Of a stretch of DNA of 64,000 bases, positions 1 through 64,000 are shown in pieces. Under the pieces are notes generated by a model that saw only the letters and a list, made by a program, of their open reading frames with translations, made no database searches and was not told where the DNA came from. This stretch comes from a virus. Numbering within the stretch: the stretch's first letter is position 1; every line of letters begins with the position of its first letter. The stretch lies in IMG/VR virus record IMGVR_UViG_3300025929_000015, positions 1 through 64,000 of that record; one strand, written 5' to 3'. The position numbers were made by a program, and so were the translations under genes.

Positions 1-172
1 CGACATCGAGCTGCTGCTGCCGCGGATGCTTCCCGGCGCGATCATCGGGATGCATGACGGCGGCCCGCAGCATCCGTTCCGCGGCCAGCTGGGCGCGCTG
101 GAAGCCCGCGGCCTGGTCCGCGCGGTCACGCTGCGCACCCCGCGGGGCGTGTGCTTCGCGGAGGTCATGTGA
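1..172 (+). CDS. Class I SAM-dependent methyltransferase, C-terminal fragment (Methyltransf_24-like)
   Basis: Frame 2 reads DIELLLPRMLPGAIIGMHD...EVM*, matching the D..L.PGG.I..HD motif also present in the 1561 ORF. Truncated by the window edge. Confidence 0.65.
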   Translation, partial: DIELLLPRMLPGAIIGMHDGGPQHPFRGQLGALEARGLVRAVTLRTPRGVCFAEVM

Positions 173-816
173 GACTGCGCCACTACTACCACGTGTACGC
201 GGCCGGGGCGTGGGCGCTGCCGGTCCGGGAGCACATCGCCGCGCTGGGCCGGGCGGGCTTTCCCGGTGAGATGATCGTGGGCCTGACCGGGCCGGAGCAG
301 GACCGGGCGCGGGCGCGGGAGATGATCGTGCTGCGGATGCGCGGCTGGGACCTGCCCGAGCCGGCCGGCTGGGAGCAGGCTGACGATGGCTTCGAGCAGG
401 TCACCCTGGCCCGGCTGCGCGCCGACCTGCACCAGGGCACAGACGACGCCGCGGTGCTGTACGCGCACACCAAGGGCGCGCGGGATAACTCGGACTGGAA
501 CGCGGACTGGCGCCGGTCGATGACCCGGCACGTGGTGGGCCGCTGGCGCGAGTGCGTGCAGCTGCTGGCGTCCGGCTATGACACCGCGGGCTGCCACTGG
601 CTGACCCGCGAAGAGCACCATGACCCGCCGGACCGCGTCGTGACCGTCCCGTTTTACGGCGGGAACTTCTGGTGGGCGACCGCGCGGTACCTGCGCACGC
701 TGCCCGAACCGCTGACCGACTACCGGCACCGTGCCGAGGAATGGCTGGGGACGGGCAGTCCGAAAGCCTACGACCTGCTGCCCGGCTGGCCGGTCCCGGA
801 GCTGCTGAACCGGTGA
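169..816 (+). CDS. Putative glycan-modifying/glycosyltransferase-like protein
   Basis: GTG start overlaps the previous stop, with GGAGG upstream. VLYAHTKG and FYGGNFWWA motifs; lies within a GT/MTase cluster. Confidence 0.55.
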   Translation: MRLRHYYHVYAAGAWALPVREHIAALGRAGFPGEMIVGLTGPEQDRARAREMIVLRMRGWDLPEPAGWEQADDGFEQVTLARLRADLHQGTDDAAVLYAHTKGARDNSDWNADWRRSMTRHVVGRWRECVQLLASGYDTAGCHWLTREEHHDPPDRVVTVPFYGGNFWWATARYLRTLPEPLTDYRHRAEEWLGTGSPKAYDLLPGWPVPELLNR

Positions 817-1475
817 AGGCGTTCGTGATCTTCCGTGACCGGGTGACCTACGGGCGGCGTTGCGTGGCGGCCATGTTCCGCTCGGGCCTGGACCCGGTCG
901 TGGTAGATCACGGGAGCACCTGGCCGGACGCGGTGGACTGGCTGGACTGCCTGGCCTGCGACGAAATCCCGGTGCTGTACCGCGGCGGGGGGCACCCGCG
1001 GGAGCTGTGGGCGTGGCCGCCGTTCACCGCCGCGCGCGGCGATGACCCGTTCCTCGTGACCGACCCGGACGTGATCCCGGCCGCGGGCTGCCCGCTGGAC
1101 TGGCCGCAGCACCTGCTGCGGCTGCTGGAGGAGTACCCGGGGATGGCCAAGGCGGCGCTGGGGCTGCGGATCGACAACCTGCCCGCGCACTACTCGCGGC
1201 GGGACCAGGTGACCGCCTGGGAGGCGCAGTTCTGGACGAACCAGATCGGCCCGGGGGTGTACGGTGCCCCGGTGGACACCACGCTGGCGCTGTACCGGCC
1301 CGGGTCGGGGTTCGTGATGGACGCGATCCGCACCGGCCCGCCGTACGTGGCCGATCACCTGGCCTGGCACGAGAACCTGGAACATCCCACCGAGGAGAGC
1401 GACTATTACTACCGGCACGCCGAGCCCGGGATCTCCCACTGGGCCGCCCGCGGGCACAGCGCCTGGGGAAACTGA
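813..1475 (+). CDS. GT-A fold (family 2-like) glycosyltransferase
   Basis: GTGA overlap start; VVVDHGST, VTDPD (DxD) and DTTLALY motifs. Confidence 0.7.
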   Translation: MKAFVIFRDRVTYGRRCVAAMFRSGLDPVVVDHGSTWPDAVDWLDCLACDEIPVLYRGGGHPRELWAWPPFTAARGDDPFLVTDPDVIPAAGCPLDWPQHLLRLLEEYPGMAKAALGLRIDNLPAHYSRRDQVTAWEAQFWTNQIGPGVYGAPVDTTLALYRPGSGFVMDAIRTGPPYVADHLAWHENLEHPTEESDYYYRHAEPGISHWAARGHSAWGN

Positions 1476-1482
1476 CCGGCAG

Positions 1483-2022
1483 CTGATCCTGCCGGCGATC
1501 CCGTCCGCGGTCACCGCGAACGAGGCGGAAGCCCTCGCGGACCTGGCCCGCGGCACGGCCGTGCTGGAGCTGGGCGCCTGGTACGGGTTCTCCACCGTGG
1601 TGCTGGCCTCGGTCGCCGGCCGGGTCACCTCGGTGGACTGGCACCTGGGCGATGAGCACGCCGGCAGCACCGACACGTTCGCGATCTTCACCTCCTACCT
1701 GGAGCAGTACGCGGTGGCGGACCGGGTCGAGGTGATCCGGCAGCGGTTCGAGGACGCGCTGCCGGAGCTGGCCGCGCAGGGCCGCCGGTTCGGCGGCTGC
1801 TTCCTGGACGCGCACCACAGCGCCGAGTCGGTCAGCCGGGACCTGGGGCTGGCGCTGCCGCTGATCAGCCCGGGCGGGTTCATCGCGTTCCACGACTACG
1901 GGCGCGGCCCGGACAACGGCTTCCCCGGCTTCGGGGTCACCGAGGTCGCGGACCGGTTCGGGATCAGCGGCCGGACCGGGTTCCTGGCCTGGGGATACGT
2001 GACGGACAAGGTGGAGGGCTGA
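1483..2022 (+). CDS. Class I SAM methyltransferase (Methyltransf_24-like); start uncertain (CTG 1483 or GTG 1561)
   Basis: VLELGAWYGFST, FLDAHH and PGGFIAFHDY motifs. Coding-like sequence continues upstream of 1561. Confidence 0.75.
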   Translation: MILPAIPSAVTANEAEALADLARGTAVLELGAWYGFSTVVLASVAGRVTSVDWHLGDEHAGSTDTFAIFTSYLEQYAVADRVEVIRQRFEDALPELAAQGRRFGGCFLDAHHSAESVSRDLGLALPLISPGGFIAFHDYGRGPDNGFPGFGVTEVADRFGISGRTGFLAWGYVTDKVEG

Positions 2023-2462
2023 TGCGCAAAGTTCAGATGCTGGCCGGGATCAGCGGGACCCGCGCCAGCGGGGAACCGTGGCCCGCGGCGGGATACGCGC
2101 TGGTGGTGGAGGACTGGGAAGCCGAGCACCTGTACCGCGGGCAGATGGCCCGGCCGTGGCCCGGCGGGGATGACACGCCGGCGGAGCACGCGCCCGCCGC
2201 GCACAAGCCGGCGGAGCACAAGCCGGCCGAGCACAAGGCCGAGCACAAGCCGGCCGAGCACGCGGCGCACGCCGCGCACGCGCACGCCGCGGACCCGGCC
2301 AAGGCGGAGCCCGTTCACGCGGTGACCGCAGCGGAGGCGCCGAAGCCGGCCGCGCCGAAAGCCGACTGGGTCGAGTGGGCGATGGCCAACGGCGCGTCCG
2401 AGGACGAGGCGAACATGGCAACCAAGGCCCAGCTGATGGAAGCATACGGAGAGCGCGCATGA
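2022..2462 (+). CDS. Small head-associated protein with HKPAE repeats and a C-terminal helical motif
   Basis: Tandem (H)KPAEH repeats, then PKPAAPKADWVEWA...TKAQL; RBS GGAGG. Confidence 0.55.
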   Translation: MRKVQMLAGISGTRASGEPWPAAGYALVVEDWEAEHLYRGQMARPWPGGDDTPAEHAPAAHKPAEHKPAEHKAEHKPAEHAAHAAHAHAADPAKAEPVHAVTAAEAPKPAAPKADWVEWAMANGASEDEANMATKAQLMEAYGERA

Positions 2463-2619
2463 CGGAGCTGCCGGAGGAGGAAACCCGCGGCGGGGAGTCC
2501 CCGGGGGACTGGAAGATCGCCACAGTGATCTGGCAGGGCCCGGCGGTCACGCAGCACACCTGGACGCCCGGCTGCGACGGGCACCACCCGCCCGGCCCGT
2601 GCCCGGACGGGGACAGCTG

Positions 2620-3162
2620 ATGACCACCGCGGCCGTCACCCGGGTCCGCGACCTGCTGCTGACCGTCCGCCAGCTGGAGCGCAGCTGGCAGAAGCGGGCC
2701 GACACCGGCGACGACCGGTACACCCCGTGGATGCCAAGCGATGTGGCCCAGTACCTGGTGCTGCTGATCGAGGCGATGACCGAGGCGCCGGGCGACCGGT
2801 TCCTGGAGGTGGGCTGCGGGCCGGGCACCAAGATGCTGCTGGCACGGGAGCTGTTCGGGCTGGACGTGCACGGGTTCGACCGGGTCCCGGAGTACGTCGC
2901 CGCGGCCCGCGAGCGCGGCCTGGACGTCATCTTGCACGACGCGCTGGCCTACCCGGGGTACGGCACGGCCGACATCGTGTTCCTGAACCGGCCCTGCCGG
3001 GACGCGGTGCTGGAACGTGAGGTGGAGCGGACGGTGTGGGCGCGGATGCGGCGCGGCGCGGTCCTGATCACGATGAACACCGAGATGCTGCCGCCGGAGA
3101 ACCGGTGGCTGGTGGTCAGCGAGGACCTGGACGTCAAGAGGGGGGTCTGGCTGAAGCTGTGA
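2620..3162 (+). CDS. Class I SAM-dependent methyltransferase
   Basis: FLEVGCGPG motif I; TGATG coupling to the upstream small ORF 2459-2620. Confidence 0.8.
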   Translation: MTTAAVTRVRDLLLTVRQLERSWQKRADTGDDRYTPWMPSDVAQYLVLLIEAMTEAPGDRFLEVGCGPGTKMLLARELFGLDVHGFDRVPEYVAAARERGLDVILHDALAYPGYGTADIVFLNRPCRDAVLEREVERTVWARMRRGAVLITMNTEMLPPENRWLVVSEDLDVKRGVWLKL

Positions 3163-3175
3163 GAGGAGACGCGCG

Positions 3176-3466
3176 TTGAGTGACTTCGACCTGGACAAGC
3201 TCCGCTCGATCGGGCACCTGACCCGGGGCCGCACCCGGTCGCGGAGCAAGTCGGGCCGGGAGCACCCGGAGTCCGGCGAGCCGTACCAGGTGACCCGGGA
3301 CGAGCTGGGCAACGACGTGACCGAGCACGGCAAGCGGGGGTCCGGGGTCTCGGACCGGCAGGACGTCAACATCCGCCCGGAACCGGTCCGGGTGGACCTG
3401 CGGGACACGGTGCGGGCGCGGGACGCAGAAACCGGCGGTACCGACGGGAACCTGAGGATGACCTGA
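3176..3466 (+). CDS. Hypothetical protein
   Basis: RBS GAGGAG, TTG start, strong GC3 codon bias. Confidence 0.6.
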   Translation: MSDFDLDKLRSIGHLTRGRTRSRSKSGREHPESGEPYQVTRDELGNDVTEHGKRGSGVSDRQDVNIRPEPVRVDLRDTVRARDAETGGTDGNLRMT

Positions 3467-3467
3467 T

Positions 3468-3965
3468 ATGGCCTGGACCGAGAGCGGCATCTACGGGCAG
3501 GTGCTGTACGGCAACCTGAGCCTGACCGCCGGCTACCCGAACTGGATCGGCACCACCGGGTACTACATGTACCTGACGAACAACTCCGATACCCCCAACT
3601 TCCAGAATTCCGCGGCCACGTCGGTCTACTCGGCTACCAACGAGGTGCACGACTCCTCGGCCTGGCCGGCCGGCGGGGTGCAGTTCACCACGCTGGGCGT
3701 GGGCGGCACGTCGATCGTGCCGAACTGGACGCTGACCGGGACCCCGCCGACGACGCTCATGCATTACAAGGCGTCCAACGTGTCGGTGGCGGCCACCACG
3801 CTGGCCTCACCCGGCACCTACGGCGGGTACTTCTACATCAATTCCGGCACCAAGTACCAGTGGATTGCCATCTACTTCGGCGGCACCGGGTACATCACCG
3901 CTGCCGGGACGTTCGCCATCACCTGGGCCGGCGGCGACGTGGCCACGTTCGCCCTGGCCTCGTGA
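3468..3965 (+). CDS. Virion structural protein (paralog of 8911-9429)
   Basis: Thr/Gly/Ala-rich beta protein; MAW... start and GTF.I.W C-terminus shared with the 8911 ORF. Confidence 0.6.
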   Translation: MAWTESGIYGQVLYGNLSLTAGYPNWIGTTGYYMYLTNNSDTPNFQNSAATSVYSATNEVHDSSAWPAGGVQFTTLGVGGTSIVPNWTLTGTPPTTLMHYKASNVSVAATTLASPGTYGGYFYINSGTKYQWIAIYFGGTGYITAAGTFAITWAGGDVATFALAS

Positions 3966-3991
3966 TTCATGCAGTGCGAGAGAGGTTACTC

Positions 3992-4672
3992 ATGGCGGCA
4001 GATAACGGCAGGTCGGGCGACGCGCTCGGCATCGCGGTGACCGAGCACCTGGGCCCCGGTGACGGGGGCCGGGAGACCGGCGCGCTGCGCATCGAGAAGT
4101 GGGACCTGGACCAGATCGCCTGGGCCCGGGGGCGGAACCGGGACTTCTTCGACCCGCGGCGCGAGCCCGATGCCCGCTGGTTCACCGAGTTCGGCGTCCG
4201 CCCGGTCGAGGTGGCCGAGTTCGCCGACACCAACCTGATCACCGGGGCCGGGTGGGCCCGGTGCCTGAACAACGGCGGCTGGCTCGGCACCGCCGCGACG
4301 CTGTTCAGCGCCACCGTGGGCCGGGTGGGCCTGGGCCAGGGCCTGACTGCCGCGACCTACTCCGACACGGCGCTGACCACGGCGTCGGGCTGGACGGGCG
4401 GCAACTGGCAGCTGAACGGCGCGACGCCCACGTACGCCACGGCGTCCGGCGGCACGGGCGCGACCATGATCTTCCTGTGCACGTTCGGCACGGGCGCGTT
4501 CTCCGCCAACCTGATCACCGAGTTCGCCGTCGACCAGGGCACCGCGGCCAGCGGCGCCAACGTGACGGCCAGCGTGGCGCCGATGGTCAACCACGGGGTG
4601 AACGCCTCGGGGTACGGGACCAAGACCAGCTCGCAGACCTGGAACATCACCGTCACCTTGACGTTCACCTGA
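3992..4672 (+). CDS. Putative virion structural/minor tail protein
   Basis: NLIT.AG and GTKTSSQTWNITVTLTFT motifs typical of phage tail-associated proteins; RBS GAGAGG. Confidence 0.6.
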   Translation: MAADNGRSGDALGIAVTEHLGPGDGGRETGALRIEKWDLDQIAWARGRNRDFFDPRREPDARWFTEFGVRPVEVAEFADTNLITGAGWARCLNNGGWLGTAATLFSATVGRVGLGQGLTAATYSDTALTTASGWTGGNWQLNGATPTYATASGGTGATMIFLCTFGTGAFSANLITEFAVDQGTAASGANVTASVAPMVNHGVNASGYGTKTSSQTWNITVTLTFT

Positions 4673-4709
4673 TCGCCGGCCCCGGCCGATAACGCAGAAG
4701 CGAGGCGCC

Positions 4710-6218
4710 ATGCCGCAGACCGGGCCTTTCTACGGGACCGCCGCCTCGAGCGGCGGCGGCGGGACCGGCACCTGGGCCAGCCCGACCAGCGCGGACGGCG
4801 CGCCGAACGGCCTCAACGCGGTCTGGGCCCCGGCCCCCACCCGGGCGGTGGCCCTGTCGAACGTCGCGTCCGCCTCGGACGTGATCGTCCCCGGGATCTC
4901 CGGCAGCCCCGGGAACCTGACGATCCTGAGCCCGTCCGTACTGCCCGGGGTCAACTACAGCCAGGCGTACCCCGGTATCACGCTGTACGCCTCCGGCGGC
5001 ACCGCGCCGTACACCTGGACGGTGGTCGGCGGGGCGATGCCCGCCGGGGTCGCGCTGGCCGGCAACGGCCGCCTGACCGGCGGGACGCTGAGCACCGGGG
5101 CCGGCACGTACAACTTCACCATCCAGTGCGCCGATTCCGCTGGGCACTCGCTGACCCAGGGCTGCTCCATCACCGTCACCAACGAGACCCTGCAGACCTC
5201 CTCCAACGACAACGGGTTCAGCGGGTTCAACTACTACGGGGTGAACGAATCGGCGTTCAACTCGGGGAACATGCAGGTCGTGCCCGACCTGCCCGAGGGC
5301 ACCGGCTGGCAGCCGAACGTCTCCGGGCAGGTGCTCCAGGTGTGCAACACCGCGTGCTACGACCCCGGGAACTGGTCCACCACCATCCAGACGACCGGAC
5401 CGCAGCAGTCCCCGGCCAACAGCGGCACGATCGTGGCCGGGCCGGAGACCCGCCAGGTCTGGTACTACGGCGGCTACGGGTACTCCTACGAGCCGCCGCT
5501 GACCTACTTCAACTCGATCACGACCAGCTACTCGTTCATCCCGCCAGCGCCGAACGGGATCACCTTCCCGAACGAGGGCGCGCAGCTGTACGAGTTCTGC
5601 TACGACATCTGGCTGAACCTGTTCGACACCGAGATCATGGTGTGGATGTGGACGCAGGGCCCGCGCTACCCGTGGGGCAGCTGGCCGAGCCCGAGCCAGT
5701 CCAACTTCCAGCCGGTCCCGCTGACCAACCCGGTCAACATCCCCTTCCCGGGCGGCTACAACCCGTTCTACGGCCAGATCGTCAACCTCCCGACCGGCCC
5801 GAACGGCTCCAACATGACCTACGGGTTCTGCTACAACGTGCAGTCCACCCAGGCCACCTGGCAGTCCGGCACCAGCTATCCAGTGCCGCGCGGGCCGTTC
5901 AACTTCATCCAGGTGAACAGTACCGGCACCGCCTTCAACAACACCGCCTCGGGGTTCATCAACTTGTGGGGGCCGAACGGCGCGTCCGGCAACGGGCTGA
6001 TCAACTGGCTGGTCAACAACCAGTTCGCGGGCGGGACGGCGGCGGCCGGGGTGGCCGGCGGGGTGGCGGCCTACACCCCGACGCTGGACAGCGTGAACTT
6101 CGGCGTCGAGGTCTGCTGCAGCGGCGGCACGGACTACCCGGCGAACCTGTACTCGTTCACCAGCTTCACCACCATCACCGACAAGACGTGGACCGCGCAG
6201 ACGGTGACACCGCATTGA
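4710..6218 (+). CDS. Ig-like (He_PIG) domain plus GH12-like glycoside hydrolase
   Basis: ASGGTAPYTWTV...MPAGV Ig motif; YDIWL...EIMVW and VNFGVEV match the two GH12 catalytic Glu motifs. Confidence 0.7.
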   Translation: MPQTGPFYGTAASSGGGGTGTWASPTSADGAPNGLNAVWAPAPTRAVALSNVASASDVIVPGISGSPGNLTILSPSVLPGVNYSQAYPGITLYASGGTAPYTWTVVGGAMPAGVALAGNGRLTGGTLSTGAGTYNFTIQCADSAGHSLTQGCSITVTNETLQTSSNDNGFSGFNYYGVNESAFNSGNMQVVPDLPEGTGWQPNVSGQVLQVCNTACYDPGNWSTTIQTTGPQQSPANSGTIVAGPETRQVWYYGGYGYSYEPPLTYFNSITTSYSFIPPAPNGITFPNEGAQLYEFCYDIWLNLFDTEIMVWMWTQGPRYPWGSWPSPSQSNFQPVPLTNPVNIPFPGGYNPFYGQIVNLPTGPNGSNMTYGFCYNVQSTQATWQSGTSYPVPRGPFNFIQVNSTGTAFNNTASGFINLWGPNGASGNGLINWLVNNQFAGGTAAAGVAGGVAAYTPTLDSVNFGVEVCCSGGTDYPANLYSFTSFTTITDKTWTAQTVTPH

Positions 6219-6228
6219 GGGAGGGGCC

Positions 6229-6780
6229 GTGACCGTGATCCTGAAGCGCTCGGGCGCCTTCATCGGCGGCCCGCCGCACACCGCCAGCCGCTGGGTCTCC
6301 GCGGCCGTGGCGGCGTCCGGGATCCCGGCCTGGAACGCGCCCGGTCACCAGTTCCCCGGCTGGGCAGACCCGGCCGCGACCTACATCCGGCACCCGGTCA
6401 GCTGGCTCGGCTCGATGTACCGCAACCCGGTCGCGCTGACCCCGGCGATGGGCTGGTACGTGGACCGCCCGCGCGGCCAGCCGGTGGAGCAGTGGGTGAC
6501 CGCGGTGCTGGCCGTACCGGGTTCGGTGGGCCGGTTCTTCCGGCAGTGGGCGCTGCCCGGCATCCGGGTGGCCCGGTTCGAGTCGCTGCGCGCTGACCTG
6601 CGCGCCCTGCTGGAAGGATTCGGGGAGCAGCTGAGCGCGCACGCCCGGACGGTGATCGACCGGCTGGCCCCGATCGGGGCCGGGCCGCCGGGGCCACCCT
6701 GGCCGGCCGGGCTGGCGGACGCGGTGTGCGCGGCCGAGGAAGAGTTCGTCGCGGAGTTCTACCCGGAGGGCGCCCCGTGA
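6229..6780 (+). CDS. Sulfotransferase-like protein (degenerate)
   Basis: FIGGPPHTAS resembles the PSB loop; IRHPVSWLGSMY and RFESLRADL are typical of Sulfotransfer_2-type proteins. Confidence 0.5.
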   Translation: MTVILKRSGAFIGGPPHTASRWVSAAVAASGIPAWNAPGHQFPGWADPAATYIRHPVSWLGSMYRNPVALTPAMGWYVDRPRGQPVEQWVTAVLAVPGSVGRFFRQWALPGIRVARFESLRADLRALLEGFGEQLSAHARTVIDRLAPIGAGPPGPPWPAGLADAVCAAEEEFVAEFYPEGAP

Positions 6781-8024
6781 CGACGTTCACGGTCACCGCG
6801 ACCGACACGGCCGCGACGCTGGCCACGTTCGCGGCCCTGAAAGTCTTCGTCGTCACCTCCGTGTCCGCGGCCGGCGGCAACTCGGCCGGGTTCGCCGGGG
6901 GCTGGGGCGTGACCAACGACGTCATCACCCCCGCGCAGGCCGGCTCGCTGCTGCTGTTCGGCCTGGCCCAGACCGCCGGCACCTGGTCTGCCTACACCAC
7001 CGACGCGAACAACACGCTCGTCGACAACGCGCAGTACGCCGCGACCGGGTACGGGTACGCGGACGGGTACTACTCGGGGCCGGGCGGCAGCGGGCTGACC
7101 GTGGGCGCCAGCGGCCCTGCCGTCTGGACCGCAAGCGGGGTCTACGAGCTGGTCCCGCACAACGGCGCACCGGCGATCGACGGCAGCACCCCCGCGGTGG
7201 CGGTCACCGACGCGACCACCGCGCCGGTCACCGCGTCGTTCACCCCGCCGTCCGGATCGGTGCTGTGCGCCGTCCTGATGGCCAACAGCACCGGCACGCC
7301 CGTCATCGCGATGTCCGACACCAGCGGGCTCGGCCTGACCTGGACCCAGCAGCTGCAGTTCAGCGCGTCCTACGAGGGCACGGTCACTATCATGACCGCG
7401 ACCATGCCCGGCGGCGGCACCGCGATCGCGCTGGCCAGCGCCGGGACGGGCACTGAGGCGATCGCCGTCCCCGCGGTGAAGTCCCCGCCGCTGCAGGTTT
7501 CCGGGTTCGGCACGTTCCCCGCGGTGGGAGCCTCGGATACGATCAACTTCGTCCAGGTGTCGGTCACCGAGTACCAGTCCAGCGTGGCGATGCCGGCCTG
7601 CTCGTTCGAGCTGTGGGACAACGGCATCACCCAGATCGGCACCACCCAGACCGGGACCCGGTCGCAGACCCCGGGCAACGTCAGCACGGCCCAGTTCCGG
7701 CCGACCTACGCCCAGCTGGCCACCCTTCAGGTCCGGGTGTACGGCAACGCGCCCAGCGGGACCGGCGACACCGAGAACGTCGACGCGGTCGGGCTGGTCG
7801 TCGACTACACCCCGGCGTCGGGAACCTTCATCGCGCTGGCCGGGTCGGCGACGGGCACCGATACGCTCGGCGGGACCTCGTCCCTGCAGGTGCTGACCAC
7901 CAGCTTGCCCAACGCGATCGAGGGGACGGCCTACTCGGCCGGCCTGACCGCCACCGGCGGGACGCCGCCGTACACCTGGACCATCGTCTCCGGGGCGCTG
8001 CCGCCCTGGGCCACCCTGACCTGA
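6777..8024 (+). CDS. Multi-domain virion decoration/fiber protein with C-terminal Ig (He_PIG) fragment
   Basis: GTGA start; Thr/Ala-rich; ends TTSLPNA...GGTPPYTWTIVSGALPPW; shares a domain with the 29343 ORF. Confidence 0.6.
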   Translation: MTTFTVTATDTAATLATFAALKVFVVTSVSAAGGNSAGFAGGWGVTNDVITPAQAGSLLLFGLAQTAGTWSAYTTDANNTLVDNAQYAATGYGYADGYYSGPGGSGLTVGASGPAVWTASGVYELVPHNGAPAIDGSTPAVAVTDATTAPVTASFTPPSGSVLCAVLMANSTGTPVIAMSDTSGLGLTWTQQLQFSASYEGTVTIMTATMPGGGTAIALASAGTGTEAIAVPAVKSPPLQVSGFGTFPAVGASDTINFVQVSVTEYQSSVAMPACSFELWDNGITQIGTTQTGTRSQTPGNVSTAQFRPTYAQLATLQVRVYGNAPSGTGDTENVDAVGLVVDYTPASGTFIALAGSATGTDTLGGTSSLQVLTTSLPNAIEGTAYSAGLTATGGTPPYTWTIVSGALPPWATLT

Positions 8025-8034
8025 GGGAGGGACC

Positions 8035-8454
8035 ATGGCGGGTACGATCTCCGGGCTGCCCGCAGCCCCGGCCGGGACCGCCAGCTTCACCGTCCAGGTC
8101 ACCGACAACCTCGGCGCCGTCAACACCGCCGCGCTGTCCATCGCCACCGTCCCCGCCCCGGTCGCGCTGGCCGACGGCGGCACGGCCAGCACCGTGCTGG
8201 CCGTCCCCGGGGGCGCGCTGGGCCTGATCACCGGGATGCCCGTCCCGCCCACCGGGACCGCCACCTTCACCGTCCAGGTCGCCGACATCACCGGGGCCCG
8301 GTCGGTCCACGTGCTGAGCATCGCCACGACGACCGGGTCGGGCCCGAACTACGGCACCGTGGAGACCGCGGGCACCGGCACCGGGACCTGGGTCAACCCG
8401 GCCTACGTGACCGGCGCCCCGGACTCGCTGGTCGCGACCTGGACCGCGCCGTGA
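8035..8454 (+). CDS. Ig-fragment repeat structural protein
   Basis: Two copies of G.I.G.P..P.GTA.FTVQV.D; RBS GGGAGGG. Confidence 0.6.
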   Translation: MAGTISGLPAAPAGTASFTVQVTDNLGAVNTAALSIATVPAPVALADGGTASTVLAVPGGALGLITGMPVPPTGTATFTVQVADITGARSVHVLSIATTTGSGPNYGTVETAGTGTGTWVNPAYVTGAPDSLVATWTAP

Positions 8455-8470
8455 CCCCTGCGGAAAGGAC

Positions 8471-8794
8471 ATGCCGGTGAGAGTGCCGCTGCTGGACCAG
8501 GTGACGCGCTGGTCATGCCCGAACTGCGACGTGACCGACGTCACCCGGGGCGCCATGGACCCGGGCTCCTCCCGGTTCCACACCTGCGCCGGGCTGCACA
8601 TGCTCACCGCGCCGCTGGTCCGGGACGGCACCCGGTGCAAGGTCGAGGCCGAGGAGCGCGCCGACTACCTCGGCCGGGAGGTCCAGGACCACGGCGATGA
8701 CGGCAAGCCGTACATGGCGGTCCGCACCACCCGGGACGACGGGGACGACGTGGCCGTGAACGCGGGCCTGGCCCAGGCCCGGCTGGAAGGATGA
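8471..8794 (+). CDS. Small Cys/His metal-binding protein
   Basis: CPNC...HTC motif; RBS AAGGA. Confidence 0.55.
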   Translation: MPVRVPLLDQVTRWSCPNCDVTDVTRGAMDPGSSRFHTCAGLHMLTAPLVRDGTRCKVEAEERADYLGREVQDHGDDGKPYMAVRTTRDDGDDVAVNAGLAQARLEG

Positions 8795-8910
8795 CGCCAG
8801 TGAGTGAACCGGACCAGGCCCCCGCGGTCGTCGCGCATGCGGGCCTTGCCACCGCCCAGTGCTCAGGAACTGCTGAGCCGGAACCTGACAACGAGGAAGA
8901 GGACTGAGCC

Positions 8911-9429
8911 ATGGCATGGAGCGCCAGCGCCATTTTCCAGCAGGCGATGCTGAACCCGATCGCCCGGGGAGTCGCCGCGACCAGCGGCTTCCCGACCACC
9001 TACGCGGGCCTGGTCGCCGACGCGAACGTCAAGGCCGCCCTGTTCAACAACACCGGGACCCCGTCCAAGTCGGTGTCGCTGGCGAACTCGTGCTACGCGG
9101 TGGACCAGTGGGTGGTCGGCAACGAGGTCATCGACACGCTGAACACCAACTGGGTCGCAGGCGGCCGGGCGCTGGGCAGCAAGTCGTTCGCCATCGACAC
9201 GACCTCCAGCTCGCTGTGTTTTACTGCGGCGAACACCGCGGGCGCCGCCAACGTCACCATTACCAACGCCTACGGCTGCCTGGTCTACGACGGCACCATC
9301 ACCGTGACCGCCAACCAGGGCATGTGCTACAACTACTTCGGGGGATCACAGAACGTGACCAACGGCACATTCACGGTGATTTGGGCTACAGTAGGTCTCA
9401 CGACTGCCGTTTTCAACATTACCGTCTGA
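8911..9429 (+). CDS. Virion structural protein (paralog of 3468-3965)
   Basis: VKAALFNN, NEV...W.AGG and YNYFGG...GTFTVIW motifs. Confidence 0.65.
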   Translation: MAWSASAIFQQAMLNPIARGVAATSGFPTTYAGLVADANVKAALFNNTGTPSKSVSLANSCYAVDQWVVGNEVIDTLNTNWVAGGRALGSKSFAIDTTSSSLCFTAANTAGAANVTITNAYGCLVYDGTITVTANQGMCYNYFGGSQNVTNGTFTVIWATVGLTTAVFNITV

Positions 9430-9495
9430 CCTGCATAAACTTACTCTTTAGGGATGCGCTAACCTGTGGGTCCCGACCTCGGAAGGTAGGAAGAA

Positions 9496-10104
9496 ATGCC
9501 TGGCACCCTATGGTCGGCTCCGGTCCCGGCCCTGAGCAACAACAGCCTCGTCATCTCCCCGGCGACGGGGACGCTGACGGACATCTCCCCGGCGCAGGTG
9601 ATCATCAACCCGCCGCAGCTCAACGTCGGCACCCGGGTGCGGCTGTTCTCGTCCGGCTCCTACATCGCCACCACCACGGCGTCGTCGATCACGCTGGGGT
9701 TCTACATGACCTCAGCGGCCGTCGCGACGACCGCGAACCCGCTGGTGGCCAGTTCGGCGGTGCTCGGCGTCGGGCCGTCCACGGCGGTCGGCGCGGTCAC
9801 GGCAGAGTGGATGGCGCAGTATTTCGGCGTGATCACGAAGATCTCCTCCCCGGTGATCGGGACGTCCAACGCGACGATCGTGGGCCACGGCATGGTGTTC
9901 TGGCAGACGGCGGTCGGCGGTAACTTCACCGTCCTCGCGATCCCGCAGACAGTGGCGGCCGCCACTGTCATCCAGACCGGCACGACAGCGTTCGGCATGG
10001 TCACCAACATCGCCCAGCTGGTCTCCATCGGCGCGACCGTCGCGGTCAACACCGGGCTGACCTCGATCACGTGCGACGAGCTGACCTGCGAACTGCTCGG
10101 TTAG
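9496..10104 (+). CDS. Putative structural protein
   Basis: Beta-rich Thr/Val/Ala composition; operon context. Confidence 0.55.
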   Translation: MPGTLWSAPVPALSNNSLVISPATGTLTDISPAQVIINPPQLNVGTRVRLFSSGSYIATTTASSITLGFYMTSAAVATTANPLVASSAVLGVGPSTAVGAVTAEWMAQYFGVITKISSPVIGTSNATIVGHGMVFWQTAVGGNFTVLAIPQTVAAATVIQTGTTAFGMVTNIAQLVSIGATVAVNTGLTSITCDELTCELLG

Positions 10105-10118
10105 TCCTGCCCGCCTGA

Positions 10119-10188
10119 CCCGGGAGGGCGTAAGCCGCGACCTGGACCGCGACCCCCGGGAGGGCGGTAAGCCGTGACCTGGACCGCG
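10119..10188 (+). repeat. Tandem duplication (~33 bp) of the RBS and start region of the 10174 gene
   Basis: cccgggagggcg(g)taagccgYgacctggaccgcg occurs at 10119-10151 and 10155-10188. Only the second copy has GTG. Confidence 0.85.
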
Positions 10189-12642
10189 CCGGGAGCCTGG
10201 CTCTTCGCGAACAGCACGGGCCTGACCGTCTCCAACCAGGCGATCGGGAACCTGCTGCTGGTCGGGGTCACTAACACCAGCAATAACACGGTGTGGTGTA
10301 CCGGGCTGAGCGGCGGCGGCGCGACCTGGGTGCTGGTCGGCACCAAGTTCGCCGGGACCGCCATCGCGGATTACTTCACCTTGTTCGCCGGGACGGTGAC
10401 CGCGACCGGGGCCGGGACGGTCACCCCGTCCTGGTCGGGTACCACCCCGGCCGGTTACCACCTGGACGGGCACGAGTTCAGTTCCAGCGTCGGCGCGTGG
10501 TCCCTGGACGTGCAGGGGACCGTGGACGCGGTGACGGGGAGCTGGGCGAGCCTGACTCCGGGCAGCAACGGGGAGCTGTACTTCGGGTTCGAGGACAACC
10601 TCGGCTCGGCTGGCGCCGGGAGCACCTCCGGGTACGTCTACAGCGTCAATGCCTCCTCGGCCGGGCGGGCGTACAACCTGTCCTGCCCGTCGGGCGTGGC
10701 GACCTTCCCGACGTGGACCGACAGCACCGACACCCGCAGCGGCATCATGGTGCTGATGCGGGAGGTCACGCCCGCGCCCGCGGCGCTGGCCCCGCTGTAC
10801 AAGCCGCTGCCCCCCGGCTGGTTCCCCGGCGCCGACCAGGTGACCACCTCGCCTGGCGCGGTCCCGTTCGGCCAGGTTCCCGCGCCCGCGGATCCGAGCC
10901 AGGTCATCCTCCCGCCGAACTTCCCCGAAGCGACCGGGTTCCTGCCTCCGGCGCTGCCCCCCGGCTGGTTCCCCGGTGCCGACAAGGCCACCACGGAGCC
11001 GGGCGGCATCCCGTTCTACGCCCAGCCGCAACCCGCGGTCAGCCCGCCGCCGCAGCCGCCCGCCCCGGATAACAACGGGGAAGTCCAGTGGCTGCCGTGG
11101 CCGCCGAACTACTTCCCCGGCAGCCAGGCGGTCACCGTCGACCCGGGCGGCGTCCCGTTCTACTCCCAGCCGCAGCCGCTGCTGGCGCCGCCCCCGCCGC
11201 TGGCGCCGCCGTGCATCTCCGGCCTGGCCGGTAAGCCGGGGCCCGGCTGGTTCACCGACCAGTACGGGAACCCGAAGCTGTGGGTGTGCGCCCAGCCGTG
11301 GGGGCTGGTCACCAACGCCGGGCGGTACGCCGGGACCACCGGCGGCACCTGGCAGCAGGACATCGACCGTTTCATCGCGACCCGGGCTGCCCAGGGCTGC
11401 ACCGCGATCCTGGTCTACCCGATCCAGAACACCGACAACGGCGGCGTCTTCGACAACGGGAACACGTGGGATAACGTGCCGCCGTTCAACACCGGCCAGG
11501 ACCCGGCGTCGGGGCTGAACAACACGTACTGGACCCGGATCGACTACATGTTGACCAGCGCGCAGAACGCCGGCCTGGCGCAGGTGGTCAACATCGACCC
11601 GGTCTACAACACCGCCGTAGGCCGGTGCTTCAACGGCTGGACCCTCACCCAGTGGCAGCAGTGGGCCGCCGCGCTCGGCGCCCGGTACGGCGGGCGGCCG
11701 GGGCTGCACTGGTGCTTCGGCGAGGACGGCGTCCCGGGCGGTTTCGACAGCCAGTATGACGCCTTCCTGACCGGCCTGGCCAGCGCCGGCGACACCCACT
11801 ACCTGTCGGCCATGTGGGCCGGGGAGTACACCAGCCGGTACGAGACCGACAACAACGCGAACGCCGCCTGGGGCACCGCGCACAGCGCGTTCAACTTCGT
11901 CTACACCTACAACTGCGGCTACTTCTGCATCGAGTACGCCTACAACGAGATCAGCCACGGCGCCAGCGTCCTGCTGCCGGTGGTCTGGGGGAACGGCTGG
12001 TACTACGCCGGCAGCGGCCTGGTCTACAGCAGCGCAGCCGACCGCCCGTGGCGGCAGGAAATCTGGTGGTGCCTGGCCTCCGGGGCACGCGGGTTCTGCG
12101 CGGAAAGCCACGAGCGGCTGTGGTCCTCCAGCGCGCCGGGGTCGGCCGCCACCCAGTGGTCGTTCGTCAACGCCCTGCCGAACATCGTCAGCACGTACAG
12201 CTCCTGGACGCAGTGGTACAACCTGCTGCCCGACCTGTCCTCCGCGCTGGTCACCGCCGGGCGGGGCACCCGGGTGGGCGGGCTGGTCGCGGGCGGGTCC
12301 GGCACCCCGTACGAGCCCGCGTTCACCAACAGCTACGTGGCAGCCTCCAAGACCCCCGACGGCACCCTGGCCGTGTGCTACCTGCCGAACAGCACCACCA
12401 TCACAGTGAACACGGCGCTGCTGGCGGGCGGCTGGACCGCCTCGTGGATCGACCCGATCTCGGGCGCCGCGTCTTCGGCCGGGGCCGGGCCGACGTTCAA
12501 CTCCACCGCGAAGGGCACCAACAGCCAGGGCGACCCGGACTGGGCGCTGGTGTTCCAGGCGCCGCCGGTCCGCGGGGCGACCCGCGCCCGGCAGATGCCG
12601 TCCGCCGATTCCGCCACCTCCGGCATGGCGACATTCACCTAA
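10174..12642 (+). CDS. Virion-associated protein with DUF4038 (apiosidase/GH140-like) TIM barrel and C-terminal collagen-binding-like domain
   Basis: FTDQYGNP.LW, YWTRIDYML..A, LGARY and WTASWIDPISG motifs; three PPGWFPG...PGG.PF repeats in the linker. Confidence 0.65.
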   Translation: MTWTAPGAWLFANSTGLTVSNQAIGNLLLVGVTNTSNNTVWCTGLSGGGATWVLVGTKFAGTAIADYFTLFAGTVTATGAGTVTPSWSGTTPAGYHLDGHEFSSSVGAWSLDVQGTVDAVTGSWASLTPGSNGELYFGFEDNLGSAGAGSTSGYVYSVNASSAGRAYNLSCPSGVATFPTWTDSTDTRSGIMVLMREVTPAPAALAPLYKPLPPGWFPGADQVTTSPGAVPFGQVPAPADPSQVILPPNFPEATGFLPPALPPGWFPGADKATTEPGGIPFYAQPQPAVSPPPQPPAPDNNGEVQWLPWPPNYFPGSQAVTVDPGGVPFYSQPQPLLAPPPPLAPPCISGLAGKPGPGWFTDQYGNPKLWVCAQPWGLVTNAGRYAGTTGGTWQQDIDRFIATRAAQGCTAILVYPIQNTDNGGVFDNGNTWDNVPPFNTGQDPASGLNNTYWTRIDYMLTSAQNAGLAQVVNIDPVYNTAVGRCFNGWTLTQWQQWAAALGARYGGRPGLHWCFGEDGVPGGFDSQYDAFLTGLASAGDTHYLSAMWAGEYTSRYETDNNANAAWGTAHSAFNFVYTYNCGYFCIEYAYNEISHGASVLLPVVWGNGWYYAGSGLVYSSAADRPWRQEIWWCLASGARGFCAESHERLWSSSAPGSAATQWSFVNALPNIVSTYSSWTQWYNLLPDLSSALVTAGRGTRVGGLVAGGSGTPYEPAFTNSYVAASKTPDGTLAVCYLPNSTTITVNTALLAGGWTASWIDPISGAASSAGAGPTFNSTAKGTNSQGDPDWALVFQAPPVRGATRARQMPSADSATSGMATFT

Positions 12643-12657
12643 CACGGAAGGCGCCTG

Positions 12658-13176
12658 ATGTCCGAATACCGAGCCGGTCCGCGCGCGACCAGCACCCCGT
12701 TCGCGCCGGTGGTCGTGGCGCTGGCGGCCGCGACGACCAAGACGGTGCTGCAGGTGAACATCCCGTCCGGCCAGGACATCCGGCTGCTCGGCTGGGGCGT
12801 GTCGTTCGACGGCGCTTCCGGCACTGCGATCCCGGTGATCTGCGAGCTGACCGAGGGCGACGTGGCCGCCTCGGTCGGCACGTCGCTGACCCCGGACCAG
12901 TGGGGGAACGCGATCGCGCCCGCCTCGGTGTGCATCGGCGGGGCGGCGCTGACCGGGTACAACTTCGGCACCGAGGGCACCATGACCGTGGTCCGTCAGC
13001 TGGACTGCCAGCACGTGCACCCGCAGTCGGGCTACGGCCTGTTCTGGGGGTCCGGGGCGGAGCACCAGCCCAAATGCGGGGCGGGCGGCGCGGCCCGGTT
13101 CCTGCGGATCCGGTGCACCGCCCCGGCCATCGTGAACGTTCTGCCCTGGATCATCTGGGCGGAGCCCAGCATCTGA
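12658..13176 (+). CDS. Putative structural protein
   Basis: Operon context; strong codon bias. Confidence 0.55.
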   Translation: MSEYRAGPRATSTPFAPVVVALAAATTKTVLQVNIPSGQDIRLLGWGVSFDGASGTAIPVICELTEGDVAASVGTSLTPDQWGNAIAPASVCIGGAALTGYNFGTEGTMTVVRQLDCQHVHPQSGYGLFWGSGAEHQPKCGAGGAARFLRIRCTAPAIVNVLPWIIWAEPSI

Positions 13177-13205
13177 CGGCTACCGGGCGGGAGGCGTGGT
13201 GAGTC

Positions 13206-14597
13206 ATGCCGCTTCGCGGTAGCACGAACGTACGGATCGGCCGTCCGGCGCCGGATCAAGGTTCCGCGGCGGGCACCGCCCCCGCGGGGCTGGCCACCGG
13301 CACCGGCCTGGCCCAGCCCGCCGAAGCGCAGGGATCGTGGCTGGCCACCGGAACCGCGACCGCGCAGACCGCGGAAGCGCAAGGGTCGTGGCTGGCCACC
13401 GGCACCGGTACCGCACCGGCCGCGCAGGGGCAGGGCTCGTGGCTGGCCAGCGGCACCGCGACCGCGCAGACCGCGGAAGCGCAAGGGTCGTGGCTGGCCA
13501 CCGGCACCGGTACCGCCCAGCCCGCTACGGCCGGTGCCAGCGCCGGGCTGGCCAGTGCCACCGCGACCGCCCAGACCGCGCAGGGGCAGGGGTCCTGGCT
13601 GGCCACCGGCACCGGCGCCGCCCAGGCTCCGGTTGCCGGGCTCGGCGCCAGCGCCGGGCTGGCCAGCGGAACGGGCACGGCCCCGCAGGCCGGCGGGCAG
13701 AACGTCCAGGCCGCGACCGCGGCCGGGGCCGCACCGCAGCCGACGGTGCAGACGTCCGGGAACACCAACGCCCCGGCCGCCGTTGCCACCGGCACCGGTG
13801 CCGCACCGGCCGCGCAGGGGCAGGGCTCGTGGCTGGCCAGCGGAACGGGCACGGCACCGGCCGCGCAGGCGCAGGGCTCGTGGCTGGCGACCGGCACCGG
13901 CGCCGCCCAGCCCGCGCAGGGGCAGGGGTCGTGGCTGGCCAGGGGGACCGGTACCGCCCAGGCCCCGGTCGCGGCGCTCGGCGTCAGCGCCGGGCTCGCC
14001 ACCGGCACTGGCACTGCCCAGCCCGCCGGAGCGCAGGGGTCGTGGCTGGCCAGCGGCACCGGCGCTGCGCTGCAGCCGTCGATACAGACATCGGGGAACG
14101 CGAACGCCCCCGCCACCGTCGCCACCGGCATCGGCACCGCCCAGCCCGCGGTCGTGGCGCTCGGCGTCTCCGCCGGGCTGGCCAGCGGCACCGGCACCGC
14201 ACCGGCCGCGCGGGGACAGGGGTCCTGGCCGGCCACCGGCGCCGGAACGGTCACCCCGGCGGGCATGGCGCGGGCCCAGCTGGCGTCCGGCACCGGCACC
14301 GGGCAGGCCGTGGTGTTCTCCTGCACTGCACTGGCCGGCCTGGCCGCGGCCACTAGCACGGCCAGCCAGCCCAGCGGCCACCAGGCGCAGCTGGCCACCG
14401 CGATCGCCGCCGCGCTGCGCGCGACCGGGCTGGGCCAGGCCGCCGCGCTGGACTTCATGTCCGTCGCGACAACCGGAGTCCGCGGGTCCGCGCTGGTCTC
14501 GGTGACCTCCCTGAGTGACACCGCCGTCCCGGGGCGGCAGACGCAAAGCTCCGTGACGGTCGGCAAGCTTTCCGGCGCGGGCGTGACCGTGTCATGA
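13206..14597 (+). CDS. Repeat-rich fiber-like protein
   Basis: About 20 imperfect repeats of AQGSWLA(T/S)GTGTA or SAGLASGTGTA. Confidence 0.7.
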   Translation: MPLRGSTNVRIGRPAPDQGSAAGTAPAGLATGTGLAQPAEAQGSWLATGTATAQTAEAQGSWLATGTGTAPAAQGQGSWLASGTATAQTAEAQGSWLATGTGTAQPATAGASAGLASATATAQTAQGQGSWLATGTGAAQAPVAGLGASAGLASGTGTAPQAGGQNVQAATAAGAAPQPTVQTSGNTNAPAAVATGTGAAPAAQGQGSWLASGTGTAPAAQAQGSWLATGTGAAQPAQGQGSWLARGTGTAQAPVAALGVSAGLATGTGTAQPAGAQGSWLASGTGAALQPSIQTSGNANAPATVATGIGTAQPAVVALGVSAGLASGTGTAPAARGQGSWPATGAGTVTPAGMARAQLASGTGTGQAVVFSCTALAGLAAATSTASQPSGHQAQLATAIAAALRATGLGQAAALDFMSVATTGVRGSALVSVTSLSDTAVPGRQTQSSVTVGKLSGAGVTVS

Positions 14598-14628
14598 CAG
14601 GACCGCCGACGCTCCCGGGAGACTGCGC

Positions 14629-14970
14629 ATGGCCGTGACCCTGTACCACACCGGAACCGAGTACACCTCCAACTCGATCACCTTGCTGCGCGGCTCGGTC
14701 TCCGACATCACCTCGGTCGGCGTCTACCACAACGTCAACCCGGCCTACATCCCGCTGATCACCGATTTCGTCACGGTCACGCTCGCCGACGGGACCACCA
14801 TCCCGCCGGCCGCGCTGGCCATCCCCGGCGAGATCGACGTGGTGGCGCTGATCGGCCCCAAAGCCGGCGCGCAGCTGACCCTGGCGGCCGGGACCTACCA
14901 GCGGTGGGTGCTGATCCGGACCGCCGCGGAAGACATCATCCGGGCCGCCGACACCATCATCGTGCTATGA
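14629..14970 (+). CDS. Putative structural protein
   Basis: RBS GGGAG; beta-rich; ATGA-coupled to 14967-15200. Confidence 0.55.
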   Translation: MAVTLYHTGTEYTSNSITLLRGSVSDITSVGVYHNVNPAYIPLITDFVTVTLADGTTIPPAALAIPGEIDVVALIGPKAGAQLTLAAGTYQRWVLIRTAAEDIIRAADTIIVL

Positions 14971-15196
14971 ACGCGCGCTGGGAAGACGGCTGGCTGAAGA
15001 TCCCCTACAGCGGCCCGGAGAACGCGGTCATCGAGATCGGGCTGGGCCGGGTGTACCGGGCCGCGTACCGCGACTGGGACGCCGCCGGCACCCGGGTGGT
15101 GCAGATCCAGATCCCCGCCGGGCAGGTCCCGGCCCAGGTCACCATCCGGGTGAACGGCCAGCCGTACGGCAGTTACCTGGTGATGAGGAGCGCGCC

Positions 15197-16135
15197 ATGA
15201 CCGCGGTGGTGTTCTACGACGGAGCAGCCGAGCAGGCGATCCTGAACGTCACGTTCACCGCGAACTTCGTCGAGACCGACCCCACTGCGGTGTCGTGCGT
15301 GGTCACCGACCCGTCCGGGACCGCGGTGACGCACACCTACGGCGGGGCGTCCCCCGCGGACATCGTGCGCCTGTCGACGGGGAACTTCCAGCTGGCCGTG
15401 TCCTGCTCCCCGGCCGTGGCGGGGGTGGACGGGCTGTGGGCCTTCACCTGGGTCGCGTCCGGCGCGGTCAGCGACATCCAGCCGGGCACCTGGCGGGTGC
15501 ACGCCACCAGCCAGTACACCTGGTACGTCGGCCCGGAGGAGCTGAAGGACCGGCTCGGCATCACCGACACCGCCGACGACTCGATCGTGGTGGACGTGTG
15601 CAGCGCCACCTCCCGCTGGATCGACGAGTTCTGCGGGCGGCACTTCTACCGGATCGCCGAGACCCGTACCTACCAGCCGGAGAACATCTGGCTGCTGGAC
15701 ACCGACGACCTGGTGTCGGTGACCGCGCTGAACATCGACCTGGACGGCGACGGGGTCTACGAGACCGCGTGGACGCAGAACACCGACTACATGCTCAAGA
15801 TCGGGGAGCGCCGGTTCAACCCCGGCGAGTACGGCGAGCCCCGCCCCTACACCCAGGTGCAGGTGCTGCACGGCGGCAGCACCTGGTTCCCGTTCACCTG
15901 GCCGTTCACCCACCTGGACCGGGTGCAGATCACCGGGGTGTTCGGCTGGCCGCGGGTCCCCCCGGCGGTGCACCAGGCCGCGCTGCTGATCGCCGCGGAC
16001 TGGGTGAAGCTGAAGGACGCGCCGTGGGGGGTCGCGGGGATCTCCGACGTGGGCATCGTGAAGACCAACCCGAATCCGTGGATCGCCGATCAGCTTCGCC
16101 CGTACGTCAGGGGCCGGGGCAAGGTCGGGGTGTGA
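15197..16135 (+). CDS. Head-tail adaptor (gp6/gp15-like) with N-terminal Ig-like extension
   Basis: YVGPEELKDRLGI...SRWIDEFCGRHF and VQITGVFGWPRVPPAVHQAAL motifs. Confidence 0.85.
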   Translation: MTAVVFYDGAAEQAILNVTFTANFVETDPTAVSCVVTDPSGTAVTHTYGGASPADIVRLSTGNFQLAVSCSPAVAGVDGLWAFTWVASGAVSDIQPGTWRVHATSQYTWYVGPEELKDRLGITDTADDSIVVDVCSATSRWIDEFCGRHFYRIAETRTYQPENIWLLDTDDLVSVTALNIDLDGDGVYETAWTQNTDYMLKIGERRFNPGEYGEPRPYTQVQVLHGGSTWFPFTWPFTHLDRVQITGVFGWPRVPPAVHQAALLIAADWVKLKDAPWGVAGISDVGIVKTNPNPWIADQLRPYVRGRGKVGV

Positions 16136-16136
16136 G

Positions 16137-16883
16137 ATGAGCCGGCAGGCCAAGCATGGCCGCACCCGGGCGCAGGCCGCCGCGGCGTCGGCGTTCGCGG
16201 CGGCCGGCCGGGCTTCGCAGGCCCGGAAGCGGGCGGCGGCGATCGCCAAGACCGGCAAGCCGCCCCCGGTGAGCAAGAGGCGGCACCAGGCGGCGCTGAA
16301 GTGGGCGGCGGCCGGACGCGCGGCGCAGGCCCGGAAGCGGGCCGGTCTCAAGCCGCTCCCGGTGCACGTGCGGGCGCTGGCCGGCGACCCGGCCGTCTCG
16401 ACCATGGGCGGTGCCGTATCATACATGAGCCCGGCCGCCGGCGAGGGTTCCGTGCCGTGTGATGCTTGGCCTGCCGTAGGTCCCATGAGCACGGCTACCT
16501 ACCTCATGATACTCGCTGAGGCGAACAGGGACAGCCCGTGCTGCGCGGCCACGGCCATCGCCACCCACCTGTACCTGTTCCGCGGGATCATGGCCACCGC
16601 GGACGACATCCTGGCACTGCACGCCGCGGGCGGCGGGGACGGCACGCACGGCGCGCTCCTCCCCGACCTGCTCGAGCTGGCCAGCGGTGGTTTCGCCGGC
16701 ACCCGGATCGCCAGCTTCTTCCCCGTGGAGGACGACACGCTGCCGGGGCTTGTCACGGGGCTGCGGCTACCCGGCGGCGCGCACGCGGTCCTGTCCCTGG
16801 GCGGGGCCGCGTGCGTGTCCTGGGGCCAGGTCACGCCGGTCACCGGGCGTGACGGAGAGGCGTGGTGGGCCGAATGGGAATGA
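16137..16883 (+). CDS. Basic N-terminus plus degenerate papain/C39-like domain; linker carries two antisense stem-loop units
   Basis: CCAATAIA...HAVL...SWG motifs. The linker at 16390-16520 has atypical codon usage. Confidence 0.5.
   Translation: MSRQAKHGRTRAQAAAASAFAAAGRASQARKRAAAIAKTGKPPPVSKRRHQAALKWAAAGRAAQARKRAGLKPLPVHVRALAGDPAVSTMGGAVSYMSPAAGEGSVPCDAWPAVGPMSTATYLMILAEANRDSPCCAATAIATHLYLFRGIMATADDILALHAAGGGDGTHGALLPDLLELASGGFAGTRIASFFPVEDDTLPGLVTGLRLPGGAHAVLSLGGAACVSWGQVTPVTGRDGEAWWAEWE
16381..16505 (-). ncRNA. Two dual-spacer stem-loop units (F1, F2), candidate guide-like RNAs
   Basis: On + strand: ccgt-ctcgacca-tgg-gcggtg-ccgt-atcataca-tga and ccgt-gtgatgct-tgg-cctg-ccgt-aggtccca-tga, each closed by an inverted repeat. 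Confidence 0.75.
16506..16534 (-). promoter_or_regulatory. Putative promoter for units F1/F2
   Basis: Minus strand CTGTCC-N17-TATCAT, directly upstream of the units. Confidence 0.55.
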
Positions 16884-17067
16884 GGAAAACCGGCGGCAAC
16901 GCCGGCCGCGCCGGCAACAAGACCAGCGACGCGATGAGCGTCCGGCCCTGGACCGCGAACCTCACCGCCGACCGGCCCGGCTGCCACCAGTGCACCTGGG
17001 TCCGGGTCGGCGCCGTGTGGAAGCTGAAGTTCGTCCACCGCGCCTGCCGCCAGCACAAGAACCTGGG

Positions 17068-17529
17068 GTGAACGCGCCCGGTTCCTGGCGGGACCTGTCA
17101 TCCAGCGCGCTGTTCGGCCTGATCGACGGGCTCAACGGGATGGTGGGCCTGGTGATCGGCCTGCTGCGGGTGCACGCCGTGGCCGCGGTGATCTTCGTCG
17201 CGCTGCTCGCCCGGGCCGGGTCCAGCTCGGTGTCCATGGCCGGCGCCCAGTACGAGTCCGCCGACCCCGGCGAGAGCCGGCGCCAGCGCTGGTCCCGGGT
17301 GGCCGCGATGGGCCTGGGCTACCTGGCCTCCGCGCTGACCCCCGGGCTGGGCTTCGCGGTCAGCACCCGGGCCGGGCTGATCGTGTTCATCCCGGTGACC
17401 GCGGCCATCCTGGCCGGGATCACCTGGTTCCGGTCCAGCACGGCCGGCTGGCTGCGCGCCGCCCTCACCACCGCGGTGATCTTCATCCTGGCGGTCGGTG
17501 CCGGGCTGGCCGCGTCCCTGGCCGGCTGA
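17068..17529 (+). CDS. VIT1/CCC1-family (Fe/Mn exporter-like) membrane protein, minimal
   Basis: FGLIDGL...SVSMAGAQY matches the VIT1 TM1/TM2 motifs (G..DG, SMA.G.Y); about 5 TM segments. Confidence 0.7.
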   Translation: MNAPGSWRDLSSSALFGLIDGLNGMVGLVIGLLRVHAVAAVIFVALLARAGSSSVSMAGAQYESADPGESRRQRWSRVAAMGLGYLASALTPGLGFAVSTRAGLIVFIPVTAAILAGITWFRSSTAGWLRAALTTAVIFILAVGAGLAASLAG

Positions 17530-17541
17530 GAACGGAGTGCC

Positions 17542-17937
17542 GTGAAAAACCTGCGCTGGCTGGTCCTGGCCGCCGCCGCCGCGCTGGCGGCGTGGATCGG
17601 CCTGGCCCCGGGCGCCTGGCAGGACTGGCTCGGCTTCTCCCATGCCGCCTACTTCACCACCGGCCAGAACTACGCGTTCTTCTCCGGGTTCGGCGCCTGG
17701 CTGTCCTCCACCCTGGGCCTGTCCGCGATCATCCTCACGCTGTGGCACCACATCAACTGCCGCGCCGACGGGTGCCCGCGGATCGGGCACTACCCGGACA
17801 GCCGCGGGCTGAAGTGGTGCTGGCGTCACCACCCCGACCATCACGGCCGCAAGCCGACGACGGAGATGCTGCACCGGCTGCACTTCGAGCACAAGAACCG
17901 GACGGCGCCCCCGGGCCCGGCGGGCGATGAGCCGTAA
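17542..17937 (+). CDS. Membrane protein with C-terminal Cys/His cluster
   Basis: Two hydrophobic segments; CRADGC...CWRHHP motif. Confidence 0.55.
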   Translation: MKNLRWLVLAAAAALAAWIGLAPGAWQDWLGFSHAAYFTTGQNYAFFSGFGAWLSSTLGLSAIILTLWHHINCRADGCPRIGHYPDSRGLKWCWRHHPDHHGRKPTTEMLHRLHFEHKNRTAPPGPAGDEP

Positions 17938-18316
17938 AGCCGCAGCTATCACCGTCGCCGCCGCGGCCGCACTGGACGCCGCGGGCGGGCTGGCTTTCGC
18001 CGCCGCCGAGCATGTCAGTGACGCCGCCGGGCTGTACTGGGCGGTCGCCACCGCCACCACCGTCGGCTACGGTGACGTTGCCCCGCGCACCCATGCCGGG
18101 CACGTCCTGGCCGTCGCGGTCATGCTCACCGTCATCCCGCTGTTCGGCGCGGCCTTCTCCCTGTTCACCTCCGGGCTGACCGCACTGCACATCCGCGGCC
18201 ACCTGCGCGACACCGAAGCCGGCATCAAGGCGCACCTGGCCGACAGCCTGCGCCGCCACCACGCCGACATCATCACCCAGCTGAACAGGACGGACAGGAC
18301 GGACGGTCATGGCTGA
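17927..18316 (+). CDS. KcsA-like two-TM potassium channel
   Basis: LYWAVATATTVGYGDVAP selectivity-filter signature, flanked by TM helices. Confidence 0.9.
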   Translation: MSRKAAAITVAAAAALDAAGGLAFAAAEHVSDAAGLYWAVATATTVGYGDVAPRTHAGHVLAVAVMLTVIPLFGAAFSLFTSGLTALHIRGHLRDTEAGIKAHLADSLRRHHADIITQLNRTDRTDGHG

Positions 18317-18722
18317 CTTCGACGCTATGCGGAACGGCCTGGCCGCGCTGATCGGCGCGGCCACCGGGATCCGCGCCCACGCCGACGCATCCGGGGCGAT
18401 CTCCCCGCCGTGCGCGGTGGTGCTGCCCGGGCGCCCGGCCATCACCTACGGCAAGACGATGGACGACGAGGTGGATGTCAACCTGCTCGCCATCGTGCTG
18501 CTGTCCGCCGCCAACGAATCCTCCGGTCAGGTCAACCTGGACGCCTACGTGTCCAGCAGCGGGGCCAAGAGCATCAACGCCGCGGTGGCCACCGACCCGA
18601 GTCTCGGCGGGACCTGCGAATACGCGGTCGTGGTCGCTGTCCAGCAGTACGGGCTCATCGAATACGCTGCGCAGCAGTACATCGGCGCGACGTTCCTGAT
18701 CCAGGCCGGGGCACACGGGTAA
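18309..18722 (+). CDS. Tail terminator-like protein
   Basis: PPCAVV and DPSLGG motifs; size and position typical. Confidence 0.7.
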   Translation: MADFDAMRNGLAALIGAATGIRAHADASGAISPPCAVVLPGRPAITYGKTMDDEVDVNLLAIVLLSAANESSGQVNLDAYVSSSGAKSINAAVATDPSLGGTCEYAVVVAVQQYGLIEYAAQQYIGATFLIQAGAHG

Positions 18723-18736
18723 TCAGGAGGTGTCAC

Positions 18737-18811
18737 ATGTACATAGGCGGCGGAGTCGTACTCCTGATCATCGTCATCATCATCGTCGTACTGCTGCTCA
18801 GGCGCAGGTAG
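18737..18811 (+). CDS. 24-aa single-TM peptide MYIGGGVVLLIIVIIIVVLLLRRR
   Basis: Perfect RBS AGGAGGTG; hydrophobic helix with basic tail. Confidence 0.7.
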   Translation: MYIGGGVVLLIIVIIIVVLLLRRR

Positions 18812-18823
18812 CACATCACGAGG

Positions 18824-19390
18824 CTAGATCACGTGATTCCACTTCTTGCGGGTTTTGATCAGGCTGATATTTGCCTGGGTGACTCCGTATTCAGCGGCGA
18901 GAGCCACCTGGGTCGCGGACCGGTCAGCGAGACGCTGGCGGATGAATCGGACGTCCTGCTCGGTGAGTTTGGCCATGCCATGCTCCTCGCCGCTGAGCGA
19001 ACGGTGAATGAAGGTGCCGTCCCGCTTCTTGTCCTGCTCGTTTTGAGCCCGGGTGCCGTAGCTCAGGTTTTGCGCTGAGTCGTCTCCGGTTCCTGCTGGC
19101 CCGTGCCTGACATCCAGGCCCGGCGGGCGAGGGCCTATAAAAGCCGCCGCGACCAGCGCGTAAACCTTGAACGTCTTGTACTTGCCTTCCCTGGAAAGCA
19201 TGACCTGGCGGTAACCGTGACCGTCTGGCTGAGGCTTCCGGAGCTGGCCGCCGCGCCACCCGGTACGGGTCAGCCGGGGTAGACTGCGGACGCGACCCCG
19301 ATCGCTGACTTCATAGAGCCCTTCGTATCCGGGGACTGGTCTCCATTCTTCGGAATGAGAGGAGGTGGTATGAGAATCTTGATTGTGCAT
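18824..19390 (-). CDS. Free-standing NUMOD4-HNH homing endonuclease
   Basis: EEWRPVPGYEGLYEVSDRGRVRS (NUMOD4), AFIGPRP...NL.YGT..N (HNH_3-like, degenerate) and AKLTEQDV HTH; lower GC; antisense to the operon. Confidence 0.88.
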   Translation of the reverse strand: MHNQDSHTTSSHSEEWRPVPGYEGLYEVSDRGRVRSLPRLTRTGWRGGQLRKPQPDGHGYRQVMLSREGKYKTFKVYALVAAAFIGPRPPGLDVRHGPAGTGDDSAQNLSYGTRAQNEQDKKRDGTFIHRSLSGEEHGMAKLTEQDVRFIRQRLADRSATQVALAAEYGVTQANISLIKTRKKWNHVI

Positions 19391-20441
19391 CCTGGCCCGA
19401 ATTTCAGTGTTGCTGATGTTTTTGCTGGGTGGTCTGAGGCCCTGACAGGGCTCGGTTGTGAAGTCCAAAGCTACAATCTAGATGATTTAGGACCGCCTCT
19501 CTTTCTACGGGAGCTGTCTGCTGCCGACCGGGGAGGAAGACGACGAGGGGCGCCCGGAGATCCACAAGGCGCTGACCAACGACCAGGCCATCCACGCCGC
19601 GCTGCAGGGCATGTCCCACGCGCTGTACACCTACTGGCCGGACGTGGTGCTGTTCATCTCCGCGTTCTGGGTCACCCCCGCGCTGCTGCATGTCATCCGG
19701 CAGCGCCGCCACAAGATCGTCATCTTGCACACCGAATGCCCCTACCAGGACGACTCCCAGCTGGAACGGGCCCAGTTCGCCGACATCAACCTGCTCAACG
19801 ACCCGGTCAGCATCGACCGGTACGCCCGGCTGGACGGCGACGCGGTGTACATGCCGCACGCCTACCGGCCCGCCGTGCACCACCCCCGCCCGGCCGGGAC
19901 CGGCGCGGACCCCGCGCTGGCCGCGGACCTGGCGTTCATCGGGACCGGCTTCAAGTCCCGGGTTGAGTTCTTCGAGGCGATGGACCTGACCGGGCTGGAC
20001 GTGCTGCTCGGCGGGATGTGGATGGACCTGGCCGAGGACTCGCCGCTGCGCACCTACCTCGGCCACGACACCGAGCTGTGCGTGCACAACGACGAGACCG
20101 CCATGATCTACCGCAACGCCCGGTGCGGGATCAACTTCTACCGCCGCGAATGGGAAGAAGGCATGGCCCCGGCCGATGGCTGGGCGATGGGGCCGCGCGA
20201 GGTGGAGATGGCGGCCAGCGAGCTGTTCTTCCTGCGCGACCCGCGCGGCGAAGGCGACGAGCTGTTCAAGGGGATCCTGCCCACCTTCAGCGGGCCCGCC
20301 GAGGCGTCCGCGCTGCTGCGCTGGTGGCTGGCCCGGGACGGACTGCGCGCAACGCGGGCCGGTCAGGCGCGGGCAGCGGTCGCGGACCGGACGTTCGCGA
20401 ACCACGCCCGGCGGCTGCTGGCGATGCTGGACGACCGGTAG
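19370..20441 (+). CDS. GT-B glycosyltransferase (CgeB/Glyco_trans_1_2-like), split by a frame disruption at 19487-19493
   Basis: RBS GGAGGTG, then MRILIVHPG...YNLDD in frame 0. Continues RLSFYG...DLAFIGT...PREVEMAA in the +1 frame from 19494; 354 aa if joined. Confidence 0.8.
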
Positions 20442-20691
20442 CCTTCCGGAACTTCTCCGCCAGCGGGAGCAGGTCCGGGCGCTGCTCCCGCCAGACACCA
20501 TCCCGGCTGCGGAACAGCACCTGGGTGCCGTCCCGGCGGTGGATCAGCGACGGCTCCAGGCACACCACGCCCCACGGCCAGAACAGCCGCTGGTGCCACT
20601 CGAACGCGCTCGGCGACCCGAACGTCTGGTGACACTGCGCGCAGTGGCAGGTCCGCTTCCCGGTGAACGCGCACGTGCACATGCGCACCAT
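20287..20691 (-). CDS. Zn-binding protein (CxxC...F...AF.xH type)
   Basis: CHCAQCHQTFGSPSAFEWHQR motif. Confidence 0.55.
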   Translation of the reverse strand: MVRMCTCAFTGKRTCHCAQCHQTFGSPSAFEWHQRLFWPWGVVCLEPSLIHRRDGTQVLFRSRDGVWREQRPDLLPLAEKFRKATGRPASPAAAGRGSRTSGPRPLPAPDRPALRAVRPGPATSAAARTPRRAR

Positions 20692-20799
20692 GATAAATGT
20701 CCGGGCCGCCGGCCTCCTAATGCGTCCGCGCGCGAGAGCGCCGGCGGTCAACACGGCCCTGAACGGGCTCCCATCACTCAAAGCAAGGAGTGGAATACT

Positions 20800-21570
20800 G
20801 TGAGTCGTATTCACGGTCTACACCAGCAGGCCGCCTGAGAGAGCGATCTTTCAGAGTAAACCGCGAGAATTGCTGGGACACCCGAGTCACCTGGCCAGGC
20901 CACAACGTGGGGCGAAAGCCCGGGCGTGACGGCTTGAGAACTGGCCAGCAGAGGGGCAATCAGCAGCCGAGCCCGCCTGGGTCCGCCCGACGGGAAGGTT
21001 CAGAGACTATGTACGTGGCACCCCACGCGGGTGAAGATATAGTCCGGTCTGCATGGAGACATGCAGAGGCAGGCGGAAACGACCTGCCCGCCCGTTTTCA
21101 GGTAGCGGAAACGGGAAGTAACAAATACGCGCAACGGAATCGCCTACGTCGCCGTCAACGGCCCAGGTGGGGGCGCCGCCACCGGCTCCGCCGTCGCCTC
21201 GCCGATGGCTTTTCTTACTGACTGGAGTATTAATTTCACCGTCGCTAAGGTGGATGTCACCGCGATGGGGGACTCGAACCTGATCTACGTGGCCGGCCTG
21301 CCGGACGCTTCGGGGGACTTCACCGGGTTCTACGACACCGCGACCGCGCAGACCTACGTGGCCGCGACGGACGGCCTGAGCCGCAACTTCTACCTGTACC
21401 CGTCCACGATCGGGGCCCAGGGTACCGCTCCTGGTCAGTACTTCTTCGGAACGATCATCCCTGACTACTCCCTGACGGGTGGTGTCGGGGCCGCGGTCAC
21501 CATGAAGTCAACCTGGAACGCTGCCACGATCATCTCGCGCTACCCGGCGTCTGGTATCGCGGGTACGTAA
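20800..21570 (+). CDS. Major tail tube protein, spliced: join(20800..20817,21130..21570)
   Basis: RBS AAGGAG. Spliced frame reads MSRIHG|RNGIAYV...WSINFTVAKVDVTAMGD...YVAGLPDASGDFTGFYD. Lies upstream of the chaperone and tape measure. Confidence 0.88.
20818..21129 (+). ncRNA. Group I self-splicing intron, 312 nt, no ORF
   Basis: P AATTGCTGGGA (20868), Q AATCAGCAG (20958), R GTTCAGAGACTAT (20998), S AAGATATAGTCC (21034); P7 GACTAT/ATAGTC; P1 cggu|cu pairs with aggccg with U.G at the splice site; terminal G. Confidence 0.93.
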
Positions 21571-21576
21571 CCTGGC

Positions 21577-21715
21577 GGCAGCACCCCGGCCGTATCAATT
21601 CTGGGTTTCCCGTGACCAGTCTGGGCCGGGGTGCTGCCCCACGATCCGCTGTGCTGGCAGCACCCCGGCCGTTTCTCTCATGGAGGCCGTTCCCCTCTGG
21701 GCCAGGGTGCTGCCA
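21577..21715 (-). ncRNA. Two dual-spacer stem-loop units (A1, A2)
   Basis: A1: ggcagcaccccgg-ccgt-atcaattc-tgg-gtttc-ccgt-gaccagtc-tgg-gccggggtgctgcc. A2: ...ccgt-ttctctca-tgg-agg-ccgt-tcccctc-tgg-gccagggtgctgcca (one 7-nt segment). Confidence 0.8.
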
Positions 21716-21737
21716 TACCCGGTTGATGGGTTCTGTC

Positions 21738-21766
21738 AGGGTAACCCATGCGCGAAGTTAGGACAA
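21738..21766 (-). promoter_or_regulatory. Putative promoter for units A1/A2
   Basis: Minus strand TTGTCC-N17-TACCCT; same -35 type as the promoter at 16534. Confidence 0.55.
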
Positions 21767-21767
21767 G

Positions 21768-22337
21768 GTGAGCACAGACAGCTACGACCTGGATCTCGGG
21801 TCGGAACACGACGCGATCGTCGTGCAGGCCAGCTCCGACCGGGAGCTGGCCGGTGAGGTCATCACGCCCGGTGAGAGCATCACTCTCGCCGGGCGTTCTT
21901 TCCGTGTCGCGGAGAAGGTCGGCCTGATGCCGCTGCTCAAGTTTTCTCATGCGGCCGGGCTCAAGACGACCGATGAGCGGGCGTACGTGGCGATGTACCA
22001 GATCCTGCGGGACGTGATCCGCGGGGCGGACCCGGCCTGCGGCCGGTGCGAGGGATGCAAGGAGGCGGCCGGGGAGCCGACCGCGCGGGACTGCCTGACC
22101 GCGGACGGCGGGGACTGGGACGCGTTCGAGGACTGGGCGGTGGAATGCAAGGCGGACGCCGATGAGCTGCTGGACGTGGTGTCGGAGGCGGTCAAGGTGA
22201 TCACTGCCCGCCCTACCAAGCCAGCTTCCGGCTCCTCGCCTTCGTCGCCGCGAACTTCGCGGACCTCGACGGGCAGCAAGTCCGCACGTGCGGGCGGGGC
22301 CTCCGGGGGCTCACGCCGCGGGAAGCGTGCAACCTAG
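21768..22337 (+). CDS. Tail assembly chaperone (short form)
   Basis: Lies between tube and TMP; ends RPT plus a Ser-rich tail, typical of G/GT genes. Confidence 0.75.
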   Translation: MSTDSYDLDLGSEHDAIVVQASSDRELAGEVITPGESITLAGRSFRVAEKVGLMPLLKFSHAAGLKTTDERAYVAMYQILRDVIRGADPACGRCEGCKEAAGEPTARDCLTADGGDWDAFEDWAVECKADADELLDVVSEAVKVITARPTKPASGSSPSSPRTSRTSTGSKSARAGGASGGSRRGKRAT

Positions 22338-22519
22338 CCTGGTCGGTGCTGGCCGAGGGCAAGGACGGCGAGGAGCGCCAGATGCTGGCTGACGAGCTGT
22401 ACGCGGGCGGGCGCGGCGAGGCCAGCTCGCACGACTGGGCGCTGGATCAGCTGCGCCGGGACATGGCGGCGCGCGGGATGGACATGGAGGGCGGTCATGG
22501 CGCAGATCCGGCTGGATGA
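22211..22519 (+). CDS. Tail assembly chaperone -1 frame extension (GT-type)
   Basis: Start-less -1 frame PYQASFRLLAFVAANFADLDG...; overlaps at CGC CCT ACC. Confidence 0.65.
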   Translation, partial: PYQASFRLLAFVAANFADLDGQQVRTCGRGLRGLTPREACNLAWSVLAEGKDGEERQMLADELYAGGRGEASSHDWALDQLRRDMAARGMDMEGGHGADPAG

Positions 22520-22874
22520 GCTGGCGATCCGGGAGATCCTGGACGACCCGGGCGGGGAGGTGGCGCTGTGGCTGGAGGAGCTGGCGTCGCGGGCGGCCGG
22601 GGTGGCCCGGTCGACGGTGCGGGTGCGGACCGGGGAGACGCTCAGCTCGATCGCGACAGAGATGCATTACGGCCCGGATTACCTCTCCAGCGAGGTGCAC
22701 GCGAACTACGCGGTGTTCTTCCTGGAGAAGGGCACCAAGCGGCACACGATCCGGGCGCACGGCAAGTACTCGCTGGCGCACGACAAGCTGGACTACTTCG
22801 GCCCGGTGGTGGACCACCCGGGCCAGCCCCCGCATCCGTTCCTGACCACGGGGCTGTGGTCGCTGGCGGAGTTA
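22497..22874 (+). CDS. HK97 gp10-like tail-completion protein; apparent end at TTA 22872-22874
   Basis: YAVFFLEKGTKRHTIR...VDHPGQPPHPFL is the usual C-terminal motif. The standard-code ORF runs on to 23006, antisense to small ORFs. Confidence 0.75.
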
Positions 22875-23166
22875 GCCGCCGCCGCGGGCGCACCGGGTGC
22901 ACAGTACGCACCCGGGACGGGCCGGGTAGACCTTGCACCGCCGGCAGGTCACGATGCCGCCGGGGCGGGCTGCCAGCCGGGGAGCTGGTCGTGCTCGATG
23001 CTGTGATCGGCGAGTTCCTGCCAGGACTCGTGCGGGCCTGGCTGCCCGTTGACAAGCTTCTCCACCGCTGCCCCTTCGCTGCATGAAAGCAGGCTGGGCC
23101 GGGGTCTGGAGTCCGCTGCTGTCCTTTTCCTGCTTTGACTGTACCCGAACCGGGAGGTGACCCGCC

Positions 23167-26100
23167 ATGGCGAAACGCCTAGCAGAGGCGTATGTCTCGA
23201 TCGAGGCGGACTCCCGGCTGTTCCGCGCCGAGGCGCTGGCCGGGCTGAAGAAGGCGCTGGCCGGGGTGGAGGCGAAGATCCCGCTGACCGCCGACACCAA
23301 GAGCGCGATCACCCAGATCGAGATCCTGAAGAAGCGGATGGAGGCACTCGGCAAGCAGCTGGCCGAGGTGAAGATCGGCGCGGACGGCAAGCCGCTCGAG
23401 GCGACGGTGCGGCGGCTGCAGCTGAAACTGCTGGAGGTCGCCAAGACGGTCGCGTCGGTGACCATCGGCGGGGACACCACCAAGATCGACGCGGCCATCG
23501 CCCGGTCGGAAGCCAGGCTGGTGGGGCTGTACCGGCAGGCGTCCGCGCTGAAGCTGGACGCGGACGAGAAGGCGCTGGCGGCGAAGATCGCCAAGGCGGA
23601 GGCAGAGCTGGCCGGGCTGGAGGCGCAGGCGTCCGGGCTGCAGCTGGACGCCGACGACAAGGCGCTGCAAGCGAAGCTTTTCAAAGAGTACGCGCAGCTC
23701 GAGACGCTGAACCGGAAGATGTCGAACCTGCAGCTGGACGCCGACGACAAGGCGCTGCTGTCGAAGATCGCCACGATGAAGGCGCAGATTGTCCATCTGG
23801 AAAACGCGATGGGCAAGATGAAGATCCCCATGGACATCGTCGCCGCGAAGCGGAAGGTCGATTCGCTGAAGGCCGATATCGCGGTGCTGAAGGACGAGGC
23901 GTCCAGGATCGAGCTGTCCGCCCACTACGAGGAGCTGCTCGCGGCGATCGACGCGTCTGAGGCGCGGATCGCGGTGCTGAAGTCGGATGCCGCCGACATC
24001 GAGCTGATCGCGAAGGCGGTCGCGCTGGACGCTGCGGTGGACGCGTCCCGGGCGAAGCTGAAGGTGCTGAAGGAAGACGGGCGGGTCGAGCTGGTCGCCC
24101 GGGCGGTCGAGCTGAACAAGACGATCGCCGTGGAAGAGGATCTGCTGCGGGGGCTGAAGCGGGAGGCGGCCGACATCAGGATCGCCGGGCCGGACACCGG
24201 CGAGCTGGCCGGCGCCGAGCTGTCCATGCTGCGGCTGGAGAAGGAGTTCGGGGACCTGCGCGGCAGTGCCGGGGCGCTGAACGTGGCACTGGTCACCGGC
24301 GGGCGGAACTTCGGCCGGTTCGGGCTGGGCGTGCTGACCGCGCGGGTGGCGCTGTTCGGCGGGCTGAGCGCGGTCTCGGGCTGGCACCTGGCGCTGGACG
24401 GGGTCGTGGAGACGCTGGCCGTGGTGGTCCCGGCGCTGGTGACCGCGGCCGCGGGCCTGGCCGCGTTCGGGATCGCGGGCGCCGACGCGGCCCGCGCGGT
24501 GTATCAGCGGCTGCAGAACATCCACACGGTCGCCGACGCGACCAACAAGACGATCGCGCCGATGACCGGGAACCTGGAGGCGCTGCACGCCCAGGTCCGC
24601 CCGCAGGTGTGGCAGCTGTACGGGGACGCGATCGCGATCGCGGGCACCAAGACGGGGCTGTTCAACCAGCTGGCGGTCAGCACCGGCGGGGTGATCGACC
24701 GGTTCGCCGCGAAGATCACCGTGCTGGCCACCACCAGCGGCACGGGGCTGTCGAACTTCCTGAAAGTGGGCCAGCGGGACCTGGCCGAGTTCGGGCGGAT
24801 CGCGGCGTCGCTGGGCAGCGCGTTCGGCAAGCTGATCCAGGTCACCCAGCAGACCCACATCGCCGAGTACCTGCTGAACATCGTCGGCGCGGCCGCGAAG
24901 GCGTTCGACATCTTCACCAGGCTGCCGCTGCCGCTGCTGGCCACGGTGGTGGCGATCCACGGCATCTACCTGTGGTCCGGGCTGGCAGCCTCGGGCATCA
25001 TCGGGCTGCTGCGCCCGCTGGAGCGGATGACCGCCGCGGCGGCCGGGGCGAAGCTGGCCGGCACCGCGGTCAAGGACCTGGCCGACGCGGGGAACGCCTC
25101 GAAGTTCCGGACGCTGGGCGCCACGCTCTCCGACCTGGGCACGAACCTCAAGGCGCTGCCGGGCCGGGTGGTGACGCTGGGCAAGGCGTTCCTCGGGCTG
25201 TTCGCGAACGGGTGGACGTGGGCGGTGGTCGGCGTGGTCCTGCTGGCCGGCCTGGCGATCGCGCTGTCGCGGACCAAGAGCGCCACCGACCGGTTCATCG
25301 ACTCGCTGAACACCATGGTCTCCCGCGCGTCGGTGTTCACGGTCATCAATACCCTCGGCGCGGGCCTGATCCAGACCAACACCCGGCTGGCCGCCGCGAA
25401 CTCGGCGGTCGCGGCCGGGCTGAAGGCGATGCAGGACCGGATGCACTCGGCGTCCTCCGAGGCCGTGCAGTACGGCTCCAACCAGAACCAGCTGGTCAAC
25501 GACACGCGCGCCCTGGCCGCCGAGCATGACAAGCTGGCCGGCCAGCTGACCTTGGTCACCGGGCGGCTGACGTACCTGACCCAGGCGTTCGGCACCCAGG
25601 GACTGACCGGGGCGATGGCGCTGGCGCACCTGGCCGGGGTGAACCTGAACCAGCTGCTGTCCACCGACAACAAGGTGTGGGCGGCAGCGGTCCAGCAGAT
25701 CGCCGGGGTGGTGCAGGGCTACGCCAACATGGGGCAGGGCGCTACCCAGCTCGCCAACGACATCAACGTGCTGACCGTCGTCCAGTCCGACCAGCTGAAA
25801 AACGTGCAGACGCTGAACAGCGCGTTCGACGAGTTCACCAAGATCGTGTCCGGGCCGGTCACCGGATTCCTGACCCTGGCCAACACGCTGAAGCGGTTCG
25901 GCTCCGACGCGTCCGTGGCCGGCGCGCAGATGTCCGGGCTGGGCACCGGGATGACCGGGGTGTCCAAGAAGGTCACCGACGCGTCGCTGCAGCTGCAGAC
26001 CGACTTCCAGGACACGTTCAGCGCGGCCACCCAGATGGCCGACGCGATGCGGCTGACCGGGACCGCCTCGGCCCAGCAGGTGTCCGCCATCAGGAACGTC

Positions 26101-29100
26101 GTGCAGGTGATGATCCCGATGGCGGGGTCCAACAAGGCGGCCGCGGCGGAGGTCTCCGCGCTGGCGCAGGAGGCCGGCGGCCCTGCCACCACGAACCTGA
26201 AGGAACTCGCCAAGTGGGCCGGGCACACCAAGGACCCGCTGTCCGCGGCGCAGAAGGCGGCCCAGGACGCGGCCATCTCCTTCTACAACATGTCCCTGGA
26301 CGCGCAGAAGCTCGGCACCACCTTGTCGCAGGACCTGACCAAGGACATGGCGGCCGCGGTGGAGAACGCGGTCGGGCTGCAGGGCGCGATGAACAAGTTC
26401 GCGCTGGACCTGAAGAACGCGGGCACGTCGATCGTGACGACCAACAGCGACCGCAAGGCGCTGATCGCCGACCTGGCGCTGGTCGGCATCAAGGGCAAGC
26501 AGGCCGACGCGATCGTCAACGCGATCAGCGGGACGCTGAAAAGCTCCAAGGGCCCGGTCAGCGACGCGGCCGTGGCGTTCGAGAATTTCGCCATCCACGG
26601 GCTGGGGCTGAGCCAGGCCAAGGCCGATGCGCTGTGGAAGACGCTCGCGGCGTCGGACCTGCCCGCGCTGGCCGCCAAGGCGGACACCACCCGGGCGAAG
26701 TTCGACGACCTGGCGGTCAAGGGCCTGAACCTGACCCAGAACCAGGCCGACGCGCTGTGGAAGCACCTGCGGATGCAGTACCTGGACCAGATCGCCACCA
26801 AGACCGACACGTCCAAGACCAAGTTCGAGCAGCTCGCCAAGGACGGCCTGGACCTGACCAAGGGCGCCGCCGACGCGCTGTGGACCAAGCTGCGCCAGCA
26901 GTACCTGGACACGCTGGCGAACAAGTCCGACATGACCAAGGCCAAGTTCGAGCAGCTCGCCTCGCAGATGGGCATCACCCGGGGCGAGGCGGACAAGCTG
27001 TGGGCGTCGCTGCGCCGGGTCGCGTCCGGCAGCCCGTACGTGGCCAAGACGATCGTGGAGGCGTCCGGCAGCGGGCAGATCACCATCCAGGGCTCGGGGT
27101 GGGCGACCGGGTCGGGCAACGTCCGGTTCCACGCCGCGCGCGGCGCCTACATCAACGCCGGGTCCGGGCCGACCGCCGACGACGTGCCCGCGATGCTGTC
27201 CAAGGGGGAGCTGGTCGTCCCCACCCACATGGTCAAGGCCGGGGCGGTCGATCACCTGCGCGGCAAGCTGCCCGGGTTCGCCTCCGGCGGCCTGGTCGGC
27301 CTCGCGGACCAGGCCCCCGGCCTGCCCCCCCAGGCCACCAGGATCGCCGGGAACCTGGCCACCAAGGCGGTCAGCACCTTCATCAACAAGACGATGGCCG
27401 CGATCAAGGCCGAGGTGAACAGCAACGACGCGCTGGCCGGGTCCGGCCCGGCCGTGGTGTCCTACGCGCGCAGCTTCCTCGGCAAGATCCCGTACGTCTT
27501 CGGCGGTAACAGCCTGTCCAGCGGCATCGACTGCTCCGGGTTCACCCAGGCGGTGTACGGTCACTTCGGCATTCACGCGCCGCGCACGTCCGAGTCGCAG
27601 TTCGCCTGGGCGACCAAGTCCGCCCCGACCCCCGGCGGGCTGGCGTTCTACGTGAGCCCGGCGGGCGGGCCCCCGCCCGGTCACGTCGCCATCGTGCAGG
27701 ACGCCAAGAGCGTCATCTCCCAGGGCGGCGGGATGGGCCCGCAGATCGAGTCGCTGCGGTTCCTGCCGCTGATGGGTACCGGGGTGCCCAAGGGCGGCTT
27801 CCCGGCCGCCGCGGGCGGGGGCGGCAACCTCCCCATCGGGCCCGGGACCGGGGGGCGCTTTTCCTGGGGGCAGCTGGAGCAGCTGTGGGTCCGGGCCGGG
27901 GGCCGCGGCGGCGCCGCCGCGGCCATGGCCTCGATTGCCATCGCCGAGTCGGGGGGCGACCCGCGGGCGCGTAACCCCAGCGGGGCCAGCGGCCTCTGGC
28001 AGATCCTCGGGCTGCCGTTCCCCGGGAACCCGTTCGACCCGATGACCAACGCCCGGATGGCGGTCGCCAAGTACAACGCGAACGGGTTCTACCCGTGGAT
28101 CTCCGACCCGGTCGCGGCCCGGCTGATCGCCGCCGGCATTACCCGGGCCAAGGGCGGCCTGGTCGGGTACGCGGCCGGGGGGACGGCCGGCGGGCTGCGC
28201 GCCCAGCTGGCCGCCGAGCAGCGGGGCGAGCAGGCCAAGTACTTCGGGCTGGAGCACAGTTTCGCGATCGGGCCGGCTAAGTACCGCACCGCGCTGACCC
28301 GGCAGGAGCTGGCTACCCTGGCCCGCAACCAGCAGCTCGAGGTGGCCGCCTACCGGGGGCTGACCGGTCCGGGCCTGACCACCGCGGCGCTGCACCACCT
28401 GGGCGCGACCGCGCGGGCAGTGCAGCGGACCGCGTCGGACCAGGAGCTGTCCCGGCCGGCGTCCCAGGGCGGGCACCCGCTGTTCGCCGCGGACCTGCGC
28501 AAGTACCTGGGCCAGCTGTCCGCGACGGCCAGCGGCACCGTGCCCGCGGGCGGCGGCGGCACGGGCGGCGGCACGGGCGGCAGCGGCACGCCCGGCGGGA
28601 AGATCACCAGCGCCCGGCAGCTGCGCGCCCAGCTGGCCGCCGAGCAGCGGGGCGAGCAGGCCAAGTACTTCGGGCTGGAGCACAGTTTCGCGATCGGGCC
28701 GGCCAAGTACCGCACCAAGGCCGTCAAGGCGGAACTGGCCGCGCTGACCCGCAACCAGGCCGCCGAGCTGGCCGACTACGCCCGGGTGTCCGGGTCCGGC
28801 GAGCTGGCCGATAACGTCCGGCTGTCCGGGCTGAACATGGCGAACCTCAAGCACCTGTCCCGGACGGCGGACGCGGAATCGAAGACCGCGGCCGGCTTCT
28901 GGCTGTCGCACAAGCCCGGCGGTCACCCGCTGTTCGCGAAAGACCTGCGCAAGTTCCTGGCGCAGATCTCCGCGACCGTGGCAGCGGGCGTGACCGCCGC
29001 GGAGACCGGCGTCCCGGGCCTGGGCCTGCCGCCGGTCACCCACACTTACGGCGGCGACGTCGGCAACCGGATCGCCGCGTTCTTGTCCGCGGTGATGGCC

Positions 29101-29343
29101 CCGTTCGCCGGCGGCGGCCTGGTCAAGAGCTTCGACTCCGGCGGCTGGCTGTCCCCGGGGCTGACCATGGCCTATAACGGGACGGGCAAGGCCGAGCGGG
29201 TCGGCGGCCCGCAGGCCGTCACCGTGGTCTTCGACGTAACCCCGTCCGGGAGCGCCTTCGACCAGTTCCTGCTGGCGTGGCTCAAGAAGAACGTCAAGAT
29301 CCGGGGCGGCGGTAACGTGCAGACAGCGTTCGGAGCGCACTGA
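23167..29343 (+). CDS. Tape measure protein with NlpC/P60 and lytic transglycosylase domains
   Basis: 2058 aa, helical. D.VPAMLS.GE motif; PYVFGG...DCSGF...GHV (NlpC/P60); AESGG...ASGLWQI (SLT-like); FDSGG...NGTGKAERV. Confidence 0.93.
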   Translation: MAKRLAEAYVSIEADSRLFRAEALAGLKKALAGVEAKIPLTADTKSAITQIEILKKRMEALGKQLAEVKIGADGKPLEATVRRLQLKLLEVAKTVASVTIGGDTTKIDAAIARSEARLVGLYRQASALKLDADEKALAAKIAKAEAELAGLEAQASGLQLDADDKALQAKLFKEYAQLETLNRKMSNLQLDADDKALLSKIATMKAQIVHLENAMGKMKIPMDIVAAKRKVDSLKADIAVLKDEASRIELSAHYEELLAAIDASEARIAVLKSDAADIELIAKAVALDAAVDASRAKLKVLKEDGRVELVARAVELNKTIAVEEDLLRGLKREAADIRIAGPDTGELAGAELSMLRLEKEFGDLRGSAGALNVALVTGGRNFGRFGLGVLTARVALFGGLSAVSGWHLALDGVVETLAVVVPALVTAAAGLAAFGIAGADAARAVYQRLQNIHTVADATNKTIAPMTGNLEALHAQVRPQVWQLYGDAIAIAGTKTGLFNQLAVSTGGVIDRFAAKITVLATTSGTGLSNFLKVGQRDLAEFGRIAASLGSAFGKLIQVTQQTHIAEYLLNIVGAAAKAFDIFTRLPLPLLATVVAIHGIYLWSGLAASGIIGLLRPLERMTAAAAGAKLAGTAVKDLADAGNASKFRTLGATLSDLGTNLKALPGRVVTLGKAFLGLFANGWTWAVVGVVLLAGLAIALSRTKSATDRFIDSLNTMVSRASVFTVINTLGAGLIQTNTRLAAANSAVAAGLKAMQDRMHSASSEAVQYGSNQNQLVNDTRALAAEHDKLAGQLTLVTGRLTYLTQAFGTQGLTGAMALAHLAGVNLNQLLSTDNKVWAAAVQQIAGVVQGYANMGQGATQLANDINVLTVVQSDQLKNVQTLNSAFDEFTKIVSGPVTGFLTLANTLKRFGSDASVAGAQMSGLGTGMTGVSKKVTDASLQLQTDFQDTFSAATQMADAMRLTGTASAQQVSAIRNVVQVMIPMAGSNKAAAAEVSALAQEAGGPATTNLKELAKWAGHTKDPLSAAQKAAQDAAISFYNMSLDAQKLGTTLSQDLTKDMAAAVENAVGLQGAMNKFALDLKNAGTSIVTTNSDRKALIADLALVGIKGKQADAIVNAISGTLKSSKGPVSDAAVAFENFAIHGLGLSQAKADALWKTLAASDLPALAAKADTTRAKFDDLAVKGLNLTQNQADALWKHLRMQYLDQIATKTDTSKTKFEQLAKDGLDLTKGAADALWTKLRQQYLDTLANKSDMTKAKFEQLASQMGITRGEADKLWASLRRVASGSPYVAKTIVEASGSGQITIQGSGWATGSGNVRFHAARGAYINAGSGPTADDVPAMLSKGELVVPTHMVKAGAVDHLRGKLPGFASGGLVGLADQAPGLPPQATRIAGNLATKAVSTFINKTMAAIKAEVNSNDALAGSGPAVVSYARSFLGKIPYVFGGNSLSSGIDCSGFTQAVYGHFGIHAPRTSESQFAWATKSAPTPGGLAFYVSPAGGPPPGHVAIVQDAKSVISQGGGMGPQIESLRFLPLMGTGVPKGGFPAAAGGGGNLPIGPGTGGRFSWGQLEQLWVRAGGRGGAAAAMASIAIAESGGDPRARNPSGASGLWQILGLPFPGNPFDPMTNARMAVAKYNANGFYPWISDPVAARLIAAGITRAKGGLVGYAAGGTAGGLRAQLAAEQRGEQAKYFGLEHSFAIGPAKYRTALTRQELATLARNQQLEVAAYRGLTGPGLTTAALHHLGATARAVQRTASDQELSRPASQGGHPLFAADLRKYLGQLSATASGTVPAGGGGTGGGTGGSGTPGGKITSARQLRAQLAAEQRGEQAKYFGLEHSFAIGPAKYRTKAVKAELAALTRNQAAELADYARVSGSGELADNVRLSGLNMANLKHLSRTADAESKTAAGFWLSHKPGGHPLFAKDLRKFLAQISATVAAGVTAAETGVPGLGLPPVTHTYGGDVGNRIAAFLSAVMAPFAGGGLVKSFDSGGWLSPGLTMAYNGTGKAERVGGPQAVTVVFDVTPSGSAFDQFLLAWLKKNVKIRGGGNVQTAFGAH

Positions 29344-32300
29344 TGGTCCAGCTGGTCAACGACTTCGCCGAGGGCACCAACGGCACCGCCCTGACGACCG
29401 GCAACACGGCCGGGTCCGGGGAGAACGCCTTCGACGTGGTCTCGGCCGGGGCCGGCACCACGCTGGCCTTCAGCAATACGGCCGTCGCGCACGGCACGCT
29501 GGCCGCCCAGGTCGCCACCGGCGGCACGGCGGCGGGCGCCTATATGGGCTGGTCTACCTCGCTCGGCGCGCAGGCCGTCCATTACGGGCGGATCTACGTC
29601 AACGTGTCGGGGACGCCCGCGGCCAGCGACGCGTTCGTCCAGTTCCAGTCCGGGTCGGGCGTCTTCGCCGGCGGGCTGCAGCTGACCACCGGCCGCCAGG
29701 TCGCCATCCAGCTGACCAGCCTCGCTATCCAGGCCACGATGTCCACGGTGCTGGCGGTCGGGACCTGGTACCGGATCGAGTGGAAGCTGGTGTCGTCGGC
29801 GTCCGGCGCCGGGCAGGTCACCGTCTCCCTCTACTCCGGTGATGCGGCGACCGCGACCGAGACCTACACCAGCGCGGCGACCCTGACGATAGGCGGGGCG
29901 GCCACCGACGCGGTGCTGGTCGGCTGGACCGGGGCGCACGCCGGCCAGCCCGCGGTCTACGTCGACGACGTGGCCCTGTCCACCACCGGGCCCCTGGGGC
30001 CCTGGTCCGGGCCGTCGGTGACCTCCCCGGTTATCGAGGTCTCCTCGTTCGGCACGTTCCCCGGGGTCAATCCCGGCGACATGATCAGCACCGTCACCGT
30101 GGCGGTCACCGAGCACCAGTCCAGCACCACCCAGCCGCCGTGCACGTTCGAGCTGTGGGACTACTCAGGCGGAACCCCGGCGCAGATCGGCTCGACCCAG
30201 AACGGAACCGCGTCTACCAGCCCGTCGAATGTGTCCAGCGCCGTGTTCACCGGGGTCACCTACCCGATGCTGGCGACCTTGCGGGTCCGGGTCTACGGCC
30301 ATTCCACCGCAACAGGCCAGTCCGAGTCGGTGGACAGCGTGTCGCTGCTGGTCAGCGCGGTGCCGCCGGAGACCTCCCCGTTCCTGGAGGTCTCCGCGTT
30401 CGGCACGTTCGCCGGGGTCCATCCCGGCGACACGATCAACTCGGTGACCGTCACGGTGACCGAGCACCAGTCCAGCATCGCCCAGCCGCCGTGCACGTTC
30501 GAGCTGTGGGATTACAGCGGCACCCCGGCCCAGATCGGCACCACCCAGACCGGCACCGCGTCCACCAGTGCCGGCAATGCCAGCACCGCGACCTTCACCG
30601 GGGTTACCTACCCCATGCTGGCCACGCTGCGGGTGCGGGTGTACGGCCACGGCTCCGCGGCGGGCCAGGTCGAGTCGGTGGACAGCGTGTCGCTGTCGGT
30701 CAGCGCCACGCCGGGGACGGGAGGGACCGCCACCCCGGCCACGCTGGCAGTCACCACCGCCCGGCCGGCCCCGGTCGTCACCGGCGGGAACGTCACCGCC
30801 GCCCCGGCCACGCTGGCGGTCACCACTGCCGAGCCGGTCCCGGCCGTCACCGGCGGCAACGTCGTCGTCACCCCGGCGACGCTGGCGGTCACCACCGCCG
30901 TGCCGCGCCCGGTCGTGACGGTGCCCGTCTTCGTGCCGACGTACTTCCCCGCGGTCGTGCTGGGCATCAAGGTGGAACTGCAGATCGCCGGGAACTGGAC
31001 CGACATCACCCGGTGGGCCTACCAGCGCAACCCGCTGCAGATCACCGGGATGGGCCGGGCGGACTGGACGTCCACCATGCAGGCGTCCCAGCTGACCATG
31101 ACGCTGAACAACCGGGACGGCCGGTTCACCCCGAAGAACAGCGCCGGGGCGTACTGGCCGAACATCACCCGGAACGTCCCGGTCCGGGTGTCGGTGACCA
31201 CCAAGTCCAGCACCGGGGTCACCTACAGCGGGTTCCGGTTCTTCGGGGAGGTCACCGAGTGGCCGCCGCGCTGGGACCCGTCGGGGCACGACGTCACCGT
31301 CGAGGTGGTGGCGTCGGGGATCTGGCGGCGGCTGTCCCAGCTGCAGACCACGCTGGGCTCGGCGTTCCGCCGGTACAACGTGAACACCGCGGCCGCCACC
31401 GGGATGCAGGCGTACTGGCCGTGCGAGGACGGGACCGGGTCGGGCCAGCTGGTCCCGTACGGGCCGCCGGCCGCGAACGCGGTCCAGCAGTTCGTCACCG
31501 GCCAGGCGGGCCTGTCGCTGACGGCCAACTCCGATTTCAGCGGCAGCGACGCGATCTGCGTGCTGAACGCCGCGGCCATCACCGCGACCGTCCCGGCCGG
31601 GGGGGTCGCGTCGAACAACGTCACCCGGTTCGTCATCTCGGTGCCCGCGGCCGGCGACTCGGCGTCCGGGACCACGAACTGGAACCTGATCGAGATCGAC
31701 TCAGGCGGCACGGTCGCGAAATTCGAGGTGTACCTGAACGCTACCGGGACGCTGCTGATGCAGCTGCGCAATTCCGCCGGGACCGTGATCGCGTCCGGGG
31801 TGACGACCACGAACGTCAAGGGCGTCCCGTACCTGGTCTCATGCGAGCTGACGCCCAGCGGCGGCAGCGTGGCGTTCGCGCTGCGGATCATCAAGCAGAA
31901 CGCCGGCGGGATCACCGAGAGCATGCTCGGCACGGTCGGCGGGCTGGTGGGCGCGGTCAGCAAGGTGGTGGTCTCCCGGGCGTTCGCGCTGAACGACACC
32001 GCGTTCGGGCACCTGTCGGTGTCCTACGGCGCGCCGACCTCGCTGGTCCAGGCAGCCGGGGCGCTGGCCGGCTACATCGGGGAGACGGCGATGGACCGGT
32101 TCACCCGGCTGTGCGGCGAGATGGGCATCGCCACCGAGACGATCGGGACGGCCGCCTCGACCGCGCCGCTGGGGCCGCAGGTGGACGACACCCTGGCGAA
32201 CGTGCTGCAGTCCATCGAGGACACCGACTGCGGGCTGCTGTATGAGTCGCGCAGCCAGTTCGGGCTGGGCTACCGGTCGAACGCGTCGATGGCGAACCAG

Positions 32301-34034
32301 GCCGCCGCGGTCGTGCTGAACTACACCGCGCCGGTGCTGGACTCCTCGCTGGCCCCGGTCTATGACGACCAGCTGACCCGCAACAACGTCACCGTGTCGA
32401 ACTGGACCGGGTACACCCAGCAGGCCATCTTGACGACCGGGCCGATGAGCGTGCTGAACCCGCCGGCCGGGGTCGGGAACGGGTACGCCTACCAGCGTGC
32501 CGTGACGGCCGCGGCCGACTCCCAGCTGCCCGGGATCGCGAATTTCCTGCTGAACCTCGGGTCGGCCGATGAGATCCGGTTCCCGGTCATCACCGTGAAG
32601 ATGGTCCGCACCCAGGCCGCGCCGCTGCTCGCGGCGATCCCCGCGCTGCGGATCGGGGACTACCTGCAGATCACCAACCCGCCGCCGTTCCTGCCCCAGA
32701 CCACGATCCGGCAGCTGGCCTGGGGGTATGCCGAGACGCTGAACGCCAAGGAGTGGACGTTCAGCTTCAACACGGTGCCCGAGTCGCCGTGGGAGGTCGG
32801 ATTCTCCCCCGGGACCATCCAGACCGCGCAGATCCCCGGGGGCAGCCCGGTCACCTCGCAGGCCCCCGGCAGCGGGTTCGGCTCGCTGGCGAACGGGTCG
32901 ATCACCCCGGCGATGCTCAACTCCGGCATCACCATCCACACCCTCGGCGGCAACGCGGTCACCATCTCGTTCACCGCGCCGGCCAACCCCAACACCGGCG
33001 ACATCTGGATCGCCGCGGCGACCGGGCTGCTGTCGCAGTGGAACGGCACGGCGTGGATCCCGTTCAAGTTCGACGGGTCGGTGACCATCCAGGGCAACAC
33101 GATCACCGCCGGCCAGATCGCCGCGGGGACCATCGTGGCGTCCAACATCGCGGCCGGGACGATCACCGCGGCGCTGCTGGCCGCGGGCATCATCGTCGCG
33201 GGCATCGTGGACGCCACCACCATCACCGGGTCGGTGGTGCAGACTGCCGCCGCGGCGCCGTGCGTCATCATGGACGGCACCCGCGACTCCATCTTCGGCT
33301 ACAACGCGGCCACCGGGCTGCTGTTCAGCCTGGCCGGGGCGGGCGGGACCGATTTCTTCGGCCACACCTACCCGCAGGGCCTGTACTCCCAGCAGATGAC
33401 CCTGGCCAACCAGGTTGTCGCGCCCGCCTCGTTCGGCAATGCCAGCGTGTTCTACTCCTCGGTGACCGGGCGTCCCCGCTACCTGAACTCGGCGGGCTCG
33501 GACGCGGTGCTGGAGCGGTCCTCGGTGAACACGGCGCAGTTCACGGTCGGCAACACGGCGACGCCCGGGCCGATCTCCGCGCTGATGAGCATCTTCCCCA
33601 ACGAGGGCGAGCAGTCCAGCGAGTACGAAATCGAGTGCTCCGGTTCGGCGCACTTCGGCACGGCGGCGAACCACAACCTGGACTTCCGGCTGTTCAAGGA
33701 CGGATCGGCGTACGCCCCGGGCGGCACGCAGCTGAACGCGATGACGCTGGACAACAGCATTGTCGGCACCGGGATCTCCATCGCGTACACGGTGACCTTC
33801 CGGGTGACCTACATCGGGTCCAGCCTGGCGAACCTGGAGGCAGTGGGGTTCTGGCGGGACCAGAACGCCACGACGCTGATGGCCAGCAACACCGGGACCA
33901 TGGGAGGTAATGCCCAGAACCTGGCCTGGGACCCCACGATCAGCCATACGCTGGAGATCCGGGCATCGTGGGGAACGACGCAGGCCGGGCAGACGCTGAC
34001 GACGTACCGGACCAAGATGGCAAGGAGAATGTGA
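29343..34034 (+). CDS. Large tail tip/baseplate-fiber fusion protein
   Basis: Follows TMP; VELQIAGNWTDIT...TLNNRDGRFTP hub-like motif, YWPCEDG and ITA..IAAGTI repeats. Confidence 0.8.
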   Translation: MVQLVNDFAEGTNGTALTTGNTAGSGENAFDVVSAGAGTTLAFSNTAVAHGTLAAQVATGGTAAGAYMGWSTSLGAQAVHYGRIYVNVSGTPAASDAFVQFQSGSGVFAGGLQLTTGRQVAIQLTSLAIQATMSTVLAVGTWYRIEWKLVSSASGAGQVTVSLYSGDAATATETYTSAATLTIGGAATDAVLVGWTGAHAGQPAVYVDDVALSTTGPLGPWSGPSVTSPVIEVSSFGTFPGVNPGDMISTVTVAVTEHQSSTTQPPCTFELWDYSGGTPAQIGSTQNGTASTSPSNVSSAVFTGVTYPMLATLRVRVYGHSTATGQSESVDSVSLLVSAVPPETSPFLEVSAFGTFAGVHPGDTINSVTVTVTEHQSSIAQPPCTFELWDYSGTPAQIGTTQTGTASTSAGNASTATFTGVTYPMLATLRVRVYGHGSAAGQVESVDSVSLSVSATPGTGGTATPATLAVTTARPAPVVTGGNVTAAPATLAVTTAEPVPAVTGGNVVVTPATLAVTTAVPRPVVTVPVFVPTYFPAVVLGIKVELQIAGNWTDITRWAYQRNPLQITGMGRADWTSTMQASQLTMTLNNRDGRFTPKNSAGAYWPNITRNVPVRVSVTTKSSTGVTYSGFRFFGEVTEWPPRWDPSGHDVTVEVVASGIWRRLSQLQTTLGSAFRRYNVNTAAATGMQAYWPCEDGTGSGQLVPYGPPAANAVQQFVTGQAGLSLTANSDFSGSDAICVLNAAAITATVPAGGVASNNVTRFVISVPAAGDSASGTTNWNLIEIDSGGTVAKFEVYLNATGTLLMQLRNSAGTVIASGVTTTNVKGVPYLVSCELTPSGGSVAFALRIIKQNAGGITESMLGTVGGLVGAVSKVVVSRAFALNDTAFGHLSVSYGAPTSLVQAAGALAGYIGETAMDRFTRLCGEMGIATETIGTAASTAPLGPQVDDTLANVLQSIEDTDCGLLYESRSQFGLGYRSNASMANQAAAVVLNYTAPVLDSSLAPVYDDQLTRNNVTVSNWTGYTQQAILTTGPMSVLNPPAGVGNGYAYQRAVTAAADSQLPGIANFLLNLGSADEIRFPVITVKMVRTQAAPLLAAIPALRIGDYLQITNPPPFLPQTTIRQLAWGYAETLNAKEWTFSFNTVPESPWEVGFSPGTIQTAQIPGGSPVTSQAPGSGFGSLANGSITPAMLNSGITIHTLGGNAVTISFTAPANPNTGDIWIAAATGLLSQWNGTAWIPFKFDGSVTIQGNTITAGQIAAGTIVASNIAAGTITAALLAAGIIVAGIVDATTITGSVVQTAAAAPCVIMDGTRDSIFGYNAATGLLFSLAGAGGTDFFGHTYPQGLYSQQMTLANQVVAPASFGNASVFYSSVTGRPRYLNSAGSDAVLERSSVNTAQFTVGNTATPGPISALMSIFPNEGEQSSEYEIECSGSAHFGTAANHNLDFRLFKDGSAYAPGGTQLNAMTLDNSIVGTGISIAYTVTFRVTYIGSSLANLEAVGFWRDQNATTLMASNTGTMGGNAQNLAWDPTISHTLEIRASWGTTQAGQTLTTYRTKMARRM

Positions 34035-34037
34035 CCC

Positions 34038-34454
34038 GTGACCGCGAACCTGCCGGTGCTGGACTCCACCATGCACGTGGCCGGCGTCATGTACGCCTGC
34101 ACGTTCGGGCTGACCACGGCCAGCAGCGGCCTGGTCACGTTCCAGGTGCCGGCCCCGGTGCAGTTCGCGTTCACCTTCGACACCGGCCGCACCCAGCCGG
34201 ACCCGGCGGTGAGCGTATACGACGTCACCACGGACACGTCCTGGTTCAACCAGGCCGCGACCGAGGCCGCGATCAAGTCCGCGCTGGACACGATCTGCAC
34301 GCAGATCGCCGCGATGCTCGGCGTCACCCAGGCCGCAGTCCAGGCCACCGTCACGGTCAAGCGGGCGTGGCGGGTCGCAGCCAACCAGGAAGGGGACGCG
34401 GCGCCGGTGCAGGTCCCGCCGTTCATCTACTCCGAGGCCATGGCCTACCCGTAA
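34038..34454 (+). CDS. Hypothetical tail-associated protein
   Basis: Operon context; ends with TAA 34452-34454. Confidence 0.6.
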   Translation: MTANLPVLDSTMHVAGVMYACTFGLTTASSGLVTFQVPAPVQFAFTFDTGRTQPDPAVSVYDVTTDTSWFNQAATEAAIKSALDTICTQIAAMLGVTQAAVQATVTVKRAWRVAANQEGDAAPVQVPPFIYSEAMAYP

Positions 34455-35015
34455 CTTCTTCAGCACGAACGCGAGCACCGAGCCCAGCGCGATCAGCATC
34501 GAGGCGATCATGATGATCACGACAGCGGTCTGGCTGAACCGCTCCCGGGCGGTGCTCACGTCCCCGGCGTGCTCCTTGATCCCGCGGGTCAGCGACTCGA
34601 TCGCGGTCAGCCGGGTCCGCACGTCGTCGATCTTTCCGGTCATCGCGTCGTGCGCGGTGCTGTACTCGGCCCGGGGCAGGTACATCTTGGTCTGGTCGGT
34701 CAGCGCGGCCCGGAACTCGTTGACGCCCTCGAACCGTTTCTCGCTGGCGGTCTCGGCCTTGGTGACGGCCTTCTCCGCGGCCGCCAGGGCCGCGGTGACG
34801 GCACGGCCGGCGTCGTCCAGCCGCTGGTTGATCAGCCGGTCCAGCGCGTCGATCTTATCGCCGAGGATCCGGTCCAGCACGGCCAGCTCGCGCCGGTAGC
34901 TGACCGTGGCCTTGTCGACCGCTTCGGTGGTCAGCTTGGTGGGGTCCGGGCGGGGCACCAGGTCGGCGCGTTCCCAGCCGCCGGTACTGGTGCCGGCCGG
35001 CTCTGGCTGGGTCAC
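34452..35015 (-). CDS. Coiled-coil protein with C-terminal TM anchor (187 aa); ends ...VLKK followed by TTA
   Basis: RBS GGAGG plus GTG 35015; strong GC3 bias. No standard stop until 31839. Confidence 0.75.
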
Positions 35016-35054
35016 CCCTCCAGTTAACCATCCCCCGACTGCAGGAGAGCCCGT

Positions 35055-35681
35055 ATGCCCGACGATCCGAGGCTGGCCCCGCTCGGTAAGTTCACGCCCG
35101 AAGGTGTCCTGACGCCGGGATACGGCGAGAGCTACTTGTTTTTCGTGGGTCGCGATGATGTTCACCAGATCCTGCTGTACCTGATCACCCATGAAACCCG
35201 CCGGTTCCGCCTGAATATGTTCGGCTACGATGACGCTCCTCTTAATGCCGCGATTCTGGTGCTGATGAAGAACCCCAACGTAGCGGTGCAGTGCACCCTG
35301 GACAGGTCTCAGGCGGGCGGGGCGACTGAGGGGAAGATCCTCGCGGCGGACGTGGCGAACAACCCGGATTTCTATAACAGCTTCGCCGTCGGCATGTCGG
35401 CTACGCACCAGATCAGTCACACGAAGGGCGGGGTGCTGTCGGCGCAGGGCCTGTGGTTCGAGGGCAGTACCAACTGGTCGGCGTCGGGAGAGGGTACCGG
35501 CATCAAGCTCGACCCAAGGGCCGTTCCGGCGCCTGGTTTCCGGTCTCAGAACAATACACTGCTGGTCAGCGCTAACGCGGTCAACCTGATCCAGTTTTCC
35601 GACCGACTTGACGTGGAGCACTTGATCGCGATTCAGCAGCAGGCGGCGAGGGCGGCGAAAGAGGTCGCGGCGGCTAAGTTA
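35055..35681 (+). CDS. Phospholipase D-superfamily (Nuc-like) protein; apparent end at TTA 35679-35681
   Basis: HTKGGVL...EGSTNWS HKD-type motif and QNN. Confidence 0.75.
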
Positions 35682-35685
35682 CCGG

Positions 35686-35716
35686 CTACGATAGCACCAC
35701 CGTGGTGCTATCGTAG
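35686..35716. promoter_or_regulatory. Perfect 31-bp palindrome, likely operator/promoter of the Arc-like gene
   Basis: ctacgatagcaccac-c-gtggtgctatcgtag; overlaps a TATCGT -10 element 6 nt before ATG 35721 (leaderless). Confidence 0.75.
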
Positions 35717-35720
35717 TGTA

Positions 35721-35963
35721 ATGAGTGACGACGAAACGCGCATGACGCTCCGATTGCCTGCCCGCATGCGTGAGCAGCTAGGGGCAACTGCTTCACAGAA
35801 TCGCCGTAGTGTCCACGCTCAGGTGCTCATCTACATCGAGCTGGGCCTGGCTATCGGCGACACCCGCGTTGAGCTGGAGCTGGCGGCATTGCACAATCCC
35901 GCGATCCGGGCAGCGGTGAAAGAAGCGAAGTCAGGCGGGGGAGCCGGTCCCCGCCCGCGATGA
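35721..35963 (+). CDS. Arc-family ribbon-helix-helix regulator
   Basis: RMTLRLPARMREQL...A.QNRRS.HAQV motif. Confidence 0.8.
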   Translation: MSDDETRMTLRLPARMREQLGATASQNRRSVHAQVLIYIELGLAIGDTRVELELAALHNPAIRAAVKEAKSGGGAGPRPR

Positions 35964-36451
35964 GCACGCCGGAAGCTCGCAGGAGAGCCCAGCAAGCGTT
36001 CCACGCGCGGAACCCAGGGTACCGGGCTGCACTGATGAAGAGGTACCGGGAGCGTAATCCTGAGAAGGCGCGCGAATCTACCGCAAAGTATGCAGCCAAG
36101 CCGGAAGTGAAGGCGGCCAAAGCGATCCGGATGAAGGCGTGGCGTGGAGCCAATCCTGAACGATCACGCCAGTACGTGCGGGATTATCAGCGACGCCGCC
36201 GGTCGACGGTGGTGGGTGACATCCGTGAAATCGAAGCATGGATGCGGGTACTCGAATGCGATCCCTGCGTGTACTGCGGCGGCCCTGGCGGCGAGATTGA
36301 TCACATCGTGGCCCTGGCCAGAGGCGGGAATCATTCTGTGGACAACCTGACGGGTGCGTGTAAGTCGTGTAATAGCAGTAAGCAGACGGCAGGACTCCTG
36401 CGCTTTATGCTCCGGCAGGCCCAGAATAATAAGCCCGCGGCCGCCACGTAA
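35960..36451 (+). CDS. HNH endonuclease
   Basis: CVYCG...IDHIVALARGG...NLTGACKSCNSSK. Confidence 0.9.
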   Translation: MSTPEARRRAQQAFHARNPGYRAALMKRYRERNPEKARESTAKYAAKPEVKAAKAIRMKAWRGANPERSRQYVRDYQRRRRSTVVGDIREIEAWMRVLECDPCVYCGGPGGEIDHIVALARGGNHSVDNLTGACKSCNSSKQTAGLLRFMLRQAQNNKPAAAT

Positions 36452-36504
36452 CGGCTGACTCCGCGCGCACCCGCGCGCACTTCCGCACCATCTCTGGAGG
36501 CCCC

Positions 36505-37404
36505 GTGCCCACGTTCACCGTCGACTACGAGCGGATCCCCGAGCTGCCCGGCGCGGGCCGGCTCGGCCGCCACTACCACCGCGACTCGCGCGCCGCCGCC
36601 TACCGGCACCGGCGTACCGCCCGGTCCGTCGCCGACGTCGCGTGGTTCCGGCACACGCCGGTCCTGGATCAGGGCCAGCTCGGCAGCTGCACCGGAAATG
36701 CGGAGACGGGGGCGCTGGGCTGCGACCCGCTGTTCGGCGCGCTGCCCGCCGGGTACCCGGCGCTGGACGAGGCGCTGGCGGTCAGCATCTACTCCGACGC
36801 GGAGAAGATCGACGGCGGGGCCGGCTACCCGCCCGAGGACCAGGGGTCGTCTGGCCAGTCAGTGTGCAAGGTGGCGCAGAACCGGGGGCTGATCTCCGGC
36901 TACACCTGGTGCCAGGACCTGGCCGACATGCTGGACGCGCTGCAGGCGGGCCCGGTGATCATCGGCATCAACTGGTATACCAGCTTCGACTCCCCGGACA
37001 GCGCCGGGATCGTCCAGCTGCCGCCCGGCGCGACCGTCCGCGGCGGCCACGAGGTCCTGGTCCGGCAGCTGGACACGGCCGGGAAGCTGATCTGGTGCGA
37101 CAACTCGTGGGGGCCGTCGTTCGGGCTGGCGGGCCGGTTCGCGCTGCCGTACGCGGTGATGACCCGGCTGTTCGCCGAGCAGGGCGACTGCGCGGCCCCC
37201 CAGCCCGCCTCCGCCCCGGCCCCCGTCCCCGTCCCGGTGCCCGTCCCGGTGCCGGTTCCGGTACCGGGCCCGCACATCGACGACGCGGACCGGGCGCTCG
37301 CCGGGGCGATCCCCGCCGGCTGGCTGACCGGGTCGCACACCGGCGGCAACAAGCGCGTCGCCGCCGCGGTCCGCACCTGGGAACGGGCCAAGGGGCTCCT
37401 GTAA
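36505..37404 (+). CDS. Papain-like C1 cysteine peptidase (possible lysin)
   Basis: DQGQLGSCTG, GGHEV and NSWG catalytic motifs; PV linker. Confidence 0.85.
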   Translation: MPTFTVDYERIPELPGAGRLGRHYHRDSRAAAYRHRRTARSVADVAWFRHTPVLDQGQLGSCTGNAETGALGCDPLFGALPAGYPALDEALAVSIYSDAEKIDGGAGYPPEDQGSSGQSVCKVAQNRGLISGYTWCQDLADMLDALQAGPVIIGINWYTSFDSPDSAGIVQLPPGATVRGGHEVLVRQLDTAGKLIWCDNSWGPSFGLAGRFALPYAVMTRLFAEQGDCAAPQPASAPAPVPVPVPVPVPVPVPGPHIDDADRALAGAIPAGWLTGSHTGGNKRVAAAVRTWERAKGLL

Positions 37405-37588
37405 ATCCGGCCCGCCCCCGGCTGAATCACCGGCCGGGCGGTGGGATTCCTGGTCACGCCGTCACGGTGATGAACTCGTTACTTTCGCCGTGAATCACCG
37501 GGCGCGCAAAGAATCGGGGTGATTCACGCGGCGGGACGCCGATCAGGTCTACTGTCCGTCTGGTACCCAACCAGACAAGGACAGCACA

Positions 37589-38518
37589 ATGAGATACACG
37601 CGATGGCCGGCCCTGCTGGCTGTCACTACCTCGGGCCTGCTGGCGTCCGCCCTGGCGGTCCCCTCCCCCGCGCACGCGCAGGTAAACACGCCGGTGACGG
37701 TCGCCACTGCGGTCGCGACCGACCCGGGCCTGCTGCCGGTGACGGCAGCGCTTGGTACGCTGACCGCAGCGGAGCCGGGACGTACCTCCGGCACGGCATC
37801 CACCCGGCAGGCCCCGGCTCCGCGGTCCTGGACCGTGCGGCCCGGTCAGACCCTGTCCGCGATCGCCGCCGCCGCGTACGGGAACGCGCAGCTATGGCCT
37901 GCCCTGTGGTGGGTGAACAAGGCGGCGGTGAAGAACCCGGACCTGATCCTGGCGGGCCAGGTGCTGCACCTGTCCGCGTGGCACCCGCAGGCCGCGTGGC
38001 TGTACCGGGCGGGCAAGGCCGCCGACGGCCCGCCCGGTGCGGGCCGCCAGGCGGTCCACCGGGCCATCCGGCGCGCGGTCCGGACCGGCGACGGCCGGAT
38101 CTGGGGCGTCACCTACGGGTACCCCAACTACTGCGGCGACGGCGACGGGGACGGCTGGGACGTGTCCTGCGGCCGCGCCGCCGCCCGGCATGCTGCCGGT
38201 GGCGCTGTAGCGCGCCCTGCGCGGCGCGCCGCCGTGACCTATGCCGGGTCCGGGGTCTACTCCTACGGGGCGCTGGAGGCGCTGTGGATCTCCGCCGGGG
38301 GGCCTGCCTGGGCAGCGTCCGCCGCGGCGGCCGTCGCCGAGTGCGAATCCGGCGGGCGGGTTGACGCCCACAACCCCTCGGGGGCGACCGGGCTGTGGCA
38401 GATCCTGGGCTCGGTTGTAGCCGGGAACCTGGACAACCCGTACGTCAACGCGCTCAACGCCGTGGCCAAGTTCAAGGCCAGCGGTGACTCCTGGGCGCAA
38501 TGGGTCTGCAAGCCGTGA
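37589..38518 (+). CDS. Secreted LysM plus lytic transglycosylase (Rpf/SLT-like) protein
   Basis: Signal peptide (AHA); WTVRPGQTLSAIA...NPDLILAGQVL (LysM); CESGG...ATGLWQI. Confidence 0.88.
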   Translation: MRYTRWPALLAVTTSGLLASALAVPSPAHAQVNTPVTVATAVATDPGLLPVTAALGTLTAAEPGRTSGTASTRQAPAPRSWTVRPGQTLSAIAAAAYGNAQLWPALWWVNKAAVKNPDLILAGQVLHLSAWHPQAAWLYRAGKAADGPPGAGRQAVHRAIRRAVRTGDGRIWGVTYGYPNYCGDGDGDGWDVSCGRAAARHAAGGAVARPARRAAVTYAGSGVYSYGALEALWISAGGPAWAASAAAAVAECESGGRVDAHNPSGATGLWQILGSVVAGNLDNPYVNALNAVAKFKASGDSWAQWVCKP

Positions 38519-38967
38519 GGGCCCGCGTGCTGCCCGTGCTGGGCGTGCTGGCGTGCTTCGTGATCGCGCTGCTCGCCGTCACTGCGCGGCCGGCGGCCGC
38601 GTCAGAGTCGCTGGGCAACCGGATGCTGGACTGGGCCGAGGCCCACGCCTACGGGCACTGGTACGGCTGGGGCGGCACCGGACCGGCCGTCTTCGACTGC
38701 TCGGGACTGGTCTTCGCGGCCGCCCGGGCAGATGGGGTCGCCCTGCCGCGGACCACGTACGGCATGCTGGCCGGCTCCTCTCACCTGTACCGCATCCCCC
38801 TGTCGCAGGCGCGGCGGGGGGATCTCCTTTTTTACGGGTCCGGCCACGTCGAGTTCGACACCGCCTGGTACCACACCAGCTTCGGCGCGCACGCCAGCGG
38901 CCAGCGGGTGGGGTGGATCCAGTGGTCGTCCGGGTGGGCGCCGACGATGGCGATGCGGCTCCGCTAG
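38515..38967 (+). CDS. Secreted NlpC/P60 peptidoglycan endopeptidase
   Basis: Y.WGGTGP..FDCSGLV, LPRTT and GDLLFY..GHV motifs. Confidence 0.9.
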   Translation: MRARVLPVLGVLACFVIALLAVTARPAAASESLGNRMLDWAEAHAYGHWYGWGGTGPAVFDCSGLVFAAARADGVALPRTTYGMLAGSSHLYRIPLSQARRGDLLFYGSGHVEFDTAWYHTSFGAHASGQRVGWIQWSSGWAPTMAMRLR

Positions 38968-38980
38968 CGAAAGGATCACC

Positions 38981-40255
38981 ATGACCAAGTTCCGCGCCGC
39001 GGCGATCATCGCGGCGATCACGCTGCTCGCGCCGGCCGGCGCGGCGGCCATAACGGGCCCCGCCCTGGCGGGCGCCCCGTACTCGTGCGACACCACGTCC
39101 CTGTCCGGGTCGTGCGGACCCTACACGTCCAACCCGGCCGTCCAGCTGGGCACCGCCGAGACGGCTAACGTCGTGCAGGACGCCTGGAACGCCGGGTACT
39201 CCGGCGGCACGATCAACAGCCAGGAGCTGCTGGCCAACAGCACTTCGGACTGGCAGATCAAGGCGAACGTGACTGGCGACGGGGCCGTCATGACCGGGCC
39301 GGAGGCCCAGGTCACCCCGGAGAACTGGACCGGTACCACTAACCTGCCGGTGCCGGTCGCGGACTACAGCTCCATCGCCAGCAGCTGGGACATCTCGATG
39401 CCCAGCCCGGGCGCGAGCGACGACTACGAGGCCGCCTACGACATCTGGCTGGCCGATGCTACCCAGCGGCAGTGGACCAATGACCAGGAGATCATGGTCT
39501 GGACGGACAACCACGGCCAGCAGCCGGCCGGCACCGACACCGGGAAGACCTGGACGGATGCCTCCACCGGCGCCGTCTACGAGATCTGGGTCCGCACCGG
39601 CACGTCCACGCTCGGACCTGATTCCACCGTGTCGTTCGCGGCGAAGGCCAACAGCGTCACCGGCAGTGTGGACCTGCTCGCCCTGTTCAGGTTCCTGCAG
39701 GCCAACGGCTACTCCACCGGGTCCGTGGGCATCGACCAGGTCAACTTCGGTTTCGAGCTGTGCAACACCAGCGGGCAGGCCGAGGACTTCACGGTCAATA
39801 ACTTCACGCTCACCGCGGCCGGTGACGGGCTGAACGGCGCCCCGGGCGGCGGCACCGGCGGAGGTGGCGGAGGTGGCGGCGGAGGCGGCGGCTCTGCGCA
39901 GGCCCCGGTGGTCACCACGGGCGCTGCCAGCGGGGTGACCAGCTCGGCGGCGACGCTGGCCGGGTCGGTCAACCCGGAGGGCGCGGATACGTCCTACCGG
40001 TTCGACTACGGGACCACCAGCTCCTACGGCAGCTCCACCGCAGCCGTCGATGCGGGCAGCGGCACCGCCGCGGTGGCGGTGTCCGCGAAACTGGCCGGAC
40101 TGCTCCCGTCCGCCACCTACCACTACCGGCTGGAGGCCACCAGCGCGAACGGGACCAGCGACGGCGCGGACCGGGTGTTCACCACGGCCCGCAAGCACCG
40201 GCACGCGGCCCGGGCCCGGGTGCGCCCGGCGGGTCCGCCGTGGTTCCGCTGGTAA
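38981..40255 (+). CDS. Secreted GH12 endoglucanase-like protein with FN3-like domain
   Basis: YEAAYDIWL, EIMVW and VNFGFEL motifs; poly-Gly linker; GLLPSATYHYRL. Confidence 0.85.
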   Translation: MTKFRAAAIIAAITLLAPAGAAAITGPALAGAPYSCDTTSLSGSCGPYTSNPAVQLGTAETANVVQDAWNAGYSGGTINSQELLANSTSDWQIKANVTGDGAVMTGPEAQVTPENWTGTTNLPVPVADYSSIASSWDISMPSPGASDDYEAAYDIWLADATQRQWTNDQEIMVWTDNHGQQPAGTDTGKTWTDASTGAVYEIWVRTGTSTLGPDSTVSFAAKANSVTGSVDLLALFRFLQANGYSTGSVGIDQVNFGFELCNTSGQAEDFTVNNFTLTAAGDGLNGAPGGGTGGGGGGGGGGGGSAQAPVVTTGAASGVTSSAATLAGSVNPEGADTSYRFDYGTTSSYGSSTAAVDAGSGTAAVAVSAKLAGLLPSATYHYRLEATSANGTSDGADRVFTTARKHRHAARARVRPAGPPWFRW

Positions 40256-40322
40256 CCTGGAGCTGACACAATCAGCGTCCGGTTTGCCGGGCCTGGTGTG
40301 ACGTTTCAGGTGATGACAGCCA

Positions 40323-40361
40323 GCACAGCCCCGGGCACCCGTCCATTGCCCGGGGCTGTGC
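40323..40361. terminator. Hairpin between convergent transcription units
   Basis: gcacagccccgggca...tgcccggggctgtgc, 15-bp stem. Confidence 0.65.
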
Positions 40362-40366
40362 CATCC

Positions 40367-40426
40367 GGGGCCGGCCGCCGGCACTATGGGCCGGTTCCCC
40401 GGCCGTAGCCATTCTGGGCCGGCCTC
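40367..40426 (-). ncRNA. Dual-spacer stem-loop unit D
   Basis: ggggccgg-ccgc-cggcacta-tgg-gccggttccccgg-ccgt-agccattc-tgg-gccggcctc. Confidence 0.75.
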
Positions 40427-40597
40427 ACCGACGGGGCGGGCGGGCTTTCTCCTGGAACTCGACCCGGTCGACGCGACGCTGGGGGGCGGGCGACAGCCAG
40501 GTCTGCATCGCCACTTCCAGGTCGACCCACTCGCCCTTGACCCCGTCGTCGTAGACGAACCGGACCTCGATCCGGCTGGCGGGCAGGCTCATGGCCA

Positions 40598-41710
40598 TCA
40601 GATGATGTCCTGGAGCAGCGCGATCATCTCGGCGTTGGTGCCTTTCCAGTCCTGGCCGCACATCAGCCCGAATCCTTCCCGGTTCCCGTCCGGGGCCTTG
40701 AGCACGCCGGTGCCGGGCTCGGTGCCGCGGACCGTCTGGGCGGACAGCGACCACCAGCACCAGCTGACCCCGCGGGCGCCGGCCCAGGCCAGGAAGTTCG
40801 CCATCCAGCCGCTGGTCATCGCCGCGCGGCTGGCCAGGTCCTGGCCGAACTCCCCGACCCAGACCGGCGCGGTCCCGGACAGCCGCAGGTAGCCGCCCTG
40901 GCGGTCCATCTGGTCGAAGTAGGCGGACGTCGCCTGCCCGCCCGGGTGGAACCAGGAGTAGTCGTGCAGGGACGCGACCACCCCGGGACCGGTGACCGGG
41001 TGCGCGGCCCAGCCGGTCAGGTCGGTGGCGTAGGACAGGCCCTCGCAGAACACCAGGCAGCCGGGGGCGGTGAACCGGATCCGGTCGGCGGTGGCCTGGT
41101 ACATCCGCCGGAAGTCGGTGGCGGGGTTGCCGTCTCCCCAGGTCGGGTGCACGGTGACCCCGCCGATCACCGCGCTGCGCGGCTCGTTGCGCAGGTCGTA
41201 GCCGACCCGCGGGTTGGCGCCGAACGCGGCGGCGACCGTGTCCCAGCAGGCGGTGAACACCGCGGCGGGCCAGTTGTCGTTATGCCACAAGCCGTTGACG
41301 TCGGCGTCGCTGCAGCACCAGCCCGGGTAGGACAGGTGGTTGTTGACGATGACGTACAGCCCGGCGGCGGTCATGTCGGCGACCAGCGCCTGCATCAGCT
41401 GCCACGGGGTCAGCCCGGCCAGGTCGGGGTTGGCCGCGACGCGGGCCAGCGGGACCGGGCTGGTGAACGGGGTGCCGTCGCGGTTGAGCAGGGTGCCGGT
41501 GGCGAACGGGAACCGGACGTGATTCATCCCCCAGCTCACGATCCGGCCGATGATCTCACTGCGCGGCAGCTTGTCCAGGCCCGCGGCGACACGGTTGTCC
41601 TGGTGCGCGCCGGGCCAGTTCACTCCGCACAGCCGGTACGGCTGCCCGTCGGCGCCGGTGATGGCGGCGCCGGAGACGGCCAGCGGGAACGCGCTCGCGG
41701 GGATGATCAT
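40598..41710 (-). CDS. GH5 glycoside hydrolase (cellulase-like)
   Basis: GVNWPG, NHVRFP, YDLRNEP (acid/base), SLHDY and WVGEFG (nucleophile). Confidence 0.9.
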   Translation of the reverse strand: MIIPASAFPLAVSGAAITGADGQPYRLCGVNWPGAHQDNRVAAGLDKLPRSEIIGRIVSWGMNHVRFPFATGTLLNRDGTPFTSPVPLARVAANPDLAGLTPWQLMQALVADMTAAGLYVIVNNHLSYPGWCCSDADVNGLWHNDNWPAAVFTACWDTVAAAFGANPRVGYDLRNEPRSAVIGGVTVHPTWGDGNPATDFRRMYQATADRIRFTAPGCLVFCEGLSYATDLTGWAAHPVTGPGVVASLHDYSWFHPGGQATSAYFDQMDRQGGYLRLSGTAPVWVGEFGQDLASRAAMTSGWMANFLAWAGARGVSWCWWSLSAQTVRGTEPGTGVLKAPDGNREGFGLMCGQDWKGTNAEMIALLQDII

Positions 41711-41958
41711 GACTCCTCCGTCTGCGCCGCCAGCCGCCGGGAGACGCCGCACGGCCCGGCGGCTGCCGGCTCGCTTATCGTATCACGCTGTCCAAGTGTC
41801 ACTGCACGATCCTCGCGCCGCACCGGCGGCACCGCCACACCTCGTAGGTGACCCCGCTCTTGGTCACCGTGCCGACTTTGGCCAGCTTCCTGCGCGGGTG
41901 CGGGCATTCTTCCTGCGCGGGCGGGGGCTTTTTCTTCTTCGGCATCAGCGTTCCTGCG

Positions 41959-42480
41959 CTAGGGGATGCGGACCAAGGTGGCGGTGCCGCAGCCGCCGCG
42001 GACCGGCGCGGTGATCGCGGTGACCGAACCGGTCAGGCTGCTGTACCGCACGCAGATGGTGAAGCTGCGCACCGGGCCGGGCGGGCCGGTGCGGCCGGGT
42101 GCCCCGGCCGGGCCGGGCAGCCCGCGCGCGACCAGCCCGCCGTTCGCGGCGGCCAGCAGGCCCGCGACCGCGCCGGCCAGCAGCAGTGTCACCACGACCA
42201 GCGCGGTCACCGCGACCGTGGCGTAAGAGTTCCGCGGTGGCAGCCGGTAGCGCGGCTCGTCGTCGTCGTCATAGGCGGCGGGCAGCAGGGCGTGCAGCCC
42301 GGACGGGGGAGTGGTGTCCATGGCGACCGTGTTCTCGGCAGGGGGGTCTTTCTTCATCCGGTCCAGGATGCGGACCACGGTGGCCTGGCTGGTCTGGACT
42401 TCCCCGGCGATCCGCCGGGTGGACCAGCCCAAGCGATGGTAAGACCAGACCAGGCCGTCAATGGGTGTCGGTGATGTCAC
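41959..42480 (-). CDS. HTH plus TM plus short collagen-like protein
   Basis: GWSTRRIA...SQATVVRIL; TM helix; GPAGAPGRTGPPGP. Confidence 0.55.
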   Translation of the reverse strand: MTSPTPIDGLVWSYHRLGWSTRRIAGEVQTSQATVVRILDRMKKDPPAENTVAMDTTPPSGLHALLPAAYDDDDEPRYRLPPRNSYATVAVTALVVVTLLLAGAVAGLLAAANGGLVARGLPGPAGAPGRTGPPGPVRSFTICVRYSSLTGSVTAITAPVRGGCGTATLVRIP

Positions 42481-42482
42481 GT

Positions 42483-42968
42483 TCAGCCTCCGGGCTGATC
42501 GTCCCCCGCGAGGCCGGGCGCGCCGCTAGCTCCATGGTGTCCGTCATCGCCTTGGGCGCGCCCGGCCCCGGTATCGGCGTAGAGGTCCTCCACGCCGATC
42601 ATGGCCCGGCCGCGCCGGGTCAGCTCCGTATTGAGGGTATCGATGAGGATCCGCAAGGTGGAGATCTTGGGGCGGAGCCGGTCCCCGTTCTCGATCTTGG
42701 CGATGGCGTCGCGGGAGATCCCGACGTGCCGGGGGAGCGCCACGCCCGCGTCGTGCAGCGTGGCGGTCAGCTGGGCTTCGCTCATCGTGGCGGAGCCGCC
42801 GATGTCGTTGGCGGCGGCGAGCTGGCGCAGCTCGGTGAGGCGGGTGAGCGCGGACAGGTCGATGCGCTCGAGCAGGGCCGCCTCACGCAGCGCCTTCAGC
42901 TTGTGCCGGTCGATGGCGATGCCGATGCCGGGCCGCCGGACGGGGGGTGCGGGGGGGGAGCGCTTCAT
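42483..42968 (-). CDS. XRE-type HTH regulator with an insertion
   Basis: KLKALRE...(insert)...VGISRDAIAKIENG..RPKISTL. Confidence 0.65.
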   Translation of the reverse strand: MKRSPPAPPVRRPGIGIAIDRHKLKALREAALLERIDLSALTRLTELRQLAAANDIGGSATMSEAQLTATLHDAGVALPRHVGISRDAIAKIENGDRLRPKISTLRILIDTLNTELTRRGRAMIGVEDLYADTGAGRAQGDDGHHGASGAPGLAGDDQPGG

Positions 42969-43070
42969 AGAAGTCCATGATACCGAATAGGACGGCATGA
43001 GCACCCGCCAGTGCAGTTGCCACCGTCTCAGACGCAGTGATACACTAAAAGCTCCTCTGTTCCAGGAGGG

Positions 43071-43337
43071 ATGATGAGCACCCTGACCCTGACCCCCATG
43101 CTGAAGTTCCGCGTGCAGGTGGCGCTGCGCCAGAAGCGGATCCGCCGCGCCGACTACACGTCCGCCATGCTCGCCTTCACCCTGACCGACGGGACCGTGC
43201 TGAAACTGACCAGCGAACCCGAGGTCCTCATCGCGCTGCGCTGCCTGACCTCCGCCGCCCACGCGGGCATGACCCCGTTCGAGGCCCGCGCGGCCGAGCG
43301 GTCCGCCACCGCCGAGGCCGGCCCGGCGGCGACATGA
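43071..43337 (+). CDS. Hypothetical protein, divergent from the XRE gene
   Basis: RBS AGGAGG; TACACT -10 upstream. Confidence 0.6.
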   Translation: MMSTLTLTPMLKFRVQVALRQKRIRRADYTSAMLAFTLTDGTVLKLTSEPEVLIALRCLTSAAHAGMTPFEARAAERSATAEAGPAAT

Positions 43338-43742
43338 CCGCGCCGAAGACGCCGCCCCCGCCCAGCATGCCCACGGAATCTCCCAAAGTTCCTACGGCGG
43401 GGGCGGGCGGGCCGCGGCTGCCCACGTTCGGCAAGCTGCCCCGCCCGTTCGAGCCGAACCTGACCGCGGCGCACGCCCCGGCGCACTGCCTGTGCACCTG
43501 GACCTGGACCCCGGCGCTCGGCGGGCCGGACCGGCCGTTCGCGATGAAGTTCAGGAACAGGGCCTGCCCGGTCCGGCACTAGCTGGGGAACCGGCGGGTG
43601 ACGTGTCCTTCCCCGCCGCATTCGGTGCACCGGGCCTTGACCCCCCATTTGGTGGGATGCGGCACCCACCCTCTATCGCACCGGGCCGGGCAGCGGATCA
43701 CCCGGGTCACGCCCTTTTTCGCCCTGGCCATCCCTCAGTGTA

Positions 43743-44060
43743 TCATGGCGTATCTGGCTGCCAGATCTCGACGCTGCCGTCCTCCCGCAGCAAGATGGGC
43801 CCGGCCGGCCACACCGCATGCTGGACCGGGACCAGCGCCGGGTCGGCGGAGCGCAGCACCACCCAGCCCTGCGCGCCGGCCTGCTCCGGGTGGGCGTGGC
43901 ACCAGCGGTGGCAGGACGCGCACAGCGTCACCCGGTTCGCCGCCGACTCATCACTGCCGCCCGACCGCGGCATCCGGTGGTGGATGTGCAGGTCCGCGGT
44001 GCTGGCACAGCGGGCGCACTTGAACCCGTCCCGTTCCCGGATTTCCGCGTCGGTCAGCAT
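43743..44060 (-). CDS. HNH endonuclease
   Basis: RDGFKCARC...HHRMPRS.GG...N..TLCASCH. Confidence 0.85.
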   Translation of the reverse strand: MLTDAEIRERDGFKCARCASTADLHIHHRMPRSGGSDESAANRVTLCASCHRWCHAHPEQAGAQGWVVLRSADPALVPVQHAVWPAGPILLREDGSVEIWQPDTP

Positions 44061-44443
44061 TCCGCGCTACCGCCGGATCCCGCCCGCAGGACCCTGGCCC
44101 GCGCCTTGGCGAACGCAGCCGACACAACCTCCCATGTCCGGTCCGTGTCCTTCGTCAGGTGCTGGATGGCGCAGATCCCGGCCGACACGGTGTCGCCCAG
44201 CTCGCCGAGCAGCTCGTCCAGCGTGCCGCAGGCGCCCTTGCGGAGGTTCTCCCCGGTGTACTTGCTGAGGGCAGCCCAGACCTCTCCGGATTCCTCGCAG
44301 ACCTTCGTGACCCTCGCCCAGTCTGCGGCGAGCGGCTGAGCCAGGAACTCCGGTGCGGCGTTCGCGTCAAGGTGCGCATCCACGATCTCGGCGACCTCGA
44401 GCAGGCCGGCCAGCGTCATGGCGGCGGTCTCGGTGGCGCTCAC
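44054..44443 (-). CDS. MazG-like NTP pyrophosphatase
   Basis: KVCEESGEV...ELGD motifs. Confidence 0.8.
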   Translation of the reverse strand: MSATETAAMTLAGLLEVAEIVDAHLDANAAPEFLAQPLAADWARVTKVCEESGEVWAALSKYTGENLRKGACGTLDELLGELGDTVSAGICAIQHLTKDTDRTWEVVSAAFAKARARVLRAGSGGSAEC

Positions 44444-44463
44444 TAGTTCGTTCCCTCCTGGAG

Positions 44464-44823
44464 TCAGCACTCATATCTCCGCACCGGGATCCCCGCCTGC
44501 CGGGCCGCCTGCGCGCAGTGCGACGCGCCGCGCGAGCCGTCCCGGATGAACGCCAGGCACACATCCGCACCTAGCTTCACCATCAGGCTGTTACGGCGGA
44601 ACCCGGCACCTCGTCCGGTAGCCCAGTCGGCGGGATGCCGTTCCACCGTCCAGCCCATCCGGCGGCCGATGCGGTCCGCGATCTCATCCGCACCGCGCGG
44701 GCAGGCGCCGTGCGCGATGACGAACTCCTCCCCCGGCGCGGTCACCGCGAACGCCTCACGCAGCGCGGTGCGGATCACCGCCTCGTCGTCCCAGGTCCGC
44801 GACCCGGTCACCAGTACTCTCAC
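44464..44823 (-). CDS. SLOG-family protein (DUF2493/YspA-like)
   Basis: RVLVTGSR.W, HGAC.RGAD and AGFRRN..M motifs. Confidence 0.85.
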   Translation of the reverse strand: MRVLVTGSRTWDDEAVIRTALREAFAVTAPGEEFVIAHGACPRGADEIADRIGRRMGWTVERHPADWATGRGAGFRRNSLMVKLGADVCLAFIRDGSRGASHCAQAARQAGIPVRRYEC

Positions 44824-45051
44824 CGCCGCGGCCAGCCGCACGACCGCGGATCCCACCAGCAGGTCCATTCCTGCCCGCACACCGCGCAGCGGTACCCGGC
44901 GCGCACGCTGCCCCGGTCGTCACTGACGCGGTACGGGTAGGTGGCCGGGTAGTCGCCGGGGAAGTGCTCCTGGCAGGCGTCTCCCAGCCCGGCCAGCAGC
45001 GCATCCAGCCGGTTGTTGCCGTAGGCGAAGCCCGCCGGGGCGGGCATCTGG

Positions 45052-46662
45052 TCAGTCATCGCGTCCTCCGTACAGGGTGCGGTCCCAGGTCTGGTGGCCG
45101 TTCACGGCATCTTTGACTACCCAGGGGAAATCGGACGGACGGGTGCCCCAGGTCAGCTCCCGCGGCCAGTCGTACTCATCCCGCGGCCCGCGCCACGCAT
45201 CCACCCGTACGTCCCGTTTCTTCGCCGGGTCCGGCTTGAAGATGCCGTAACCGAAATCAGGCCATCCCATGAACAAGCTCGAACCGCGGGGGCGCAACGT
45301 CCGCGGCGTGCCGTGCGGCGAATGCGCCTCCACGATCAGCGCCGGCTCGCAGATCTCCAGCGCCAGGTCCAGCACGTGCACGATAGCGCGGGCGGCCAGC
45401 TCCTCATTCGCGTCGATGGCGTGCAGCTTGTACAGCGGCCCGACCACCAGCAGGTCCGGCCGGTAGGCGCTGACCCGCTCGAAGACGAACTCGGCGTCCT
45501 CGCCGGACAGCAGGTTCATCCCGCCGGGACGGTGCACGATCCGGAACCCGCCCGGGGGCAGCGGGCGGTGCTGCAGCTCGCACGCCCGGACCAGCTCGCG
45601 GAACTTGCGCCGGGACCGCTTCACCCGGTTCTCGCAGTCCAGGAACAGCACCCGCTGCGGCGGCAGGTGGTTGAGCTTGAACGGGTGCAGGCCCGCCGCC
45701 GCGGCCACCGCGATCTGCCGGGTCACGGTCGTCTTGCCCAGCCCCTCCTCCCCGGTCCAGATCAGCCGGTCGCCCCGCTCGAGCAGGTCCTTGATCACCC
45801 AGTTGTCCGGGGGGTCGGGCTGGGTGACGAACGCCAGCAGGTCCATCGCCAGCTCCGGCTCGCGGTCGGCGTCCTGCTCGCTGGTCACCTCCAGCTCCGC
45901 CAGCGTGCGCCCCGCGCCCAGGTGGTCCGAGACGTCCTTGCCGACCGCGGGCTCGCGGATCTCCGCCGCCGCGGCCACCCCGTCCAGGCTCCGCGCGATC
46001 GCACGGGCGTGCTGGCGGCCGGGCTTGTCCGCGTCGGCGACGATCACCACGATCGCGTCACGCAGGCACTCGGAGTACTCCGGGCGCCACTTGCCCGCCC
46101 CGCCCGGGTTGCAGGTCGCCACCACCCCGGCGCGTTCCAGCGCGTGCACGTCCTTCTCGCCCTCGGCCACCCAGATCAGCTCGCCCGCGTCGATCGCGGG
46201 CCGCAGCCGGGGCAGCCGGTACAGCACCCGCCGGGTGTCCCCCAGCCGCCAGCGCCACCCGCTGGCCGCCAGCGGGTCCGGCACCCGGACCGGGAACTGC
46301 TTCTTGCCGCCAGGTGGGGGCGGCACCCGCAGCACCTGGTACAGCACCGTGCCCTGCTCGTCGGCGTAGGAGTACACCTCGGTGGCCGTCCCGTACGGCG
46401 TCCACAGCTCCCGGTCCGCCGGCGCCGCGGCGTCCCGGTCGGCGCTGATGTCGGCCAGCGTCAGCCCGACCGCGGCCAGCACGCCGGCCGTGTCGCAGCC
46501 GGCCCGGCAGATCATCACCACGGGCTGGTCCAGGCCGGGCTTGATGTCCAGGCTGGGGGTGGTGTCCTCGTGCGCCGGGCAGCGTGCCATCCAGTAGCCG
46601 TGCTGCGGGCGCACGTCCTCCAGCCGCTGCAGCACACGGTCCAGGATCTCCTGGCCCTCCAT
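45052..46662 (-). CDS. Primase-helicase (Zn finger, TOPRIM, RepA/AAA_25)
   Basis: CPAHED; AEGEKD and DADKPG (TOPRIM); GEEGLGKT Walker A. Confidence 0.9.
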   Translation of the reverse strand: MEGQEILDRVLQRLEDVRPQHGYWMARCPAHEDTTPSLDIKPGLDQPVVMICRAGCDTAGVLAAVGLTLADISADRDAAAPADRELWTPYGTATEVYSYADEQGTVLYQVLRVPPPPGGKKQFPVRVPDPLAASGWRWRLGDTRRVLYRLPRLRPAIDAGELIWVAEGEKDVHALERAGVVATCNPGGAGKWRPEYSECLRDAIVVIVADADKPGRQHARAIARSLDGVAAAAEIREPAVGKDVSDHLGAGRTLAELEVTSEQDADREPELAMDLLAFVTQPDPPDNWVIKDLLERGDRLIWTGEEGLGKTTVTRQIAVAAAAGLHPFKLNHLPPQRVLFLDCENRVKRSRRKFRELVRACELQHRPLPPGGFRIVHRPGGMNLLSGEDAEFVFERVSAYRPDLLVVGPLYKLHAIDANEELAARAIVHVLDLALEICEPALIVEAHSPHGTPRTLRPRGSSLFMGWPDFGYGIFKPDPAKKRDVRVDAWRGPRDEYDWPRELTWGTRPSDFPWVVKDAVNGHQTWDRTLYGGRDD

Positions 46663-47819
46663 CAGTCCCACAACCCGGACCGCGGTACGAGCGGGTCGGC
46701 GGCGGAGGTGCCCGGGCGCCGCCGGGCGGCTGCCTGCAGGACCACGTATTTCTCGCGCAGCTTGCTCATCGACAAGATGTTCGGACGCCAGAACTCATCG
46801 TCCTGGCACCAGTCGATCGCGGCATGGACCCGGTCCTCGCAGAGCCCGTCGATGTCCAGCAGGTAGCGGGCGGACTGCCGCCACAGCTTGCCGATGTGCG
46901 GTCGCCGGCCGCTCTGCTGCTCGATCCGGTCCGCGAGGTGCTGGCAGAGCCGGTCCACGTCGGGCCGCACCCCGGGCTCATCCCGGCCGCCGTCAGCCAG
47001 CTCGCCGAGTTGCTCAGTGGTGATCTTGCCGTCCGCCAGCTCGGCTAGATGATCCTTGGTGGACCGGCGCGCCACCGTCGCCGTCACCCCGTGCGCCGTC
47101 GCCCACGTCACCCACACGGCCTTGGTGGCGCTCACCGCGGGACGCCGAACCGGATCATCATCACCGTCCGAACCGTTGACTTTCGGTTCGGACGAAGAAC
47201 AAGAACTACGTAGTAGTTCTTGTAGGTCTTTAGGTGAGGTGAGGTGAGGTGAGGTGTTAGGCATAAAACGAGCATTGCTTGCAGCATGGATTTGCTGGGA
47301 CGATGCAGCACTGATAGTTGAACTTTCAGTTACTTCCGGCTCCTCGGCATGCTGAAGAGCCGTCATTTCATGCGACCCGTTTCTGAGCATCGTTTGAGCA
47401 TTGCTCGCAGCATCGATTTGCTGGGACGATGTGCCGGGAGCATTGCTCGGGGCATCGGTTTCCTGGGACGATGCGTCCCACCGCTTGCGTGCGGCCCGGA
47501 CCGCCCGGTCGGAACGACTGGCCCACCGGCCGAGCTGCTGCCAGTGCGCGAAGTCGTGGATGATCCACCCGTCCCCGGTGGCCTGCCACAGCCCGACGGC
47601 CACGAGCAGCCGGGCCAGCTCGGCGCTGCCGCCCAGCCGCCGGGGCAGCGACGCGGGGATGTGCCCCGCCTCGTCGGGCACGTGCGGGTCGGCGTGCCGC
47701 TTGGCCCAGCCGAGCGCCAGCGCCCACAGCCCGATGGCGGCCAGCCCGCCGTCATGCTCCAGCAGGGCCAGCACCTTGGGGTGATCGTAGAACTGGTCAT
47801 CGACCAGCGCCCAGGTCAT
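46662..47819 (-). CDS. Replication initiator (replisome organizer)
   Basis: W...DD.FYDHPKV N-terminus; DEFWRPNILSMSKLREKY C-terminus; internal iterons. Confidence 0.8.
   Translation of the reverse strand: MTWALVDDQFYDHPKVLALLEHDGGLAAIGLWALALGWAKRHADPHVPDEAGHIPASLPRRLGGSAELARLLVAVGLWQATGDGWIIHDFAHWQQLGRWASRSDRAVRAARKRWDASSQETDAPSNAPGTSSQQIDAASNAQTMLRNGSHEMTALQHAEEPEVTESSTISAASSQQIHAASNARFMPNTSPHLTSPKDLQELLRSSCSSSEPKVNGSDGDDDPVRRPAVSATKAVWVTWATAHGVTATVARRSTKDHLAELADGKITTEQLGELADGGRDEPGVRPDVDRLCQHLADRIEQQSGRRPHIGKLWRQSARYLLDIDGLCEDRVHAAIDWCQDDEFWRPNILSMSKLREKYVVLQAAARRRPGTSAADPLVPRSGLWD
47270..47473. repeat. Three ~36-bp iterons; likely replication origin
   Basis: gagcattgctYg..gcatSgRtttSctgggacgatg at 47270, 47396 and 47438, next to a lower-GC tract with tandem ggtga repeats at about 47200-47270. 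Confidence 0.75.
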
Positions 47820-47825
47820 GGCCGC

Positions 47826-48134
47826 CTACTCGCCGTCGTAGTCCGGCGCGAAGACCCAGCAGCCCTCGCGGTGGGCCGGGTGCAGCGGGCAGGGATTGCG
47901 GTGGTACCAGTCCACGTCGCCTGGGCGCACGGCCTCGATGAGCCCGCGCTCGAAGTCCGCGACGAACACGGCCTCCAGCTCCGACCGGGGGTCGCGCCAG
48001 CTGACGGCATCAAGATGGGTCGCGATGGGCGTGCTGCTGGTGCACCCGGGGTGCTTTACAGCCCCCGGGCTGGTCGTTATCATGTGGCTTGACAGCGATC
48101 CCCCGCTGCCCCGGGGACGTGTGTCTCTTGACAT
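47826..48134 (-). CDS. Hypothetical protein
   Basis: ORF with RBS-like GAGAAGGGA. Confidence 0.45.
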   Translation of the reverse strand: MSRDTRPRGSGGSLSSHMITTSPGAVKHPGCTSSTPIATHLDAVSWRDPRSELEAVFVADFERGLIEAVRPGDVDWYHRNPCPLHPAHREGCWVFAPDYDGE

Positions 48135-48241
48135 GAAGATTTCCCTTCTCTCATGTCAAACGGTGCGGGTGCCGGCTTGTCCTTTCCCCGGCATCCGAGG
48201 GGAGAGGGGACGGGCAGCTGGCTTGTCCCCTCAACCTACGG

Positions 48242-48285
48242 CCGCCCCCTGGGGACCACAATCCCCGGGGGGCGGGTTTTTTGTT
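48242..48285 (+). terminator. Intrinsic terminator
   Basis: ccgccccctgggga-ccacaa-tccccggggggcgg followed by gttttttgtt. Confidence 0.8.
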
Positions 48286-49863
48286 ACCCCCCCGGACCCA
48301 TAGACAGGACCGATATGTTGGGCACCCCGCCGGAACGCGACGCCGCGACCTTGCGCGCCGCCGCGTGGATCCTGCACCGCCGGGCGGGGTGCCGACCCCG
48401 GCTGGGCCTGCGCGTCGTCATCACGGTGCTGCGCCAGTCCGCGCGGCGGATCGAAGCCGAGAATAAGTCCCCGGACCGATTGAAGAGATTGATCAGTTGA
48501 CCGTTCAATCACCGGCCCGGGCGGCCTACGCCGCGGCCCGCACGCGCGCCCGGCGGTCCGCCGACCCCCAGCGGATCACCGGCGGGCCGGCCGCGCTGGC
48601 CGCGGTCGCGGCGATGACACGGCGCTGCCGCTGCGGCCACATGGTCCTGCTGCACGAGATCACCCCGCGCGGGGTCCGCAGCTGGTGCAGCTACGCCAGC
48701 CAGGCCGGGCGCTGCCCCTGTACCGCCTGCGAGATCGCGGCGTACAGTGAGGCGGTGCCCAAGAAGCCGCGCGACCTGGAGCTGCAGAAGAAGTCCTGCC
48801 CGACCTGCAAGGGAAGCGGCCTGTACCGGGGCGGTGTGTGCCCGGACTGCGAGGGGGACGGGGACCGGAAGTAACGGTGTCCGTGATACGGTAACGGACA
48901 TGAGCTGCATCCATGCACGCGGCGGCTGGCTGCTGTACTCCGGCCAGCTCGGCGTGATCGCCGCGGACGTCCTGGACGCGGACATGTCCATGCGCTCCCG
49001 TAGCCTGGACGTGACCAGCATCGTGAGCCCGGTGCGCCAGCTGGTCTACGGCCCGCCCGACATCACCTTCACCGCCCAGCTAGGGCGGAAAATCGACTGG
49101 AACCAGGCAGCCGCAGCCGGGGAGCCCCCGGACCTGAACGCGCTCCTGGCGCTGGCCCGCCGCCACCCGGACGAATACCAGCGCTGGCACGAGGCCGAGA
49201 CGGTCCTGAAAGCGCTCGGCGGATGACCCCGGAATCGCCCTGGTGGGAGACCGGCCCGGCCGAGATCACCCCTACCGCCGACGGGACCACCCTGGACTGC
49301 GGCGGCGACCGCCAGACCTGGGGCTGCGGCTGCCCGGCCTGCCTGCCCCGGCAGCACCCGCTGGACCTGATGGCCCGGGTCAGCGCCGCCCAGCTGGCCC
49401 AGTGGGCGCAAGCCCGGGCGAAACTGAGCGCCCAGCCGCGCACCCGCGGATCGTGCTACTGCGGCCAGCCCGGGCGGCTGTACGCCGGCGGGTTCCGCTG
49501 CGACACCCACGTCCGCCAGGCCCCCGGGCCGCTGTCAGCAGCCACCCGGGACGCCATCGGCAGCTACGTCCGGGAGCACGGGACCACACCGTGGCCGCGG
49601 AAACAGAAAAAGGACTCATGAATGCAATAGCGGAATGGCTCGCCACCGAGGAAGGACTGCACTGGGCACTGCACCACTTCTACGACGCCACCGAGTTCCA
49701 CCCCCTCATCGAGATCATCGACGAAGACTGCTACACCGGCGACCACCCGGACCTCCCCGCCCAGACCATTTTCGACCACCTCCGCGAACGGCCCCCGTGG
49801 CAGGACCTGACCTGGACTCCTGATGAGCCGCCGTGATAGGTTATACTGAGTGTGTTACTACGC

Positions 49864-49938
49864 CGCGGGGTCGCCTAGCTCGGTATGGCATTGGGCTCAT
49901 AACCCAAAATAACGCGGGTTCGAATCCCGCCCCCGCTT
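49864..49938 (+). tRNA. tRNA-Met(CAT), initiator type, no encoded CCA
   Basis: Acceptor CGCGGGG/CCCCGCT with unpaired C1; anticodon arm TTGGG-CTCATAA-CCCAA (3 G-C pairs); T arm GCGGG-TTCGAAT-CCCGC; TATACT upstream. Confidence 0.85.
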
Positions 49939-49940
49939 CT

Positions 49941-50324
49941 ATGATGAGCGTTGAGTGGCACCGCGAATACCAGCGCAACCGCCGTATCGAGCGGCTGGCA
50001 CTAGCGCGCGAGCGCCTCGGCGGTCGGTGCGTGCGGTGCGGTGCGACCGAGGACCTGGATTTCGACCACATCGATGCGGGGACCAAGGTACGGAACATCT
50101 CCGAGGCAACCAACTGGGCACTGGCCAGGTTCTTGGAAGAAGTAGACAAATGCCAGCTCCTGTGCCGACACCATCACCACGAGAAGTCAGCCGAGGCCGG
50201 GGATGTCAGGATCGTAGAGCACGGCGGTGGCGTCAAAGGCAAGCACAACTGCCCGTGCACTCTATGTAAGACTGCACGTCGGGAGAATATGCGGCAGCGC
50301 CGGGCGCGGGCGGCCTCGGTCTAG
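49941..50324 (+). CDS. HNH endonuclease abutting the tRNA
   Basis: LGGRCVRCG...LDFDHID...KCQLLCRHHH. Confidence 0.85.
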   Translation: MMSVEWHREYQRNRRIERLALARERLGGRCVRCGATEDLDFDHIDAGTKVRNISEATNWALARFLEEVDKCQLLCRHHHHEKSAEAGDVRIVEHGGGVKGKHNCPCTLCKTARRENMRQRRARAASV

Positions 50325-50330
50325 TACACG

Positions 50331-50666
50331 TCACAGCTTCCTGGTGATCGCCCGGAGCTGGCGGGCGACGTGCGCCCGCCCGCGCTCGGTGTCCAGGTCG
50401 GCCTCGATCACGGCGTCGGCGACCTTGCGCAGCCGGGCGGGGATCACTGCCCCGGGCTGCACGATCAAGATGATCGGCTTGTCCAGCATCAGCGCCATGC
50501 CCAGCTCGACGGCGTATTTCACGTCGAAATTACCGCCGTCGGGGTACAGGCTGGCCACGTACGCCGACTCCGCCATCGCCTGGACGGTGTGCTCCCGCTG
50601 GTGCTGCACGAACCGGTCCCATTCGGCCCGCTCCGACGGGGACAGGCCCTCCACCCAGTCGCTCAC
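50331..50666 (-). CDS. Hypothetical protein, nucleoside deoxyribosyltransferase-like fragment
   Basis: AVELGMALMLDKPIIL motif. Confidence 0.5.
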   Translation of the reverse strand: MSDWVEGLSPSERAEWDRFVQHQREHTVQAMAESAYVASLYPDGGNFDVKYAVELGMALMLDKPIILIVQPGAVIPARLRKVADAVIEADLDTERGRAHVARQLRAITRKL

Positions 50667-51139
50667 AGCTCCTCCTGTCCCGTGTCCCCGGGCCGGCCGC
50701 CGTACCCGGTGCCCCGGCCGTGCTGCTGCTCGGCGGCGGCCAGGAAATCGTAAAGTTCCCGGTTCTGCACGTACATCTTCCGGCCTTCAAACATCATGCC
50801 AGGGGCGACCTTGCGGAGGGTTTCCGGGTCGTCCACCCACCAGGCTCCGACGGGTTCGATGCCATCGGGGATGGGGCCGAGGTCTTCCTTCACGGTCACG
50901 GTGCCGTACGGGGGGCCATTGTCCCAGTCGTCTTCGGTGAACAGGTACAGCGAGCCGAATTTCTCCCGGATCCCGATGAACCCGCCGTTCCCGTCATAGA
51001 CCCCGTAGGGCAGGTTCCGCGAAACGATCCGGTACAGGTGCCCCCTGATCAGGGTGAATTCTTTATTGCGCGGCCCGTTATCCGGCTTGAGTTTTTCCTG
51101 TGCTTCGGCGATCCGCTGTTCCAGTGGTTTGCTGTCCAT
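50663..51139 (-). CDS. Hypothetical protein
   Basis: Coupled ORF (TAAATG); lower GC. Confidence 0.6.
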   Translation of the reverse strand: MDSKPLEQRIAEAQEKLKPDNGPRNKEFTLIRGHLYRIVSRNLPYGVYDGNGGFIGIREKFGSLYLFTEDDWDNGPPYGTVTVKEDLGPIPDGIEPVGAWWVDDPETLRKVAPGMMFEGRKMYVQNRELYDFLAAAEQQHGRGTGYGGRPGDTGQEEL

Positions 51140-52123
51140 TTATTCACCCTCTTTCGGTGCTACCAATTCCAACTTGACGCTCTCACCCTCGCGCAGCGGC
51201 GGCCGGGCCCCAGCCCGGGCATAGTCTTCGCGGACCTGTTCAGTGTCCAGGGACCGGCGACTGGAGACGGTCCAGCGCAAGACGTACGGGAAGTTCTCAA
51301 GCTGGACCTCGCCGCGTCCGCTGGTGTTGGGCCGCAGCGCGTCCAGCGCCCCCTTGGCCAGGGCTTCCTCGGCTTCGGCCTGCTTCTTGGCCTCCCGCGC
51401 GGCCGCCAGCCGCTTGGCCCATCCGGCCGCGTCCTGGTCCTCGACCAGCAGGACCGACCGCTCGTCCCGGTCGATCACATGGCCTTCCCAGCAGGTGCCC
51501 GAGAACGGGCAGTTCCGGCATTGCGCCGAGTCGGGGGCGAAGTCGCGGGCCAGCCATTCCAGCGGGGTTTCGCGGACCTGCTCCAGCCACTGCATCGCCT
51601 CGGTGACGGCGGCGTAGTCGAACGGCCCGGACCACATCCACGTGTTCCCGGAGTCGCGGACCAGGTAGTCCAGCTGGACCTGCTCCACGTCCAGGCCGCG
51701 GACGATCAGCGCCGCCGCATAGACTTGCACCTGCCAGAGGTGGCGGCGCGGCGGGCCGTTCAGCCGGTAGTTCGCCACCTGCATGTCGTAGCCGACGGTC
51801 TTGACGTCCCGCAGCACCGGCCGGACGTACAGGTCGGGGTGGCCGAGCACCCCGCCGAACTGCACTTCCTCGTTGATCACCGAGTCGGCGGGGATCAGGC
51901 CCTCGTCCCGCATCCGCAGCAGCGCCCGGTCCACCGCGTCGTGCACGGCGGTGCCGATCACCGCCTGCACGCTACCGCTGGGCTTCTCCGGCGGATACCC
52001 GTGGACGGTGTAGCCCGCCCGGCGCCGGCACCCACCGAGGTCCGATACGCCGAGGGCGCGCTGGCGGCTCCGCGGCCGTTCCCAGTCGGCCTTGAGTAGC
52101 AACTCCGCAGTAGACGGAATCAT
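51140..52123 (-). CDS. PD-(D/E)XK Cas4/RecB-like exonuclease
   Basis: S.LGGCRR, GTAVH, GHPD...DVKT, QVQVY and CRNCPF...C (4-Cys cluster). Confidence 0.88.
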   Translation of the reverse strand: MIPSTAELLLKADWERPRSRQRALGVSDLGGCRRRAGYTVHGYPPEKPSGSVQAVIGTAVHDAVDRALLRMRDEGLIPADSVINEEVQFGGVLGHPDLYVRPVLRDVKTVGYDMQVANYRLNGPPRRHLWQVQVYAAALIVRGLDVEQVQLDYLVRDSGNTWMWSGPFDYAAVTEAMQWLEQVRETPLEWLARDFAPDSAQCRNCPFSGTCWEGHVIDRDERSVLLVEDQDAAGWAKRLAAAREAKKQAEAEEALAKGALDALRPNTSGRGEVQLENFPYVLRWTVSSRRSLDTEQVREDYARAGARPPLREGESVKLELVAPKEGE

Positions 52124-52307
52124 GGGGCACTCCGGCCGCGCTCCCCATGGGCAGCGCCGTGAGATCCATGAGCCGGAGTGCCCCACGCGGCACCCCGTCC
52201 GTGTGATCTATGGGCCGGGCCGTAGCGTGCATGGGACGGGGACCCGCAGGCGGCACCCCGGCCGTACCCGCACTGGATACCGTATCTCAGATGGGCCGGG
52301 GTGCCGC
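52123..52307 (-). ncRNA. Array of three dual-spacer stem-loop units (B1-B3)
   Basis: Units at 52123-52185, 52187-52247 and 52250-52307. Segment pairs: gctcccca/gagatcca, gtgatcta/agcgtgca, acccgcac/atctcaga. Compensatory stem changes. Confidence 0.85.
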
Positions 52308-52310
52308 GGC

Positions 52311-52574
52311 TCACCAGTGGCGCGCTTTCGGGTGCCGCCGCGGCTTGACCGGGGCGGGCGGCTTGGCGTCCATGTCCGGGTACTTGTACCAGCGCAGCGT
52401 GCCGTTCTCGTTCTTCTTGTGCGGGCAGGCGACCGGGCCGGCCTCGAACTGGATCATCCCGCACCACGGGCAGCACCACAGGGTGCAGTGCCCGGCGCGG
52501 CAGTACCGCCGGACGGGCTCGGCGTCCCCCCGGTCCTCGCACAGGCACGACTTGCAGTCCTTCAGCTTGGTCAC
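52311..52574 (-). CDS. Small Cys-rich protein
   Basis: Several CxxC motifs; RBS GGAGG. Confidence 0.55.
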   Translation of the reverse strand: MTKLKDCKSCLCEDRGDAEPVRRYCRAGHCTLWCCPWCGMIQFEAGPVACPHKKNENGTLRWYKYPDMDAKPPAPVKPRRHPKARHW

Positions 52575-52814
52575 GTCTTACCTCCCGCAGTTCAGGACAG
52601 CGCGGCCCGGCGCCGGCGTTCCTCGTCGACCTCGGCCATGGCGAGGTCCAGCATCATGGCGACGTGCCGCAGGTCCTCGGTGGAGGTGATCAGCCGCCCG
52701 CCGGGGTCGCCGCCTTCTTCGCGTACCGCGACCACCACCGCGAACCCGATGGTGCGCTCGCGCGGGACCCCGCTCAGCGCGGCCAGCACTTCGGCGAGCG
52801 GCTCCAGGTCGTCT

Positions 52815-53984
52815 TCACGTTTCCTCATCAGCATCCTGCCCGGGTTCCTCGATGGTTTTCAGGTAGCGGTCCAGCGCCTGGCGGCGGGCCCCGGAGGAGG
52901 CGTGCCCGCCTGCCACCCGGGTCACCGTATCGTGGATGATGAACACCTCACCTTTGGACAGCTCGTTCATGCCGGACAGCTCGCGGTGGGCCAGCACGGC
53001 GCACAACCGGACCTGGGCGGGGCCGCTGACCCCGCAGCGGCGCAGCAGTTCGTGCAGCTCGGGCAGCCCCGGCGGCTCAGCGCGGACCGTCCCGGCCGTT
53101 TCACCTGTGGTCGCCGTTTCGACGTTGGGCCGGGACGACCCGCTGACCTCGTAGTCCGCCGAAGCCGCCGTCTCTGATGTGGGTTCCGTAGTCGTCATGG
53201 GCGGCCCCGGCGGGACCGCCGCCCCCGCCGTAGCTGGTTTGGGTTCCGTCGCCTCTGTGGGCGGGGGCGGATGCTCGGTGCCGGCGGCGTGCTGGCGGTC
53301 CAGCTGGGCCAGCTTGTCGCGCACGTCCTGCACGCCCGGCGCGGGCTGGGGGGCGGGGACGACCTCGGCCAGGACGGTGCTGCCGTCGTTGCCGTCCCCG
53401 ATCCCGGCCAGGTCAAATCCAAAGATCAACTCAGGGCAGCCGCGGGCGGCGCCGCGGGCGACCGCCCGCCATTGGAGCATGTCTTTCCGGTAGCTCTCCC
53501 AGGGCAGGGGCTGGCCGCTGCTGGACCGGGCGACGAGCTTGCCGTCGTGCCTCTTGACCAGGCCCGCGGCCTGCGCGTCCTGCACGGTAAACCGGCCGGT
53601 GTATTTAATCTTGAATTCCTCGTCTTTGCGAGTGATCACAAACTCGCAGGAATCCTCGGACTCGACGAAGTCGTACCTATGGCCGGCGGCGCGGATCCGG
53701 GCCAGCAGCAGCGCGCCGCGCAGGCCCGGCTGGCCAGACGGCAGCACGTAGATGCCCCGGATCGCCTGGATCCAGCTCAAGCCCAGCTCCCGGCCCAGCA
53801 GCATGGTAATGAGGCAGTTCTGCGGCGAGCCGCGGAGCGCCTGCGGGACCATGGACGACTGGGCCAGCATGGTGGCCAGCCGGAACGCCTGGTCCAGGTC
53901 GGACAGCGGGTCGTTCAGATCGACGGCAATCCGCTGCTGCTCCGTCCGGGCGAGCGCCGTGCCCGGCTCGTCAGGCTGCGTCAT
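52815..53984 (-). CDS. RecT-like single-strand annealing protein
   Basis: LAQSSMVP...G.ELGL, AQAAGL and W..Y..DML.WRA...AAR..CPE motifs; upstream of the exonuclease. Confidence 0.8.
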   Translation of the reverse strand: MTQPDEPGTALARTEQQRIAVDLNDPLSDLDQAFRLATMLAQSSMVPQALRGSPQNCLITMLLGRELGLSWIQAIRGIYVLPSGQPGLRGALLLARIRAAGHRYDFVESEDSCEFVITRKDEEFKIKYTGRFTVQDAQAAGLVKRHDGKLVARSSSGQPLPWESYRKDMLQWRAVARGAARGCPELIFGFDLAGIGDGNDGSTVLAEVVPAPQPAPGVQDVRDKLAQLDRQHAAGTEHPPPPTEATEPKPATAGAAVPPGPPMTTTEPTSETAASADYEVSGSSRPNVETATTGETAGTVRAEPPGLPELHELLRRCGVSGPAQVRLCAVLAHRELSGMNELSKGEVFIIHDTVTRVAGGHASSGARRQALDRYLKTIEEPGQDADEET

Positions 53985-54004
53985 GGTGTTCCTCCCGTGG
54001 GCGG

Positions 54005-54055
54005 GGAGGTGCCGTAGGTAGCATGGGTGAAACCGCTACGGCCCTGGGCACCTCC
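54005..54055 (-). ncRNA. Dual-spacer stem-loop unit E
   Basis: ggaggtg-ccgt-aggtagca-tgg-gtgaaa-ccgc-tacggccc-tgg-gcacctcc. Confidence 0.8.
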
Positions 54056-54151
54056 GCACGTCCATTGTACCCTGGTTGTCTCTGGCTGTCTTCCATGCTA
54101 GCGTGGGGGTACGACAAAACGGAGCGTGGGTACGGCAAAACGGGAGCCCGC

Positions 54152-54829
54152 ATGACCATCAGCCTGATGTACGACGCCACCCATGACAACATCGGCCACC
54201 TGCCGCCGCACGCCACCTACGCGGGCTACACCACCGGCAGCGGCGGCATCGCCTGGACCGCGGCGGACTGGAAGAAGTTCCCCGACGCGGTGCGGATCGA
54301 CCAGGACGCCAGCGCCGCCGACCCGTCCGCCGACATCCTGGACGTGGAGAACGGCGCGGCCACCCCGGCGGAATGCCCCGGCTGGGCCCGGCGGGCGCTG
54401 GCCAGCTTCGCCAGCGCCGCCCGGCCCGGGCAGCGTTCCCCCGCCATCTACGCCGGCGCCGCCGCCATCACCACCGTGGCCAACGCGCTGACCGCGGGCG
54501 GCGTCACGTCCGGTGTCGGGCTGTGGGTGGCGAACTGGAACCTGACCGACTCGGAGGCGGTCGCGGCCGTGACCGCGGCGTCCGGGCCGTTCCCGGTCAT
54601 CGCGGTGCAGTTCCGCAACGCCGGCCCGTACGATATCAGCGTGGTATCGACCAGCTGGCTGACCCGCCGGTCGGCGCCGCCGGTGACCGCGCACGTCCCG
54701 CCCGGGCAGTGGCTGGACCCTGCCGCGTGGACGTGGCAGACGGCGCGGCTGTCCGGCACCGGGCTGGACGGGAACACGCACGAGTGGGATTACCACCCCG
54801 GCACGGGGCAGTGGTCGCGGGCCACGTAG
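54152..54829 (+). CDS. GH25-like muramidase/endolysin
   Basis: LDVENG, PAIY, LWVANW, AVQF and DIS motifs. Confidence 0.7.
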   Translation: MTISLMYDATHDNIGHLPPHATYAGYTTGSGGIAWTAADWKKFPDAVRIDQDASAADPSADILDVENGAATPAECPGWARRALASFASAARPGQRSPAIYAGAAAITTVANALTAGGVTSGVGLWVANWNLTDSEAVAAVTAASGPFPVIAVQFRNAGPYDISVVSTSWLTRRSAPPVTAHVPPGQWLDPAAWTWQTARLSGTGLDGNTHEWDYHPGTGQWSRAT

Positions 54830-54985
54830 GCATGCCCGCGCCCGCCCCGGAAGTAGTGCTGGCCCGCTGCGCGGTCTGCCGGTTCCGGATGGACCCGGTG
54901 CTGCCGCTGCACGGGTACCGCACCCACCCGTGCTGCCAGCCCGGCGAGGTATCCCCGCGCTGGGAACCCGGCGACACCCCGCTGC

Positions 54986-55153
54986 GCGGGCCCAAGAGGA
55001 AAACGGCCCACCGGGCCCAAAGAGCCAACGGCCCGCCGCCCACAACGGGTACGGAACCAGCCAGGGTGATAACGGCGGCGGGTACAGTAGCGGGATGACA
55101 GGCAGCCCCGGCCCAGGGACCAACCCCACAAAGATGACGGCCGGGGCTGCCTG
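54986..55153 (+). ncRNA. Three dual-spacer stem-loop units (C1, C2, degenerate C3)
   Basis: cca-agaggaaa-acgg...cca-aagagcca-acgg; cca-caacgggt-acgg-aaccag-cca-gggtgata-acgg; caggcagccccggc-cca-gggaccaa-cc-cca-caaagatg-acgg-ccggggctgcctg. Confidence 0.75.
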
Positions 55154-55870
55154 ATGCGTGACCTGGCGGAGGCGTGCGAGGAGCTGCTCACCCAGCTCCA
55201 GGTGTTCGACCTCGGCGCGGCTGACGACGACCGGGCCGACGCGGGCCTGGTCACGGTAACGTGCCTGATCGCCGAGGCGGACACCGACCCGGGGCTGCGC
55301 CGCTCCGGGCTGCTGGAATCCCGTCCGCCGTGGAACGCCAACGTGGCCGGCGCCTACCTGTCCGCCCACCAGCTGGTGCGCCGCCTGGAGGCGTCGCTGC
55401 GGCTGGCGGTGGCCGGGCACCCGGGCCGGGCGCGCGGCGGGTCGGATGCGAATACCGCCGAGGCCATCCGGGCGATCGCCCGGATGGCCACCGCGGCCAG
55501 CGTGATCCCCACCGCCGAGCCGGTCTCCCGGTCCGACCCGGACGGGCGCAAGCTGACCGTGGCGGAACTGGCCGCGATCGTGCTGGACCGCGCGATCCGC
55601 GTCATCGGCCAGCTGCCCGCCATCGACGAGTTCCCCAAGTGGGAGAAGATCCGGGCCGGCCCGGACGGGCTGCCGCCGCGCTGCCCGAACTGCGGTACGT
55701 TCTCGCTGCGGGTCGCGGTGCAGTCCGGGGTGGTGGTGTGCGTGCTGCCGTCCTGCGCCGACCTGGACGGGAACAGTCCCCCGCAGGCGCACCTGGACGT
55801 CTCGCGGCTGGACGGCAGCCCGGCGCTGGTGTGGCGGGACGGCACCGTGCAGTGCCCGCCGGCCGCGTTA
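55154..55870 (+). CDS. Actinophage Zn-ribbon protein (238 aa); apparent end at TTA 55868-55870
   Basis: SRPPWN and RCPNCGTFSLR...VVC..PSC motifs. After TTA the frame is antisense to other genes. Confidence 0.65.
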
Positions 55871-56032
55871 CGGCAGGTCCCGGAGCGGGATCCAGCCGTC
55901 TGGGTAGTCACCCCGGCTGATGGCCTGGGCCAGGCAGATGGCCGCGAACGGCCTGTACCCGCGCGCCCGGCCCGTGACTACCGCCAGGGCCTCGTCCGGA
56001 TCTTCGTCCAGTTCCAGGAGAGGGTCTTTCAT
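55868..56032 (-). CDS. 54-aa hypothetical protein
   Basis: MKDPLLELDEDP...RDLP*; last ORF of the minus-strand run. Confidence 0.5.
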   Translation of the reverse strand: MKDPLLELDEDPDEALAVVTGRARGYRPFAAICLAQAISRGDYPDGWIPLRDLP

Positions 56033-57255
56033 GAGTTCTCGAATTCGATGTCGTCGATCATGTTCTGCCTTTCCCTTTCGTCACGGATTACCTCCCCAGA
56101 GTTTCCTGCTGAGCACAGGAACGCATTCCTTGCAGACCTGGAACTGGCACCACCATTTCAATTTCTTCCCGCAGTTCAGGCATCGCCCGGTCATTTCCTG
56201 CGCCGCCGTGCGGCGATACCCCTGGCGATCATCCGTAGCTTCTCCTCGAAGCAGGGTGTACACAGGCCATGATTGCGGTTGGCCACCTGAGGCGTGATCT
56301 CGTTCTCGCATCCTGCGGTCTTGCACTGCACCGTGCCCTTGCCCATGATTTCTCCTAATTTCCTTCCCGCTGCCGCCGTATCTCGGCGAGACCTTCCGGG
56401 GTGAGCAGCCAGCCGACGCACCGGCCCGTGCGGTTGCTGAGGTACCAGTCGCGGTGGCATCTGCCGCAGTGCTGGGCGGTAAGCCACCGCCCTTCATGTG
56501 CGGCATACGTGAGCGTGAAGAGGTCGAGAGGGCAGAGCCCGACCTGGAGGGCGCCGCCCCACAAGATCCAGTTGGCCTCACCGAGCGTCATGTACTCCGT
56601 CATCTGACCTCTTTTCCTTTCATGCGTCACCCGGCCCCCGAGGCCCTGCTCAAGCCCACCTGCGAACGTGGTTCCCGGCTGCCCGGAACCGTAGGTTTGA
56701 GCAGGACCTCCGCGGTCAGCTACTTCTTCTTGGCCTTGGTCTTGCGGTACCTGTTCAGGTCCCTATTCGCCTGGACCAGCGCGGCGGTAAGCCCGAAGTG
56801 GTCCGGATCTCCCCGCCTGAGCTGTCTCAGCGCATCTGCTATGTCGTTGCAGATGTCAATGAGCCGCTGCTCTTCCTGGTCTGCGGCCATCGTTACGGTT
56901 CGATCGGGCCGCAGAACGGCTGGGTCATGTGCGGGGCGATCAGCCGGCAGGCCAGCACGTGGTGGCCGGGCCGGCAGTGCGGCCGGAGCGGGTTCGCACG
57001 GTAGGCGGCGACTGCCCAGCGGATGATCGTGGTCATGGTTTTCCTTCTTCCTTCTCGGTGAATGACCGGGAATACTGGTCGTCGGGAGTGTAGGACGGGT
57101 AGTATTTCGCGTCGATCCAGGGATGCGTGCCCGGGTCGGGCACGAAGACGACCAGGCCGAACCACGGGGTCCGCAGGTACAGTGAGCAGTTCCCGTACTC
57201 GTCCCCGCCGTGCCCGGCGTACCAGCCGGTGGACGGGCCCTCCAGCAGGAGCCGC

Positions 57256-57789
57256 CTACCGAGGCTTCGCATGGCCGTCCCCTTTCGCTCGCCGGATCCT
57301 GGCCTTGGCGGCCAGGAACCGGACCGTATCGGCGAAACGGCCGCCTACCTGGATCTCACCCGAGGCGCTGAAGTACTCGGCGATCTCGCCTGGGCGGTCC
57401 CGCCGCTTCTCGCAGGCCCACAGCCGGCCGTCGATATCAGCACACACGGCGACGGCGATCTCGATCCGGTCCGGCCGCAGGCTGGGCCGCGGTCCGGGGC
57501 CTTCCGCGGCCCACCCTTCGATCTGGAGGAGATACGCGTACGGCGGTTCGCCCGGGTGCTCCTCCAGGTGCTGCCCGGCCAGCCCGGCCAGCATCATCGG
57601 GTACTGGTCCGGATCGACCGCCGGGTCGATGCCGGCCAGTACCCGGCAGCTGACTTGCTGGCCGTCCCAGCCCAGGATCATGAACTGGTGCAGCGAATCC
57701 CACTGGTCGTGCTGCTCGATGACGCCGCGGGTGTAGGCGGCCATGACTTCTTCCGGCGCGGATTTCTTGATCTGTTCGTTCTCATCCAT
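57256..57789 (-). CDS. Hypothetical protein
   Basis: Codon bias; first gene of a minus-strand run of small ORFs. Confidence 0.55.
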   Translation of the reverse strand: MDENEQIKKSAPEEVMAAYTRGVIEQHDQWDSLHQFMILGWDGQQVSCRVLAGIDPAVDPDQYPMMLAGLAGQHLEEHPGEPPYAYLLQIEGWAAEGPGPRPSLRPDRIEIAVAVCADIDGRLWACEKRRDRPGEIAEYFSASGEIQVGGRFADTVRFLAAKARIRRAKGDGHAKPR

Positions 57790-57892
57790 AGATCTCACCG
57801 ATCGGTCGGTGTCTCCTTTTCTCGTTGTGGTCCGTTCCGGTTTCGCACTTTCGCACTGCTCTCCTTTCCGTCTTGGGTATACGCTGAGGTTC

Positions 57893-58465
57893 ATGAATGT
57901 GGATGTCAGCCAGCTCCAGCCCGGCGTCTTCGGCGTCTCGCATGGCGGCGGCCTGGCCGGAGAGCTTATCCGCCACGCGACTGGCTCCTGGGCCGGGCAC
58001 GCGTTCCTCTACCTCGGCGGCGGGCGGCTGGTCCAGGGCCAGCCGCCCGCCGCCGCGCTCGCGCCCGCGGACAGCCACGGCGACGCGATCTGGGCCTGGC
58101 GGATGTGGGACCAGCTGCGCGCCGTGACCGGCTGGACCGCGGACCAGGTGACCGCCGCGCAGCGGCGGGTGGTGGCCCGCGGACACGCCCTGACCGGCTG
58201 CCGGTACGACTTCGAGGCGTACGCGGGCTTTTCCCTGGAAGTGCTCAAGCTAGTCAACGCCGGCCAGCTCGACCCGGTGTTCAGCAGCGACAGCTACCGG
58301 GTATGCAGCGCACTGGTGGACGACGCGGAGGTCTTCGGCGGGGTGCCGATGACCTACGTGCCCGCCGACGGGCCGGGCGTGGCCCCGGGCGGGGCGATGA
58401 TCGCCGCCAACCTGGTCGCGCCCGGCATGCTGCTCGGACTGGCCGAACGCAGTGAGTGGATCTAG
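57893..58465 (+). CDS. Permuted papain-like NlpC/P60 (YiiX-like) enzyme
   Basis: LQPG, GHAFLY, G.RYDF and VCSALV, with His before Cys; leaderless. Confidence 0.75.
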   Translation: MNVDVSQLQPGVFGVSHGGGLAGELIRHATGSWAGHAFLYLGGGRLVQGQPPAAALAPADSHGDAIWAWRMWDQLRAVTGWTADQVTAAQRRVVARGHALTGCRYDFEAYAGFSLEVLKLVNAGQLDPVFSSDSYRVCSALVDDAEVFGGVPMTYVPADGPGVAPGGAMIAANLVAPGMLLGLAERSEWI

Positions 58466-58607
58466 CCGTCAGCCTCCGGCCGGCCGATGTTGTAGCCGGC
58501 CTCAGCTTCGGCGGCCCAGGCTTCCAGCTCCGCCTCGGTGATCACCTTTCCGGTCTTCGTGACCGGCGGATGGCAGATCAGGCAGCCGGGATCGCCGCAT
58601 TCCTTCC

Positions 58608-59096
58608 TCACGTGCTGATCCCCGCCGCGCGGGCCCGCGCCTCGGTGGCGGCCGCCTTGGCATCGGCGAACTGCCGCGCTTCGGTGAACTCCTTCCGCGC
58701 CTTCTCGGCGTCCTCGCGGGCCCGGGTCAGCCGGGACAGCTCAGCGCGGTCTGCGTCGCTCAGCCGGGGCATCGCCCCGTCCAGGCGGTACCAGGCTTCC
58801 TGCGTGCGCTTGCCGGTGTCCTTCCATAGCACCAGCGCGTTGCCGCTGCCCGCGTGGAACCCGGTGATCACCGCATCGCGGCCGTCCCGGGTGGTGACGG
58901 GCAGCTCGAACCGCACGTCCTTGAACTCGCGGGCCTTGTTCTCCAGCCCGTAGAAGCTGGGATCGGACAGCTCCTGGCCGTCACCCAGGTCCACCCGGAA
59001 TTTCACCCTGTTGATGTAGTCACTGCTGTTCTCGGCCAGCTCGACCGGGTAGTCCCGGCCGAGCACCGACACGGTCAGGCCGGTGTACCTGTTCAT
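58608..59096 (-). CDS. Hypothetical protein
   Basis: RBS GAGGAG; codon bias. Confidence 0.6.
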   Translation of the reverse strand: MNRYTGLTVSVLGRDYPVELAENSSDYINRVKFRVDLGDGQELSDPSFYGLENKAREFKDVRFELPVTTRDGRDAVITGFHAGSGNALVLWKDTGKRTQEAWYRLDGAMPRLSDADRAELSRLTRAREDAEKARKEFTEARQFADAKAAATEARARAAGIST

Positions 59097-59399
59097 TTCT
59101 CTCCTCTCGTTGTTTCGCTGACGTCGCCATCGGCCCATTCGATCCGGACGCTGACGGGCCGCCCGGCGTTGATGTCGCCTTTGCTGGGGACATGCAGCGC
59201 CCCCGGGCCGGTGACGACGGTGCGCCAGCATTCGTCCCCCGTCCCGGCATCGGCCAGGATCACGGTAAACGGGAAGCAGCTGGCGGGCAGGTCGTGAAAC
59301 GGGATGCTGCCCACTGGCGTCCTCCTTCCTGCTTGCTTCCTGGCAAGCAGAACAACGCCCGGACCCCAGGGGTCCGGGCGTGTTCCTCCTGGCAGGATG

Positions 59400-60506
59400 C
59401 TACGGCTGGGTGTAGCTGAACGCAGGCAGCGGCACGGCCACTGCCGGGTCCCCGGGCGGTGGCGCCCCGTTGGGGCACCACAGGTTGACGATCACCTGCT
59501 GCTTGCCGGTGGCGGGGACGGCGACCGTGCCGCTGAACTGGTTCCCGCCGTACAGCTGGGTGTAGCTGTACTTCTGCCCCTGGACGGCGGTCACCTCGGC
59601 CAGCACGGTCCCGTCCGCGGCGGACAGCCGCCATCGCAGGGAGCCGGGCAGCCAGGTGAACTCGGCGGTCAGGCTGCCATGCCCCGCCGGGATGGCGAAC
59701 TGGCTGCCCGGTACCAGCACGTGCCCGGGCGGGGTGCCCTGCACCGAGCTGAGCTGGTCGGCGTAGTAGCCGAACTGGACGAACGCCGGGGCGCCGGCGA
59801 TAGTCCCGGCCGAGTAGAACTCGATGTCGATTTCCTTCTGCCCGCCGGGGCCGCCCTTGCTGGCTGCCCAGTAGGTGAACAGTCCCAGGCACAGCCCGGG
59901 CGGCAGTGCGGTCAGGTCGGCGCCGATGCTCCACCGGTAGGTGCCGTACCCCCAGGTCGAGGCGTTCGCCGCGATCCCCTGGTCACCCCGGGCGGAGTCC
60001 GCCTCCGCCCCGGCATACAAGCCGGGTGACAGCTGCGCGGCGTGCAGCGTCAGGACCTGACCCAGCGCGTCCACGGTCACGTTGGCCGCCTTAGGCTGGC
60101 CGGGCGCGGTGCCCCAGTCCTCCAGCTCCCACAGGTGATTGCCCCAGGACACCGCGTTCCCCGCCTGGGAGGCAGGCGGCTCGGCCCCGCCGTAGCCGGA
60201 GACGATGGCCTTGCCGGCTGACGGGGCGGCCCCGGCCAGCAGCGCGGTGCCGTTGGCGTTGGACTGCAGCGCGTACGACCCGCCCTGGTCATCGGTCAGC
60301 GCCACCACCGCGGCCGGGGTCCCGGACGGGGTCACCGTGTAGCTGGTGGTCGCGGTGGCGATCTCCCCGGTCGCCGGGTCCTGCGCGGTCCCGGTCAGGT
60401 TGACAGTGAACACCGCCGCCCGGTCCGCGTAGTTCGCCGTCACCTTCACCGCCTCCCCCGGGGCGTAATTCGTCTTGTCGGTGGACAGGGACAGGCTCAG
60501 GGTCAT
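59400..60506 (-). CDS. Ig-like domain plus GH16-like glycoside hydrolase
   Basis: TDKTNYAPGE; WGYGTY, GLFTY, EIDIEF (GH16 catalytic motif) and VNLW. Confidence 0.8.
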   Translation of the reverse strand: MTLSLSLSTDKTNYAPGEAVKVTANYADRAAVFTVNLTGTAQDPATGEIATATTSYTVTPSGTPAAVVALTDDQGGSYALQSNANGTALLAGAAPSAGKAIVSGYGGAEPPASQAGNAVSWGNHLWELEDWGTAPGQPKAANVTVDALGQVLTLHAAQLSPGLYAGAEADSARGDQGIAANASTWGYGTYRWSIGADLTALPPGLCLGLFTYWAASKGGPGGQKEIDIEFYSAGTIAGAPAFVQFGYYADQLSSVQGTPPGHVLVPGSQFAIPAGHGSLTAEFTWLPGSLRWRLSAADGTVLAEVTAVQGQKYSYTQLYGGNQFSGTVAVPATGKQQVIVNLWCPNGAPPPGDPAVAVPLPAFSYTQP

Positions 60507-60649
60507 GGTCGACGCCTCCTTCGCGGGGTCAGCCGGACCCGGGGCCGCAGCCGGGTGGCCGCAAGTACCGCGTAGACCAGGGTCACCCCGCTGATCACGT
60601 ACGTGCCCAGGAAATGGTACATGGGCATGTACCAGCCGTAATTCTGCAT
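60503..60649 (-). CDS. Small single-TM protein between GT2 and GH16
   Basis: MQNYGWYMPMYHFLGTYVISGVTLVYAVLAATRLR...; RBS GAGGGG. Confidence 0.55.
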   Translation of the reverse strand: MQNYGWYMPMYHFLGTYVISGVTLVYAVLAATRLRPRVRLTPRRRRRP

Positions 60650-60666
60650 GATATTTCCCCCTCGGG

Positions 60667-61785
60667 TCAGATGGACGTACCGGCACCCCAGCTGGAGCTG
60701 CGCTTGCGCAGCATCCGGTACAGCGCGCGGATGTAAACGAACTGGCGGGCGACCGAGTAGAACAGGTCGGGGACGATCAGCAGCGTCGCCACGATGGCGA
60801 CGATCCCGGCCTTGCGCGCCTGCCAGGTCTGCTCGATGATGATGAACAGCAGGCACAGCGCGTACAGCTTCGCGTTCAGCGGGTTGATGCCCTGCCAGCC
60901 GAACAGCGCGAACGACCAGGACAGGTAGAACGCGGTCAGCGGCAGCGCCAGCATCCCCAGGTAGGTGGCGGACTGCCGGACGATCATCCCGCGCGTCTCG
61001 TGCCCCCACCCGTACCGGACCAGCTCGGCCAGCGTGCCGTGCTGCCAGCGCAGCCGCTGGCTCACCCAGTCCCGGACGGTCTCCATCACGTCGGTCAGCA
61101 CCCGGCAATTCCCCGGCGCCAGCACCGGGATCCGCAGCCGTTTCAGCGCCAAGGTCAGCTCGTAGTCCTCGACCAGGCTGTGCACGTCGTACACCTGGCC
61201 GTCCGGGCGGGTCGCGGCCACCGCCCACAGCACGCACACCCGCATCCCCCACCCGGTGCCGGACAGCACGTCGGCCCGCGGGCGGCGGTTCTGGTGCTGG
61301 GCGAACCGGGCGAACTCGGCCCGCTGCAGCGCGCCGAGCAGGCCGCCGCCGGGGCGGCCGTGGAACGTCGCGCCGACGCTGCCGTAGCCTTTCTCCAGCC
61401 ACCGGATCGTGTTGGCGATGAAGTCGGGGTCCGGCACGGAGTCCGCGTCGAACCCCATCACGATGTCGGTGTCATCCAGCCGGGGCAAGATGTGCGCCAG
61501 CCCGATGTTCAGGTTGCCGGCCTTGCGGTGCGGGTTGACCGCCGTCTGGGTGATGCTCACCCCGTACGGCGCGACCTCGGCTGCGATCCGGTTGGCCAGC
61601 TCGCGGTCGGCTGTGTTGTCGAGCAGGACATACAGCTCGTCCGGGGGCCTGGTCTGGCCGAGCACCGCCTCCACGGTCCGGCTGATCGTCCCGGTCTCGT
61701 TGTGGGTGGGGATCACGACGACCACCCGGTCGGCCGGGTCGGTCAGCAGCGGACCGAAATCCCTTCCTCGTCTTGAATGGTTCAA
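60667..61785 (-). CDS. Processive GT2 polysaccharide synthase (IcaA/PgaC/cellulose synthase-like)
   Basis: IPTHNE, KAGNLN, DAD, VED and QRLRW motifs, plus C-terminal TMs. Confidence 0.9.
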   Translation of the reverse strand: MNHSRRGRDFGPLLTDPADRVVVVIPTHNETGTISRTVEAVLGQTRPPDELYVLLDNTADRELANRIAAEVAPYGVSITQTAVNPHRKAGNLNIGLAHILPRLDDTDIVMGFDADSVPDPDFIANTIRWLEKGYGSVGATFHGRPGGGLLGALQRAEFARFAQHQNRRPRADVLSGTGWGMRVCVLWAVAATRPDGQVYDVHSLVEDYELTLALKRLRIPVLAPGNCRVLTDVMETVRDWVSQRLRWQHGTLAELVRYGWGHETRGMIVRQSATYLGMLALPLTAFYLSWSFALFGWQGINPLNAKLYALCLLFIIIEQTWQARKAGIVAIVATLLIVPDLFYSVARQFVYIRALYRMLRKRSSSWGAGTSI

Positions 61786-61939
61786 AATTTCTCCTTTCGC
61801 AGCGGAACGTGGCCGTTCCCCGCGGCGCCCGCCCGCAAGCGGGCGCCACGGCCAGCGGCCTCAACCCAGGTGTCACCAAAGCAGGAACACTATTTTTCCC
61901 CGCCTGCCCCGCGGGGGCCAGCCCTGACTTCGGTGACCT

Positions 61940-62536
61940 TTACGGCTGACCCGACGATTCCTCCTGCCCTTTCAGGTAGCGCAGCGCCCGGTGCTCATCC
62001 CAGCCGAACGTCTCGTGCAGCCCGGCGGCCAGCATCTCCTGGTATGCCGGGGCGGGCGCCAGCGGTTCGACGTCGGCCATCCGCCACGGCGCGCCGAACG
62101 TGACCACCGGGTGCCCGCGGAGCCTGCCCACGCAGCTGACGGTCTCGTAATGGCCGGGCCCGGCGGACAGCTGTGCCCCCGGGGTGAGCGGCAGGTCCCA
62201 GTCCGTCCCGGGGACCTGCTTCATCTCCTGGGCCATGATGTCACAGAGCTGTGCCGGGGCGATCAGCCAGGCCCGGGCCGCGGTGATGCCGGCTGCGTGA
62301 GGGTCATACAGGGCCCGGCCGCCGCCCCAGAACGCCGACCGGGTGGCGAAGTACATCCGGCCGGGCAGCCAGGCAGCCGTCGTGTCGACCGGATCGGCCG
62401 GGTCGCGGGCCCCGTGGTGGACCCGGCCGGTCTCGGCCAGCACACCGCCGTGCAGGTAGTACCGGAACCGGCGCCAGGTCATGTTCGACCCGTAGGCCGC
62501 ATACCAGACCAGGCTCGTGTCCTTTCCTGTTCCCAT
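61940..62536 (-). CDS. Gamma-glutamylcyclotransferase-like protein
   Basis: VWYAAYGSNM motif; own RBS AAGGAG. Confidence 0.75.
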   Translation of the reverse strand: MGTGKDTSLVWYAAYGSNMTWRRFRYYLHGGVLAETGRVHHGARDPADPVDTTAAWLPGRMYFATRSAFWGGGRALYDPHAAGITAARAWLIAPAQLCDIMAQEMKQVPGTDWDLPLTPGAQLSAGPGHYETVSCVGRLRGHPVVTFGAPWRMADVEPLAPAPAYQEMLAAGLHETFGWDEHRALRYLKGQEESSGQP

Positions 62537-62539
62537 GGT

Positions 62540-62722
62540 TAACTCCTTTTCTCCGCTGCCGCGCTTGCGCCGTTTCTCGGCGGTATCAGCGCACCTGTCG
62601 CTGCAGAACCTGCTGCGCGCCAGCACTGCGAAATATGGCTTCCCGCAGCACTCGCATCTCTTCTCGATAAGTTTCTTACGGCGGGTATATGTCGCGCCTT
62701 TCTGAGGCCCGCGTTTTCCCAT
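62540..62722 (-). CDS. 60-aa treble-clef Zn finger; apparent end at TTA
   Basis: CECCGKPY...RFCSDRC. Confidence 0.7.
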
Positions 62723-62725
62723 GGG

Positions 62726-62959
62726 TCACCAGCTCCCTAGATACTTCCGGCACTTCGGGCAGCGGTACAGCGTCGTGCCGTTCTTGTTTTTCTTTATTGG
62801 CCGGGGATTGTGCGGCGGGCAGCGCTCGCTGTAGTTCTTGGCCGGCCGGGGGACCGGAGCCGGGTTCGGCCGACGCCTCTTACTCGCCTTAGAACACGTG
62901 GGATCGTGCGGATCGCCGCCCTTAGCCCCGCATTCCGCGCACGGCGGCTTCTTCGGCAT
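62726..62959 (-). CDS. Small Cys-rich protein
   Basis: CAECG...C and CPKC motifs. Confidence 0.5.
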   Translation of the reverse strand: MPKKPPCAECGAKGGDPHDPTCSKASKRRRPNPAPVPRPAKNYSERCPPHNPRPIKKNKNGTTLYRCPKCRKYLGSW

Positions 62960-63037
62960 CGCGCTAACGCCGCGAATTGAATACGTCCGCCCAGTAATCG
63001 GCGGTCATGACGTTATCCATGTTTCCTTCCTTCTTTC

Positions 63038-63487
63038 TCACAGCGGGATGTGGCCTTTCGGCCAGCCATCCTCGCGGATTTTCCCGTCCGCCAGCATGGC
63101 CAGGTGCTCCAGTGTGCCCGGTTCGTACCGGCGGACCGGCGCGGTGGTCCGGGCGATCTGCCGGGCCACCCGCCGGGCGAACCGGGCCTTGCGCCAGGCC
63201 GCCCGGGCGGCGGCGGTCTTGACCCGTCCGGTCAGCGGCGTGTAGACGTAGGCGTCTTCGATGTGCACCCCGGACACGGTGCCGTCCCCGTCGAACCAGA
63301 CCTCGCCGGTCAGCTCGTGCCGGGCGACCGTCAGCGCGGACAGGTCCACCTTGCACTGCCCGTCCGGCCAGAAGTCGACGTCGGTGCCGTCGGCCAGGTG
63401 CACGGTGAGCCGCACGGCCGGCCGGCGTCTCATGGCCGGCTCAGCTGTCTGCCGCAGCGGCAGCAGCATCCATCTCGGTCCGGTCAT
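63038..63487 (-). CDS. Hypothetical protein
   Basis: ATGA-coupled ORF. Confidence 0.5.
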   Translation of the reverse strand: MTGPRWMLLPLRQTAEPAMRRRPAVRLTVHLADGTDVDFWPDGQCKVDLSALTVARHELTGEVWFDGDGTVSGVHIEDAYVYTPLTGRVKTAAARAAWRKARFARRVARQIARTTAPVRRYEPGTLEHLAMLADGKIREDGWPKGHIPL

Positions 63488-63780
63488 CGCACTGCCCGGC
63501 CGGCGATCCGGTCCCGGCTGGTCCAGCCGTTGACGTGCCCGTGGTTGTTGGAGATCTGCACCCGCTGCCCGTCGATCGCGGTGATCTTATGCAGGTAGAT
63601 GCGGCCGCGGACGCGGGCCAGCACGATGTCCCCGGCTTCGAGCGTGTCATCGTCGCGCAGCCGCCGGATGGTCACCCGCTCCCGGTCGCAGATCAGCGGT
63701 TCCATGGAGTGGCCGCGCGGCCGGATCGTGACCTGCTCCGCACCGTCACGGAGCTGGTGATAAGCCCAGGTCTCGGTCAC
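63484..63780 (-). CDS. Peptidase S24/S26-like protein
   Basis: GHSMEP...GDIVL...LHKI. Confidence 0.8.
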   Translation of the reverse strand: MTETWAYHQLRDGAEQVTIRPRGHSMEPLICDRERVTIRRLRDDDTLEAGDIVLARVRGRIYLHKITAIDGQRVQISNNHGHVNGWTSRDRIAGRAVR

Positions 63781-64000
63781 CGTTCCTCCCTTGCACGAAT
63801 ACCTTCAGGGTCCGCTGGTCGTCCTGTAGCTGCACCTGCACCTCCAGGTGATACCGGACATACACCCGCCCGTCTTCGTCGATGACCTCGAACCTGGTGA
63901 CCTGATCGAACATGGCGCTCAGATCGATGCTGTTGCTCACCTGTTCTCCTCCTTCTCTTCCAGCAGGTACGGCGTCCGTGGCCGGGCGGACGATGATTTC

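Follow-up and report, generated by a model that had tools for sequence, protein, structure and literature searches.

Candidate stem-loop tigRNA units dispersed over the genome of an uncultured soil phage

Introduction

Published stem-loop TIGR arrays consist of units with two 8-12 nt spacers, a CCA box C, variable palindromic stems and variable loops (PMC12045711; bioRxiv 10.64898/2026.09.09.750476), and TIGR box motifs can diverge (Science paper, Faure et al. 2025, PMC12045711). The closest known counterparts of the units described here are the stem-loop arrays of the nuclease-less TasA proteins, such as PlTasA from a Peromyscus gut contig, BlTasA of Bifidobacterium longum and the TasA of Minisyncoccota (PMC12045711; bioRxiv 10.64898/2026.09.09.750476). 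Two questions are open in this field: the origin and renewal of tigRNA units, and whether the units are co-transcribed or have promoters of their own (bioRxiv 10.64898/2026.09.09.750476). TIGR-Tas arrays have so far been catalogued by searching around tas genes.

The DNA analysed here comes from an uncultured, high-GC soil phage. The window is the 64,000-nt stretch covering positions 1 to 64,000 of the IMG/VR record IMGVR_UViG_3300025929_000015 (G000; 99,376 bp). A preliminary description of the window had noticed 12 dual-spacer stem-loop units at six loci and had proposed a candidate RNA-guided system resembling TIGR or bridge RNAs. Its novelty was overstated: the stem-loop TIGR form has already been published (2025-2026), so the units are not a candidate new system, and they do not constitute a new class. 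We consider them, with a probability of about 0.75, to be stem-loop tigRNA genes belonging to a TIGR-Tas system whose effector is of the nuclease-less TasA type, on the basis of their anatomy, non-random occurrence, stem covariation and segment turnover, and of the association of their boxes with Tas-like genes in related phages.

Results

Anatomy and number of the units

There are 17 units in the window and 18 in the whole record. They are given here with the genes that carry some of them and with two promoter-like motifs.

U1: 16380-16442, minus strand; box C is TCA, stem bulged; antisense within ORF g24
U2: 16450-16494, minus strand; 7-bp outer stem; antisense within ORF g24
ORF g24: 16137-16883, plus strand; late-module ORF with a linker encoded by the antisense units U1-U2
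Candidate promoter-like motif CTGTCC-N17-TATCAT: 16506-16534, minus strand; just upstream of U2/U1
U3: 21577-21638, minus strand; 15-bp stem; antisense to the two genes that flank it, the tail-tube gene and the next late gene
U4: 21655-21715, minus strand; 16-bp stem; spacer A of 7 nt
Candidate promoter-like motif TTGTCC-N17-TACCCT: 21738-21766, minus strand; upstream of U4/U3
U5: 40369-40424, minus strand; 13-nt inner hairpin loop, second box D GCGG; sense, directly 3' of a minus-strand GH5-like operon
U6: 42509-42570, minus strand; 16-bp stem; sense, within the 3' end of ORF g48 (42483-42968, minus strand)
U7: 43352-43406, plus strand; 11-bp stem; sense, just 3' of g49 (43074-43337, plus strand)
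U8-U10: 52121-52307, minus strand; tandem mini-array of three; sense, between g64 and a PD-(D/E)XK exonuclease gene
RecT-like gene: 52815-53984, minus strand; ssDNA-annealing protein of 389 aa (phrog_4171 and phrog_561, E about 1e-24)
U11-U13: 53082-53270, minus strand; three units, sense, in frame within the disordered linker of the RecT-like gene
U14: 54005-54055, minus strand; sense, in the leader of the RecT-like gene
U15-U16: 54986-55083, plus strand; adjacent, sense; translated in continuity with a small Cys-rich ORF, whose C-terminal tail they encode and which ends at 55098
U17: 55102-55149, plus strand; degenerate; the 12-bp stem is intact, the first box D and the loop are missing
U18: 93593-93640 of G000, outside the window

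Each of the six loci named previously holds units as described, and all 12 of the units counted there are real; the count itself was too low, as U6, U7 and U11-U13 also lie in the window and U18 lies beyond it. Read in the CCA orientation, the unit grammar is 5' stem-(C/T)CA-N8-(A/G)CGG-loop-CCA-N8-(A/G)CGG-3' stem, with an inner loop of 3-13 nt (17 nt in U18) and outer stems of 7-17 bp that differ between units. The 16 complete window units and U18 carry (C/T)CA-N8-(A/G)CGG twice. CCA and RCGG are the only conserved motifs: box C is canonical, and box D is ACGG rather than UG, or (A/G)CGG over all units, in agreement with the earlier remark that CG replaces UG. In a register test, the C preceding CCA and the first C of CCA paired with the final GG of box D, so that the boxes close the outer stem.

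Of the 34 complete segments between the boxes, 33 are exactly 8 nt long; segment A of U4 has 7 nt, and U17 lacks its first box D. All 34 are distinct and the two segments of a unit are not complementary (on average 1.6 of 8 positions, versus 2.0 between units), as had been stated. Own outer stems form a mean of 11.4 contiguous pairs, compared with 4.0 for arms paired across units, and 14 different 8-nt stem arms were seen among 16 units, which upholds the view that the stems vary yet keep pairing. Stems covary while the N8 segments are unconstrained.

Comparison with 100 dinucleotide shuffles likewise bore out the preliminary description. The single motif CCGT-N8-TGGG occurs 26 times in the window (5.6 +/- 2.6 expected), the relaxed double motif 18 times (0.82 +/- 1.0 expected) and the strict double motif 10 times (0.04 expected).

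Location and putative expression

The units occupy at least 10 sites dispersed over about 77 kb, with mini-arrays of 2-3 units at 16.4, 21.6, 52.2, 53.2 and 55.0 kb and single units elsewhere. Most lie between genes or at gene ends, whereas those within coding sequence map to disordered regions and leave the frame unbroken. The RecT-like gene is the host of U11-U13, not an effector; its homologues have shorter linkers, and no units were found in RecT relatives at 59-67% identity (short fragments reaching upstream of the gene only) or in more distant ones (44-48% identity). More generally, when set against unit-free orthologues, the units look like insertions. An identical copy of U3 is present in the IMG/VR fragment G002.

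A preference for intergenic sites and gene ends, the insertion-like occurrence and the fact that both strands of the units fold about equally well would also suit structured RNA or DNA elements unrelated to Tas, such as terminators or attenuators, RNase III-type sites, sites bound by another phage protein (an operator of the form CCR-N9-YGG), or mobile palindromes of the REP/MITE kind. We regard this explanation as highly improbable. No U-tracts follow the unit stems, and a terminator scan of 16000-22000 called no unit whole, its sole overlapping call being an internal fragment of U4; intrinsic terminators, recognized as a GC-rich hairpin with a U-tract, do not describe the units. A double-stranded DNA operator would not require covarying stems around unconstrained N8 segments, the copies share nothing beyond the boxes, unlike copy-and-paste repeats, and relatives carry the same boxes in massive arrays around their Tas-like genes (see below). 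Among known RNAs, a group I intron and a tRNA were all that Rfam detected in the window at the gathering threshold.

In 14 of the 18 units, CCA is read on the sense strand. The four remaining ones are antisense to their operon and would therefore need separate, putative promoters; the preliminary description had assigned such loci their own YTGTCC-N17-TANNNT promoter. This pattern is indeed over-represented (3 occurrences versus 0.11 expected), but two of the three are the sites from which it was derived, and neither of these was called in a sigma-70 scan. The promoter argument for the antisense loci is post hoc, overstated and weakly checked. The 24 listed runs that contain this DNA are all DNA metagenomes.

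Turnover of segments

The structural proteins of a related phage, G001, are 41-75% identical to their counterparts here, and its g24 orthologue contains one unit at the same place as in g24. The outer stem is nearly the same and both N8 segments have been replaced. In 1.5 kb compared with a sister strain (run X2), U17 accounts for 5 of the 6 substitutions and all 12 indels, with matching 1-nt deletions in both stem arms, and the interior of U17 is the hypervariable position among the sister strains. In the adjoining 1.2 kb, U9 of the U8-U10 mini-array holds 3 of 6 strain differences. Segment turnover is rapid, and near-identical strains that differ almost only inside one unit offer a natural system for following it.

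Tas-like genes in related phages

G001 has 41 CCCA-N8-ACGG sites, compared with 2 for the reversed pattern used as a control; most of the 41 belong to tandem arrays that surround ORF 7748-8479 at 7.2-10.0 kb. The 243-aa product of this ORF matches the NCBIfam profile NF052498 (TIGR_Tas_endo) at profile positions 44-212 of 215 with an E-value of 6.7e-8 and a score of 32.7 bits, which is below the NCBIfam cut-off. The ten best PDB matches of its AlphaFold model (pLDDT 91.5) are TasH-tigRNA or TasR-tigRNA complexes (probability 0.85-1.0, TM 0.43-0.49, with Foldseek E-values of 0.07-0.8 for the model), and all further matches have a probability of 0.04 or less. Judging from the profile match and the model, the G001 effector is probably a small Nop-fold protein without a recognisable nuclease domain. 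Of six further IMG/VR loci with the G001-type tas family, five are enriched 9- to 25-fold for box variants, namely TCCA-N8-ACGA (two loci), CCCA-N8-ACGA, GCCA-N8-ACGA and CCAA-N8-CGGC; the other locus, L143, has the Tas-like gene and no clear enrichment of box variants. Because the same boxes surround the Tas-like gene of G001 and the anatomy is TIGR-like, the units are best read as stem-loop tigRNA units, and the earlier interpretation as dual-spacer, TIGR-like guide RNAs holds.

Both G001 and G003, an otherwise unrelated phage, combine large arrays beside tas with a few dispersed units, and in each of them some repeat-like stretches keep conserved loops, for example CGCAAG.

Effector gene

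The preliminary description had recognised no effector gene, and we found none in the entire record: searches of all six frames of the 99 kb with Pfam Nop, Pfam Transposase_20 and NF052498 gave nothing at E <= 10, and an HMM derived from 91 members of the family, searched unfiltered against all record ORFs of at least 50 aa, gave nothing above 4 bits. As the record is about 83% complete, the phage itself may still carry tas. The segment at 98.7-99.25 kb is weakly syntenic with 1.0-1.6 kb of G001, where the first array starts at 2.1 kb and the tas gene at 7.7 kb; the record ends where the G001 arrays begin. The most likely place for the tas gene is the ~17% of the genome that is unassembled, immediately past the end of the record.

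Had the lineage instead lost tas, the hairpins would be orphan or relic guides, surviving as neutral passengers or turned into elements for RNA stability or processing, in neither case serving as guides. Consistent with such a loss are the failure to find a tas homologue in 99 kb, the degenerate state of U17 and the surroundings of g92, whose homologue in G003 is directly upstream of an array and tas, whereas here an unrelated hairpin and an AAA ATPase come after g92. We nevertheless find it unlikely: 16 of the 17 window units and U18 keep their boxes, the 8-nt spacing (7 nt in one case) and paired 7-17 bp stems, features that would be lost in the absence of selection; in sister strains, stem changes are compensated and segments turn over; and the record is incomplete, stopping at the very place where the G001 arrays begin.

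The same intact and numerous units, with boxes identical to those of the Tas-bearing G001 and no tas on the record, could also reflect a guide-only or decoy strategy, in which the hairpins load a Tas supplied in trans by a co-infecting relative or the host, or act as an anti-Tas sponge. This appears very unlikely. A search with a single peptide pattern found the G001-type Tas family in none of the 185,579 prokaryote species, each represented by one genome, and nothing distinguishes this strategy from a tas gene that is simply off the record.

Discussion

The stem-loop tigRNA reading has several observations against it: the lack of tas on the record, the ACGG form of box D, the unit-free RecT relatives, the sub-threshold Tas assignment in G001 with its Foldseek E-values of 0.07-0.8, and the four antisense units that need promoters. 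The phage's own genome also shows no excess of the bipartite targets that had been envisaged, with 2 composite matches at <=2 mismatches where chance alone would give about 5; sites of 16 bp are too short to be searched for in whole databases.

From homology to known systems, we infer the following course of events. In the early and middle operons the units would be transcribed as part of the sense transcript, and in the late operon probably from their own antisense promoter, after which host RNases may trim the transcript to a hairpin RNA of about 45-65 nt. The C-G pairs between CCA and ACGG would close the outer stem and a short inner stem, presenting the two 8-nt segments in a symmetric internal loop. 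A dimer of the Nop-fold Tas protein could then bind both box C/D pairs, with one segment pairing to one strand and the other segment to the other strand of a DNA site of 16-18 bp; with no nuclease domain, the expected outcome is binding or repression, not cutting. In this phage the units are spread over at least ten sites instead of being gathered beside the effector gene, and several of them are tolerated in disordered protein linkers.

A more radical scheme is that tas is really absent from the phage and that the 18 intact hairpins act in trans, as guides for the Tas of a co-infecting relative or as decoys titrating that of a competitor, the units entering disordered linkers and gene ends genome-wide on either strand. 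We think it improbable; if true, it would make guide units independently mobile modules.

If the units are stem-loop tigRNA genes, this phage and G001 contain guide units that keep the same grammar at distances of tens of kilobases from any tas gene, so surveys anchored on tas would undercount guides. Guide units could then sit in unrelated protein-coding genes on either strand, and one insertion site has been kept between diverged phages while its guide segments were replaced. Dispersed units would accordingly bear on both questions raised in the preprint, the origin and renewal of tigRNA units and co-transcription versus separate promoters.

Comparison with known systems

IS110 bridge RNAs are likewise structured RNAs with two short guides in internal loops, and binding by a Nop-like domain may be a further shared trait. 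The phage, however, has many units instead of one per element, and these lack element ends. No DEDD or Transposase_20 domain was found in the record and PF02371 has no match at E <= 10 in G000 or G001; the bridge-RNA half of the original comparison was overstated.

With archaeal and eukaryotic box C/D s(no)RNAs the units share a terminal stem, two guides and a pseudo-twofold layout of the kind bound by a Nop-domain dimer, although such binding is here presumed by analogy. They have no RUGAUGA C box, no CUGA D box and no k-turn, the guides are 8 nt as opposed to 10-12 or more, and neither a fibrillarin nor an L7Ae partner was identified. Two genes for methyltransferases (1561-2022 and 2620-3162) lie among glycosyltransferase-like genes and were not connected with the units.

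The order box C-spacer A-box D-loop-box C-spacer B-box D is that of the dual-repeat TIGR arrays with TasR or TasH (PDB 9mty, 9w04 and others), the structures which the G001 protein model matches, with nothing else credible. Unlike those arrays, the window has neither conserved edge or loop repeats nor a 36-nt periodicity, and the related effector contains neither an HNH nor a RuvC domain.

The TasA stem-loop arrays differ from the phage units in having UG as box D and spacers of 8-12 nt, where the phage has (A/G)CGG and strictly 8-nt spacers, and in flanking tas, whereas here the units are scattered over ten sites in about 77 kb, some of them within non-tas genes (the RecT linker, the antisense late structural ORF and two small-ORF tails), with no tas gene on this record and arrays of 2-3 units at most. 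In other respects the two agree: both have hairpin-framed units with two short spacers and a CCA box C 5' of each, stems that are variable yet palindromic, loops that vary, and units tolerated in disordered coding regions without breaking the frame, and the G001 effector, as predicted, resembles TasA in being small, of the Nop fold and devoid of a recognisable nuclease domain.

Phage genome and its stem-loop units

The record under study (G000; 99,376 bp, 70% G+C, classed as linear and ∼83% complete according to CheckV) belongs to a tailed phage whose tape-measure gene codes for 2058 aa and which also carries primase/helicase-like and RecT-like genes, a PD-(D/E)XK exonuclease, glycosyl- and methyltransferases, a tRNA-Met and a group I intron. 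G000 is an IMG/VR virus record, and its first 64 kb make up the window. According to the run records, the phage occurs in soil and rhizosphere metagenomes; the 24 listed runs that contain its DNA are all DNA metagenomes, with no RNA data set among them. No close relatives were found among GenBank phages by megablast of 50–56 kb or tblastn of g68, an ORF at 55154–∼55850, and the RecT-like protein had only distant matches there.

We found 18 dual-spacer stem-loop units (U1–U18) at ten sites of the genome, 17 of them in the window, including the degenerate U17. The preliminary description had listed 12 units at six loci. All six (6/6) hold units whose sequence matches that description, but the count was too low: five more lie in the window (at the 3′ end of ORF 42483–42968, directly after ORF 43074–43337, and three within the RecT-like gene) and one lies outside it. 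Read on the CCA strand, a unit consists of a 5′ stem, (C/T)CA (box C), N8, (A/G)CGG (box D), a loop of 3–13 nt, CCA, N8, (A/G)CGG and a 3′ stem. A register test showed that the GG ending the second box D pairs with the C preceding CCA and with the first C of box C, so that the boxes close the outer stem through C–G pairing. A short inner stem is closed in the equivalent manner by pairing of the first box D with the second box C, and the symmetric internal loop between the two stems holds the two 8-nt segments facing each other, flanked by A and by A/G.

The motif clearly exceeded its frequency in dinucleotide shuffles, with 26 strict half-sites observed versus 5.6, 18 relaxed double sites versus 0.82 and 10 strict double sites versus 0.04. 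The other structural claims of the preliminary description held for the enlarged set as well: of 34 complete segments, 33 have a length of exactly 8 nt, all 34 are distinct, and the two segments of a unit are not complementary to each other. Segment composition is 54% G+C versus 70% for the genome. The outer stems differ in sequence (14 distinct arms among 16 units) yet pair over a mean of 11.4 contiguous pairs, compared with 4.0 for arms taken from different units. Such covariation between paralogous copies favours a single-stranded fold.

A second family, unrelated to the units, comprises seven long hairpins of ∼59 nt, which occupy minus-strand positions between accessory genes. All seven share the conserved bases ATCCTGCCAGG...CTGCTTGCCAGGAGGCA flanking a variable GC stem, and their folding energies range from −45 to −74 kcal/mol.

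Hairpins of the second family and the unit nested in one of them
59338–59397 (window), minus strand: hairpin 1
67345–67402 (G000), minus strand: hairpin 2
69256–69313 (G000), minus strand: hairpin 3
87140–87198 (G000), minus strand: hairpin 4
88847–88906 (G000), minus strand: hairpin 5
90583–90643 (G000), minus strand: hairpin 6
93566–93668 (G000), minus strand: hairpin 7, carrying the tigRNA-like U18 in its loop
93,593–93,640 (G000, outside the window): U18

Other features of the genome include the group I intron at window positions 20807–21066 (Rfam RF00028, 65.4 bits, full-length match), directly upstream of an ORF called as the tail-tube gene (21250–21570), which is probably split by it. 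Two stretches of low G+C content (47–60% in a 70% genome) could be introns, regulatory regions or insertions: the one at 47140–47400 breaks into a long minus-strand ORF (46662–47819) that has coding signal on either side, and the one at 55940–56300 comes after the real end of g68 (∼55850), even though that ORF stays open until 56272. Amid the capsid-region genes, a 463-aa ORF (13206–14597) without a family match consists almost entirely of QGSWLATGTGTAQ-type repeats.

Genomic context of the units

The CCA strand is the sense strand of the surrounding genes for 14 of the 18 units, whereas the four units in the late operon are antisense. The preliminary description had also assigned a promoter, YTGTCC-N17-TANNNT, to the antisense units; it does precede each antisense pair, but the motif was itself derived from those two sites. 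U1 and U2 lie antisense within the linker of a late ORF (g24, 16137–16883), and two small ORFs have U6 and U15–U16, respectively, as their tails.

The RecT-like ORF (52815–53984, minus strand) is one uninterrupted reading frame. Its third-position G+C is strong to either side of 53,070–53,270, a stretch across which the codon signal fades. U11–U13 encode a Pro/Thr/Ala-rich linker joining the two conserved parts of the protein; in 25 homologues this linker is present but shorter and unalignable. For stem-loop units, such embedding in reading frames has been reported, but inside tas (2026 TIGRFinder preprint). No related loci were found with RecT alone; the RecT relatives recovered with alignments, at 44–67% identity, lack the units, although the closest of these are covered by their N-terminal or upstream part only. 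The RecT-like gene was also considered as a tas gene that contains its own guides, and this was rejected, as it encodes a full-length RecT-family protein (phrog_4171, residues 21–380). The linker of a remote RecT homologue (38% identical, on a GenBank WGS contig) contains a hairpin with a 13-bp stem and one CCCA-N7-ACGG site at positions 1640–1700 of that contig; this hairpin may represent a degenerate unit in a comparable position.

Association with Tas-like proteins

When IMG/VR was scanned for the double motif, most matches were coding repeats; two records were informative: G001, a related phage, and G002, a 4.2-kb fragment with 99.6% identity to 19.2–23.4 kb of G000. In the 38,850-bp G001, whose structural proteins are 41–75% identical to those encoded by g3–g29, there are 41 CCCA-N8-ACGG sites versus 2 for the reversed pattern. 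Most form tandem arrays at 7.2–7.5, 8.5–8.7 and 9.5–10.0 kb around ORF 7748–8479, and a few single stem-loop units are found in the structural region. The product of this ORF had no match in Pfam and matched NCBIfam NF052498 ('TIGR-Tas system RNA-guided endonuclease') with an E-value of 6.7e-8, below the curated cut-off but over most of the profile. It belongs to a family of 90 homologue clusters from metagenomes, many with low-complexity N-terminal extensions. The model built from the family alignment (pLDDT 91.5) had TasH–tigRNA or TasR–tigRNA complexes as its best ten PDB matches (probability 0.85–1.0; the rest ≤ 0.04). As no nuclease domain could be recognized in it, we refer to this protein as TasA-like.

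Among six additional IMG/VR loci that carry this gene family, five have their own CCA-N8-ACG-type variant, enriched 9- to 25-fold (TCCA-N8-ACGA at two loci, CCCA-N8-ACGA, GCCA-N8-ACGA and CCAA-N8-CGGC); the sixth, L143, has no clearly enriched variant. In the phage record G003 (93% complete), 40 double sites flank tas on both sides and two more lie ∼38 kb away. This enrichment ties the CCA-N8-ACG grammar to the Tas-like protein family, and the TIGR-like, RNA-guided reading of the preliminary description is supported in kind.

The 260-aa protein encoded by g92 (69330–70112 of G000, outside the window) has a 71% identical homologue in G003, an otherwise unrelated phage of 117.5 kb, where it is encoded (58700–59494) directly upstream of tas and its TIGR array. 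The other tas loci examined showed no homologue. The gene could travel with the TIGR module as a partner, or it could be what is left of a module since lost.

Location of the effector gene

The preliminary description recognized no effector in the window, and the same is true of the entire 99-kb record: a six-frame search with Pfam Nop, Pfam Transposase_20 and NF052498 gave no match at E ≤ 10, and an HMM of 91 Tas-family members, run with filters off, scored no ORF of at least 50 aa above 4 bits. There was no Nop-like match for g2–g10, g20, g24, g77, g79, g92, g133 and others. The product of g68, which lies directly downstream of U15–U17, has no family match and was rejected as the effector, its homologues adjoining RecT in relatives that lack the units.

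Assemblies tend to break at repeat arrays. The final kilobase of G000 is weakly syntenic with 1.0–1.6 kb of G001, where the first array starts at 2.1 kb and tas at 7.7 kb; tas therefore most likely lies just off the assembled record. An exact 29-mer from the end of G000 was absent from IMG/VR. A search with one peptide pattern did not find the Tas family in the GTDB representative genomes (one per species, 185,579 prokaryote species), which lends no support to a Tas supplied by the host.

ParB-like and Ku-like genes are present in the accessory region outside the window (82979–83845 and 85119–85865 of G000, respectively), with no tas close by. ParB-like genes share operons with some tasA genes (2025 paper).

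Targets and turnover of the segments

No composite target above chance was found in G000 itself, single 8-nt words are not depleted in the genome (94 observed versus 93.9 expected), and G000 and G001 have no spacers in common. The late ORF g24, which has a second unit in G000, carries a unit at the same place in G001, with a nearly identical outer stem and both 8-nt segments replaced.

Contigs from four rhizosphere runs were aligned to 51.9–55.3 kb. One strain, represented by a 1.5-kb contig, differs from G000 by 6 substitutions and 12 indels, of which 5 substitutions and all 12 indels fall within 55,109–55,143, the interior of U17; among them, each stem arm has lost one base, so that the arms stay paired. 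Of the six differences on the neighbouring 1.2-kb contig, three affect U9: its stem (with a wobble pair retained), a segment and the loop. U17 (window 55102–55149) is hypervariable between strains that are otherwise 99.6% identical. A net insertion of ∼7–8 nt in a sister strain would extend U17 to the size of an intact unit with two segments, so the G000 copy may be a deletion derivative. Rapid turnover of segments within conserved frames and stems is what guide modules would be expected to show.

Comparison with known TIGR systems

Stem-loop tigRNAs of this kind have already been published (2025 Science paper; 2026 preprints). Compared with these, the units of this phage are scattered genome-wide, occur inside genes other than tas and on both strands, and have ACGG as box D, with no tas on the record. 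Also particular to this case are an insertion site that is syntenic although its guides have been exchanged, and a unit that is hypervariable among sister strains.

What the first reader, a model, noticed from the sequence alone, without database searches (positions are those of the whole stretch)
16381..16534. Guide-like units and their promoter embedded antisense inside an intact ORF
Seen: units F1/F2 and a CTGTCC-N17-TATCAT promoter occupy the linker of the 248-aa ORF without breaking its frame, and codon usage there is atypical. Inference: dual-coding DNA, or an insertion showing that the units are mobile or are acquired.
Basis: partly seen in the sequence, partly recalled or inferred. Interest (0 to 1): 0.8.

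Follow-up and report, generated by a model that had tools for sequence, protein, structure and literature searches.

The report
TIGR guide-RNA units inside a gene
Two small guide-RNA genes of the recently described TIGR-Tas system, apparently with their own promoter, lie on the opposite strand inside the flexible linker of an intact phage protein gene, so the same DNA seems to encode a protein, two RNAs and a promoter.

Summary
F1 (16450-16494) and F2 (16383-16439), both on the minus strand, fit the published grammar of stem-loop TIGR guide RNAs: stem, box C YCA, 9-nt spacer, box D CG, loop, CCA, 9 nt, CG, stem. The 99-kb virus record has 19 such units against about 1 expected by chance. The 248-aa ORF is real, with over 100 homologues. 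The units sit in its predicted disordered linker, where GC3 falls and rare codons cluster.

Two diverged relatives (L006, L028) carry a unit at the same linker position and strand. Boxes and outer stem are kept and the spacers differ. Both also keep ATG-ATA, which reads TATCAT (a -10 box) on the minus strand, although ATA makes up 0.8% of Ile codons. About 100 homologues lack the footprint, and F1 is an extra unit in this lineage.

Relative G001 encodes a Tas-fold protein flanked by dense arrays of the same units. No tas gene lies in this record, which is 83% complete.

Transcription, processing and targets are untested. TIGR-Tas and tigRNAs inside tas genes are already published. Antisense units with their own promoter inside unrelated genes are a new variant. 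This scan noted dispersed TIGR hairpins in another phage before (e1-5941204).

The parts
16137..16883 (+). 248-aa ORF that hosts the units. It has a basic helical N-terminal region with two AAAGRAxQA-type repeats, a variable linker, and a C-terminal domain with invariant Cys136 and His216.
   Evidence: ORF list. 108 homologues. Alignment A1. AF2 model with mean pLDDT 83. Only weak Foldseek hits (E >= 0.2), mostly papain-fold peptidases. The gene follows the head-tail adaptor gene 15197-16135 (phrog_442).
16368..16478 (+). Linker of the protein (residues 78-114), predicted disordered. It is absent or short in most homologues.
   Evidence: pLDDT below 50 for residues 78-114. Gap columns in most rows of A1. 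GC3 dip. Rare-codon excess.
16383..16439 (-). Unit F2. Outer stem arms are 16439-16429 and 16393-16383. Box C is TCA, spacer A is TGTATGATA, box D is CG, loop, box C is CCA, spacer B is TGGTCGAGA, box D is CG. It has an orthologue in L006 and in L028.
   Evidence: stem 13 with 1 mismatch; 11-bp stem, 97% of cells paired in three orthologues, 2 compensatory pairs.
16450..16494 (-). Unit F1. It has a 6-bp outer stem (16494-16489 with 16455-16450), TCA, spacer A TGGGACCTA, CG, loop, CCA, spacer B AGCATCACA, CG. It is present only in the window lineage.
   Evidence: It is absent (an alignment gap) in L006 and L028.
16506..16511 (-). -10-like hexamer TATCAT. It is the reverse complement of codons ATG-ATA (Met124-Ile125) and lies 11 nt upstream of the F1 stem.
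   Evidence: ATG-ATA is kept in the window, L006 and L028, although ATA is 0.8% of Ile codons. A TACAAT lies at the same distance from box C of the unit at 54047.
16529..16534 (-). -35-like hexamer CTGTCC, a weak match to TTGACA (3 of 6), 17 nt from the -10.
   Evidence: Sequence. Not called by the consensus scan. One low-depth metagenome contig reads TTGTCC (16534 G>A on the + strand).
21590..21624 (-). Single unit of the same family with a 14-15-bp stem. It is intergenic in the late operon and antisense to it.
40375..40417 (-). Single unit of the same family.
42523..42555 (-). Single unit with a 15-bp stem, just upstream of an HTH-like gene (41959-42480, minus strand).
43362..43397 (+). Single unit with a 10-bp stem.
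52136..52294 (-). Three-unit array with a 60-63 nt period, upstream of the PD-(D/E)XK/Cas4-like exonuclease gene.
53096..53260 (-). Three-unit array embedded in frame and in sense orientation in the Pro/Thr-rich linker of the RecT-like ORF 52815-53984 (minus strand). This is a second case of units inside a coding sequence in the same phage.
   Evidence: phrog_4171 covers residues 21-380.
54012..54047 (-). Single unit in the leader of the RecT-like gene, preceded by TACAAT.
54992..55075 (+). Plus-strand cluster of four half-sites (two or three overlapping units).

Best explanation
F1 and F2 are a two-unit mini-array of stem-loop TIGR guide-RNA (tigRNA) genes. They are written on the minus strand inside the disordered interdomain linker of a translated phage gene on the plus strand.

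Shown:
- The units have the published tigRNA grammar (box C YCA, 9-nt spacer, box D CG, twice, closed by a palindromic stem). They belong to a family of about 16 units dispersed over the phage.
- The host ORF is a real single protein, and its frame is kept through the units.
- A unit orthologous to F2 sits at the same position and strand in two relatives whose protein is 50-60% identical. Boxes and stem are conserved and the spacers have diverged.
- F1 is an added unit in this lineage.
- Most homologues have no unit.
- A related phage encodes a nuclease-less Tas-fold protein surrounded by arrays of the same units.

Inferred:
- A promoter whose -10 (TATCAT) is spelled by the rare-codon pair ATG-ATA at the start of the C-terminal domain drives a short antisense transcript of about 120 nt.
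- That transcript folds into two hairpins and is trimmed to two tigRNAs.
- Because the lineage's Tas lacks a nuclease domain, the likely outcome is binding or repression rather than cleavage.
- The tas gene of this phage would lie in the unsampled 17% of the genome, next to where relative G001 has it.

The linker tolerates the units because in this frame the reverse-complemented boxes read as Ala-Val and Met/Leu-Gly/Ser.
For: Grammar and enrichment. [quoted passage not shown] The CCA box C and dual-spacer logic: (PMC12045711).

Real ORF and variable linker. Disordered linker. Codon anomaly.

Orthologous units in L006 (10289-10252, minus strand) and L028 (230-193, minus strand), inside the homologous linker. 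Stem kept, with 2 compensatory pairs. Three-way DNA identity of the F2 region is 0.5-0.7, as high as the folded domain, and 0 across F1.

Conservation of ATG-ATA (TATCAT on the minus strand) against 0.8% ATA usage. Comparable TACAAT before unit 54047.

Tas in relative G001: AF2 model with pLDDT 88.9. The top 10 PDB matches are all TasH/TasR, followed by IS110 bridge-RNA recombinases. A weak collinear sequence match to 9mty. phrog_4285 'transposase'. Arrays abut the gene. Other homologues of this Tas also have units beside them.

Relatives whose linker has no unit have neither Tas nor an excess of units. G001 28.2-38.8 kb is syntenic with the window 0.7-18.5 kb, so the tas side lies beyond the record's left end.
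Against: No tas gene is in the 99,376-bp record by Pfam Nop, the Tas profile A3, HHalign against 97 ORFs, or phrog_4285. The link to Tas therefore rests on a relative.

The -35 is poor and the generic promoter scan calls nothing. F1 has only a 6-bp stem and a TCA box C. By TIGRFinder's stated rules, small arrays with imperfect boxes are discarded.

The fold energy of the antisense RNA is no better than that of shuffles (z = -0.43). Covariation rests on three sequences and is not significant (111 of 500 shuffles).

No target was found in the phage or in about 0.69 Mb of related loci.

Confidence: 0.68

Rival explanations
1. The units are genuine TIGR-type sequences but are orphans or relics. 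They were inserted or duplicated into a permissive linker and are no longer used as guides, or are used only when a Tas protein is supplied by another element.
For: No tas is found in the record. F1 has a short stem and a variant box C. No targets were found.
Against: Boxes, stem and the -10 hexamer are kept in three lineages whose protein is only 50-60% identical. A relic in a disordered linker should have decayed. The record is only 83% complete, and the missing side is where G001 has tas.
Confidence: 0.17
2. The hairpins act as structural or regulatory elements independent of Tas. Candidates are transcription pause or termination sites, mRNA-stability or processing sites in the late operon, or binding sites for a DNA-binding protein that recognises CCA-N9-CGG.
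For: The outer stems are palindromic and so form on both strands. Several units lie at gene boundaries. Units in the late operon are all antisense to it.
Against: A plain hairpin does not need two fixed 9-nt variable segments bracketed by invariant CCA and CG. In G001 the same half-sites form long tandem arrays around a Tas-fold gene. Phages without Tas have no excess of units.
Confidence: 0.1
3. The pattern is a by-product of a short peptide repeat (AVxxM-G/S) under protein-level selection, or a chance match, and there is no RNA element.
For: Three of the four half-sites translate to AVSTM, AVSYM and AVGPM in the same frame. Close homologues show similar peptides.
Against: The chance expectation is about 1 unit per 99 kb against 19 seen, with two adjacent at the array period. 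The residues between the boxes vary while the boxes and flanking stem are kept, with compensatory changes that include a rare GGT codon paired with an Ala-to-Thr change. The fourth half-site is in another frame (PCDAW). The region is predicted disordered. Rare codons would not be favoured by protein selection.
Confidence: 0.03
4. The ORF is really two genes, a basic N-terminal protein and a Cys/His protein, and the units lie in an intergenic spacer that happens to be open.
For: GC3 in the linker is no higher than at the other codon positions. An open run of 50 codons has roughly a 0.3 probability by chance at this composition (my estimate).
Against: Short homologues join the two domains directly in one protein. 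The window, L006 and L028 keep the frame through linkers of different length. No start codon with a ribosome-binding site is evident for a separate C-terminal gene.
Confidence: 0.02

Closest known systems
Stem-loop TIGR arrays / tigRNAs of TIGR-Tas systems (Faure et al. 2025, PMC12045711; Xu et al. 2026, bioRxiv 10.64898/2026.09.09.750476)
   Same: Each unit has two 9-nt spacers, each bracketed by box C (CCA) and box D (CG), with a variable loop between them and a variable palindromic stem outside. Units stand singly or in short tandem arrays. The setting is a phage. A relative has a Tas-fold protein among arrays of the same units.
   Different: No tas gene lies in the 99-kb record. The units are scattered over about 40 kb in eight places rather than beside tas. 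TCA is a frequent box C variant. The last spacer base is nearly always A, so box D reads ACGG. The CUU motif reported at stem bases in other clades is not seen.
Intragenic tigRNAs inside the tas coding sequence, for example Bifidobacterium longum TasA (Xu et al. 2026)
   Same: The units lie inside a coding sequence without breaking the frame, in a region predicted to be disordered.
   Different: Here the host genes are not tas. They are a virion-module Cys/His protein and a RecT-like annealing protein. F1 and F2 are antisense to the host gene and appear to have their own promoter spelled by codons. The paper leaves open whether intragenic units have embedded promoters.
Archaeal box C/D sRNAs and IS110 bridge RNAs
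   Same: Both have a dual-guide architecture with short conserved boxes around two guide segments, closed by a terminal stem. The partner protein has a Nop/IS110-type fold.
   Different: There are no k-turn boxes (RUGAUGA/CUGA), no L7Ae or fibrillarin context and no DEDD recombinase domain. The guides are 9 nt, not 10-12 nt RNA-targeting guides.
Orphan TIGR hairpins in a temperate phage late operon
   Same: Dispersed dual-spacer hairpins lie in a phage late operon, with no tas gene in the record.
   Different: That note describes four hairpins in another genome and I did not examine it. Here the units are inside coding sequences and a relative with tas is identified.

Membership tests
Stem-loop TIGR array (tigRNA genes) | Box C (CCA or CGA/CTA/CAA), 9-nt spacer, box D (CG or TG), twice per unit, with the two halves at most 15 nt apart | tested here: met
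   F1 reads TCA-N9-CG-5 nt-CCA-N9-CG. F2 reads TCA-N9-CG-7 nt-CCA-N9-CG. The first box C of each is the single-base variant TCA. TCA is common in the tas-adjacent arrays of relative G001. Definition.
Stem-loop TIGR array (tigRNA genes) | Palindromic flanks that form a stem of at least 5 bp around the spacer pair, variable in sequence between units | tested here: met
   F1 has 6 bp. F2 has 11-13 bp with one G.G mismatch. The F2 stem is kept in three orthologues with 2 compensatory pairs. Stems differ among the 16 units.
Stem-loop TIGR array (tigRNA genes) | Enough units or perfect motifs to pass TIGRFinder (arrays of three or fewer units are kept only if all boxes are perfect; box variants need a stem of at least 8 bp) | tested here: inconclusive
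   By the rules quoted, the two-unit array with TCA boxes would probably be dropped, and F1's 6-bp stem is below the variant threshold. The genome-wide excess (19 against 0.98) and the 60-nt array period support membership all the same.
Stem-loop TIGR array (tigRNA genes) | A tas (Nop-domain) gene in the same locus or genome | tested here: not met
   None is found in the 99,376-bp record. The record is 83% complete. The criterion is met in relative G001, where L040:7556-8476 gives top PDB fold matches to TasH/TasR.
Stem-loop TIGR array (tigRNA genes) | Transcription and processing into unit-sized RNAs bound by Tas | not testable with these tools
   No RNA run holds the stretch. Only a conserved -10-like hexamer is available as evidence.
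Stem-loop TIGR array (tigRNA genes) | Conserved CUU at the base of the stem (the processing site reported for some clades) | tested here: not met
   No CTT recurs at the stem bases of the units (flanks). In the reported systems CUU is tied to box C of other clades, so this probably does not apply to a CCA-box clade.
Intragenic tigRNA (Xu et al. 2026) | Located inside the tas coding sequence | tested here: not met
   The host ORF is a basic/papain-fold-like protein of the virion module, not a Tas.
Intragenic tigRNA (Xu et al. 2026) | Reading frame preserved, and the unit maps to a disordered segment between folded elements | tested here: met
   The frame is open in the window, L006 and L028. 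Residues 78-114 have pLDDT below 50.
TasA-type Tas protein (for the G001 ORF L040:7556-8476) | Nop-type fold (coiled coil plus C-terminal domain) without a RuvC or HNH domain, adjacent to TIGR arrays | tested here: met
   Foldseek top 10 hits are TasH/TasR (E 7e-5 to 4e-3, probability 1.0), followed by IS110 recombinases. The protein is 307 aa with no nuclease family in Pfam. Arrays lie on both sides. Pfam Nop itself does not score.

The most novel reading that the evidence does not exclude
Disordered linkers of ordinary phage genes serve as landing pads where new tigRNA units are added. If so, this gene family preserves a natural series: no unit in about 100 homologues, one unit in L006 and L028, two units here. 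That series would record how TIGR units are gained, which is an open question for these systems. The antisense units, with a promoter spelled by rare codons, would form a three-layer overlapping code (protein, guide RNA, promoter). Their expression might also be timed against, or interfere with, late-operon transcription.
Probability: 0.2. Interest if true: 0.8.

Novelty: new variant of a known kind. Interest (0 to 1): 0.58.

Why it matters
TIGR-Tas systems were described only in 2025-2026. Their natural targets, their biological role in phages and the way new dual-spacer units are acquired are all still open.

Published surveys look within about 10 kb of tas genes. They would therefore miss guide units scattered through a phage genome or hidden inside other genes.

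This locus shows three things:
- Such units can live antisense inside a translated gene.
- They can stay at the same site across diverged phages while their spacers change.
- Their number at one site can grow.

That gives a concrete, comparable case for studying unit gain and embedded promoters. It is also a caution for annotation: rare-codon patches in the linkers of high-GC phage genes may be RNA genes. The finding does not reveal a new kind of system.

Tried and rejected
I could not get DNA for P0002, P0003, P0009, P0010 or P0012. Only their peptide footprints are known.

Expression. No RNA holder was listed for the stretch, so expression could not be examined. Laying four DNA metagenome runs gave only near-identical contigs and three single-contig variants, too little for a polymorphism pattern.

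Completing the genome. Exact-match scans of IMG/VR with both ends of the record found no overlapping contig.

Target search. With the geometry I derived from the published cut rule (spacer A followed by the reverse complement of spacer B, gap 0-2), the phage gave only the units themselves. About 0.69 Mb of related loci gave one 2-mismatch hit, which is about the chance expectation. I did not scan the big collections, because an 18-mer is expected there by chance many times over.

Other searches that found nothing:
- tblastn of the 248-aa protein against deposited phages: no match.
- Pfam and PHROGs on the 248-aa protein: no family.
- ORF 55154-56272, which lies downstream of the plus-strand cluster and which I first suspected as Tas: no family and no PDB match.
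- Rfam: no family at the units.

Rejected or uninformative:
- A regex match at 17993-17961 has no stem and is probably chance.
- F1 is not a recent duplicate of F2. Outside the motifs their alignment is at chance level.
- tblastx between G001 and the record is noisy at this GC content. Only the structural block and one small gene near 98 kb are credible.
Full report
**What is at 16381-16534**

The window is the first 64 kb of a 99,376-bp IMG/VR virus record. It is linear, estimated 83% complete, and has 70% G+C. The finding lies in the late, plus-strand structural operon. ORF 16137-16883 (248 aa) directly follows the head-tail adaptor gene 15197-16135 (phrog_442, E 6e-27).

Read on the minus strand, the segment contains two units of one design.
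- F1: a 6-bp stem, TCA, 9 nt, CG, a 5-nt loop, CCA, 9 nt, CG, then the return arm of the stem (16494-16450).
- F2: the same design with a 7-nt loop and an 11-13-bp stem with one G.G mismatch (16439-16383).
- The units are 60 nt apart.
- Eleven nucleotides upstream of the F1 stem lies TATCAT (16511-16506). Seventeen nucleotides further upstream lies CTGTCC (16534-16529).

**Is it more than chance?**

- That regex matches 17 times in the window. Markov-2 simulations of the window expect 0.54, with a maximum of 3.
- When a stem of at least 6 bp (one mismatch allowed) must abut the boxes, the whole record has 19 units against 0.98 expected.
- The convincing units are at 16.4, 21.6, 40.4, 42.5, 43.4, 52.1-52.3 (three), 53.1-53.3 (three), 54.0 and 55.0 kb.
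- The arrays at 52 and 53 kb have periods of 60-72 nt, like F1/F2.

A second unit 60 nt from the first, on the same strand, is therefore not a coincidence.

**The host ORF is a real, single protein**

More than 100 homologues exist in metagenomes. Their alignment shows three parts:
- a basic N-terminal region with two AAAGRAxQA-type repeats;
- a linker of very variable length;
- a C-terminal domain with invariant Cys136 and His216.

The shortest homologues (194-199 aa) join the two domains directly.

An AlphaFold2 model (mean pLDDT 83) is confident for both domains and drops below pLDDT 50 for residues 78-114, the linker. F2 encodes residues 86-98 and F1 encodes residues 107-118.

The C-terminal domain gives only weak Foldseek matches (E at least 0.2), but most of them are papain-fold cysteine peptidases. 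I treat 'peptidase-like' as a lead only.

**Codon usage**

GC3 is 0.92-1.0 through most of the gene and 0.50-0.75 across 16389-16514. No alternative frame shows coding-type GC3 there. Rare or A/T-ending codons are 13 of 43 in codons 85-127 against 15 of 206 elsewhere (Fisher p = 1.2e-4).

**What the units are**

They fit the published definition of stem-loop TIGR guide RNAs point for point.
- In TIGR-Tas systems each guide carries two 9-nt spacers, each preceded by box C (CCA) and followed by box D (PMC12045711).
- In the stem-loop class the unit is closed by a variable palindromic stem.
- Re-read in that way, the units here are stem-GC|CCA-N9-CG|GC-stem.

The same preprint reports that stem-loop tigRNAs can lie inside the tas coding sequence without breaking the frame, in disordered regions. 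It leaves open whether they have embedded promoters.

**The protein partner**

No Tas gene is detectable in the 99-kb record by four tests:
- Pfam Nop;
- a profile of the lineage's Tas family;
- HHalign of that profile against 97 ORFs;
- phrog_4285.

A related phage contig does have one. This is G001, 38,850 bp, and it contains locus L006. It matches the full-unit pattern 23 times against 1 for the reversed control. It has long tandem arrays of YCA-N9-CGG half-sites with a period of about 24 nt at 7.2-10.0 kb.

Between these arrays lies a 307-aa ORF (L040:7556-8476).
- With an alignment of 36 homologues it folds confidently (pLDDT 88.9).
- Its ten best PDB matches are all TasH or TasR structures, followed by IS110 bridge-RNA recombinases.
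- A profile search gives a weak but collinear sequence match to the TasR entry 9mty.
- It has no nuclease family, so it is TasA-like.
- Other homologues of this protein in IMG/VR also have units immediately beside the gene.

G001 28.2-38.8 kb is syntenic with the window 0.7-18.5 kb, and G001 0.3-0.5 kb resembles the record near 98 kb. The tas region of G001 therefore corresponds to the gap between the two ends of this incomplete record. That is an inference. I could not extend the record.

**Comparative test of the linker**

Two homologous genes could be read as DNA.
- L006 (55% protein identity by blastp) has a unit at 10289-10252 on the minus strand, with a 15-bp stem.
- L028 (60% identity) has one at 230-193 on the minus strand, with a 12-bp stem.
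- Both lie in the same place as F2, directly after the conserved RALAGD, and on the antisense strand.

All boxes are intact. The encoded residues between them differ: AVSTMGGAVSYMS here, AVRRMGREAVSRLG in L006, and AVSRLGSGAVSSLG in L028. Spacers differ at 3 to 7 of 9 positions.

The 11-bp outer stem pairs in 97% of cells, with two compensatory pairs. One of them couples a rare GGT codon to an Ala-to-Thr change. With three sequences this has no statistical weight (111 of 500 shuffles reach it).

Three-way DNA identity over F2 is 0.5-0.7, as high as in the folded domain. The F1 segment is simply absent from L006 and L028. L003, a 53% homologue with a short linker, has no unit.

Among 108 homologous proteins, only the closest six show the linker peptide footprint of a half-site (AVxx[ML][GS]). 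Two further rows match only inside the C-terminal domain.

It is not seen. The reverse is seen.

In four more distant phage genomes whose homologue has no linker unit, two of them at least 97% complete, there is no Tas homologue and the unit pattern is at control level.

**The promoter**

The generic consensus scan does not call it, because the -35 matches 3 of 6 positions. The -10 has better support.
- All three unit-bearing genes use ATG-ATA.
- ATA supplies only 0.8% of Ile codons in the long genes of this phage (5 of 641).
- The unit-less L003 has neither the residues nor the hexamer.
- The one other unit in the record that needs its own promoter, at 54047 at the head of the RecT operon, has TACAAT at the same distance from box C: 22 against 23 nt.

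Conservation of Met-Ile could be protein-driven. The choice of ATA is hard to explain that way.

**How it most likely works**

Shown: the design of the units, their family, their conserved position and strand inside a translated linker, the gain of F1, and a Tas-fold protein with arrays of the same units in a relative.

Inferred:
- Transcription starts about 7 nt after TATCAT, near 16499, and runs against the late operon.
- The RNA folds into two hairpins. The minimum-free-energy fold shows both outer stems, but its energy is not better than that of shuffles (z = -0.43).
- The RNA is trimmed to two tigRNAs, which load a Tas dimer.
- From the published C-5 cut rule and the 8-nt 3' overhangs, I derive the target as spacer A followed by the reverse complement of spacer B, with a gap of 0-2 bp.
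- Because the lineage's Tas has no nuclease domain, RNA-guided binding or repression, as shown for TasA by Xu et al., is the likely action.

No such target occurs in the phage or in the related loci I hold.

Coexistence with the protein is easy to see. In this frame the reverse complement of box D plus the first stem base reads as part of GCC-GTN (Ala-Val). The reverse complement of box C falls across NTG-G/A (Met/Leu then Gly/Ser). The TGA that arises from the TCA box is out of frame.

**A second case in the same phage**

The array at 53096-53260 lies in frame and in sense orientation inside the Pro/Thr-rich linker of a RecT-like annealing protein (52815-53984, minus strand). phrog_4171 covers residues 21-380. 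GC3 dips across that array too. Embedding in linkers is thus a habit of this element, not a single accident.

**Comparison with what is known, and novelty**

The kind of system is known, and so is the embedding of tigRNAs in tas genes.

New here:
- the host genes are unrelated to tas and tens of kilobases from any possible tas;
- F1 and F2 are antisense to their host gene, with a promoter written in its codons;
- the site is conserved across diverged phages while the spacers change;
- the series of zero, one and two units at one site.

This scan has already noted dispersed TIGR-type hairpins without tas in another phage (e1-5941204). I did not check that note.

I rate this a new variant of a known kind, of moderate interest. 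The main weaknesses are the missing tas gene in this record and the complete lack of expression data.

Noticed in passing
window 52815-53984 (-), array 53096-53260: A three-unit tigRNA-type array lies in frame and in sense orientation inside the Pro/Thr-rich linker of a RecT-like ssDNA-annealing protein (phrog_4171, residues 21-380). GC3 dips across the array.
   Followed up: partly
L040:7556-8476 (+) in relative G001 (IMGVR_UViG_3300036783_000169), arrays at 7182-7600, 8497-8709, 9490-9591, 9875-10037: A TasA-like protein (its top PDB fold matches are all TasH/TasR) is surrounded by compact arrays. In these arrays every connector starts and ends with GC, and box C alternates between CCA and TCA. 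[quoted passage not shown]
   Followed up: partly
window 20807-21066 (+): Group I intron (Rfam RF00028, 65.4 bits, E 2.5e-14) inside the structural operon. I did not check the exon junctions.
   Followed up: no
window 21590-21624 (-); G001 30185-30222 (-) and 30825-30862 (-): All units located in the late structural operons of both phages are antisense to that operon. Units in the early or minus-strand region are co-oriented with their neighbours. The reason is unknown.
   Followed up: no
window 49864-49939 (+): A tRNA-Met (CAT) gene, found by both ARAGORN and Rfam, lies directly before an HNH-type ORF (49833-50324 overlaps it).
   Followed up: no
L039:15270-15345 (record 99,270-99,345): The right end of the record carries several close copies of CCATGGTC(A/G)AC in a low-GC stretch. 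They are not of the tigRNA grammar and remain unexplained.
   Followed up: no
window 16523 and 16534: One soil-metagenome contig (run X8, depth 3) differs by G>A at both places. The second change turns the -35-like CTGTCC into TTGTCC on the minus strand and Ser into Asn in the protein. This is single-contig evidence only.
   Followed up: no
G008:C1:41888-42676 (+) (record of L016): A more distant phage carries a distant homologue of the Tas family (E 1e-13), but units of the CCA-N9-CGG grammar are at background level there. It may use other box motifs.
   Followed up: no

Follow-up and report, generated by a model that had tools for sequence, protein, structure and literature searches.

How is UUA read in a phage that hardly uses it? 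The question is raised by IMG/VR record IMGVR_UViG_3300025929_000015 (here G000), a 99-kb phage genome of 69.5% G+C and ~26,600 codons. The record is metagenome-assembled and 83% complete (CheckV); the phage is an uncultured, high-GC soil phage. The window analyzed here comprises positions 1-64,000 of the record, and some statistics cover the whole genome. Two related whole genomes (G001 and G002) and a 210-kb phage (G003) were used for comparison. A first-pass annotation had proposed that TTA acts as a stop or recoding signal instead of encoding leucine, and both homolog ends and coding statistics support this. Most likely, neither this phage nor its relatives use UUA as a normal codon for leucine; instead, the triplet stops or redirects the ribosome.

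In-frame TTA across the genome

The credible genes of the 99-kb genome hold seven in-frame TTA triplets and one more at a frame break. Six had been listed in the first pass (19487, 22872, 34452, 35679, 55868, and 62540); all six are indeed TTA, and each lies in the frame of an ORF with coding signal upstream. The claim that there were only six did not hold, as one in the window was missed and another lies beyond it:

63761..63763, minus strand: TTA 4 codons ahead of the terminal TGA of gene 63746-64738, where that gene overlaps the start of the next one
Genome position 80836 (outside the window), minus strand: TTA 7 codons before a TGA

Lying close before normal stops, these two fit either reading, stop or leucine. 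The triplet at 63761 is compatible with a stop but uninformative, because no ortholog of gene 63746-64738 reached the C-terminus.

In line with the first-pass annotation, neither scoring nor a relaxed scan of G000 revealed an ordinary internal leucine TTA in the ~26,600 codons, and the relaxed scan found no additional in-frame TTA in any best-scoring frame. TTG is kept as a normal leucine codon (51 uses). As a gene end, TTA is used 7 times, TAA 18 times, and TAG 20 times, so that TTA occupies the stop position of ~5% of genes (7 of ~148).

All six in-frame TTAs with upstream coding signal scored negative in frame downstream, and four of them had no standard stop within 40 codons. Among the controls, the 18 rarest codons tested (CTA through AAA; pooled n = 451), coding signal ended without a standard stop within 40 codons in only ~20 cases (4%). 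For five of the triplets (22872, 34452, 35679, 55868, and 62540), homologs fix the end of the protein at the TTA or at most 2 codons away. Read-through at these five would either fuse unrelated genes or append between 43 and 870 codons whose composition resembles non-coding DNA. Aligned homologs end there with TGA, TAA, or TAG and do not continue with leucine, so that the refuting condition named in the first pass was not fulfilled. The comparisons show that a ribosome reaching UUA at a stop-position site has already completed its protein; these ends rest on homologs and coding statistics alone, without proteomic or ribosome evidence. The TTA sites have no downstream structure or 3′ context in common, and the base directly 3′ of the triplet varies (G, C, C, C, A, T, or C).

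Protein ends and a frame break at individual triplets

Two of the triplets close a neck protein gene and a membrane protein gene:

22497..22874, plus strand: tail-completion/Neck1-like gene (phrog_5 match), ending ..GLWSLAE and then TTA 22872-22874
34452..35015, minus strand: coiled-coil protein with a C-terminal membrane helix (start codon inferred), ending ..AFVLKK and then TTA 34454-34452

Read-through of the neck gene would append 43 Ala/Gly/Pro-rich codons, and GC3 falls from 0.91 upstream of the TTA to 0.77 downstream. Five homologs end ..SLQxEF/DV, and the orthologs in G001 and G002 end LWALQGQV TGA. For the membrane protein, read-through would add 870 codons antisense to tail genes; a homolog (L068) ends ..LYVAKK TGA at the equivalent point, giving KK-TGA against KK-TTA. 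In strain X5, the bases around this TTA are altered and the triplet is not.

Two further triplets separate unrelated domains, as the first-pass annotation had noticed, and in both cases the downstream gene has its own ATG:

35055..35681, plus strand: PLD-like (HxK) nuclease gene with IMG/VR homologs, 208 codons, then TTA 35679-35681
35685..35717, plus strand: perfect 15-bp hairpin/palindrome between the TTA and the next ATG (MFE -30.2 kcal/mol, z-score -4.3)
35721..35963, plus strand: gene for an Arc-like ribbon-helix-helix protein, with an ATG of its own and sharing the reading frame of the PLD gene (PF03869, 21 bits, cut-off 20.4)
62540..62722, minus strand: zinc-ribbon (treble-clef-like) gene, 60 codons, then TTA 62542-62540 (weak match to PF09889)
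61940..62536, minus strand: cyclotransferase-like gene with an AYGSNM motif, starting at ATG 62536 and sharing the frame of the zinc-ribbon gene

In all of the 36 closest of 46 PLD-like homologs in IMG/VR, a standard stop lies 0-23 codons beyond the end of homology, and none of these 36 carries a domain fusion. The palindrome may serve as the operator for the Arc-like gene, or it may act as an RNA roadblock. At the zinc-ribbon gene, TTA sits in the context AAGGAG TTA ACC ATG, the usual stop position of coupled genes. The downstream gene has no Pfam match, and its AYGSNM motif is one that we take to mark a cyclotransferase-like family. It has 1,345 homologs, of which the best 150 listed are ~190-230 aa long. 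In most of these 150, the match begins within the first 25 residues, aligned just past ATG 62536, and in none does it include the zinc-ribbon part. Because the cyclotransferase-like homologs stand alone and start at the point of ATG 62536, this gene's own start, the zinc-ribbon ORF is a separate gene.

The fifth end is supported by a protein family:

55154..55870, plus strand: gene of a 216-238-aa phage family defined by homologs, ending ..GTVQCPPAA and then TTA 55868-55870
55868..56032, minus strand: convergent 54-aa ORF, its TAA stop lying on the opposite strand of TTA 55868 (coding score 10.2 over the last 40 codons)

Read-through would add 133 codons, and the match to 65 homologs is confined to residues 1 to ~238. 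In all seven longer homologs, the residue in the stop column, the first of the extension, is leucine. At the DNA level, 14 loci have TAA, TAG, or TGA in this column, and L050, L054, and L064 have TTA, so that at least three further contigs carry it there; whenever the codon is a sense codon it is TTA and no other.

Since TTA and TAA are complementary, a single triplet can end two convergent genes, as it does twice: at 55868 and at 34454-34452, whose bases also form the TAA of gene 34038-34454. Three such cases had been proposed, and these two stand. The third candidate, ORF 61991-62542 on the plus strand, was rejected as an antisense shadow of the cyclotransferase-like gene.

The remaining triplet lies inside an enzyme gene:

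19370..19486, plus strand: N-terminus of a CgeB-like glycosyltransferase, 39 codons (MRILIVHPGP...SYNLDD), frame A, rich in A/T-ending codons
19484..19493, plus strand: putative recoding site GAT TTA G GAC, with TTA 19487-19489 and a 7-nt insert, TTAGGAC, relative to homologs
19491..20441, plus strand: glycosyltransferase body in the +1 frame (PF13524)

Homologs of ~353 aa have the same N-terminus fused to the enzyme body and read ..SYNLDDRLxFY.. unbroken at the junction. The suspected frame break is thereby borne out, and since homologs cross the junction without interruption, the TTA fits a role in recoding. Strain differences in the body fall at third codon positions of the +1 frame (11 of 13, 4 of 4, and 3 of 3), an indirect indication that a contiguous enzyme may be made across the gap; no protein data bear on this. 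The junction is identical in three IMG/VR contigs (L073, L074, and L079) and in rhizosphere runs X2 and X3. Other phages carry TTA-led inserts at the same loop: CGA TTA CGC in L102, GAT TTA GGC in L119, AAT TTA C GAC in L113, and another in P0069/P0070 (DD-LD-R). Take-off and landing codons could pair with the same peptidyl-tRNA in G000 (GAT/GAC) and L102 (CGA/CGC), and are only near-matches in L119 and L113. We found no Shine-Dalgarno (SD) signal near the site and no stimulatory hairpin, the fold of 19460-19545 being no better than shuffled sequence (z-score -0.14).

Related genomes and independent samples

The pattern extends to other phages. In G001 and G002 (63.6% G+C), 16 of 16 in-frame TTAs had a negative downstream score, as did eight of nine in G003; the one positive case counts against the stop reading. 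Combined, 24 of 25 lie at ends of coding signal. Control codons in G001 and G002 scored negative downstream in 23-70% of cases per codon, about a third when pooled. No internal TTA occurs in G001 or G002, though TTG and CTA are each used 50-120 times; a TTA at a conserved internal leucine is thus absent from G000 and both related genomes.

Orthologs exchange TTA with standard stops in three instances among G000, G001, and G002. The tape-measure protein ends ..GAH TGA in G000 and G001 and ..GSH TTA in G002, and for gene 51140-51970 the stop is TAA in G000, with TTA taking its place in G001 and G002. Among 208 ortholog C-termini, 15 were extended by >10 codons, 6 of these with TTA at the junction. 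Two extensions of >=40 codons without TTA count against the stop reading.

Such triplets could in principle also arise as errors of sequencing or assembly, or through recent stop-loss and frameshift mutations if the genome were decaying, and the metagenomic origin and incompleteness of the record leave room for them. This explanation is scarcely tenable and is already contradicted by independent contigs. Assemblies of other samples contain identical triplets and the same 7-nt insert: TTA 22872 is kept in one IMG/VR contig, and rhizosphere-run contigs from different studies have no listed change at 19487, 22872, 34452 (X2, X3), or 35679 (X2). Moreover, substitutions past the frame break keep to third codon positions, diverged homologs have TTA at the same column, and chance stop-loss would yield other sense codons too.

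The phages appear to bring no machinery of their own to UUA. No tRNA-Leu(UAA) was found in G000, G001, or G002, and among the 39 tRNAs of G003 the leucine anticodons are CAA, GAG, and CAG only. No release-factor (RF-1) domain was found in G000 to G004, and no peptidyl-tRNA hydrolase (Pth) in the study phage. Searches of isolate phages with two proteins, a portal-region protein and the glycosyltransferase, found no relatives, and the nearest cellular homologs belong to assorted Actinomycetota at <=53% identity. A host among bldA-type actinobacteria is plausible; the host is unknown.

How UUA may stop or redirect the ribosome

We somewhat favor the explanation that UUA goes undecoded for want of a usable host tRNA-Leu(UAA), that the host resolves this as termination, and that one site serves for hopping. 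Without a usable tRNA during infection, UUA would leave the A site empty, and the host would resolve the empty site as a termination event, either through a release factor with broadened, organelle-like reading or through drop-off or rescue; which agent acts is undecided. Release by host machinery is inferred because the phage lacks a UUA-reading tRNA, a release factor, and a peptidyl-tRNA hydrolase. In the glycosyltransferase, peptidyl-tRNA-Asp positioned at the GAU that precedes UUA would shift its pairing to the GAC lying 7 nt downstream, skipping UUAG and restoring the frame and the family sequence ..YNLDDRL... Several points weigh against a stop: ribosomes usually stall at a sense codon that is not decoded and do not release the protein, as with the unassigned codons of Micrococcus luteus; the effect is limited to ~5% of genes; and we know of no bacterium that terminates at UUA.

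The same outcome would follow, with the agent named, if UUA were a true, constitutive fourth stop read by a class-I release factor of an uncultured high-G+C soil-bacterial host, for host and phage alike. The Thraustochytrium mitochondrial code is NCBI table 23. Known examples of UUA termination include labyrinthulean (Thraustochytrium) mitochondria, peDinoflagellate plastids, and Marsupiomonadales and Pseudoscourfieldia mitochondria, and go with substitutions at RF2 Ser204 or in mtRF1a (PMC12574857). The comparative evidence is of the same kind here: the codon is absent internally and sits at the standard stops of homologs. TTA also ends genes for essential structural proteins (neck in G000, tape measure in G002), its usage is near that of TAA and TAG, three further phage genomes repeat the pattern, and the two proteins without isolate-phage relatives fit an unsampled host lineage. 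However, the organelles have their own altered RF2 or mtRF1a, whereas no release-factor domain was found in the phages, so that the change would have to sit in an undescribed host, and no host genome stands behind this reading. Only a small share of genes is involved, UUG remains leucine, and an efficient stop ahead of the glycosyltransferase body would cost most of the enzyme unless bypass were efficient. We hold such a code change to be possible but rather unlikely.

We judge it improbable that TTA is leucine, supplied by a bldA-like rare tRNA, with the long forms and fusions real but conditional and TTA surviving at weakly constrained C-terminal or linker positions. In Streptomyces, bldA encodes the single tRNA-Leu(UAA), which is developmentally limited, and its targets are adpA and others. 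The likeness lies in high G+C, extreme rarity of TTA, and poor decoding of UUA in some host states. Rare codons do lean toward gene ends, as the controls indicate, two TTAs lie just ahead of normal stops, and the adpA UUA is in a linker between domains (PMC10732093). Yet bldA targets carry TTA inside the ORF, read as leucine, and at no study-phage TTA do we find an internal codon so translated; the triplets are at protein ends or the frame break. The extensions have non-coding composition, the 870-codon one being antisense to tail genes, and no homolog shares an extension or fusion. The stop-column sense codon is always TTA, and internal TTA is missing even at 63.6% G+C, where TTG and CTA are common.

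For the hop in the preferred reading there are two precedents. T4 gene 60 bypasses a 50-nt gap with the help of a nascent-peptide signal and a hairpin; our site likewise has a take-off codon, an undecoded codon, and a matching landing codon, but with a 4-nt gap and no evident signals. UUA-triggered bypass has been proposed for the terminase genes of phiHau3, StrepC.1, and an S. catenulae prophage (Antonov et al. 2023, PMC10732093), an idea that this source credits to Smith et al. 2013. There too, a short TTA-led insert (7 or 10 nt, against 7 nt in G000) disrupts the frame, and homolog flanks are contiguous. The present case differs in an unrelated phage, a glycosyltransferase gene, synonymous take-off and landing codons (GAT/GAC) only 4 nt apart, the lack of any stem-loop or SD signal found, and TTA-led inserts at the same loop in several other phages. 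To our knowledge, T4 gene 60 and, tentatively, phiHau3 have so far been the only basis for bypassing, and the repeated inserts at one glycosyltransferase loop offer several natural test cases for short-range bypassing.

Lak and crAss-like phages read TAG or TGA as an amino acid with phage-carried suppressor tRNAs. Gene calls under table 11 fail in both situations, but the change there is from stop to sense, whereas here it would be from sense to stop, with no phage factor found. Standard gene callers mis-annotate such phages: genes come out fused or with long nonsense tails at the C-terminus, and enzymes come out "split". As far as we know, published cases of translation ending at a sense codon are confined to mitochondria and plastids, and those of UUA stopping or redirecting the ribosome to organelles and a single Streptomyces phage gene. 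If the finding holds in a phage-bacterium system, it points to hosts with an altered decoding apparatus and could aid phage-host linking. Were a host release factor to read UUA, this would be the first sense-to-stop code change outside organelles. A true fourth stop would also make TTA/TAA a strand-symmetric stop, with convergent genes sharing one triplet, and would mean that UUA has been co-opted as a trigger for short-range ribosome hopping as well.

Census of in-frame TTA triplets

The IMG/VR virus record (99,376 bp, linear, 69.5% G+C, 83% complete according to CheckV), whose first 64 kb make up the window, belongs to a tailed phage encoding a head-tail adaptor, a Neck1-like protein, a CgeB-like glycosyltransferase, and ORFs of 2,058 and 1,563 aa. 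Megablast and tblastn searches of isolate phage and plasmid collections detected nothing related. Near-identical DNA is present in rhizosphere and soil metagenomes of several studies, and no RNA dataset is listed among the sequencing runs containing phage DNA, all of which are rhizosphere or soil metagenomes. Among the rhizosphere populations, the 2,058-aa tape-measure-like gene carries in-frame 3-nt insertion polymorphisms (GTC and GGC, at window positions 25019 and 28563).

Genes were called with the genome's own codon model, yielding 144–148 genes and ~26,650 codons. Leucine is encoded by CTG 1730 times, CTC 305, TTG 51, CTT 28, CTA 21, and TTA 4; genes are closed by TGA (106), TAG (20), or TAA (18). 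The two strands together contain 263 TTA triplets, and every one was scanned. Only six (22872+, 34452−, 35679+, 55868+, 63761−, and genome position 80836−) are preceded by a coding frame that is free of stops and scores best, and at all six the downstream in-frame coding score is negative. No standard stop occurs within 40 codons at four of the six, compared with ~20 of 451 for control codons (the 18 rarest tested, CTA through AAA). At 62540−, TTA joins two coding stretches. A relaxed scan of the genome added no further in-frame TTAs. The first-pass annotation had named six such sites (19487+, 22872+, 34452−, 35679+, 55868+, and 62540−); all were confirmed, each lying in frame with an ORF bearing coding signal, but the list was incomplete, lacking 63761−. 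Its view that no TTA is an ordinary internal leucine was borne out: the genome-wide scan found none internal. Of the three TTAs it described as complementary to a convergent TAA, only two (34452 and 55868) face a credible convergent gene.

Two related phages were fetched whole, G001 (119 kb, 97% complete) and G002 (104 kb), both of 63.6% G+C. In their coding frames CTA, ATA, and TTG occur 50–120 times each; in-frame TTA occurs 6 times in G001 and 10 times in G002. Two of the G001 sites, 61520 and 61553, were discarded because they are shadows on the strand opposite the neck gene. The downstream score is negative at every in-frame TTA of both genomes, compared with 23–70% for individual control codons and about a third when these are pooled. 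Ortholog C-termini agree within 10 codons in 193 of 208 cases, and TTA stands at the junction in 6 of the 15 that are extended. Our phage and G001 close the tape-measure gene with GAH TGA, G002 with GSH TTA; the gene at 51140–51970 is closed by TAA in our phage and by TTA in both relatives; a third ortholog ends at TTA in G002 and at TGA three codons further in G001. In G003, an unrelated 210-kb phage, 8 of 9 in-frame TTAs lie at coding-signal ends, and its 39 tRNAs include leucine anticodons CAA, GAG, and CAG, without UAA. Its 39-tRNA array (L175, G003:67000–76000) covers the rare codons AUA, AGA, AAA, and CAA but lacks Leu(UAA) and Leu(UAG).

Protein ends at individual sites

The ORF upstream of TTA 35679 encodes a PLD-like nuclease with an HxK motif. 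Each of the 36 closest of 46 IMG/VR homologs reaches a standard stop 0–23 codons beyond the end of homology, and none of these 36 is fused to another domain. Loci L002 to L047, which carry the homologs, have only the PLD gene in common with the phage, not its neighborhood. Past TTA, a perfect hairpin of 15 bp precedes an Arc-like gene that lies in the same frame and starts at an ATG of its own. This palindrome (window 35685–35717) is immediately 5′ of that gene, and an HNH endonuclease gene (PF01844; window 35960–36451) comes next; together, the three could form an autoregulated RHH-HNH cassette.

At TTA 55868, 65 homologs span only residues 1 to ~238, and all seven longer homologs have leucine exactly at the short forms' stop, beyond which their sequence is unrelated. 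At the nucleotide level, 14 loci have TAA, TAG, or TGA at this position, and three (L050, L054, and L064), which fall into two sub-clades, have TTA. For proteins P0003, P0004, P0006, P0025, P0031, and P0035, and for the glycosyltransferases P0069 and P0070, the leucine codon may likewise be TTA, an inference drawn solely by analogy with those three loci. The complement of TTA 55868 is the TAA closing a convergent 54-aa ORF.

The coiled-coil protein at TTA 34452 (−) ends AFVLKK TTA and a homolog ends LYVAKK TGA; read by the standard code, the former would gain 870 codons antisense to tail genes. At 22872, five homologs and the G001 and G002 orthologs terminate two codons beyond the TTA position. 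TTA 62540, at the end of a zinc-ribbon gene, sits between AAGGAG and a downstream ATG, the stop-codon slot of coupled genes. The downstream gene, which we take to be cyclotransferase-like on its AYGSNM motif only (a Pfam match is absent), has 1,345 homologs; among the 150 best, most matches begin ≤25 residues in, aligning just past the ATG, and none includes the zinc-ribbon part. For the zinc-ribbon gene, all IMG/VR matches lay in phages of 30% G+C and gave no useful information.

The glycosyltransferase frame break

TTA 19487+ coincides with a frame change, as the first-pass annotation had said. Homologs of the glycosyltransferase (~353 aa) read continuously through SYNLDDRLxFY, and the phage DNA reads GAT GAT TTA G GAC CGC, a 7-nt insert relative to them. 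Three IMG/VR contigs carry this insert unchanged, as do X2 and X3, rhizosphere runs from different studies. Where strains differ 3′ of it, the changes are at third codon positions of the shifted frame (11/13, 4/4, and 3/3); together with the conserved insert, this indicates selection on the enzyme. The family sequence would be restored if peptidyl-tRNA-Asp hopped from GAT to GAC; a +1 shift after leucine decoding is not excluded. The TTA-led insert matches the UUA bypass proposed for the phiHau3 terminase (PMC10732093).

TTA-led inserts recur at this surface loop in other phages, making it a hot spot: L102 has CGA TTA CGC, L119 has GAT TTA GGC, and L113 has AAT TTA C GAC. Loci L102, L105, L113, and L119 carry independent inserts of 4, 6, 6, and 9 nt ~100 nt into the gene, and P0069 and P0070 show a DD-LD-R variant there at the protein level. 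The first 39 codons (window 19370–19486) contain many A/T-ending rare codons (GC3 ~0.5; 0.95 in the remaining gene). The tail-gene region also contains a group I intron (Rfam RF00028, 65.4 bits; window 20807–21066, +), placed after the glycosyltransferase and before the Neck1-like gene.

Translation machinery and the reading of UUA

No downstream RNA structure is common to the TTA sites, a strong hairpin occurring at 35679 only. A ribosome slipping by +1 would meet TAG or TAA at once at 19487, 22872, and 62540, and after 2, 4, and 12 codons at 34452, 35679, and 55868. This was not counted as evidence because about half of all TTAs have A or G next by chance. The sole tRNA of the phage is the following:

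49864–49939, +, called tRNA-Met(CAT); anticodon CAT, which could make it an initiator, an elongator Met, or a lysidine-type Ile tRNA

We found no RF-1 domain, Pth, tmRNA, or tRNA-Leu(UAA) encoded in the phages; the agent must therefore be the host's. Calling the host from glycosyltransferase homologs in genome contigs was abandoned, the matches being a mixture of Actinomycetota and two Gammaproteobacteria-labelled MAGs at ≤53% identity; no in-frame TTA occurs in those cellular loci.

Judged on sequence, TTA marks complete proteins, is exchanged for stop codons between orthologs, and never lies inside a gene. An artefact is scarcely credible, given the insert at 19487 that recurs unchanged across contigs and runs. 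Ordinary leucine decoding is improbable for a codon that is never internal. That a host release factor specifically reads UUA is a possibility we hold to be doubtful; in organelles, UUA termination accompanies changes in RF2 or mtRF1a (PMC12574857). Our literature search turned up no published account of genes closed by TTA in a phage or bacterium. We infer that translation ends at TTA, by a host agent not identified, and consider it somewhat probable that UUA goes undecoded and is resolved as termination.

Follow-up and report, generated by a model that had tools for sequence, protein, structure and literature searches.

Two genes converge on a single triplet at the locus described here. A plus-strand gene ends in TAA, and the reading frame of a minus-strand gene for a small membrane protein meets the same three bases as an in-frame TTA directly after two lysines (KK) (Table 1). 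The locus lies within the window, the stretch of 64,000 nucleotides that was analysed, which is the first 64 kb of one 99,376-bp IMG/VR virus record (G000) with a G+C content of 69.5%, classed as linear and with a completeness estimate of 83%. Plus-strand structural genes extend to about 40 kb, with mostly minus-strand genes beyond. The structural block includes a 2,058-aa tape measure protein with NlpC/P60 and SLT domains and a 1,563-aa tail protein, and peptidase, transglycosylase, and NlpC/P60 lysis-type genes lie 3′ of the tail genes.

Table 1. Features of the focal locus and the other in-frame TTA triplets of the window
Feature	Position	Strand	Basis or remark
CDS of a putative 187-aa tail-anchored coiled-coil membrane protein, uncharacterised phage family (focal gene)	34455..35015	-	GC by codon position, Viterbi segmentation, homologues, AlphaFold2
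GTG start	35013..35015	-	Sequence; homologue N-termini (MT.PE...) align here
Shine–Dalgarno-like GGAGGG	35016-35021	-	0-1 nt from GTG
Conserved motif, residues 80-108, AEKAV.KAE.A.EKRF..VNEFR..L.DQ	34692..34778	-	Invariant or near-invariant columns of alignment A1
Predicted C-terminal transmembrane helix, residues 164-185, then KK	34461..34526	-	Hydropathy and AlphaFold2 helix 157-187
Shared triplet: TAA of the plus gene, in-frame TTA right after KK of the minus gene; proposed functional end	34452..34454	both	Sequence, contigs
Minus frame past TTA, open but non-coding, antisense codon-on-codon to tail genes	31839..34451	-	GC1/2/3 of 0.96/0.5/0.6, the antisense pattern
Convergent partner gene, 138 aa, owner of the TAA	34038..34454	+	GC3 of 0.96
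TTA (TTAG) where the frame of a glycosyltransferase-like gene breaks	19487..19489	+	Sequence only
TTA ending gene A, the TAA of a minus-strand ORF	22872..22874	+	Homologues P0124-P0128 end 1-2 residues away; next stop 44 codons on
TTA between an in-frame 208-aa ORF (PLD-like label unconfirmed) and an Arc/RHH-like gene; 15-bp perfect hairpin after it	35679..35681	+	
TTA ending gene B, the TAA of the minus-strand ORF 55868-56032	55868..55870	+	Most relatives stop here
TTA (TTAA) separating two in-frame genes, with an AAGGAG site on one side and the ATG of the second gene on the other	62540..62542	-	Read from the bases alone

The focal gene and its surroundings

The focal gene is real. The G+C content at codon positions 1/2/3 was 0.66/0.48/0.95 inside it and 0.96/0.51/0.61 just past position 34454, and six-frame Viterbi segmentation, done both with a penalty on TTA and with TTA neutral, gave a minus-strand coding segment at the gene. 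AlphaFold2 predicted long helices at residues 30-111 and 115-150 with pLDDT above 90 and, less confidently, the membrane helix; the first 51 residues past KK reached a pLDDT of only about 45-53. A preliminary description of this DNA had reported a ribosome-binding site and GTG start, a coiled coil, a transmembrane helix, and KK followed by a TTA identical to the TAA of the neighbouring gene. The coiled coil, the helix, the KK, and the shared triplet were all found as described. The GTG was likewise retained as the start because the N-termini of homologues align there, but the proposed ribosome-binding site was not upheld, since GGAGGG lies too close to the GTG to be a canonical one.

No family containing the focal protein was found in Pfam, PHROGs, or NCBIfam, only unnamed viral clusters matched it in the ESM Atlas, and Foldseek against BFVD returned no match below E = 0.1. 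The genes beside family members vary (capsid, glycosyltransferase, HNH), and genomic context thus yields no function. As to its biochemical role, the product can only be called a mobile accessory tail-anchored membrane protein.

Under the standard code (table 11), the minus frame stays open to position 31839, and the next stop lies 870-871 codons beyond TTA, in agreement with the approximately 870 codons antisense to the tail-tip gene given in the preliminary description. The frame is this long because it runs codon-on-codon antisense to two plus-strand genes with a GC3 of 0.96, and such an antisense frame meets a stop only opposite a TTA, CTA, or TCA codon of the sense gene. The minus strand at the junction reads AAG AAG TTA CGG GTA GGC. 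Neither a terminator-like site downstream of the focal gene nor unusual RNA structure after the focal TTA (z +0.6) was found. The missing downstream structure and the missing in-frame back-up stop at this site were also counted against taking TTA as the gene end.

A relative of the convergent partner gene at the related locus L081 (68% identical) has the same end residues, AYP, followed by the stop TAG, and the stop position of the partner gene is thus ancestral. Three bases past this TAG, a different small gene for a membrane protein, in reverse orientation, has its TGA. Reverse-oriented membrane genes have thus been exchanged behind this tail gene, and in the window the packing at this slot reaches one shared triplet.

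Sequence at the junction

Contigs from public sequencing runs were compared with the window over positions 33800-35400. A 4.5-kb contig from the possible source sample (X1), where the depth is about 15, and a 566-nt contig from another sample (X3) both bridged the junction with 0 differences. A further contig, from a 2025 soil study (X5), covered positions 34443-34593 identically but extended just 9 bases past the triplet on one side, too few for bridging. No indel, joint, or alternative letter at the junction was reported in the contigs, and the focal sequence was identical between samples of 2017 and 2025. The identical junction in X3 rules out an assembly error, and the window sequence at the junction is correct; contigs only were compared, and rare variants are not excluded. 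Either a TAA or TAG at this site or an inverted segment would have refuted the preliminary description. Neither was met, as contigs from another sample gave the same triplet and the same orientation. Inversion of positions 34455-35015 was also considered as a candidate; it would give KKPSS-TAA, but the start context would be lost, and the contigs do not support it.

Natural end of the focal protein family

In a search of 5.8 billion proteins, 341 relatives of the focal protein were found at E ≤ 1e-3, mostly 120-205 aa long and with a best identity of 50%, and a scan of IMG/VR with peptide patterns of the family gave 341 viral loci. The window protein keeps the invariant residues of the family motif (alignment A1). 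The closest relatives are 175-205 aa long, consistent with the length of about 187 aa that had been expected of homologues, and those with a KK end stop exactly at the TTA of the window. Among the family loci with DNA (80 viral and 18 bacterial-genome loci), nearly all have TAA, TAG, or TGA 0-9 residues past the helix, and in two relatives the end reads AAG AAG TAA. In alignment A1, the window sequence alone continues past KK. The window protein would share the family trait of a C-terminal helix 0-9 residues from the end only if it ended at TTA, as the standard code adds approximately 870 residues. Judged from these alignments, the natural end of the family is the KK position. No other member among about 100 loci with DNA ended in TTA, and for the focal gene taken alone, a single stop-loss event cannot be excluded.

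TTA in the phage genome and in related records

The leucine codons of the phage comprise 1789 CTG, 310 CTC, 46 TTG, 22 CTT, 18 CTA, and 6 TTA (26,615 codons). All six in-frame TTA triplets of the window are located at protein ends or frame breaks, and each of the six sites listed in Table 1 was verified. Internal in-frame TTA was absent from the approximately 27,000 codons of record G000, and the HNH genes and other ORFs of lower GC3 were no exception. Taken alone, this absence is weak evidence, as few TTA codons are expected at a GC3 near 0.95. Internal TTA was likewise absent from two related records, G002 (119 kb) and G001 (27.7 kb), which contain two and one stop-less 3′ ends with TTA, respectively. 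The 44 unrelated high-GC phage or prophage loci that were compared contain about 10 ordinary internal TTA codons in 42,000 codons, showing that the pattern is specific to the lineage and does not simply follow from high G+C content. TTA also occurs just upstream of start codons at 3986, 74196, and 35025, in or at the edge of coding segments. Two stop-less ends indicated by the segmentation, at 47520 and 51281, were rejected as ordinary genes with lower-GC3 tails, and a TTA candidate at locus L001 was rejected because it lies past the real TGA.

The stop codons of the phage are mainly TGA (83/114, 73%), with TAA accounting for 16/114 (14%), and the partner stop was TAA in 3/3 abutting convergent pairs. 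Since a partner gene usually stops at TGA, TCA is expected in the slot of the opposing gene; every DNA-verified case had TTA instead, in 3/3 abutting pairs of this phage and in 4/4 cases of the gene B family.

TTA at homologous stop slots in other families

In three other families, alignment with homologues placed TTA at the homologous stop slot or 1-2 codons from it. The five relatives of gene A (22497-22871) are 127-138 aa long and end 1-2 residues from the TTA position, and the database entry of the gene A protein of the window carries a 44-residue tail. The second family is that of gene B (55154-55867), most of whose 167 relatives are 216-238 aa long, ending in ...VQ, ...APR, or similar. 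The gene B proteins that extend further have leucine as the first residue at the slot in 8/8 sequences of alignment A3 (the window and seven others), as do the DNA-derived sequences L083 and L097, and the extensions share no similarity with one another. In metagenome DNA, the slot holds TAA, TAG, or TGA in ten relatives and TTA in L083, L087, and L097. Together with the window, TTA at this slot was thus verified in the DNA of four lineages, in which the next stops lie 27-165 codons on. In L083, L087, and L097, the TTA doubles as the TAA of an open frame on the reverse strand, whose end is plausible for a small protein. The gene B lineages with a TTA end keep all invariant residues at 44-77% identity and are thus under selection as working genes.

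The third family comprises the Cas4-like exonucleases. The protein of this phage ends in ...APKEGE-TAA; its relative in G002 (72% identical) reads ...APKKD-TTA, with TTA one codon earlier, at the point where similarity is lost, and this TTA is the TAA of a converging gene. Not every over-long ORF of the phage fits this pattern. The reverse-oriented FDXHR zinc gene (20440-20691) is convergent with its neighbour, exceeds its expected length by about 40 residues, and runs 49 codons into the neighbour without TTA, indicating that over-long ORFs at convergent junctions have other causes here as well.

Phage-encoded translation genes and host

The sole tRNA of record G000 is a tRNA-Met, and G002 has only tRNA-Met and tRNA-Pro; a tRNA-Leu is thus encoded by neither record. 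The RF-1 domain (PF00472) had no match across the 99-kb record, which is 83% complete, and a tyrosine integrase was not found in it.

The host has not been identified. An FDXHR zinc-binding gene is present in the phage, the Cas4, tail-chaperone, and minor-tail genes have distant matches to phages of Arthrobacter, Gordonia, and Curtobacterium (27-30% for Cas4, to Arthrobacter and Gordonia phages), and prophage copies of the focal family occur in Micromonospora. A DUF397-like motif was noticed in one phage gene by eye only, without a Pfam scan. Taken together, these sequence features point to an actinomycete-type host. Gene B was absent from the four genomes carrying the focal family and from 401 sampled genomes of the same class, and a scan of genome contigs for it was empty. 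A tblastn search against GenBank phages gave 0 matches for the focal protein, the protein encoded at 19518-20438, and the gene B protein.

Discussion

Considering these results, we propose that TTA is not read as leucine in the expression of this phage and that it ends the focal gene, a reading to which we give a probability of about 0.68 and which rests on comparison of homologous gene ends. The focal gene would then be intact, an accessory gene in an uncultured actinophage-like phage of high GC content, and its translation would end at UUA directly after Lys-Lys. Since TAA reads as TTA on the opposite strand, one triplet could serve two converging genes, with the plus-strand gene ending in TAA and the minus-strand gene in TTA. 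The alignments across families support the view that the focal gene is one instance of lineage-wide TTA in stop slots. The idea of TTA termination in this genome, raised in the preliminary description, thus has comparative support. That ribosomes stop and release the protein at UUA is inferred, and no biochemical or ribosome-level evidence for it is available. The preliminary description had also considered the focal gene the strongest single case; the gene B family is stronger, as its TTA recurs in several lineages.

How translation would end at UUA is less certain than that it would end there. Sense codons without a cognate tRNA occupy the stop slot of normal genes in human mitochondria, where MT-CO1 and MT-ND6 end on AGA/AGG and a -1 slip or a specialised release factor is debated. 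The focal gene is similar in this respect; the mitochondrial case differs in being organellar, in its dedicated release-factor paralogues, and in concerning another codon family. A further parallel is the UUA-stop code, listed as NCBI table 23. UUA is a stop in labyrinthulean (Thraustochytrium) mitochondria, peDinoflagellate plastids, and Marsupiomonadales mitochondria, with substitutions in RF2/RF1 (PMC12574857). The codon-recognition region of organellar RF2 is altered at Ser204, for example. As in this phage, the codon is absent inside genes there and found only at the stops of homologues, the inference rests on the same C-terminal alignment, and the genome has no cognate tRNA. In contrast to these organelles, in which the RF2/RF1 substitutions have been identified, we deal with a bacteriophage, no release factor or host has been identified, TTA accounts for only about 4% of gene ends, and UUA may still act conditionally or by stalling.

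By analogy with these organelles, true termination may occur: the host would supply a release factor that reads UUA and would have no tRNA-Leu(UAA), so that a fourth stop codon would operate in this bacterium–phage system. The release factor would have to come from the host because the phage has no release-factor-like gene. The lack of in-frame back-up stops, the next ones being 44 to 871 codons away, fits an efficient terminator. We regard this mechanism, and with it a fourth stop codon, as a tentative proposal that falls short of even odds.

Alternatively, UUA may be non-decodable or only conditionally decodable, a "hungry" codon of the bldA type, and the protein may be released through a +1 slip to the TAG close by, with ...KKYG as its end, through peptidyl-tRNA drop-off, or through ribosome rescue. 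In Micrococcus luteus, Kano, Osawa, and colleagues reportedly found that unassigned codons stall translation without release. There, as may be the case here, GC pressure drives an A/T-rich codon out, and loss of the tRNA makes a new meaning of the codon possible; to our knowledge, no use of such codons as gene ends has been described in M. luteus. Streptomyces has a single tRNA that reads UUA, bldA, which is without function in vegetative cells; bypassing, drop-off, or termination after a frameshift have been proposed as consequences of UUA in adpA and in the large terminase of phage phiHau3 (PMC10732093 and the work of Smith et al. cited there). The similarities are the actinophage-like setting, the rare UUA at special positions, and a UUA that does not give leucine when its tRNA is uncharged; the TTAG frame break at 19487 resembles these cases and may fit them. 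In phiHau3, the UUA is internal to an essential gene, and translation picks up again beyond a gap of 7-10 nt. The focal TTA, in contrast, has nothing after it, and UUA replaces the stop of a complete protein; bypassing of the phiHau3 type does not fit this site, as family proteins are complete at KK and the downstream sequence has an antisense composition, and a triplet shared with a convergent TAA lies outside the phiHau3 model. A survey of 2026 found a weak 3′-end enrichment of UUA in some actinomycete genera (PMC13072593). We consider a codon of the bldA type possible but somewhat doubtful as the basis of the gene end at TTA.

If TTA were read as leucine after all, the focal gene would have suffered a tolerated stop loss. 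Ribosomes would then read through into the antisense of the tail genes, and the product, junk-tailed or tmRNA-tagged and degraded, would leave the gene effectively dead or strongly damped; its TTA would merely mirror the TAA of the neighbour. A recombination junction that clipped the stop is plausible for an accessory gene whose slot is occupied by another membrane gene in L081, but random loss gives TTA in at most about 1/7 of sense outcomes and leaves unexplained why TTA stands in every DNA-verified slot across four families. The FDXHR gene provides an over-long convergent ORF, the focal gene has no terminator-like site behind it, and no other member of its family ends on TTA, all of which agree with a lost stop; the absence at such junctions of TGA partners, although TGA makes up 73% of stops, is not accounted for. 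Rescue of non-stop mRNAs by tmRNA-SmpB normally tags and destroys the product, and the focal gene, having no usable stop under the standard code, would need such rescue, whereas the conservation of the TTA-ended genes argues for working proteins. Streptomyces has a tmRNA system (PMC2635970). Loss without function is also at odds with the invariant residues kept in the TTA-ended gene B lineages and with the identity of the focal sequence between 2017 and 2025. We thus judge a lost stop to be unlikely in comparison with a gene end at TTA.

A programmed +1 frameshift at a slow UUA could also make TTA a shift signal and not an end in itself. The +1 frame after TTA on the minus strand reads TAC GGG TAG, so that ribosomes that carry Lys-tRNA in the P site, leave UUA unread, and take TAC would stop at TAG two codons on and yield a protein ending in ...KKYG. 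AAG re-pairs poorly in the +1 frame, however, and the focal site has no stimulatory Shine–Dalgarno-like element or structure. A +1 stop follows within 0-12 codons at 6/6 TTA triplets of the window, compared with 18% after ordinary stops; over 12 TTA cases, 10/12 have one within 12 codons against approximately 60% expected, which is not significant, and at G002:87143 the +1 stop is 21 codons away. UUA followed by G or A, which creates an overlapping +1 stop, has been discussed for Streptomyces adpA (PMC10732093). On balance, a programmed shift appears improbable as an explanation of the focal gene end. Errors of assembly or sequencing, or a segment in the wrong orientation, could have removed a real stop in a metagenome assembly checked with contigs and not with raw reads, but this is very improbable, as X1 and X3 cross the junction with 0 differences, X5 has the identical triplet, no indel or joint was reported, and the same geometry exists at two further sites and in other records.

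In the literature searched, UUA served as a stop in organelles alone, and UUA-linked recoding was confined to Streptomyces and phiHau3; the sense-to-stop changes published so far are all organellar. If TTA ends translation in this phage, standard annotation mis-calls its genes: the database entries of genes A and B carry junk tails of 44 and 134 residues, respectively, and the focal gene would be called a 1,260-aa antisense ORF or missed. If this is true, some soil bacteria of high GC content depart from table 11 in their code or decoding capacity, and a sense-to-stop change in a free-living bacterial lineage and its phages would have escaped current software for gene calling and code prediction. 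TTA in homologous stop slots, together with convergent genes that share TAA/TTA, could serve as a marker for such phages and hosts, and the finding would bear on the codon-capture model and on regulation of the bldA type. As for the focal gene itself, the apparently broken accessory membrane protein of this phage is probably functional.

A frame break, an ORF pair and a hairpin at TTA codons

The two frames of the glycosyltransferase-like gene are parted at GAT TTA G GAC, and this break is similar to the UUA-plus-short-gap breaks that have been described for the large terminase of phage phiHau3. In the related 27.7-kb phage record G001 (L124), an 80-codon ORF is closed by ...TAT TTA, from which a 230-codon ORF runs in the +1 frame; this arrangement may reflect +1 frameshifting at the TTA, or else the two ORFs may be coupled genes.

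A perfect hairpin lies directly 3' of the TTA at 35679 and upstream of the ATG of the Arc/RHH-like gene, where it could serve as an operator or a terminator.

Features of the window and of the related record G001 (L124)
Feature	Position	Strand	Detail
Frame break GAT TTA G GAC in glycosyltransferase-like gene	19481-19496	+	
FDXHR zinc-binding protein gene (PF24071)	20290-20691	-	TGA-ended
Coding-signal switch to -1 frame	21762-22489	+	switch near 22220
Gap between gene A and tape measure gene	22875-23166		~290 nt
Tape measure protein gene	23167-29343	+	NlpC/P60 and lysozyme-like (SLT) domains
Perfect 15-bp hairpin	35682-35725	+	fold z-score -3.7
Small NlpC/P60 gene, separate from tape measure	38500-38967		
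GH5 cellulase-family gene	40601-41713	-	Pfam E = 6e-33
Gene with lower-GC3 tail	47137-47825	-	
ORF pair at TTA	L124 (G001) 9574-10504		

Other genes and the tape measure region

The last 49 codons of the FDXHR gene, up to its TGA, are antisense to the glycosyltransferase-like gene (19518-20441). Homologues of the FDXHR protein are approximately 40 residues shorter than the window version, and the extra length of this ORF arises without any TTA. The GH5 cellulase-family gene lies within the phage genome and adjoins the lysis region, and the gene with the lower-GC3 tail consists of a high-GC3 part followed by that tail, which carries repeated SSQQI(D/H)AASNA motifs.

In the gap following gene A (22497-22871, +), the plus-strand coding signal is absent and two small minus-strand ORFs are present, one of which encodes a Cys-rich 26-residue peptide and shares its TAA with the TTA of gene A. 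Shortly before the tape measure gene, the coding signal moves to the -1 frame without a stop, which looks like the usual programmed frameshift of the tail-assembly-chaperone G/GT genes.
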